Origin: a virus
Taxonomy: Duplodnaviria; Heunggongvirae; Uroviricota; Caudoviricetes
Strand: one strand, 5' to 3'
Virus record (IMG/VR): IMGVR_UViG_3300028832_000101
Coordinates: 113,380 to 136,493 of that record
DNA: 23,114 nt
Below, one piece after another: positions 1 to 23,114 of this stretch (position 1 is the first letter of the stretch; every line of letters starts with the position of its first letter). The notes beneath the pieces were generated by a model. The model did no database searches, was not told the origin of the DNA, and saw only the letters and a list, made by a program, of their open reading frames with translations. A program made the translations under genes and the position numbers.

Positions 1-1014
1 AGATTTTTCAGTTTCAGATAAACCTTGACTAGCAACAGTACTAACTGCTTTAAAGTTTCCAACATTACTTAAACCAACATCTGATTTAGTTAATGCATCT
101 CCTATAACAACATGTCCAGATGAATCTTTTCCTACTTTAACTGCGGCAGCCGCTACAGCATCTACAGTAGGATGTGTATAAACAGTAGTTTCATTTCCAT
201 TAATTTTAATTTTTCCATTAGTTGAACTTGATTCAACTTTTGTTGCATCTGCCCTAGCATGAGCAGTTTGACTATGATCATAAGCTATTTTACCACGGTC
301 TCCACGGTAAGCTGTAGTATTTGTTTCTCCTAATGATAATGTTTCACTAATAACTATAAATGAAGTCCCACCCCATCTATAAGTTTTATCACTTGGTAAA
401 TCTACATAAATTTTTCCTGCTTCTCCAGGGATTTCTGTAGTATGAGTTTCTTCTTCGTAGAATTTATTATTATAATAATATCCTTCAATAACATCGTCAA
501 CATAACTTGGTAATTGTGAAGTTGGTACCTTACCAAATGAATCTAGTTCAGCAACTCCGCTATTTGCACCTTTATCGCTAGTAGCAATAGCTCCAACATC
601 TGCTGCAGTTAAACTAGATTTATAAGCTAAAGAACCTAGACCATGTACAGCAACTTCCGCTGAAGTTCCATTAGTATTTACACTAATAGTTCCATTAGTT
701 GCACCTTCTGATACTCCACGAACTCCTTTATTACTAATTACATCATTAGTAATATCAATCCCAGCTCCGGCTGTATATGAAGCTCCCGCATCAATAGTAA
801 ATGTACCTGTTGTTCCATCTGCTCTAGTAAAAGTTACAGTACTTCCGGATACAGAGAAACTAACAACAGAATCTCCAGATACTAATATTCTTTGGGATGA
901 ACTAATATCAAAATAAAGTTTTTTAGTGTCAGTGACTAATATTAATTGCCCTTCTTTAATCGATAAGGAAGATAACCTTGCATTGGTTGTTTTGACTGGT
1001 TTAAAAAGTGCCAT
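1..1014 (-). CDS. Tail fibre protein (partial, runs off the left edge; missing from the ORF track)
   Basis: ATG at 1014 preceded by AGGAGG; open for 338 codons to the edge (MALFKPVKTTNARLSSLSIKEGQLILVTDTKKLYFD...). Contains GVAELDSFGKVPTSQLPSYVDDVIEG...GKIYVDLPSDKTYRWGG...SLGETNTTAYRGDRGKIAYDHSQ, a block I recognise from phage tail fibres. Confidence 0.8.
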   Translation of the reverse strand, partial: MALFKPVKTTNARLSSLSIKEGQLILVTDTKKLYFDISSSQRILVSGDSVVSFSVSGSTVTFTRADGTTGTFTIDAGASYTAGAGIDITNDVISNKGVRGVSEGATNGTISVNTNGTSAEVAVHGLGSLAYKSSLTAADVGAIATSDKGANSGVAELDSFGKVPTSQLPSYVDDVIEGYYYNNKFYEEETHTTEIPGEAGKIYVDLPSDKTYRWGGTSFIVISETLSLGETNTTAYRGDRGKIAYDHSQTAHARADATKVESSSTNGKIKINGNETTVYTHPTVDAVAAAAVKVGKDSSGHVVIGDALTKSDVGLSNVGNFKAVSTVASQGLSETEKS

Positions 1015-1029
1015 ATATAATTCCTCCTT

Positions 1030-1080
1030 CTTCTAAATCTATATTAAAATCGTCCATTTTATATTATCTATTTTAGCCCA
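1030..1080 (-). promoter_or_regulatory. Putative phage late promoter motif, copy 1
   Basis: TGGGCT-N18-TGGAC-N10-TAGATTTAGAAG; aligns without gaps to 8292..8342 (35/51 identical by hand count). Lies between a terminator and an RBS. Confidence 0.5.
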
Positions 1081-1115
1081 AATAAAAAAATAGGTAGTCA
1101 CTTAACTACCTATTT
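1081..1115 (-). terminator. Intrinsic terminator after the 330-aa gene
   Basis: Perfect 11-bp stem 1088-1098/1105-1115, 6-nt loop, followed on the minus strand by a U-rich tract. Confidence 0.85.
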
Positions 1116-1132
1116 ATATTTTATTTAAACTC

Positions 1133-2125
1133 TTAAGATAAAGTTTCCCATTCAAGTAAATGTTCTGCGTAAGCTCTACCACCATATACTGTAATATTAT
1201 TATAAGTATCGCTTGAAGTACCTAATACATTTGCAGCAGCACCAGCTGGATCAAAATCACTTGCACTTGCATAAGCAGCTGAATCTAATCCATGAACTGC
1301 AACATCAGTACCATCAACAGAAATTGTACCATTTGTAGAACCTTCAGTAATGTCTGCGGCTTGTAATGCGCTATCAGCTTTACCTAAACTAGTATTAACT
1401 CCAGTACTTAATTCAGTTGTTCCAATTGAACCTGCAACAATAGTAGCACTAATAACATTACTACTATCAATAGCTAATTGAACTTGAGTAGCATTTTGTT
1501 GAGCAGTATATACATCAACTAAGTCTTTTGCAGCAATATAAATTGTATCACTTGCTGCATTAGCAATAATTAATTTAATATATTTACCAGCATCTGCGGC
1601 TGTAGCTGTTCCACCTTGGCCTTTAATTTTTTCAGTTACATCTGTTGCACCATCATATAATTTACCATTATCATATGTAATATCAACTACAGAACCTTCT
1701 TCTACTACCATATCTTTAGGAATATCAATATTTCCAATAGTAGTTTGACTACCTGAAGCACCTTGTTTAACTTGATATCTCTTAGAATAAACATCTCCAG
1801 CTCCACCAGATATTTCAGTAATTGAAACTGTATAATCAGTTTGTGCAGGAACATTAACATAAAGACCTTCTTCTCCAGCTCCTGTTTCTACACTTAAGCA
1901 GTTTCCTGTTTTAGCAGAAACTTGAACTGCAACTTCATTATGGTCTGTTACAGTAATCGAATCATCCCCTGCAATAACATCGGTTAAATAAGGAGATAAA
2001 TCTTCATTAGATAGCTCGATGCCTTTTAAGAAGAATTGATTAGTGTCTGTTAAATAGTAGAAATTATCTGCTTTATTTGTAATAGCATCATATTGTGCTT
2101 TAGTACATTTTATAAATTTAATCAT
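1133..2125 (-). CDS. Virion structural / fibre-associated protein, 330 aa
   Basis: Intact ORF with RBS (GAAAGGAAGA) and TAA stop. Rich in G/T/A/S. Shares EGxTNGTISV...VAVHGLxSxAY with the fibre at 1..1014. Confidence 0.7.
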   Translation of the reverse strand: MIKFIKCTKAQYDAITNKADNFYYLTDTNQFFLKGIELSNEDLSPYLTDVIAGDDSITVTDHNEVAVQVSAKTGNCLSVETGAGEEGLYVNVPAQTDYTVSITEISGGAGDVYSKRYQVKQGASGSQTTIGNIDIPKDMVVEEGSVVDITYDNGKLYDGATDVTEKIKGQGGTATAADAGKYIKLIIANAASDTIYIAAKDLVDVYTAQQNATQVQLAIDSSNVISATIVAGSIGTTELSTGVNTSLGKADSALQAADITEGSTNGTISVDGTDVAVHGLDSAAYASASDFDPAGAAANVLGTSSDTYNNITVYGGRAYAEHLLEWETLS

Positions 2126-2144
2126 ATTTTTCTTCCTTTCTTAA

Positions 2145-2591
2145 TTAAATACTTTGATCTCCCATATCTTCTCAATTTAATTCTGTTCCCCCAACAGTAA
2201 GATAGTCTTGGAGATCATCGTTCCAACGATAAAAGTCTCTGTCTTTAACATAAATAGTGTTATCGACTCCCTCTTCAGGTAGACCTTCATCTGCAAAGAC
2301 TACCAATGGGTCTTCTCCTGTAAGTTGATGTCATTCATTATTAAAATAACTTCAAAATACACTTTCTTGTTTTGTATAATAGAAACCTTCAATAGGCGAA
2401 ATCATGGCTTTACGTACTTCATCATTTAACAATATCATGATTTGCGCATATAATTGTCTTTGACTATGTACATCTAGAAAAATTTGTCTAGTATCTTGAA
2501 CAAAGAGTAATTGACCATCTTTAATTGGGATACTATTTATTTTTCCAGAATTTGTAGCAATAAATTTCATAGAAGGATTTACTGTTGCCAT
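2145..2591 (-). CDS. Fibre-cluster protein, 148 aa under code 4 (3 in-frame TGA)
   Basis: ATG 2591 with an RBS-like purine tract. Reading TGA at 2352, 2331 and 2172 as Trp gives ...ESVFWSYFNNEWHQLTGEDPLVVFADEGLPEEGVDNTIYVKDRDFYRWNDDLQDYLTVGGTELNWEDMGDQSI ending at TAA 2145-2147, just before the next RBS. N-terminus resembles that of the 1..1014 fibre. Confidence 0.85.
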
Positions 2592-2605
2592 CTTCTTCAC
2601 CCTTC

Positions 2606-2956
2606 CTATTCAATTATATATAAAACAAGACTTCCTGTCATTTCAGTAATAATTTCTTGTTCCATTTCATATTTATCTTGTTCTGTAAAATAATCTATTC
2701 CTTTTACGGGGATAGGAATATAACCAGCATCTATTTCAGTGTGGTCAGACATTTTACAGAATAAGTGTCTACTCTCTTGGTCTAATTTGACATCGACAAT
2801 AGACACTCCATCTGCAGGAGTAGGAAAATGTATATCTACGGAATTCCCATCATTAGTAATAATTGTAAGGGTAGTTCCATCAACAATCATATCCGCAATA
2901 CCAGAAACTGCGGAAGTTGCTATTTTCTTACATAACGCATATGTAATTATATCCAT
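2606..2956 (-). CDS. Hypothetical structural/accessory protein, 116 aa
   Basis: AGGAGG RBS, TAG stop. N-terminus MDIITYAL is identical to that of the 443-aa gene. Confidence 0.75.
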   Translation of the reverse strand: MDIITYALCKKIATSAVSGIADMIVDGTTLTIITNDGNSVDIHFPTPADGVSIVDVKLDQESRHLFCKMSDHTEIDAGYIPIPVKGIDYFTEQDKYEMEQEIITEMTGSLVLYIIE

Positions 2957-2983
2957 ATATATTTCCTCCTCAATTATTTTTTA

Positions 2984-3784
2984 TTATTTTGTATATGTAA
3001 CCCACACATTATAAGTATAAATACCTGCATTGGCACTTTCCATAAATAAATTTGCATTATAAGTTGTGCCAGATTTTAATAAATAAACTGCGGCAGTAGT
3101 ATCAAATACTCCAGCATTTGCAGTTACATTCATGCAAGTGTATGGAACTGGACAAGTCCAGCTTTCACTAGGAGTAACAATATGTCCACCTTGAGCAATA
3201 ATATTAGAACATTTAGAAGCTAAAGGAATATCTTGTCTTACTTTTGAAGTAAGAGTTGTTGTTCCAGTAGCATGATATCCATAAACACCATTTCCGAAAT
3301 AAATTTCTTCATTTTCAGGCCATGTGTTTGGGAAATTAATATCATAGCATCCAGGTATTGTTATTGCACTATTTTTAGCATCTGTTTCTTTCGTATATTG
3401 AATAATTGCTAAATCATAAGTTCCTGGTTGTAAGAATTTTAATTCTATACTAGAACCATTAACAGTTCCGCTAGCAGGGCAAAAATCTTTATCAGATTTT
3501 AATGTAACAGAGATTATTTCATCTAAGCCATTAATATATGTATTTAAACCAGCTGTTAAATATTTTTCTCCTTGCCATTCACCAGTAATACTAGTTAGTA
3601 CAACTTTTTGATATAATGGTTTACCATTAATCCAAACTCCGATTATTTTTTCATCTTCTGTGTAAAAATCACTCACATTAGTTTTTAATGCTAAATTCGC
3701 ACCTAAATAAGGAGCAATTTTTTCTGAATATAATGTTTTTATATCTCCCTTAGTAACTAAGGTATTATCATTTTGTATAGCCAT
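2984..3784 (-). CDS. Putative receptor-binding/fibre accessory protein with two ...YTK-ending domains, 266 aa
   Basis: AGGAGG RBS, TAA stop. YTEDEKIIGVWINGKPLYQK motif is shared with the neighbouring gene. Confidence 0.65.
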   Translation of the reverse strand: MAIQNDNTLVTKGDIKTLYSEKIAPYLGANLALKTNVSDFYTEDEKIIGVWINGKPLYQKVVLTSITGEWQGEKYLTAGLNTYINGLDEIISVTLKSDKDFCPASGTVNGSSIELKFLQPGTYDLAIIQYTKETDAKNSAITIPGCYDINFPNTWPENEEIYFGNGVYGYHATGTTTLTSKVRQDIPLASKCSNIIAQGGHIVTPSESWTCPVPYTCMNVTANAGVFDTTAAVYLLKSGTTYNANLFMESANAGIYTYNVWVTYTK

Positions 3785-3801
3785 TCTAATTCCTCCTTAT
3801 T

Positions 3802-4641
3802 TTAATTTTCTAATTTTGTATATTGAATAGTTAAATAGAAACTATTTCTTTCTTGATCTGCTTGTAATAATCTTAATTTGCCTTTTGCAGTATAAGGAAT
3901 TGCATAAGAACTAGCATCTAAATAATAAGATGGAGTACCATATCCTTCTCCATAATATCTAGCTCCTCTTATATCAATTACTTTATCACAATTATTTGGT
4001 AAATCTCCAATAATGATATCAGACTCAGCTGATGCTGGTACTGTAAAGTCATAAGTTTTTTGATAAACAGGTTTTCCATCAATCCATCTACCTATAACTT
4101 GTTCTTCAGTTGAATAATTTAAACCATTTCCCATTAATACAGGAGTAGGTAATCCAACTTTTACAATATCATTAATAGAATCTGCAGATAAACCAATTCC
4201 TGAAATAACTGTTTTTTCACTTTCTTCATCATCTACAACTTTTAATCCTGTAAATTGTACAACAGGTTCTTGTACAAATGAAGTCCCAGCGCCATTTTGA
4301 ATTGAATGTCCTGGAGTAACAGTCTTCCATTCTACGTCTTGGTCTGCACTACTTTTCTTTACAAGAGCTTGTCCTGCAGTTCCTCCTATTGGAAATTGTG
4401 CATCTTGAGCTCCTGCTCCTAATTCTTCCCAGTTTGAGATAACAGTTGGATCGTTGCCAATTAAATGATAGACTTTATTTTCATTTTGAACTGAAACTAT
4501 CATTCCTTTATAGAAATATGGGAATGAATTTGCATCAGTTAATTCAGTCATAGATTTAACTAACATTCTTGCGTCTAGAGGAGCAGCAGCATTATTTTCG
4601 ATATTACTACTTAAAGTAAATGTACCTTTTTGTCTTGCCAT
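3802..4641 (-). CDS. Fibre/accessory structural protein, 279 aa
   Basis: AGGAGG RBS. N-terminal RQKG..PLDAR domain, GGTAGQALVKKSSADQDVEW fibre-type motif, C-terminal YSTEEQVIGRWIDGKPVYQK...QYTK domain. Confidence 0.7.
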   Translation of the reverse strand: MARQKGTFTLSSNIENNAAAPLDARMLVKSMTELTDANSFPYFYKGMIVSVQNENKVYHLIGNDPTVISNWEELGAGAQDAQFPIGGTAGQALVKKSSADQDVEWKTVTPGHSIQNGAGTSFVQEPVVQFTGLKVVDDEESEKTVISGIGLSADSINDIVKVGLPTPVLMGNGLNYSTEEQVIGRWIDGKPVYQKTYDFTVPASAESDIIIGDLPNNCDKVIDIRGARYYGEGYGTPSYYLDASSYAIPYTAKGKLRLLQADQERNSFYLTIQYTKLEN

Positions 4642-4656
4642 AATCTATTCCTCCTT

Positions 4657-6717
4657 TTAATTCCAAGTAATTTGTATTTTTCTACTACCAGCGCTATAAC
4701 CACGATTATCTGTATATCTGTTATAATTTACTGAAGTATTAGCAGCATTTTTATGTGTTGTAATTGTTTTTGTAAATTCGTTAGAACAATCTTCATATTT
4801 TCCTGATAATTCATTATAAGCTTTAATTGAAGTAATTGTCCAATCTGCAGGGATATCAAATTGTTCTGGGTTTAAAACTGTTTGAGTTGGGAATTCAAAA
4901 GTATAAACTCCTGTCGTTTTACTAACTAAATTTAATTTAGCTATAGTAGTAATATTTCCAGTATTAGCCCAAATTGCATTTACGAATTCATAATTTATAG
5001 TATTAGAATCTACAGAACCTGCAGCAAGTGGTTTATCATAATTATTTCCTTCACTATCCTTAGGTTGTTCTCCAGATGCATAATTAACAGTTGCGGTAAA
5101 TGATTTAGGACCTGAACCAATAATAGTTTGAGTCCAAGAATTTCCCGATTGAGCAGTTCCGCTATTTAATTTATAACCTGCAGCTACACCAGAACGATGT
5201 CCTGAAGTTCCATAAGTTGGATCAATAGATCCTCTATCAAATGCACAAGTAAATGTAACTGATAAAGAACCACCATCTTCAATAATATTATTTGAAGGAT
5301 TTGCAGTTAATTTAGCACTTGGATCTGTAAATGTTGGATAAAGAACTGGATCTAAAATTGCTCTAAATAAAGTTTCAAAAGAAGTTCCTGCTACGAAGAT
5401 ATCTCCGCGTTTAACTCCACCTACATCTTTAGATGCTTTTAAATCTGCAACAAGTTCTCCGCCTTCATCTTTACTTCCAGTTATTGTCATTGTAGTAACA
5501 ATTAATTCTTTATTTGAATTATTAATTGCAGTTACTTTACCAATAGTTCCTTCTGCATCATAAATTAAAGTTTCATTTAATACAATTTTATTAATATCAA
5601 TTCCTGCTACACTATTGATTGCAATAGTAGTAGTTTCATTTATAGTAGTATTTAATAATTCAGAAGTAATATATGTTCCATCTGATTTTTCTCCTACTAT
5701 AGTTGTAGTTGTTACAATTAGGTTTCCGCCTGAATGATTAGTAACAACACCCATTGTACCAGCGGCGTCATAAATTAAAGTTTCTCCAATTACGATATCC
5801 GCAGGTGTTAAATCTATTACTTCATCTTCAGCAATAGTAGTTGTTCCATCTATTGTTGTATTTAAAGTATTAGTTGTTTTATAAGTACCATCAGTTTTTT
5901 CTCCTGCAAAACTAATTGTAGTTGCAGTTAAAGTACCATTATTCTCTGCAGTAATAACTGCAATAGTACCAGCATTATCATAAACTAGAGTTTCATTTAA
6001 AACTAAATTAGCAATAGTTAATCCTGCAATAGAAGTATTTCCGCCAATAGTTGTAGATAATGTTGTATCTGTTTTATAAGTTCCATCTGATTTTGTATCA
6101 GTTGTAATTGTTTCAATAGTTAAAGAAGTTCCATTTTTTCCTGTAATAACACCAACTTTATCATTACCATCAAATACAAAAGTCTTACCTAGAACAATGT
6201 CATCTGCTGTTGCGGCAATGGCATTATTGTCTGATCTTTTTAAATTTGAAATAGTAATTGTTGTTGTTCCACTTGCATTTAAATCTGCAGTAGATTTCCA
6301 AGAATAAGTACTTCTATCTGGAGTTCCTAAAGCAACCCAGTCTAAATTATTATAATAATAATTTGTTTGTTCTGCAGCAACATAATACATGTCTCCTTCT
6401 TGAATTCCTGTTTTAGGTAATTTAGACATGTCTGCAACTACACCTTTATAAATTAATGCTCCTTCAATTGAGCCAGTAGTAACAGCTTTCCAATTTGAAA
6501 GATTACTATAATCATCAGCTGTTAAAATATATAAAGTTCCTTCTGAAATAACATAAACTTGCATACCTTTATAGATAAAGGCTAGTCCGTCTGAAACCCA
6601 AGACTTTGAGTCTGTTAAATCAGCTAAAGTTGGAACTGTATATCTAGCATCTAAAGGTAAAGCAGTTTTTACTTCAAAGTTAGCACTAACGTTCATTGTA
6701 CCTTTTTGTCTTGACAT
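4657..6717 (-). CDS. Fibre/accessory structural protein with internal tandem repeats, 686 aa
   Basis: AGGAGG RBS. PLDAR N-domain, four Thr-rich repeats, and a C-terminal ~250-aa domain paralogous to the 443-aa gene. Confidence 0.75.
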   Translation of the reverse strand: MSRQKGTMNVSANFEVKTALPLDARYTVPTLADLTDSKSWVSDGLAFIYKGMQVYVISEGTLYILTADDYSNLSNWKAVTTGSIEGALIYKGVVADMSKLPKTGIQEGDMYYVAAEQTNYYYNNLDWVALGTPDRSTYSWKSTADLNASGTTTITISNLKRSDNNAIAATADDIVLGKTFVFDGNDKVGVITGKNGTSLTIETITTDTKSDGTYKTDTTLSTTIGGNTSIAGLTIANLVLNETLVYDNAGTIAVITAENNGTLTATTISFAGEKTDGTYKTTNTLNTTIDGTTTIAEDEVIDLTPADIVIGETLIYDAAGTMGVVTNHSGGNLIVTTTTIVGEKSDGTYITSELLNTTINETTTIAINSVAGIDINKIVLNETLIYDAEGTIGKVTAINNSNKELIVTTMTITGSKDEGGELVADLKASKDVGGVKRGDIFVAGTSFETLFRAILDPVLYPTFTDPSAKLTANPSNNIIEDGGSLSVTFTCAFDRGSIDPTYGTSGHRSGVAAGYKLNSGTAQSGNSWTQTIIGSGPKSFTATVNYASGEQPKDSEGNNYDKPLAAGSVDSNTINYEFVNAIWANTGNITTIAKLNLVSKTTGVYTFEFPTQTVLNPEQFDIPADWTITSIKAYNELSGKYEDCSNEFTKTITTHKNAANTSVNYNRYTDNRGYSAGSRKIQITWN
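5470..6315 (-). repeat. Protein-level tandem repeats of about 65-76 aa (three clear, one degenerate)
   Basis: Units begin DGTY at aa 211, 276 and 346, with a consensus like DGTYxTxxxLxTTIxxxTxI...xVLNETLxYDxxGTxxxxT...LxxTTxxxxGEK. A degenerate unit spans aa 135-210. Confidence 0.85.
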
Positions 6718-6730
6718 ATATTATTCCTCC

Positions 6731-8062
6731 TTAATTGAATTGAATTCTAACCTTTCTATCTCCAGCAGCACAAGCTCTGTTATCAGTATATCTTACGTAG
6801 TTAACAGTTTCTCCGCCTGCATTTTGATGTGTAGTACTAGATGTTGTAAATTCACTAGCACAATTTTCCCATTGATTATTTATTGTATTTAACATTTCAA
6901 TAGCAGTAATATTCCAATCACTTGGAACTTCAAATATTTCAGGATGTTCAATAGATTGAGCTGGGAACTCAAATACATAACTTCCAGAACCTTTACTAAT
7001 TAAATTTAATTTAGCAACATTTGAAATATCTGCTGTGTTTGCATATAATGCATTTACAAATTCATAATAAATTTGATTTGTTGTTAAAGAACCTGCAGCT
7101 AATGGTGTTTCATAATTGCCGCCTTCATCATCTAAAGGTTGTTCACCTTGAGCATAATAAACAGTAGCATAGAAAGGACCTTTATTAGTGTCACTTACTG
7201 TTCTAGTAAATGTATTTTCTGCTTGTTCATTTCCTCCATTTAATTTATATCCTGTTGCAGCACCTGCTCTGTAACCAGATGTTCCATATGCTGGATTAAT
7301 AGAGCCACGATCAAAAGTAGCAGTGAAAGTTGCGTTAATAGTTTGACCACATTCAGCTAACTTATCTCCTGTTCCTTCTAAAGTTGCGCTAGGATTAGTT
7401 AAAGTAGGATAATTTGTTTTTAATAGCATATTGATTACAATTTCTTCTAATGATGTGCCTTTTGGGATTACTGTTCCAACTACATATTTTCCTTGCTCAC
7501 ATTTAACAGTTATATCTCTACTAAGTGGGATATTTGGTAAAGAACGATAATCTGCATCAGCAGAACTCCATGCTTTAAATTCATTTGTATCTTTAATAGC
7601 ATATAGAGTATTTTCTTGTCCTATCGCAGGTAATTCATTTTCACTTGCAACTTGCTTAAATGATTCAACATTTGCGTCCATGACAGTTTTAACAGTAACT
7701 TTTGTACTTTGACTTGAAATAATTAAACCTTGTATTGCATTTATACCAATAACTTCTGAGCCTTCTGAATAAGCAACAGTTGGAGCAATTACTTCAACTA
7801 AGTCTGTTTTGTTAATATCAATAGTTTGTCCTAATGTAGTAGGTAAACTAGTAGATGTTGTATATACACCAGATCTACCTGCTGTACCCACAGCAATATA
7901 GTTTTCAGTTGATTCGTCCCAATAATAAGTTTGACCTGTATCTTTTGTAAGATATAGAGCGCCAATACCGCCCTTTTCAGGAAGGTCATCATAAGAATTT
8001 ACTTGCGTCAATCTGTTTCGATTTGAATAGCTTTTGCTAAGTGCGTAAGTAATTATATCCAT
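6731..8062 (-). CDS. Fibre/accessory structural protein, 443 aa
   Basis: GAGGTG RBS. Two short LPxxG..LYxxKDT..W motifs; C-terminal domain (FDRGSIxPxYGTSG...GEQPxDxEGxNY...YEFVNA...RYTDNR) paralogous to the 686-aa gene. Confidence 0.75.
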   Translation of the reverse strand: MDIITYALSKSYSNRNRLTQVNSYDDLPEKGGIGALYLTKDTGQTYYWDESTENYIAVGTAGRSGVYTTSTSLPTTLGQTIDINKTDLVEVIAPTVAYSEGSEVIGINAIQGLIISSQSTKVTVKTVMDANVESFKQVASENELPAIGQENTLYAIKDTNEFKAWSSADADYRSLPNIPLSRDITVKCEQGKYVVGTVIPKGTSLEEIVINMLLKTNYPTLTNPSATLEGTGDKLAECGQTINATFTATFDRGSINPAYGTSGYRAGAATGYKLNGGNEQAENTFTRTVSDTNKGPFYATVYYAQGEQPLDDEGGNYETPLAAGSLTTNQIYYEFVNALYANTADISNVAKLNLISKGSGSYVFEFPAQSIEHPEIFEVPSDWNITAIEMLNTINNQWENCASEFTTSSTTHQNAGGETVNYVRYTDNRACAAGDRKVRIQFN

Positions 8063-8087
8063 ATATTCACCCTCTTATCTTATAAAA

Positions 8088-8279
8088 TTATTGTTTTACC
8101 CATTCTTTGTTAGAGTTCAACATATACACATCAGCAGTCTCAATTACATAAACAACACTACCTGTACAAATATCTTTATAACTTGGGTCATCAAGTACAT
8201 AAGGTAATTCGTCAAGAGTGTCAATCATAATTTCAAAGTAATTATAATCTTGTCTACCACCTTGTCTTATTGTATACAT
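8088..8279 (-). CDS. Small phage protein, 63 aa
   Basis: AGGAGG RBS, TAA stop. DTLDELP...GSVVYVIETADVYMLNSNKEW resembles small tail-associated proteins of Bacillota phages (recognition only). Confidence 0.75.
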   Translation of the reverse strand: MYTIRQGGRQDYNYFEIMIDTLDELPYVLDDPSYKDICTGSVVYVIETADVYMLNSNKEWVKQ

Positions 8280-8291
8280 ATTTTATTCCTC

Positions 8292-8342
8292 CTTCTAAAT
8301 CTATGTAAATTTTATCCAAAATAAATTGACTTATTTCGGCCA
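8292..8342 (-). promoter_or_regulatory. Putative phage late promoter motif, copy 2
   Basis: TGGCCG-N18-TGGAT-N10-TAGATTTAGAAG with the same spacing as copy 1; begins right after the terminator U-tract. Confidence 0.5.
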
Positions 8343-8375
8343 CAAAAAAAAAGAACTAGAATTATTCTAGTTCTT
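8343..8375 (-). terminator. Intrinsic terminator overlapping the holin 3' end
   Basis: Perfect 11-bp stem 8351-8361/8365-8375. The 3-nt loop is the holin TAA stop. Followed by a run of U. Confidence 0.8.
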
Positions 8376-8808
8376 CTCCTTCATCGATATCTTCTGAATC
8401 TTCAATAAATCCTGTTATTAAAGCATTTGCAACTTTAACTTGCATTAATTCAATAATACCTTCTAAAGCTTTTTTGCCTTGAGTTACGATAACAGTGATA
8501 ACGATTCCTAATACTGCAGTAGCACTTAATACATCAAGTGTTTCTCCAGAAATTAATTCAATTCCACATTGAGCGGAAATCATATCATTAATGAATGGTA
8601 ACATAGTAAATGCTACAGAAATAAATACTGCGCAAAGATAGAATACTAAAGATTTTCCTAAACCTTTTAATAAAATACTCCAACTAAATGATTGTCCTTC
8701 ACTCATGTTTTTAATAATTCCGCAAATTGTATTCACAAATACTAAGATTGCTAAGACAATTCCTAACCAACCCATAATTTGTAAAATTGACATAATTTTA
8801 TCGTACAT
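8362..8808 (-). CDS. Holin (phage_holin_4-like), 148 aa
   Basis: Three hydrophobic segments, FSWSILLKGLGK motif, strongly acidic C-terminal tail, directly downstream of the endolysin. Confidence 0.8.
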   Translation of the reverse strand: MYDKIMSILQIMGWLGIVLAILVFVNTICGIIKNMSEGQSFSWSILLKGLGKSLVFYLCAVFISVAFTMLPFINDMISAQCGIELISGETLDVLSATAVLGIVITVIVTQGKKALEGIIELMQVKVANALITGFIEDSEDIDEGEELE

Positions 8809-8822
8809 GTTCTTCTCTCCTT

Positions 8823-9554
8823 TTAATTTTTCTTTTTAACTTGTGCACCGCTACTATCTTCTACACATAGCCAAGTATTTTTAGTTTTACCCCAAACATT
8901 TCCTTTGCTATCTGTTGCGAATTCTCTAATAGTAACTGTTACACCAATTTTATATTTAGCATATCCCTTGTTGTCTGAAATACATTTAGGTTTTGCTTCA
9001 GCTGATAATCTACTATATTTTACTTTATTAGTAGTTAATACTTCAGGAGTACATCTTATATATTTATGTTGTAATGTAATATAGTCTCCTGGTTCCCAAG
9101 TAATTGGAGTAGGTGCTGGAAGTCCAACCAATTCTTTTCTTCCGTAAGCATAATCAGTTGGGTTAATAGATGAACTATTTCCACCTTTATCAATTTGGAA
9201 ATGTAAATGTTTTCCTGTCGAATGACCTGTATTACCCATTTCCGCAAGATATTGACCTTTCTTTACATATTCCCCTTCTTTTACGACAATACTGCCGCTT
9301 TTTAAATGATAATATGCAGATTGATAAGTCTTATGTTGAATTCTAACCTTACACATAGTACCATTATTTTCTCCCTTATTTACCACTTTTACAACTTTTC
9401 CATCTGCGGTTGCTACTATTTGAGTACCTCCAACTAAATCAATACCATAATGATGGTCAACTACCCATTTACCATTATATTTGTATTTTCTAGTTTTATT
9501 AGGTCCTGTGTACGCAGATGTAGTTTTTAACTTGTTAGTTACAACTGGTTGCAT
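8823..9554 (-). CDS. Endolysin: M23 family zinc endopeptidase plus putative SH3-like wall-binding domain, 243 aa
   Basis: HYGID (HxxxD) and HLH (HxH) zinc ligands, YYHL motif, LPAPTP linker. Start reassigned to ATG 9554, which follows AGGAGG, rather than 9575. Confidence 0.9.
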   Translation of the reverse strand: MQPVVTNKLKTTSAYTGPNKTRKYKYNGKWVVDHHYGIDLVGGTQIVATADGKVVKVVNKGENNGTMCKVRIQHKTYQSAYYHLKSGSIVVKEGEYVKKGQYLAEMGNTGHSTGKHLHFQIDKGGNSSSINPTDYAYGRKELVGLPAPTPITWEPGDYITLQHKYIRCTPEVLTTNKVKYSRLSAEAKPKCISDNKGYAKYKIGVTVTIREFATDSKGNVWGKTKNTWLCVEDSSGAQVKKKN

Positions 9555-9555
9555 A

Positions 9556-9774
9556 TTAGGCCTCCTTCTTTTCATCTTTCTTTTCAGATTCTACTTCCTC
9601 AGCAGGGATATCTGCTTGAGGAGTAGATTCTGATTGTTCTCTTTGAAGTTGTTGCTCATAAAGCATCGCAACTTCATTGAATATATCTTTTAAAACATAA
9701 TAAATTGCATCAATAGTTAAATTACTATTGTTAATATCTTCCGCAATTTTTTGTTTAAAGTCATTTAATATCAT
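9556..9774 (-). CDS. Hypothetical protein, 72 aa
   Basis: Fills the gap between the tail tip gene and endolysin. GAAAGAAGG RBS; its TAA abuts the endolysin ATG (TAAtATG). Confidence 0.75.
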   Translation of the reverse strand: MILNDFKQKIAEDINNSNLTIDAIYYVLKDIFNEVAMLYEQQLQREQSESTPQADIPAEEVESEKKDEKKEA

Positions 9775-9799
9775 TTTAAAACCTTCTTTCTTTTTTATG

Positions 9800-12700
9800 T
9801 TAATTTAATTTTATATATCCATACACTTCTGCTCAACCCGTAAGAATTCCAGTATCTTGTCCTATAGTTCTTGCTGGATGACTTTCATCTACTTGTCGAG
9901 TGGCTCAAGAATCTGAAGATTTTATTGAAATATTAAAAGTTCTCGGTTGATTTGTAGCAGCTCCAAATATATTAGCAAAATCTTCAGTTTCTTGAATTTC
10001 CATTCCATCATCAGTAAAAGTTATATTATCATTTGTAATTGGATGTTGTCCCCAGTCTGGAACATTCCCACCGATAAATGCATAACTATTATAAAAACCA
10101 TAACCTGTTTGTCCTAAATTACTAACATGATAAACTTTTAAATGCTTACATTTACCTTTAAAATCTTGCTTAGGTTCGTCATCCCCCCAAATCATACAAG
10201 TATGTTGTAATATAATTTTAGCTTTAGTTACAGTAAAATTCGCGGGAATTCTAATACTAAAATTTATTCAACTTTGTCTAACCTCAAAAGGTCCAAAATT
10301 TGAATCACAATTTCAACCAACTCATCCTGCAGTATCTCCATCATATCCATTTGTCCAAGCTCATCCTCATATCTCTCCTGGAAAAGTTAGATTCGTAAGG
10401 ACTCCTTTGCTTCCATCAATTACTCCTCCATTAATAGTTGCCAACTTACATGTCAATTCTCCATTAGCGTTAACTGAGAAATTTTCATTACCCCATCTAA
10501 TTTCTGGAGTGTTTAAATCTATTTTCATTCCACTTTGGCTTTCAACAGAATAATTACCACTAACAATTGTTGCTGTATCTTGAGTAGGATCTAATATAAT
10601 TTTACCTTGGCTAGCTTTACCAAACTCTGCCTTTCCTGTCTCTGCATCTAAGAAGATAGTTCTTTCTCCATTGTTAAATGCAAATAACCCTTGTTCAGTT
10701 TTTCTAGTTTCATTTTCTTTTACTTTTCCCATTAATAAACCGGTAAAAGTATTAGTTACAGGATCCTTCGTTCCGGCTCCAATTTGAGGAGATAAAATTG
10801 TTCCTTTTCCATTATCTAATGAAATATGATTTCCATCTCATCCATTAATTGAAGCGATTCCAAATTTATTTAAGAAGAAATGAATTGGTATATGAAGTTT
10901 TCCAACTTCTGTTAAATTAGCAGTTAAAATTTTGACTTCTACTGCATTAGTTACATTTTCTCCATCATAATTATCATCAGGAACAAAAAATTTTGAATTT
11001 CCTGTTAAATTATCTGTTGTTAAATGTAAATCATCAACCCAATCAGTTCCATTAAATATTTTTCCTCTTATACTTCAATTATATGAAACTTTATATTTAT
11101 TATTAATTTCAGTAATATCTTCTCATATATTGTTTATTTTTTGTTCTACTTGAATTTTAAAAGGATTAGTATTACTATATTGAGGTTGTTTTCCTGCACT
11201 ATCATATTCTACATATCTAAAACCAGAACCTTTTAATAATTTAATTTTATAATCATTATTTTGAGTTCCAACTATAACTGGTAAAGTACAATAATAAATT
11301 TTATCTTTATAAGTAACAGTCGCTTTAACTATATCCGCGCCATCCTCAACATAATCATTATAACTAAATAATCCATTATCATAAATAATAGAACTAGAAT
11401 CATATAAAACATTAGCATATCTATTTTTTAAAATACTCCATTCAATATTTACATTTGATGTAACACTCGAATTAGTTCCTTCCCATTTCATTTCTCCATC
11501 TTCTCAAATTTGAACTCTAAACCATTTTCCATCATTAATAGGTGTAAAATTTGGTGTTCCATTCATTATCATTGGATATTCAGTAAATTCTTCCCTAGTA
11601 TTAGGAATAATTTTACAAATAATACTAGTTCCATTTGTTCCAGGTTCTCCATCTTTTGAAAAAGTAAATGATGTATTTGCATTTAAATTTAATGTTTTAT
11701 ATTTTACATTTAAATTAATTGTATTATTTCTAATCTTAGTTATATCATATTTATCTTCAATAGAAAAAGGTAATTCTAACTCATTTAAACTTTGACCCTC
11801 TTCTATCTTTATTAAACTATTATTTTTTGGAATTGTCCAGTTAATTTCGCATTGTTCTAGAATATCTGTTCCTAATAATCTACCATTACTATCTATAATA
11901 TTGAAAGATAAAGGTAATATTTCAATTGGATTTTCTAAACTTCTATTTGTAGGTGAGATACCCATATTATCATAACTAAAAGTTTGCATACCATTATTTA
12001 TTACTAAAAAATATTCTCCTTCAATAGACAAATTATTAGTAATAAGAATTGATGCTGTTCCTATTGGTAAATTATTAATATCATATGCAGTACATTTAAA
12101 AACACCAAAATCTATAATTTTAGATAAATCCACATTAATAATTTGATTACCTTCAACTCTTTGGATATTTTTATAACTGTCTAAAATAGCTTTTTGTGTA
12201 TCTAACTCTTCTTGAGTTGCATTAGGCATTAATACCCCTGCATCAATTAAAGCCAATAGTCTAGTATATTCTGCTTTTGCGGCATTATATATATTATTAT
12301 CTTCAGTTGTTTCTGCTAGTAAAGTCACTTTCTCGTTATTATCATAATAACTCCATTTATAACTAATCTCTGAGGCAGGAACATCTCCAGTAATTCCTAC
12401 TAAACATGTTAATGTAGGGGAACCATTATCATAATAAAATTCAGTCCCACTATCACTTTCAATGGCAATTTCATAATTAGCTCCATAATTATAAATTTCA
12501 CAATAACCTTCTGCTATTATTTCACCATTTCTAACTCCGACACATTTAATTAGCATTCTTAAACTTTTTACACTATATTTATCAATTAAATTAAAATTAA
12601 CTCCAGGAATATAATTCTTTTTTCCAGTTGTAATATCTGTAATAGTATAATCATTAATACATTCTCAACCATTTCCGCCATATATAGTATAATTAACTGA

Positions 12701-13699
12701 ACTAGTATCAATTGAATTATTTTCCTTAAACCAATAATATTGAATTCCTTTAGTAACTTCATTATTTTTATAAGTTAATTTAGCATTCATTTTTATTGTG
12801 CTTGTACTTGAATCATTCTTATTGAAATATCCTTTTCCTTCTTTTATAATGGCCATTGCATAGTTATCGCGATCTAAATTTTCTTTTTTATCTGCGGCAC
12901 TTAATTCAAAAGCGCGAACAAAAATGTCATTAGGATGATTACTCTCTGTTTTTGGAAAGTGCTCTTCAAATATATAAATTCTTTTAACACTTATAAAATT
13001 ATCACTATTAATTTTAAATAAACCATATTGTTTAGCTCAATCAGTTAATTTATAAGGATTCCCTTTCATATTGTCAACATCTATAATATAATCTTGAGTA
13101 ACTGCCTTCCCTGAGGCATTATCTTTAAAATCTATTTCAAATATAATTCCATAATTTCCTTCAGTTTGTTGCGCATTATCTAATTTAGTTTTAAATTCTG
13201 CTGCGCAGATTAAATATTCACTATCTTTTATATTTTGTTGTAAAGATATAGTATCTAAATTAATAATATTAATAGATGCATCTCTATCATATAAAACAGT
13301 TGCTTGATCTGCTTTATATGAACATAAACCAAATTCATCATCAGAAAATAAAGTATTTCCGCCAATAATTCGATATACTTCTTCGTCATTTAAAACTACA
13401 TCATATTCAGTTTTTTCTTTTTGAACTGCATTAATAATAATCTTATCTTGATCGAAATCCCCATTAGGCACTAGAATATTTACAAGAACCCCTTCAGGAT
13501 AAAAAGCATTTAAATCAGTAGCATACGCTTCTATTTCGCTATCTTGATATTTTAATTTATATTTTCCTAAATCTGCATCTGTTCTTTCAATAACAACAGC
13601 TTGAATAGTTTTATTAAATTGAGCATTTGAAACTTTATCTGAAACGACCATTTCAATTGCATCAAGTAAATTGTTTTCATAATCATTACTGTTCATCAA
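9800..13699 (-). CDS. Tail tip / central tail fibre protein, 1299 aa under code 4 (13 in-frame TGA)
   Basis: Six track ORFs share one frame, and all gaps are free of TAA/TAG by hand translation. TGA at 13037, 12665, 11504, 11123, 11075, 10838, 10367, 10361, 10322, 10313, 10268, 9905 and 9833. Beta-rich, lies directly after the tape measure gene. Start is TTG 13699 or ATG 13696. The specific function is inferred. Confidence 0.85.
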
Positions 13700-13734
13700 A
13701 AAAACATCTCCTTTTCTCTCTAAATTTATTCCTT

Positions 13735-13780
13735 ATTATATTTTTAAAAATTAAATAAAAATATTATTTATTTTGGTCCA
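13735..13780 (-). promoter_or_regulatory. Putative late promoter motif, copy 3
   Basis: TGGACCAAAATAAATAAT right after the terminator U-tract; TATAAT at 13740-13735 with no recognisable -35 at 17 bp. Confidence 0.45.
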
Positions 13781-13817
13781 AAATAAAAAAGAGATAGTCT
13801 TTTATTAACTATCTCTT
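13781..13817 (-). terminator. Intrinsic terminator overlapping the tape measure 3' end
   Basis: Perfect 10-bp stem 13789-13798/13808-13817. The loop contains tandem TAA TAA stops. A U-rich tract follows. Confidence 0.8.
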
Positions 13818-16800
13818 CTTTCTCCAATTCTTTGGCTAGCTGAATTTACTAAGTTGTTTAATGCGGCTTCTATTTCCGCAGAGTTTCTTACATTAGGGAA
13901 TTGAGCATCAATATGAACAATTTGTTCAAGAGCTCCATCATTTGGAGTACTATTGATACTAGCTGCGCTAGCTCCTGCTAATCTAGCAAGAACATTACTT
14001 CCTAACATTTCTGTTAAGTTTCTCATTATAGCAACAGTATTAAGCATATTTGCAGTATCACTTGCATTTAATACTAATTCTTTTTGATGTAGCATTGCAA
14101 GTCTACCACTATTATCCCAAGTACCAGTATAACCACCAGTATCATATCCAGTAATTTGATCTTGTCTAATCCATCCTAAAGCTCCACCACTAGTTGTTGC
14201 AATATGAATTGGATATGGTCTACCATTTTTTACAATAGTAATCTTAACTTGAGTACCAGCTTTCTTACTACCGCTTCCACCTCCACCATAGGAATCAGCA
14301 TAATATCTTCCGCCTTGGTAAGTAACTACTTCTCCAGGTTCAGGAGAACCGTTTCCGCCTCCGCCAGAACCTCCTCCAGTATTTATATCTGTGCTTGGTG
14401 CGGCAGGTTGTGGAGCAGGAGTAGGAGTTCCACTTGCACTAGAAGTTGTTTGAGTTTGATTTTTATATTCTTCAGCTTGTTTTTCTTCTGAAGCATGCTT
14501 GTAATTATAAGCCTCTTCCGCAATTTGTTTAGCAACTTCTAATTCCCTTTCTCTCAATTTTAAATTTTCTTTTAATTGAGAATATATATCTTTAACTGCT
14601 TGTAATTCAGTTCCATAAGTATTTATAATTTCTTCATTTACACCAATTAATTTTTGTGCTTCTGTAATAGCCTCATCTTCACCATTAATAATAGTATCAA
14701 AAGTTCCATCTGCTACTCTATTAAGGTCTTCAATTTTTTCATTATAATCTTCTTCTGCGGCTATCATCTTATGATATGTTTCATCAAGAACTGCAGCAAT
14801 TCCGCCTTCGCCAATAACATAGTCCATAGATTCTTTCATACCATTTGCATATGTTGGAATATATTCTTCTAATATAATTTGTTTAGCTCTATCGGATGCA
14901 TTCATTAATGAGTCAATTGCTAATTCATTAGATCTTGATATTTCTTCAAAAGCTGAATTAGTTAAATTTTGATTTGCAACAGAATAATCTGTCATAACTT
15001 GTTGTAATAACTCATTATATTGTTGAATAATTAATTGACGTTCTTCTAATTGTTTAGCTGGATCCGCGATATCAACTGTAGCTTTTAATTTTTCTTCTAA
15101 CTCAGTTAAACCATCACTTCAATCTTTTGCTAAACTATTAAATCTTTCTTTATCAAAATTATATAAACTATTATATAAATCATCTACTTTATTTTGAGCC
15201 TCTGTTATAGCATCATTATCTGCTATATATTGATATGTGTAATTACCTTGACTATCTCTTCTTAATCTCATTTGAGATTTATTTTGTTGAGCTTCTTCAA
15301 GAGCAATTCTAGCTAACTCAATTTCATAAAGTTTATTGGCTCTATCAACATCATATTGAGTAAGTCTATCTCTTTCGCGGAGACCAGTAAGTTGTTCATC
15401 CATAACCTTTTTCAATTTTTGTTGTTTACCAATATTATCTGTTTTATTAATTGCATCTACATATTTCTTTTCTAACTCTCTTATTGCATAAGTAGAATTA
15501 ATTGTATCTAAATATCTATTTGCATTTTTATTTATTAAATCTCATTGTTCATTTATATAACTTAAACCTAAGCCATTAGTAATAACTTCTTCCCATTCTT
15601 TATACATACCATTAACTAAATTATGTAATTCATCTTTAGTCGCTTCTATGGCCGCAGTACTAAGTTCTTTAACTTGAGTGATTGCCGCTTTTAATTTTTC
15701 AGTAGCATTTTCTCTTTCTTCTTCTGTAAGTTGTTCATTTTCAAGTCTTTCTCTCCAGAAGTTTTCTTCCATTTTAGCATATTCTAGTTGTTCTTTTAAT
15801 GCTTGTTGTTGTTTAGCATAATATATTTCTAAATCTTTATAAGCATCTTCCCCAAGTAATAATTGAGTTAATTTAATATCATGATTAATTAAATCTCTTA
15901 GATATTCATAATTTTCAATTTGTTTATCAAATTTTTCTTGAACCTCATCCATTTTATCTAATACATCTTGTAATGCATCATTTTCTAGGTCACGAAGCTC
16001 ATCAATTGAATTCATTATTTTATCTAATGCTTCTTGTAATTGATCTAAGCCTTTAGCTTCATTATTTCCGAAGATATTATCTTGACCACGTTTCATTTTT
16101 TCTAAATTATCTAAAGCTTCACGTAAATGTCTAGTTTCGGTTTGAATATCTCCATTTCCACTATTATTAAAGTAAGTATTAAAATCCTTTAATCTAGTAG
16201 AGATATTACCAAATATATCTTCATCTTTAAATCCCTTAATATTTTTCTTATACCATTCATTCCAATCTCTTGTTGCTTGATTCATATCAAGAGTAACTTC
16301 AATTTCTAAATTGAATTTTTGAATATTTAATTCAATTTGTTTATCAATTGCATCTTGAATAGATTGTTGTAAATCTGGAATAAAATCAGTAACTAATTCA
16401 TCATATCTATCAATATCTTTTTTAAATGCTTCAAAATCTTTTTCAGCTTTTTTAAGAGTATCTTCATATTTTTCTTGTTGTTCTTTAGACATTTTATTGT
16501 AATTGTCATATAAACTATTTACATAAGCCTCTTGCGCCTTAATTGCTTCTGCATAATTTGCAACAGTACCATCTGAATTAAAATATACTCCCTTATTAGA
16601 TAAATTATTTGCTAATTCTTTTTGTTCATCATTAGCAATTCTTAATTTTTCAGTATAATTACTAATTTGAATATTTAATTGATTTCATTGAGCATTTAAA
16701 TTATTAATTAAATTACTACCAACAAATTTTTCTTGTTGAGATTCTAATTTCTTTAAAGCATTATCTACTTTTGTTATTTGAGCATTGACTTTATGATATC

Positions 16801-19800
16801 TATCGATGTCTGTTTCAATATGCTCTTTTTTACTTGGTTTACTACTACTTCCGCCTTTTTTACCTGTAGCAGCAGCTTTATAGTTACCTTTACTTCCTAC
16901 TGTTTGTTTAGTTTGTTTTACTTCAAAATTTCCATCTCCAACAACAGTAAAGTTTTCATTTTTAGGTGTTGTAGTCTCAATCCATGCATAATCTATATCG
17001 ATAACTCTCTTTTGTCTCTCTGGATCAGTAGATGAAGGATCATAAGCTGGGTTTGGCATTTGACCTGAATAAGTATGTTGAACACTTTGACTTTCAGTAG
17101 AGAATGTCGCTGTTTCAAAAGTTAATTTTTCAGGTTTATTATAAGAAATTGGAATTTCAATTCCAAGTTGTTTTGATAATTCATTGATTTCTGCTATAGA
17201 CATGTCAGTAGCATTTATCATATTTGCTAAAGTTTGTGCATATTTTTTTTCTAATGATTGACCCACATCTTGAGAATCAATAGCTTGAATAATATCTTCA
17301 AAACTCATTCTTGCATTGCTTAATTCTGCTAAGGCTTTTTCACTAGAACCAAAAGCACCTTTTAAAGCATTTAATCTACTTAAAGTATATAATGCTTCAT
17401 AAGCTTTTTCTGCTTCTTTTTCAGTTCCTGTTAATAATATATTAATTTGTTTTAATGTTTCCGCATCTTTAAAATCATCAGAAGTAAGAACAATTCCCAT
17501 TTCCTTTAATTGATCTACAACTTCTCCAACAGCATCTGCAACATCATAACTTACTTTTTCACCATTCTTCATGGCTTTAGCATAAATTTTTATTGCATCA
17601 GCATTATTTTCGTAAGCTTTTCTTGCATCGTTATAAGATTTATTAAATTTATAACTTGCTGCAGCTGCGGCCGCAGTATCTTTAGTTCTAGACTTTTCAA
17701 TATCCCCTGACTCTTCTAATGTAGCGGCATATAAAGTTAAAGCAGTTTTAGTTGTTTTTAATGCTTCTGCTTGTCCTTGTAAAGTATTATTATATTCGTC
17801 TAAATCAGATGCAATTCTTTCAGGTAATCTGCCTCATTCATCTGTAATATCTAATAATCCTTTATAATATTCTTCTATAGATTGACCATCAGGAAGTAAA
17901 CTTTCTAATTTTCCAATTTCACCAGGATTACCTGCAGCTTGTAAAAGACTTAATTCACCTGTTGTTAATTGTTTAAGATTATCTTCAGTAAAACTATCTG
18001 ATTGAAGTTTTAATAATGCTCCAGCAACATTTGATTTAGAAGTATCTGTTTCTATTGGTGAGCTAATCGTATCAACTCGATCATATACTTCTTTTACTTG
18101 ATTAAATATTTCTTCAAGATCTTTCTTACCTTCATAATTTGCTCTATTGCTTATTCCTGCATCCTTAGCTTCAACATATCGTTTAGCGTCCTTATCCATT
18201 CCTCCTGCAGCTGCATAAACTCCTCCAGCTAAATCTAAGACACCTGCAATAGGATTTCAAGTTCAAAAATCTTTTACACCTTGAGCTTCTCTAGAAGCTG
18301 ACATACCAGCACTAAATTTATCCATCCAATTTCCTGAATAAATTTTATTCATTGCTTGTGCAGTGGTTGAACTATCTATATTTTCTGAATAAGCTCTATT
18401 CCATTTGTCAAATTTCTCATAATCTGTCACATAACGATCTCGAATTGCACTTTTTTGCATTTCAGTCATTGAGTTATATCTATTAGTTTGGTCTTGATCC
18501 ATTGTTGCAATCATATGTTGAGTGGCAGTATAACTAAGTTGTTCTCTATCTTCTGCAGTCAATTTTTGGAATTCTGGATTTCAATTTTCAATAGATTCTG
18601 AAATATCTTGACCATTTTGTTTAATTGCATCAACAGTTTGATCTGTATCATTTTGTAAAGCACCTAATAAAGGTAGCGCTCATTCTCCCTTTTCGCTAAT
18701 TTGACCTATATTAACAGGATTTTTAGAACTTGCATTTTCAAGAATTTTTCTACCTTGATCATTATCTATCCAGTAATAACTTCTTCTATTTACATCTTTA
18801 GTAAATTCACTAGTAATTTCATTTTTTCTTTGTTCTCTTCTATAATTATCTACTCTATATTGAGCGTAAGCAGTATCTGCTTGTTGTTGTAATAATTTTT
18901 TATTTTGTTCAAAAGCTCCTTTTTCTAGAGCTTCTTGTGAAATTTCAATTTTTCCACTGCTTCCAACAACATAATCTTTTCCTGCTATTAAATTTAAAGT
19001 ATCAATTAATTTTAATGCTTGCTCATTTGATTTTATAATTGCTTCATAAAATTCTACAGTTCCTTCGGTTAAAGAATCTATAGAAGATCTAGCATCCTCA
19101 TATGAAGTTAATGTCTCTTTAAAATCACTATATGCAGTTTGAGCTTCTTCTAATTGTTTTTTATTTAACTCTAATGTTTGATTTAATTTATATTCTTCTG
19201 AGTTTAATTCTTTAACATGCTCTAGATATTTATATATTGCTACACCAAGTGCTGCAGCTCCAGCTACAGCCGCCACTGCTAAAACAACTCAATTTCCCAT
19301 TAAAGCATTTTTAATTGTTAATAAACTATTTTCCATTATCAAACCAGGAATAGTTTTTGTTGTTCTTTGAGTATTATTAGCTCCATCTGCTACTGTATTT
19401 TTAATTTCTGCAGAGGTATTCTCATTTTTTACTGCGGTGTTAGCTTTTGTAAGGCCTGTCTCAGTAGTTAATAAAGCATTTCTTTTTGTTAAAGAAACAT
19501 TTTGTTTTTCTAAAACTAATCTAAAATTTGAAAAAATTGAAGTAACTTTGTTTCAATTTGCTAATAAAATTGGCGCTTGTACAATAAGTATGGCAAAAAT
19601 ACTTTTAAATTTTTCCCATCCACTCATTTCTTCATCGGACATTTTTAGTATTTTTATAATACTACCTAAAGATTGTAATGCTGAGAATGTAACTGCTATT
19701 CCAGATATTAAATTTTGATAAGCTTGTGCAGTTGCCGCTTGTTGTTGTGCAGATCTTACAGATTCATCTATAGCATTCTTATGTTGTTTTTCTTTTTCAA

Positions 19801-22051
19801 GAGTTCCATCTTGAGTCTTTTGATATTGTTTAGCCGCTTCATTAAAGGCTTCAGATTTTTTACTTAAATCATCAATTTCTTCTTGACGTTCTTGAAATTT
19901 ATCATTTATTTCTTTGTTTATTGAATGAAGCTTTTCCTCATCAGCTAAATCTTTAATATATCCTTTTCTTTTCTCTTCTTCGACTCCCGCAACTTCTAAA
20001 GCTAAATCTATTTCTTGTTCTCTTGATTTTATTATATCTTCTCTATCCTTTGAAGAAGCAGAATTTAAATCAAGCATTAATTCATCAATAGCAGATTGCG
20101 CATCTGATAATTTTTCAGTTTCTCTTGTTGCTTGTTGTGATAATTGAACACTTCTTAGTTGTAAATTATTTATATTTCCTAAATATTCTTCATCTTCTTC
20201 TAACCAACCAGCTGTATTTTTTAAATTTGTTTCTCAATTTTCGGCTGCCCCAATCGATTCAGATAATTGTCCATATATTTGTTGTTGAGTTGCTAATTCT
20301 TCATAATCTTCTTTAGAAATATTTTGTCTAATTTGAAGTAAATCTAAAGAATATTTAGCTTCTGCTTGAACTCTTTCATCACTAGGGCTTTCGGCACCAT
20401 TTAATTCATAATCATTACGGATATTATTAGCAAGTTCTTGTTTAAATGCATCTGCATCTCTATTTTTGGTTTCAATATCAAAATTATTATTCATTCTTGC
20501 TGCGGCAGAACCTAATTGTTTACTAAATAAAGCAATTACATTTCCACCTAATATTCCAGTTAGATTATCTCCCAATCCAGTTAAATATGTATTAATACCT
20601 TTTAAAGCTCCGGTTAGCATATCTACGAAACCTTTAATTGATTTTTCATCTAAAAGTGTATCGTAAAATTTTTCAGCTTCAGTAGATAATTGTTGTAAAT
20701 GAGCTTCTAAGCTATCTAAATAAATTTCTTGTTGAGATTCTAATTTACCTGCAGATGTTTCCGCAGTAGTTAAATTAGTTTGGAATGTTTCCCAATTATC
20801 CATTAATGCAATTAATTGAGTATATTGTCTTGTACCGGCAACATTTTGTGCTAAAGCAACTTTTTGCGCATTATTTAATGTATTCCATGTTGCACCCATT
20901 TCATTCAAGATAGCATCCATTGTTTTTAATTCGCCATTACTATTTTTAATACTAATACCAACACTATTTAATGCTTCTGCATATTTACCTAATGTAGTAC
21001 CATCTTCTAAAGTTTCTCCTAATTCCAAATCTTGAATACGAGCAAATAATGTTTTAAATGCAGTACCTACAGTATCAGCACTTTGACGAGTCTCTGCAAC
21101 TACAGTAGCTAGTGCACTAGTAGCATATTCATAACTTAATCCTACTGTACCAGCAACTGCCGCGAATTTTTCTAGACCTTCAGAAATTTCTTCGGCACTT
21201 GAAGCTGTACTTGCTCCTAATGCAGTAATAACATCTGCATAATGTTCAAGTGATTTTGAGCCATCATCAAAATTATTTCAAATAGCAGTCATATATTCAG
21301 AAACTTCTTGAGTAGAAGTTCCTAATACATTTGCCATTTTTACAGTAATGTCAGTTCTATCTGTAACATCTTTACCTGTTAAACCTTGTTGATAGTAAAT
21401 TAAAGATGCTTTTGTATAATCTAAAGTAGAAGCACCTAATTCTTTTGCAGATTGATTTGCATATTTAGCAAATCTTTCCATTTGATCTGCAGTTTGACCA
21501 CTAACAATTCTAATATCATTTAAAGATGTATCTAAATTCTTTACATAACTATAGGCTTTTTCTAATGAACCTGTAAATGAATTAAATATACTTGAAGAAA
21601 TACCAAATCTAATAGTATTTGCAAAAGTTAATGCCATTTTATTTAATAATTCACTAGATTGTTTTAATTGAATATTTGTATTTAATACAGAACTAGCAAT
21701 ATTATTAAAAGCGGTTGTTCCGGCTGAACCAAGGTTATTTAATTGTGTTCTAAATTGTTGAATTCCGCCATAGGCTTGATTAATTTCTTTTTTGAAATTA
21801 GTTATATTTAATTGTCCACTTTTTAAATCCCAAGATTTACTTAAAACGCCAGAAAGTTTTTCAGCTTCTCTTGCAGCTTCTTGGAATCCTTTTTTTAAAT
21901 TAACTCCACCCATCCAGTTTTCGGATTCAAAAGATGATTTAATTTTTTGTGCGGACACAAGTAATTCTTCTAACTTTTGTCTAGACGCATCTAAATTCTT
22001 ATTATCAGTTTCAAACTTAAGACCTATGCGTAGTTCATTCTTTGTAACCAT
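13805..22051 (-). CDS. Tape measure protein (TP901-type N-terminal region), 2748 aa under code 4 (12 in-frame TGA)
   Basis: Ten track ORFs share one frame, and all gaps are free of TAA/TAG by hand translation. TGA at 21278, 20234, 19553, 19289, 18680, 18581, 18263, 18257, 17834, 16685, 15542 and 15119. Typical motifs: LDTSLNDIRIVSG, TALGASTASSAEEI, TVGTAFKTLFARI, LAQNVAGTRQ and C-terminal YDTGGYTG...LHQKELVLN. Long coiled-coil; AGGAGG RBS. Confidence 0.93.
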
Positions 22052-22080
22052 ATCCTTTTTCCTCCTTTATATTTTTACAG

Positions 22081-22124
22081 AAAATAAAAAATCCTTCTTA
22101 TCATATATTATGATAAAAAGGATT
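22081..22124 (-). terminator. Long hairpin / intrinsic terminator upstream of the tape measure gene
   Basis: 16-bp stem 22090-22105/22109-22124 whose only mismatch is a G-U wobble in the minus-strand RNA; a U-rich tract follows. Confidence 0.75.
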
Positions 22125-22147
22125 ATTCTATTAATTTACTTTGACCT
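22107..22147 (-). promoter_or_regulatory. Putative late promoter motif, copy 4, overlapping the hairpin
   Basis: AGGTCAAAGTAAATTAAT matches the GGNCNAA-N7-AAT core of copies 1-3; CATAAT at 22112-22107. Confidence 0.35.
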
Positions 22148-22676
22148 AGTTAGGTAATTGATTATTGTTTACAGATTTTGCATATTCTAATACATTTTTA
22201 AATTTTTCTTTATCAAAACCATCAACTAATTTTTGAATTTCATCTGCTTGAGTTTCAAAATTAGCTAATAAATTATTAAGTACTCCAGCAAAAGTATTTT
22301 GATTTTGATAAATATCTTTCATTTGTTGATTCAATTTAGATACTAAATCATTATATTCTTCTTCATTCATTGCCATAATGATTTTATCTAATAAACCATT
22401 ACTTTTTAAAGCATTATATATTTTTAAAGGTTCTTCTTTTTGTTTTTCTGTAAAAGTAATATTAGTATACATCATTACTATATATAAATTAAAAAATGCA
22501 TCTAATAAAGTTGGATTAAAAATAGAATCTTGTTTAGATTGTTCTAAAGAAATATTAATTAAAGCATTTTTATCTTCAATAGGTAAATATTGTAATACTT
22601 CAATATCTGTACCTTCAACTTTTTTAATTTCTTCATTTATTTTTAATTTTAGACTTGAATAAGTTATTTTTGCCAT
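22146..22676 (-). CDS. Hypothetical protein, possible tail assembly chaperone, 176 aa
   Basis: AGGAGG RBS, TAG stop, helical/acidic. The chaperone call rests only on its position upstream of the tape measure gene. Confidence 0.6.
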   Translation of the reverse strand: MAKITYSSLKLKINEEIKKVEGTDIEVLQYLPIEDKNALINISLEQSKQDSIFNPTLLDAFFNLYIVMMYTNITFTEKQKEEPLKIYNALKSNGLLDKIIMAMNEEEYNDLVSKLNQQMKDIYQNQNTFAGVLNNLLANFETQADEIQKLVDGFDKEKFKNVLEYAKSVNNNQLPN

Positions 22677-22706
22677 AACTAATTCCTCCTTTTCTCTCTT
22701 ATATAA

Positions 22707-22735
22707 ATTATAACATAAATTTTTTTACTATGCAA
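22707..22735 (-). promoter_or_regulatory. Sigma70/sigmaA-type promoter with extended -10
   Basis: TTGCAT (22735-22730), 17 bp, TATAAT (22712-22707), preceded by TG (TGTTATAAT); about 30 nt upstream of ATG 22676. Confidence 0.6.
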
Positions 22736-23114
22736 CTTTATCTAAATTTAAACTTAATTCCATAGTAATATTTCTATTTCTAATATCATTGATAATCATT
22801 CGGCTACGAGTTTCGCCTTCTTTGTTGCTAGTAGGATCAGTTTCTTTTTGATAATATCGATTATGAGCATTTTTTATATTATATTGATGCTTTTGAAGGT
22901 CTGATGAAACATAACTTTGATCATCTTTCTCATTAGAAATTTTTTCCATAATTTCTGCAACATTATATACTTTATCATTAATTACCATAAATCATGCAAA
23001 ATCATCTTTATCAAGCGATCCCGCTAATGCTAATGGTAAAAATGCAGCATGGAAATAATCATACATATCTTGCATTGCATTTTGCGCATCTTTATTTAAT
23101 TCTGCTGGTAGTTT
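22728..23114 (-). CDS. Hypothetical protein (partial, enters from the right edge; 1 in-frame TGA)
   Basis: The frame stays open from the edge through TGA 22992 (…DKDDFAWFMVIND…) to TAG 22728; 128 aa visible. The track start at 22988 has no RBS. Confidence 0.75.

Follow-up and report, generated by a model that had tools for sequence, protein, structure and literature searches.

In the late genes of the phage analysed here, TGA encodes tryptophan and not a stop, as judged from open frames, alignment columns and codon comparisons. Taken as a whole, the observations are best explained, with high probability in our judgement, by a phage that infects a standard-code Gram-positive host, itself uses TGA for tryptophan, carries a tRNA(UCA) to read it and places its late genes behind a translational gate. 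The window, by which we mean the whole stretch of 23,114 nucleotides analysed, covers the tail and lysis genes at one end of a complete genome of ~136 kb. The two contig ends overlap by 502 bases at 98.6% identity, which shows that this AT-rich genome (29% G+C) is closed. The phage is an SPbeta/EF1-like siphophage, apparently of virulent type, with a terminase that resembles SPbeta/YonF. The window contains the following features:

1..2125, minus strand: tail-fibre genes, one for a 330-aa fibre protein and one for a 1470-aa protein of which the window contains the C-terminal 338 aa
2145..2600, minus strand: small tail-fibre-associated protein, 151 aa, with 3 TGA and 1 TGG
2606..9575, minus strand: TGA-free block of tail-fibre and lysis genes, with 27 TGG and 0 TGA
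9800..13699, minus strand: tail protein of 1299 aa whose gene immediately follows that of the tape measure, with 13 TGA and 11 TGG
13805..22051, minus strand: tail tape measure protein, 2748 aa, with 12 in-frame TGA and 16 TGG, matching PF10145 (97.7 bits) and several PHROG tape-measure families
22146..22676, minus strand: 176-aa gene upstream of the tape measure gene, matching phrog_30570 (E 4.9e-18), with zero Trp codons
22728..23114 (frame 22728-23075/23114), minus strand: C-terminal portion of a 494-aa gene that runs across the joined ends of the contig, with 1 TGA

By position, the 1299-aa protein sits where a distal-tail or tail-associated protein is expected and the 176-aa gene occupies the place of a tail assembly chaperone. 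The former has 177 homologues at E <= 1e-5, and its Pfam and PHROG profile matches give it no name. The 151-aa protein has 379 relatives in a library of 1.84 billion proteins. The 1470-aa protein matches phrog_38707 and has a peptidase-like N-terminus, and both of its TGA codons lie beyond the window; the 330-aa fibre protein contains no TGA and a single TGG. A promoter and terminator scan of positions 8000-23114 found no enrichment over shuffled sequence (79 versus 93 expected and 4 versus 3.5, respectively), and megablast of the entire window returned no match among 50,697 phage records.

When TGA is read as sense, four minus-strand frames carry 29 in-frame TGA codons (3 + 13 + 12 + 1), which agrees with the count in the first-pass annotation. 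That annotation had assigned them to four genes; the four frames stand, and the fourth is not a 115-aa gene but the end of the 494-aa gene, which spans genome positions 116-1600 on the minus strand. This gene has no homologue among five relatives, and the support for its single TGA as a sense codon consists of the frame statistics and the duplicate contig end. The two long frames (2748 and 1299 codons) run without a TAA or TAG to their ends, as had been claimed. At the off-frame rate of 0.068-0.074 TAA plus TAG per codon in the same DNA, the chance of such openness is 10^-84 for the tape measure protein and 10^-44 for the tail protein. The annotation was also right that none of the 15 gene ends in the window is TGA, all being TAA or TAG, a count that is partly circular in that TGA was read as sense. 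The two frame probabilities weigh heavily against the view that the TGAs are assembly errors or the marks of decaying pseudogenes in a defective element, which we consider the least probable of the alternatives. The sequence does come from a metagenome-assembled contig; however, contigs from other samples have TGA at the same Trp sites, and the TGA in the terminal overlap is present in both copies even though these differ by 7 SNPs.

Evidence independent of that count comes from homology, which continues across every testable TGA, and the aligned residues point to tryptophan. In the 1299-aa tail protein, the conserved TGA columns 345, 732, 875 and 954 hold tryptophan in 120, 117, 112 and 120 of 120 homologues, respectively. 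Tape measure columns 258 and 2170 do so in 120/120 and 116/120, and tryptophan is the commonest residue at its columns 833 and 1789. The 151-aa protein has tryptophan at columns 83, 90 and 143 in 90, 99 and 72 of 100 homologues. These last three positions had been argued from parallels with the paralogous segments YYNNLDWVAL and LLEWETL, which are not significant by BLASTP (E 0.4-2.5), so that the parallels themselves fall away while the residue assigned through them is upheld by true homologues. The motifs MTAI*NNF and SING*DGN, singled out at the same time, each align with tryptophan in 120/120 homologues.

Because part of the homologue set had itself been translated with TGA as tryptophan, a codon-level test was needed to meet this circularity. 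At tail-protein sites 345, 732, 875 and 954, three homologues that translate under table 11 have TGG, and recoded relatives have TGA or TGG. Conversely, the TGG sites 449, 621, 754 and 887 of the tail protein are TGA in recoded relatives. Tryptophan, proposed at first as the best fit, thus has the support of alignment columns and of independent TGG codons at the same sites.

Another residue at TGA is very improbable, whether glycine (code 25), serine, as a long variable arm and G73 like those of tRNA-Ser might suggest, or selenocysteine or cysteine. The pattern that had been named beforehand as telling against tryptophan, a predominance of Gly, Cys or gene ends, is seen in no well-aligned TGA column. 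A single G-rich column, at 1144 in the tail protein (Gly in 94/120), would fit glycine, but it falls in a poorly aligned, gap-rich C-terminus, and every well-aligned conserved column is tryptophan. The same columns do not fit the glycine code of Absconditabacteria/Gracilibacteria phages, and the TGG at matching codons of table-11 homologues argues against any of these residues.

A search of the rest of the genome, as the first-pass annotation had advised, located a single tRNA(UCA) of 96 nt outside the window (genome 42162-42257, minus strand), with an Rfam tRNA score of 56.6 bits and UCA in the anticodon loop. Like the phage's own tRNA-Trp(CCA), this tRNA has A1:U72 and G73, and the A1:U72 pair is the tRNA-Trp signature. 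Its variable arm, a 5-bp stem with a 7-nt loop, is a copy of the CCA anticodon arm of tRNA-Trp. Among 20 distinct phage tRNA(UCA) sequences, seven of them found by a scan with no constraint on the variable arm, all six modelled variable-arm pairs change on both sides and five are well kept; UCCAA is invariant in the 7-nt loop, G73 is present in 20/20 and A1:U72 in 17/20. The MFE z-score (-0.75) is not significant, and support for the fold comes from this covariation. The loci around these tRNAs are mostly tRNA arrays, which makes a coding-density comparison there uninformative.

ARAGORN labels this tRNA 'SeC', and its class-II-like form and length of 96 nt would also suit a residue other than tryptophan. 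Yet the acceptor/T branch is an ordinary 7/5 and not the 8/5 or 9/4 (13-bp) of a selenocysteine tRNA, the TGA sites align with tryptophan, A1:U72 matches tRNA-Trp, and the loop of the variable arm copies the Trp anticodon, which is not a feature of tRNA-Ser.

The other genes that had been suggested as companions to recoding are absent: a profile search of the closed genome for TrpRS and release-factor domains (TrpRS, RF-1 and PCRF; PF00579, PF00472 and PF03462) found none. Lacking a TrpRS, the phage would therefore rely on a host synthetase, and the extra CCA-bearing arm may be the handle that TrpRS recognises. We tentatively propose, at somewhat less than an even chance, a two-arm design in which the UCA arm reads the codon and the CCA variable arm supplies the anticodon that host TrpRS requires. 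The code could then change without a phage synthetase because the suppressor tRNA would split the two jobs of one anticodon. We found no published description of a CCA-bearing variable arm. If the proposal is right, it would constitute a natural 'decoy anticodon' route to codon reassignment and would answer an open question of Borges et al., namely how host synthetases charge phage suppressor tRNAs; the CCA arm turns the charging problem into a testable one.

Across the genome, TGA usage is sharply divided. Late regions have TGA and TGG at 114:175, so that TGA makes up ~39% of their Trp codons, and the replication block, which encodes GyrB/GyrA, NAD-ligase, DnaB, RecJ, Pol III alpha and NrdD, has 11:104. 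In a few early or middle ORFs, a TGA lies <=10 codons from the end and may still serve as a stop. Recoding is thus concentrated in late genes, with early genes compatible with the standard code; the exception is the TGA-free lysis and fibre island. Re-calling genes with TGA as sense, a check that the earlier annotation had proposed, raised ORF-based coding density from 0.771 to 0.884 and lengthened the average ORF from 190 to 274 aa, as measured by a crude longest-ORF caller and not by Prodigal. The genome thereby falls on the recoded side of the threshold used by Borges et al. (a density gain >5% on contigs >=100 kb; bioRxiv 10.1101/2021.08.26.457843). Density alone does not discriminate, because in this AT-rich genome TAA as sense also raises it, to 0.874, though without lengthening the genes.

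Several features suggest how such a genome may be expressed. Firstly, the early genes, being almost free of TGA, would be translated by unmodified host ribosomes. The phage tRNA array would then be transcribed, including the UCA-anticodon tRNA with its tRNA-Trp acceptor identity (A1:U72, G73). Host TrpRS would charge this tRNA, since the phage encodes no synthetase, and the charged tRNA(UCA) would outcompete RF2 at UGA. Only at that point would the tape measure, the tail and other virion proteins be produced at full length, and recoding would act as a translational late-gene gate with a probable role in timing. The overall pattern matches the model published by Borges et al. (bioRxiv 10.1101/2021.08.26.457843).

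The same division of TGA bears on the possibility that the host itself uses code 4, as Mollicutes do, and that the phage merely follows it with no code switch. The 29% G+C recalls code-4 bacteria, and TGA is never needed as a stop within the window. Adaptation to code 4 nevertheless gives the replication genes no reason to avoid TGA (11 versus 104 TGG), and the phage carries a tRNA(UCA) of its own. The phage also encodes an M23 peptidoglycan hydrolase, its TerL relatives infect standard-code Bacillota, and its sister lineages are standard-code or TAG-recoded. We regard a code-4 host as highly unlikely. The host is instead probably a Gram-positive anaerobe that uses the standard code, as the endolysin, the TerL relatives (which infect Enterococcus, Bacillus, Geobacillus and Clostridium) and the TGA-poor early genes suggest. 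A cell wall is indicated by the M23 endolysin together with the LysM or PG_binding domains borne by tape measure homologues.

The island at 2606..9575 (minus strand, ~7 kb) departs from the late-gene pattern. None of its 27 Trp codons is TGA, for which P = 1.3e-6 at the late-gene TGA share of 0.39. It comprises tail-fibre genes of 116, 266, 279, 686 and 443 aa, a 63-aa ORF, a holin-like 148-aa membrane protein and a 250-aa M23-peptidase endolysin (PF01551, 78 bits). In the five closest relatives, orthologues of both the endolysin and the 443-aa fibre are lacking, and the sole matches are two short M23-domain stretches at 35-38% identity. The C-terminal domain of the 443-aa fibre is also found in table-11 contexts, among them a 568-kb bacterial contig, and the island is probably a swapped-in module. 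Borges et al. (bioRxiv 10.1101/2021.08.26.457843) report that lysis genes are preferentially recoded; here the lysis genes and seven neighbouring genes have zero TGA, and gating of lysis itself is therefore inapplicable. The island indicates that a recoded phage can acquire standard-code modules, and it suggests that recoding hinders gene import from the standard code less than it hinders transfer in the reverse direction.

The island also lends weight to an account in which TGA means tryptophan and its late-gene concentration has no regulatory role. AT-biased drift from TGG to TGA would be tolerated once the suppressor tRNA is made, and the pattern would reflect tolerance and module history. 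A TGA-free island amid the late region favours this account, and its absence from the closest relatives implies that TGA content here tracks module ancestry and not expression class; TGA and TGG also interchange freely between relatives. Against it, unrelated clades of recoded phages show the same very sharp contrast between early and late genes (Borges et al., bioRxiv 10.1101/2021.08.26.457843). We consider drift without a regulatory role the less likely account but give it appreciable weight, and drift and gating can coexist.

Translational gating remains the preferred reading, and the phage belongs to an already known kind of stop-codon-recoded phage. The earlier suggestion that the lineage might be new does not hold, as IMG/VR TerL relatives at 84-93% identity are likewise TGA-recoded. 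The relatives were found through TerL loci and a genome search; a related-locus search with the single 1299-aa tail protein yielded no locus, and tblastn of this protein against the 50,697 phage records gave only an 8% match to phAss-1. The clade comprises TGA-recoded, standard-code and TAG-recoded members. One complete TGA-recoded relative (G003; TerL 84%) has 26 tRNAs, among which neither a tRNA(UCA) nor a short-stem tRNA-Trp was detected, so a suppressor carried by the phage does not by itself account for recoding throughout this lineage. The present genome adds a closed, well-documented member to a clade whose close relatives use three codes and which is good material for studying code change over short evolutionary distances. 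It also illustrates a practical cost, since under table 11 the genome is badly mis-annotated, with the tape measure gene split into 13 fragments and the tail protein into 14.

Among known systems, the Agate phages (Borges et al., bioRxiv 10.1101/2021.08.26.457843; Nat Microbiol 2022) are similar in many respects. They likewise are phages of Firmicutes with large genomes, a recoded lineage of ~127 kb, with TGA as Trp in structural genes, replication genes in the standard code, a suppressor tRNA in some members, and codes 4, 11 and 15 within one clade. Judged from the published description, the genome size, host type, recoding pattern and mix of codes of our phage are consistent with the Agate clade. 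A difference lies in lysis, as its lysis genes are TGA-free whereas Borges et al. tie recoding to lysis control. The phage phAss-1 of the proposed Phassvirus (PMC10607447) has the same genome size (135,976 bp), belongs to the same broad EF1-like group (TerL 43% identical) and shares recoding in virion genes, a tRNA array with suppressor tRNAs and the lack of a synthetase, but it reads TAG as Gln via tRNA(CUA) where our phage reads TGA as Trp. The 'code change module' of Jade phages (Borges et al.) also assigns TGA to tryptophan through a phage tRNA(UCA), combining it with a TrpRS and RF1 that are absent here.

Outside phages, Mycoplasma and Spiroplasma (code 4) give the codon the same meaning through a tRNA-Trp(UCA) with the same anticodon, but the whole organism is recoded and the tRNA is of ordinary class I, whereas here recoding is confined to part of a virus genome and the tRNA bears an extra arm with CCA. 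The laboratory opal suppressor of E. coli, tRNA-Trp(UCA), similarly places a UCA anticodon on a tRNA-Trp body. A long variable arm is common to class-II tRNAs, allo-tRNAs (Mukai et al., PMC5389517) and the phage tRNA(UCA). Unlike the arms of tRNA-Ser, Leu, Tyr and Sec and of allo-tRNAs, that of the phage tRNA is built like an anticodon arm in both geometry and loop sequence (5 bp + xUCCAAx).

When the standard code (table 11) is applied, the window's minus strand is fragmented into numerous medium-sized ORFs. Reading TGA as sense yields four fused frames:

window 2145-2600, minus strand: frame of a 151-aa protein, 3 in-frame TGA codons
window 9800-13699, minus strand: frame of the 1299-aa tail protein, 13 in-frame TGA codons
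window 13805-22051, minus strand: frame of the 2748-aa tape measure protein, 12 in-frame TGA codons
window 22728 to the window end, minus strand: frame with 1 in-frame TGA codon

The total of 29 in-frame TGA codons equals that of the first-pass annotation, which had also noted that no gene ends in TGA; each of the window's 15 gene ends is indeed TAA or TAG. The other five frames of this DNA contain 0.068-0.074 TAA or TAG per codon, and accidental openness of the two long frames is therefore exceedingly improbable (P ~10^-84 for the 2748-aa and ~10^-44 for the 1299-aa frame). PF10145 (97.7 bits) and several PHROG tape-measure families identify the 2748-aa product as a tail tape measure protein. 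The 1299-aa protein comes after it, is a member of a large unnamed family and, by its position, would be a distal-tail or tail-associated protein. Its gene is followed downstream by a small ORF, by genes for an M23-peptidase endolysin and a holin-like membrane protein, and by a tail-fibre gene set. Across the whole genome, re-calling genes with TGA as sense lifts ORF density (0.771 to 0.884) and lengthens the mean ORF from 190 to 274 aa; density alone is weak evidence, because in this AT-rich genome treating TAA as sense inflates it too (0.874), with genes becoming no longer.

The window is the final 23 kb of one 136,493-bp IMG/VR virus record, listed there as linear and 91% complete. Genome positions 1-502 and 135992-136493 (window 22613-23114) match with 7 mismatches (98.6% identity), and because both contig ends overlap over these 502 bp, the genome is closed. 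The mismatches suggest two strain variants within the assembly. Given closure, the last ORF of the window belongs to a 494-aa gene that begins near the opposite contig end, and forms its C-terminal part. The TGA of this 494-aa gene is found in both copies of the terminal overlap.

Each recoded protein was aligned to homologues with X placed at the TGA sites. In the tail protein, tryptophan occupies columns 345 (120/120), 732 (117/120), 875 (112/120) and 954 (120/120), while the remaining TGA columns, including a glycine-rich one, fall within C-terminal stretches that are variable or gapped. Tryptophan likewise fills tape measure columns 258 (120/120) and 2170 (116/120) and is the commonest residue at 833 and 1789, the rest being hydrophobic or gapped; the three columns of the 151-aa protein hold it in 90/100, 99/100 and 72/100 homologues. 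Because part of the database homologue set was already translated with TGA as tryptophan, the test was repeated at codon level. Three correctly translated table-11 homologues carry TGG at tail protein sites 345, 732, 875 and 954, where four TGA-recoded relatives carry TGA or TGG; TGA-recoded relatives also have TGA at several of this phage's TGG sites (449, 621, 754, 887). The two codons are interchangeable within this lineage, and this interchange settles that TGA means tryptophan. The first-pass interpretation is supported by both the homologue columns and the table-11 codons; the paralogue motifs it had cited are without significance alone, which leaves the conclusion unaffected.

TGA use is very sharply divided between gene classes. 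Late regions hold 114 TGA against 175 TGG codons, to be compared with two blocks:

plus strand: replication block encoding GyrB, GyrA, NAD-ligase, DnaB, RecJ, Pol III alpha and anaerobic NrdD, 11 TGA versus 104 TGG
window 2606-9575, inside the late region: five fibre genes, a 63-aa ORF, a holin-like gene and an M23 endolysin, 0 TGA and 27 TGG

In a few early or middle ORFs a TGA lies at most 10 codons from the end, and these TGAs may still act as stops. Separately, T seldom lies immediately 3' of a sense TGA in late genes genome-wide (10/114, versus 40/175 for TGG; chi-square p = 0.01), a weak signal. TGA followed by T is the strongest RF2 termination context, and the scarcity would fit its avoidance.

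At the late-gene rate, the TGA-free block has P = 1.3e-6. Its endolysin and 443-aa fibre have no orthologues in the five closest relatives, where the sole matches are two short M23-domain ones at 35-38% identity, and the C-terminal domain of the fibre reappears in settings that use table 11, one of them a bacterial contig of 568 kb. The block is probably a host-range and lysis module recently swapped in from a standard-code source. Since its endolysin and holin-like genes lack TGA, lysis as such is not TGA-gated in this phage.

A single array (locus L003) holds 25 tRNA genes, 24 found by ARAGORN and tRNA-His by Rfam only, and one tmRNA. Four RNAs in this region are:

genome 42162-42257 (L003:6162-6257), minus strand: the phage's only tRNA(UCA), 96 nt
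genome 38829-39202 (L003:2829-3202), minus strand: tmRNA, tag peptide ANKVKSLFTVNALSFA
genome about 43790-44016 (L003:7790-8016), minus strand: strong OLE RNA match, directly 3' of tRNA-Gly
genome 42735-42825, minus strand: tRNA-Ser with the unusual anticodon ACU (A34)

The tRNA(UCA) for which the first-pass annotation had suggested a search is present, outside the window. Neither a TrpRS nor an RF1/RF2-like gene, likewise suggested there as search targets, was found: a domain search of the genome returned no tRNA-synthetase class Ib, RF-1 or PCRF domain. Because the class Ib domain is absent, charging of tRNA(UCA) must, on genome content, be supplied by the host.

The tRNA(UCA) shares two features with the tRNA-Trp(CCA) of this phage: an acceptor stem that opens with A1:U72, and discriminator G73. 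When fitted to the Rfam tRNA model, it has UCA in its anticodon loop, and 23 nt are taken as a variable-region insertion. This "insertion" is a hairpin with a covarying 5-bp stem and a 7-nt loop, CUCCAAA, identical to the anticodon loop of tRNA-Trp(CCA). In IMG/VR, a pattern scan detected this two-arm design on 15 contigs, and a second scan without any condition on the variable region recovered further lineages with differing acceptor and D arms, again with UCCAA in the long-arm loop. Among 20 distinct aligned tRNA sequences, 19 of them from other phages, every variable-arm helix pair shows two-sided changes, UCCAA and G73 are invariant, and A1:U72 occurs in 17/20. The design is present in phages whose large terminase (TerL) is 83% and 79% identical to that of this phage, and in one at only 32%. 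The CCA anticodon is an identity element for bacterial TrpRS, and on the most parsimonious interpretation the extra arm would offer CCA to TrpRS while the UCA arm would decode. We found no published description of a two-arm suppressor tRNA, the part of this system likely to surprise a specialist.

The OLE RNA match covers the 3' half (RF01071, 118.6 bits) with conserved core motifs aligned. Four contigs of related phages (L013, L014, L016, L018) also have OLE-like matches, of 85-109 bits, and we found no papers on OLE RNA carried by phages. Related contigs L011, L014, L015, L021 and L022 also have a tmRNA beside tRNA arrays, and the tRNA-Ser recurs at L234:4355-4446 in G003, a complete IMG/VR relative.

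G003 (131,615 bp, direct terminal repeats, TerL 84%; loci L229-L235) is TGA-recoded. No tRNA(UCA) was found among its 26 tRNAs, and its tRNA-Trp(CCA) is ordinary; not every member of the lineage, then, carries a suppressor of its own. The terminase of the present phage is SPbeta/YonF-like. Its closest cultured relatives, Enterococcus phages H1 and EF1, Geobacillus virus E3 and an Alicyclobacillus phage, are 44% identical. IMG/VR holds many nearer relatives, whose code varies with TerL identity:

TerL identity at least 84%: TGA recoding predominates
TerL identity 70-80%: standard code predominates
TerL identity around 60-65%: TAG recoding predominates

One TerL clade (58-93% identity; loci L137-L216) unites TGA-recoded, standard-code and TAG-recoded lineages, and the code has therefore changed several times over short distances. 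The gut phage phAss-1 (PMC10607447; TerL 43%) recodes TAG, whereas this phage recodes TGA. Recoding itself is already known, and the hope that this lineage is new gives way to its very probably being known too. The Agate clade consists of large phages of Firmicutes, among them a TGA-recoded lineage of ~127 kb; their replication genes keep the standard code, and codes 4, 11 and 15 all occur in the one clade (Borges et al., bioRxiv 10.1101/2021.08.26.457843). In genome size, host type, mixture of codes and standard-code replication genes, this published description agrees with the group to which the present phage belongs.

Follow-up and report, generated by a model that had tools for sequence, protein, structure and literature searches.

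Why should a phage that reads TGA as tryptophan keep a run of nine late genes, lysis and fibre genes among them, free of TGA? The question is raised by a window of 23,114 nucleotides (positions 113,380 to 136,493 of IMG/VR record IMGVR_UViG_3300028832_000101) from a cattle-gut or rumen phage in which about half of the tryptophans in the big tail genes are encoded by TGA. Open reading frames of 1299 and 2748 aa under code 4 fragment under code 11, TGA aligns with TGG at conserved tryptophans in tail-tip orthologues, and a tRNA-Trp(tca) with the suppressor anticodon UCA (genome positions 42162..42257, found by ARAGORN) adjoins a tRNA-Trp(cca). The phage also encodes its own sigma factor. Its clade relatives, as used here, are capsid-protein relatives collected from IMG/VR, and among six of these phages it shows the least recoding. 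Scanned singly against IMG/VR, neither the tail-tip protein nor the lysin found any relatives; alignments recovered them. INPHARED phage records hold only remote matches, one to Phass-1 that covers 8% of the tail tip and others to actinophage M23 domains.

The phage resembles the Agate-type phages (bioRxiv 10.1101/2021.08.26.457843) in having a genome of more than 100 kb, low GC and its own tRNA(UCA), in keeping early replication genes in the standard code (about 1 TGA among 77 early tryptophan codons) while placing TGA in late genes, and in belonging to a clade with both standard-code and recoded members. The comparison covers the TGA pattern and the tRNA(UCA), with relatives gathered by capsid protein. 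In the published model recoding withholds lytic genes until the code switches; Borges et al. looked for gene families with a preference for TGA and not for those that avoid it (bioRxiv 10.1101/2021.08.26.457843).

The TGA-free block

Every gene in the window lies on the - strand, and the late operon reads tape measure, tail tip, 72-aa protein, endolysin, holin, 63-aa protein, four fibres, then the 116-aa, 151-aa and 330-aa proteins and a likely terminator. Codon counts are given below as TGA/TGG. Upstream of the block the tape-measure gene (13805..22051, 2748 aa) has 12/16 and the tail-tip gene (9800..13699, 1299 aa) 13/11, exactly as the initial annotation had counted them. The tape-measure protein matches PHROG tape-measure families (best 8.5e-66); the tail-tip protein is without a PHROG family match and is named from its position after the tape measure, with homologues in 36/39 relatives. 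Our gene-by-gene recount of the nine genes at 2606..9774 also agrees with the first count, 27 TGG and 0 TGA: 0/4 in the endolysin, 0/2 in the holin-like gene, 0/1 in the 63-aa gene, and 0/4, 0/8, 0/3 and 0/5 in the fibre genes F443, F686, F279 and F266, the 72-aa and 116-aa genes having no tryptophan codon. The holin-like gene, the 63-aa gene and the two genes that lack tryptophan have too few tryptophans for any inference of their own. At the 3' boundary stands the 151-aa gene (2145..2600; 3/1), whose homologues in G001-G003 have 1/3. A terminator-like hairpin with a 12-bp stem and a T tract (1088..1115, - strand), 3' of the 330-aa gene, is likely the end of the operon that bears the block; it is the strongest - strand site of its kind in 1..14500, and the other three lie within coding sequence. 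A sigma-70 promoter scan found no excess of sites, 81 against 83 in shuffles.

Could such a run arise by chance where TGA use is patchy? The initial annotation put the probability at 0.52^27, which overstates the case because genes differ strongly in their TGA use: counts are 14/2 in the 592-aa gene that immediately precedes the window, 0/16 in the portal-to-capsid (head) block and 2/11 in another gene. Chance is also favoured by the low recoding of this phage, lowest of the six relatives, and by a likelihood segmentation of the tryptophan codons that separates the block at a penalty of ln(n) but not at 1.5 ln(n). Against it, shuffling gene order among 51 late genes gives a TGA-free run of 27 tryptophan codons at p = 0.003, the same shuffling within 35 tail-half genes gives p = 0.0002, and the slot is TGA-poor again in every recoded relative examined. 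We give chance hardly any credence. The block is real, yet it is one among several TGA-poor patches of late genes and no unique hole.

The lysis slot

The lysis cassette begins with the gene for the 72-aa acidic protein p72 (9556..9774), which has no Pfam or PHROG match; its homologues immediately precede the lysin slot in G001, G002, G003, G008, G012, G013-16 and G027. The 250-aa endolysin (8823..9575), whose start overlaps the p72 gene by 20 nt, matches Peptidase_M23 (Pfam, 5e-22) and PHROG endolysin families, has a C-terminal domain without assignment and shows no hydrophobic segment in its hydropathy. M23 domains occur in tape-measure proteins too, so the endolysin call draws on position and the adjoining membrane protein as well. 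That protein, a putative holin of 148 aa (8362..8808) beginning 14 nt downstream of the lysin, is hydrophobic in three stretches, ends in an acidic tail, and matches no holin family in Pfam or PHROGs. The 63-aa gene (8088..8279) has homologues in G001 (1/0), G002 (0/1) and G011. In G001, G002 and G013-16 the tail tip is likewise followed by p72, lysin and holin; G003 has p72 and lysin but lacks a holin homologue, and G010 has lysin and holin but lacks p72. The p72, holin, 63-aa and 116-aa genes are conserved and syntenic in the recoded relatives, but the M23 lysin itself is absent from close relatives at the otherwise syntenic site.

What fills that site is a lysin of at least three catalytic types (M23, CHAP and another catalytic domain), and whatever its type it hardly ever contains TGA. 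The domain-verified lysins of nine recoded genomes, the window included, total 1/62: M23 enzymes in the window, L023 and G003 (0/4 each), CHAP enzymes in G001 (0/11), G010 (0/7), G016 (0/8) and G053 (1/9), an M23+SH3 enzyme in G004 (0/7) and the lysin of G002 (0/8). A 516-aa gene that follows p72 in G027 was considered as a lysin, and was left out of this tally on account of its match to tail-fibre PHROGs. The tail tips total 95/80 (54% TGA; Fisher p = 5e-16 against the lysins). TGA and TGG flip freely between tail-tip orthologues (3 GG, 4 GA, 3 AG and 2 AA at conserved tryptophans of G000-G001) and almost never between lysin orthologues, whose 4-fold sites differ at 47-59%. Among the late genes examined that have enough tryptophan codons, the clade endolysin is the most TGA-poor, the capsid gene excepted. 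An M23 peptidase elsewhere in the recoded genome G005 has 2/1.

Relationships among the lysins conflict with those among the capsids and extend to standard-code phages. The recoded G016 and the standard-code G051 have capsids that are 43% identical and lysins that are 83% identical, while G051 and G053 have capsids at 89% and lysins at 66%.

The neighbouring holin serves as a control. It is vertically inherited and is not protected from TGA: its homologues total 9/16 (36% TGA) and range from 0 to 4 TGA, with 4/0 in G027. The codon-bias index is nearly the same for holins (0.132) and lysins (0.137), and at this equal index TGA makes up 1.6% of lysin tryptophan codons against 36% in holins (Fisher p = 3e-5; p = 0.014 in the four CHAP genomes alone). 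It is important to realize that with TGA in their holin homologues the lysis pathway of these relatives as a whole still depends on suppression. The first reading, that the lysis genes run opposite to the reported enrichment of recoded codons, stands for the lysins; some holin homologues fit the trend.

The fibre cassette

The second variable part of the block is a 5.1-kb fibre cassette of four genes. The first, F443 (6731..8062, 443 aa), has a weak PHROG minor-tail match, and its C-terminal ~265 aa have counterparts at 46-52% identity in many contigs of standard-code phages. F686 (4657..6717, 686 aa) combines the C-terminal domain of F443 with the N-terminus of F279 (3802..4641, 279 aa), and F279 in turn has homologues directly 3' of the C-domain gene in the standard-code contigs L103-L139. 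F266 (2984..3784, 266 aa) has full-length homologues (37-39%) in L112, part of the standard-code record G048, and partial ones in L104, L106, L114 and L120. The order of C-domain gene, gene with the F686/F279 N-terminus, F279-like gene and F266-like gene recurs in contigs without internal TGA. G048 carries this order and has a capsid 65% identical to that of the window phage.

No F443-type gene was found in 41 clade relatives, of which 11 are at least 90% complete. In G001 and G002 the 63-aa gene is followed directly by the homologue of the 116-aa gene (2606..2956 in the window), so that the fibre cassette stands out as an insertion; the 116-aa gene and F443 have about 24 nt of their starts in common. 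Protection from TGA does not extend to fibres in general: unnamed genes at the fibre position of G013-G016, between tail tip and lysin, are TGA-rich (6/4, 5/1 and similar). The suggestion that lysis and fibre genes are kept TGA-free survives for the endolysin, and fails for holin homologues and for these fibre-position genes.

Origin and age of the modules

We found no near-identical standard-code donor for either module in IMG/VR, JGI metagenomes or GTDB genomes. The best identities outside the lineage are 59% for the lysin (L024) and 46-52%, about 50%, for the C-terminal domain of F443. The nearest protein relatives in ENA/Logan, compared as protein, are lysins at 60-84% and fibres at 59-67%.

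In the sister contig L023 the p72, lysin, holin and 63-aa genes and the start of F443 follow one another as they do here, at 48-84% identity. A sister lineage has a counterpart of the first fibre that is 60-68% identical, and in both comparisons the synonymous sites are close to saturated (for L023, 74/140 4-fold sites differ). At the eight tryptophan positions that the window and L023 share, 15/16 codons are TGG; the L023 holin has one TGA. If both lineages were recoded throughout, keeping TGG across this divergence requires selection and not recent arrival alone. The L023 gene upstream of the cassette is unrelated to the C-terminus of the window's tail tip, so vertical descent of the cassette is not assured either.

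Composition gives no sign of a foreign origin. The block has GC of 0.30-0.33 and GC3 of 0.08-0.21, similar to its neighbours, and the comparison of GC3 and codon usage that the initial annotation proposed shows a match to the genome. Third-base bias, whether GC3 or a general preference for A over G, was rejected as a cause, because it is the TGA-rich late genes that are slightly higher in G-ending NNR codons (0.078 against 0.058 in the block).

Competing explanations

We believe, with somewhat more confidence than doubt, that the block consists of two neighbouring horizontally mobile modules in a tight late operon which, together with constraint, leave a TGA-free stretch as a by-product of exchange between phages of different code. 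In the lysis module, the lysin of the p72/lysin/holin slot would have been replaced repeatedly by enzymes of different catalytic type, exchanged with distant phages that include standard-code ones. The fibre module would be foreign to the clade and circulate mainly among standard-code phages. Both would arrive with TGG only and stay that way, because the next swap comes too soon, because selection purges TGA from them, or for both reasons; why TGA fails to build up in them is our inference, and the data do not apportion these causes. The simpler idea that the entire 7.2-kb block came from a standard-code phage in a single event, too recently to have gained TGA, suits its contiguity, its 0 TGA in 27 tryptophan codons and the more distant lysin and fibre homologues in standard-code contigs. 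It does not suit the p72, holin, 63-aa and 116-aa genes, syntenic in recoded relatives, nor the fact that the variable parts are the lysin and the fibre cassette only and have different distributions, nor the lack of a compositional break, nor the shared order in L023 at saturated synonymous divergence. We consider a single recent import very improbable. What remains of the import first proposed is the case for the four fibre genes, absent from 41 relatives and found as a cassette in standard-code contigs; against a recent date stand their identity of ~50% at best outside the lineage, the near-saturated synonymous sites of the sister and the unremarkable composition.

The other two explanations look to selection. 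One holds that the endolysin, and here the fibres too, is kept translatable with or without a working UGA suppressor, as a fail-safe or for early accumulation, so that recoding would gate tail assembly and not lysis. Endolysin normally accumulates until the holin fires, and a lysin without a signal or membrane segment could build up harmlessly before that; the TGA-free lysins of nine recoded lineages despite saturated synonymous divergence, and the TGG held in common by the window and L023, fit as well. But the holin homologues bear TGA, the fibre-position genes of G013-16 are rich in it, and 25 in-frame TGA precede the block in the same tightly packed operon, with a gap of 25 nt and no terminator between tail tip and cassette, which makes it improbable that the block is expressed independently of the code switch. 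We think adaptive code independence is unlikely. The other is cost alone: TGA, for which a single phage tRNA competes with release factor 2, would be a poor codon purged by protein demand, and the genes of the block would simply be highly expressed. Codon-usage selection does act on highly expressed phage genes. The late-gene TGA fraction drops as the NNC/NNY index rises in 6/6 phages (likelihood-ratio p 4e-4 to 7e-11), in the window phage from 85/169 at an index <0.10 through 17/60 at 0.10-0.18 to 1/31 at >=0.18. The capsid gene is TGA-free in 6/6 phages, capsid and tail-tube-like genes that avoid TGA have the strongest C-ending NNY bias, and the block has an index of 0.159 against 0.090 in TGA-rich late genes. 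Yet fibres and lysins are poorer in TGA than codon bias predicts. With codon bias as a covariate, fitted to the late genes outside the block, ~8 TGA are still expected within it, with P(0) = 6e-5, the G001 lysin has 0 TGA at an index of 0.06, and lysins and holins differ at equal index. Codon cost accounts for the TGA-free capsid gene, not for the block, for which we judge it improbable as a sole cause.

Implications

On our favoured reading the block refines a known pattern, module exchange, here across codes, and is neither a new mechanism nor a lysis timer. Endolysin and tail-fibre cassettes are exchanged modularly in the mosaic genomes of phages, and non-orthologous lysins in one slot, the incongruence of lysin and capsid, and a fibre cassette common to unrelated phages are what such exchange produces. 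Unlike the usual case, the swap here crosses a genetic-code boundary; alleles bearing TGA fail in standard-code recipients, so the code filters what can move. A wider reading, which we consider less likely than not, is that in a mixed community of standard-code, TGA-recoded and TAG-recoded phages gene flow is filtered in one direction by the genetic code, and that the block is the footprint of this filter. If so, only alleles without the recoded codon would work in every recipient, the most-swapped modules (endolysins and receptor-binding fibre cassettes) would be held in a "common-denominator" code, and vertically inherited giant tail genes would drift into a private one. Since this clade offers a definite example of lysins exchanged between phages of different code, it becomes testable whether code divergence shapes gene mobility.

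For the timing of lysis, the lysing enzyme is among the late genes of the clade that most consistently avoid the recoded codon, and in the window phage the putative holin-like gene and the host-recognition fibres avoid TGA too. Lysis genes are not TGA-enriched here, and the absence of TGA from both the endolysin and the membrane protein of the cassette departs from the Agate trend, but the TGA-rich tail-tip gene upstream fits the published description (bioRxiv 10.1101/2021.08.26.457843). Only that tail gene and some holin homologues fit the lysis-timing model of Borges et al.; with a lysin that avoids TGA, any gating must come from the upstream recoded genes or from the holin homologues.

Standard-code gene callers will return such lysins and fibres intact while shattering the tail genes, which biases catalogues of lysins and receptor-binding proteins. 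The gene calls in the protein collection we searched use mixed codes, so full-length matches there are uninformative on TGA. A search for N-terminal fragments matching three members of the sister-fibre cluster found none; these three begin at the first Met past the conserved Trp-165, as code-11 calls do after an in-frame TGA, a hint of in-frame TGA in the sister fibres.

A real island in a patchy genome

The phage record (136,493 bp, 29% GC; the window is its final 23 kb) is recoded from TGA to Trp, the same kind of recoding that Borges et al. (bioRxiv 10.1101/2021.08.26.457843) described. All genes in the window lie on the minus strand. Reading TGA as Trp (code 4) gives ORFs of 2748 aa (13805..22051) and 1299 aa (9800..13699) there, where the standard code (code 11) leaves many fragments. 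The phage genome has a set of 24 tRNAs, with tRNA-Trp(tca) adjoining tRNA-Trp(cca), plus one tmRNA predicted by ARAGORN within the tRNA array (genome G000:C1:38829-39202, minus strand). Carried by a phage with a recoded stop codon, such a tmRNA may be relevant to the rescue of ribosomes at TGA. The plus-strand early genes (genome 50-74 kb) use TGA for only 1 of 77 Trp codons.

The initial annotation claimed that a block of nine genes at 2606..9774 (minus strand) avoids TGA altogether, and our per-gene count reproduces its numbers exactly. Giving counts as TGA/TGG here and below, the block has 0/27, the tail-tip gene 13/11 and the tape-measure gene 12/16. The edges are sharp: the tail-tip gene, about half TGA, ends 25 nt upstream and a 151-aa gene (3/1) begins 5 nt downstream. 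It was also allowed that uniformly patchy TGA use across the genome would make the block unremarkable. The genome is patchy, with 2/11 in the 1470-aa fibre, 0/16 in the portal-to-capsid block and 14/2 in a 592-aa virion protein, so the island has to be tested against heterogeneity at the level of genes. When the order of the 51 late genes is permuted, a TGA-free run with 27 Trp codons has p = 0.003, and p = 0.0002 when restricted to the tail half. Likelihood segmentation splits the island off at a penalty of ln(n) but not at 1.5 ln(n). The island is real and non-random, yet it is one among several TGA-poor patches. The 592-aa protein, a virion structural protein encoded just before the window (genome G000:C1:108191-109969; L145:11191-12969, minus strand), shows a stronger preference for TGA than any other in the genome, and its homologues in two relatives lean the same way (G001 8/1, G005 11/1).

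The island lies in the middle of one tight operon, since the gaps from the tail-tip gene to a 330-aa gene are only 5-82 nt and the strongest minus-strand terminator-like site of 1..14500 comes only past the latter. This hairpin (1115..1088, a 12-bp stem with T tracts on both strands) sits 3' of the 330-aa gene, between it and the 1470-aa fibre gene; three other minus-strand sites are weaker and fall within coding sequence. The operon opens with two genes holding 25 TGA codons.

One clade, several codes

Using the capsid protein (genome 6617..7648) as a query we found 328 IMG/VR relatives, and we read five large ones (G001-G005) whole and the tail-tip neighbourhoods of 17 more. All five are TGA-recoded, and more heavily (179/169 to 309/219) than the window phage, which at 138/322 is the least recoded of the six. 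Its portal, terminase and several small head genes, outside the window (genome G000:C1:1687-11276; L143), use TGG where four or five relatives use TGA. The portal has 0/2 against 1/1 in all five relatives, and the terminase 1/4 against 5/0, 4/2, 3/2, 4/1 and 2/3.

The clade has three code states: TGA-recoded, standard-code (G006, G007, G019, G020, G029, G034, G036) and TAG-interrupted (G037, G040-G044, the records behind L215 and L220-L225). Tail-tip homologues have no interruptions in G006, G007 and G019, are interrupted by TGA in G008, G013-16 and G027, and in G037 and G040-G044 by TAG alone, up to 10 times within one match. One capsid-defined clade seems to harbour three genetic codes.

Fibre genes and lysis genes have different histories

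Two explanations were originally offered for the block: import from a standard-code phage, or constraint keeping its genes free of TGA. This interpretation is supported in part: each explanation fits a part of the island and neither fits the whole block as one event. Import suits the four fibre genes. In G001 and G002 the 63-aa and 116-aa genes are adjacent, while in the window 5.1 kb with the fibre genes separates them. No gene of the type of F443 (6731..8062) occurs among 41 clade relatives, 11 of which are at least 90% complete. Its C-terminal domain of about 265 aa, common to F686 (4657..6717), is found at 46-52% identity in about 20 other IMG/VR contigs and one Succinivibrio MAG contig, and at 29-45% at some 20 further loci. 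Those contigs repeat the cassette order, a C-domain gene followed by a gene with the N-terminus shared by F686 and F279 (3802..4641), then F279-like and F266-like genes, sometimes with a p116-like gene. Their long ORFs contain no internal TGA; the apparent ones are gene ends. G048, one of the carriers, belongs to the wider clade, uses the standard code and has a capsid 65% identical to that of the window phage. Judging from these sequences, the cassette was probably drawn from a mostly standard-code pool. The starts of F443 (8039..8062) and the 116-aa gene (2933..2956), both minus strand, have eight first residues and about 24 nt in common, and the first ~45 codons of F686 and F279 are ~65% identical in nucleotides. 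These shared starts look like conserved N-terminal adaptors acting as recombination joints of this fibre cassette.

Constraint suits the lysin. The window's endolysin (8823..9575, minus strand) belongs to the M23 peptidases, matches PHROG endolysins and has no hydrophobic segment. For the minus-strand gene at 8362..8808 the holin-like label derives solely from its position and its features, three hydrophobic stretches plus an acidic tail. G001, G002 and G013-16 repeat the series tail tip, p72, lysin, holin; G003 lacks a holin homologue but retains p72 and lysin, and G010 lacks p72 but retains lysin and holin. The lysins in this slot are not orthologous: M23 in the window and G003, M23 with SH3 in G004, CHAP in G001, G010, G013-16 and G053, with a different N-terminal domain in G002. 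Nevertheless they have 0/4 in the window, 0/4 in the rumen sister contig L023, and 0/11, 0/8, 0/4, 0/7, 0/7, 0/8 and 1/9 in the others, a sum of 1/62 against 95/80 for the tail tips of the same phages (p = 5e-16). At conserved Trp positions the choice of TGA or TGG is nearly random among tail-tip orthologues. Among CHAP lysin orthologues 47-59% of 4-fold sites differ, yet there is one TGA only.

The claim that the lysis pathway is code-independent fails across the clade, since holin homologues sum to 9/16 (p = 3e-5 against lysins). In the G027 holin homologue (L260, about 9232..9636, minus strand) all four Trp codons are TGA, the opposite of the window's holin-like gene; it fits the "strongly recoded membrane protein" of Borges et al. 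(bioRxiv 10.1101/2021.08.26.457843). Just downstream of the G010 lysis cassette (L261:6457-7479, plus strand) is a 340-aa protein (0/7) with weak Hint/intein-like matches under Pfam cut-offs.

Lysins are also exchanged among distantly related phages and over code boundaries, as their identities conflict with those of the capsids. The capsids of G016 (recoded) and of the complete 117-kb standard-code G051 are 43% identical but their lysins 83%, G016 and G010 have capsids at 81% but lysins at 78%, less alike than the former pair, and G051 and G053 have capsids at 89% but lysins at just 66%.

Age, codon cost and lysis timing

Import of the island is not demonstrably recent. Contig L023 has the window's order of p72, lysin (84%), holin (79%), 63-aa gene and F443 start (68%), and 74 of 140 4-fold sites differ, near saturation given the base composition. 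The L023 gene upstream of the cassette has 6 TGA and is unrelated to the C-terminus of the window's tail-tip protein. Trp-43 of the holin is TGA in L023 and TGG in the window. Eight Trp positions are conserved between the two phages, and TGG fills 15 of their 16 codons. Assuming continuous recoding in both lineages, drift would not by itself produce this pattern, which calls for some degree of purifying selection or for repeated re-import. Shortened fibre orthologues in a protein collection hint at a possible TGA at Trp-165 in some sisters.

Codon cost is a further candidate explanation. In the late genes of all six genomes a higher C-ending share of NNY codons goes with a lower TGA fraction, and the capsid gene has no TGA in any of them. 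However, the fitted codon-bias model expects about 8 TGA in the island (P(0) = 6e-5), and lysins and holins differ greatly in TGA use at an equal index. Codon cost accounts for the head genes, not for the island.

Borges et al. proposed that recoding blocks premature lysis and suggested that recoded genes on the same transcript amplify the block (bioRxiv 10.1101/2021.08.26.457843). The window's upstream tail gene agrees with their model, while the lysin and, in the window phage, the holin-like gene disagree. The island is a refinement of a known phenomenon, and recoded genes on the same transcript could gate the lysis cassette indirectly.
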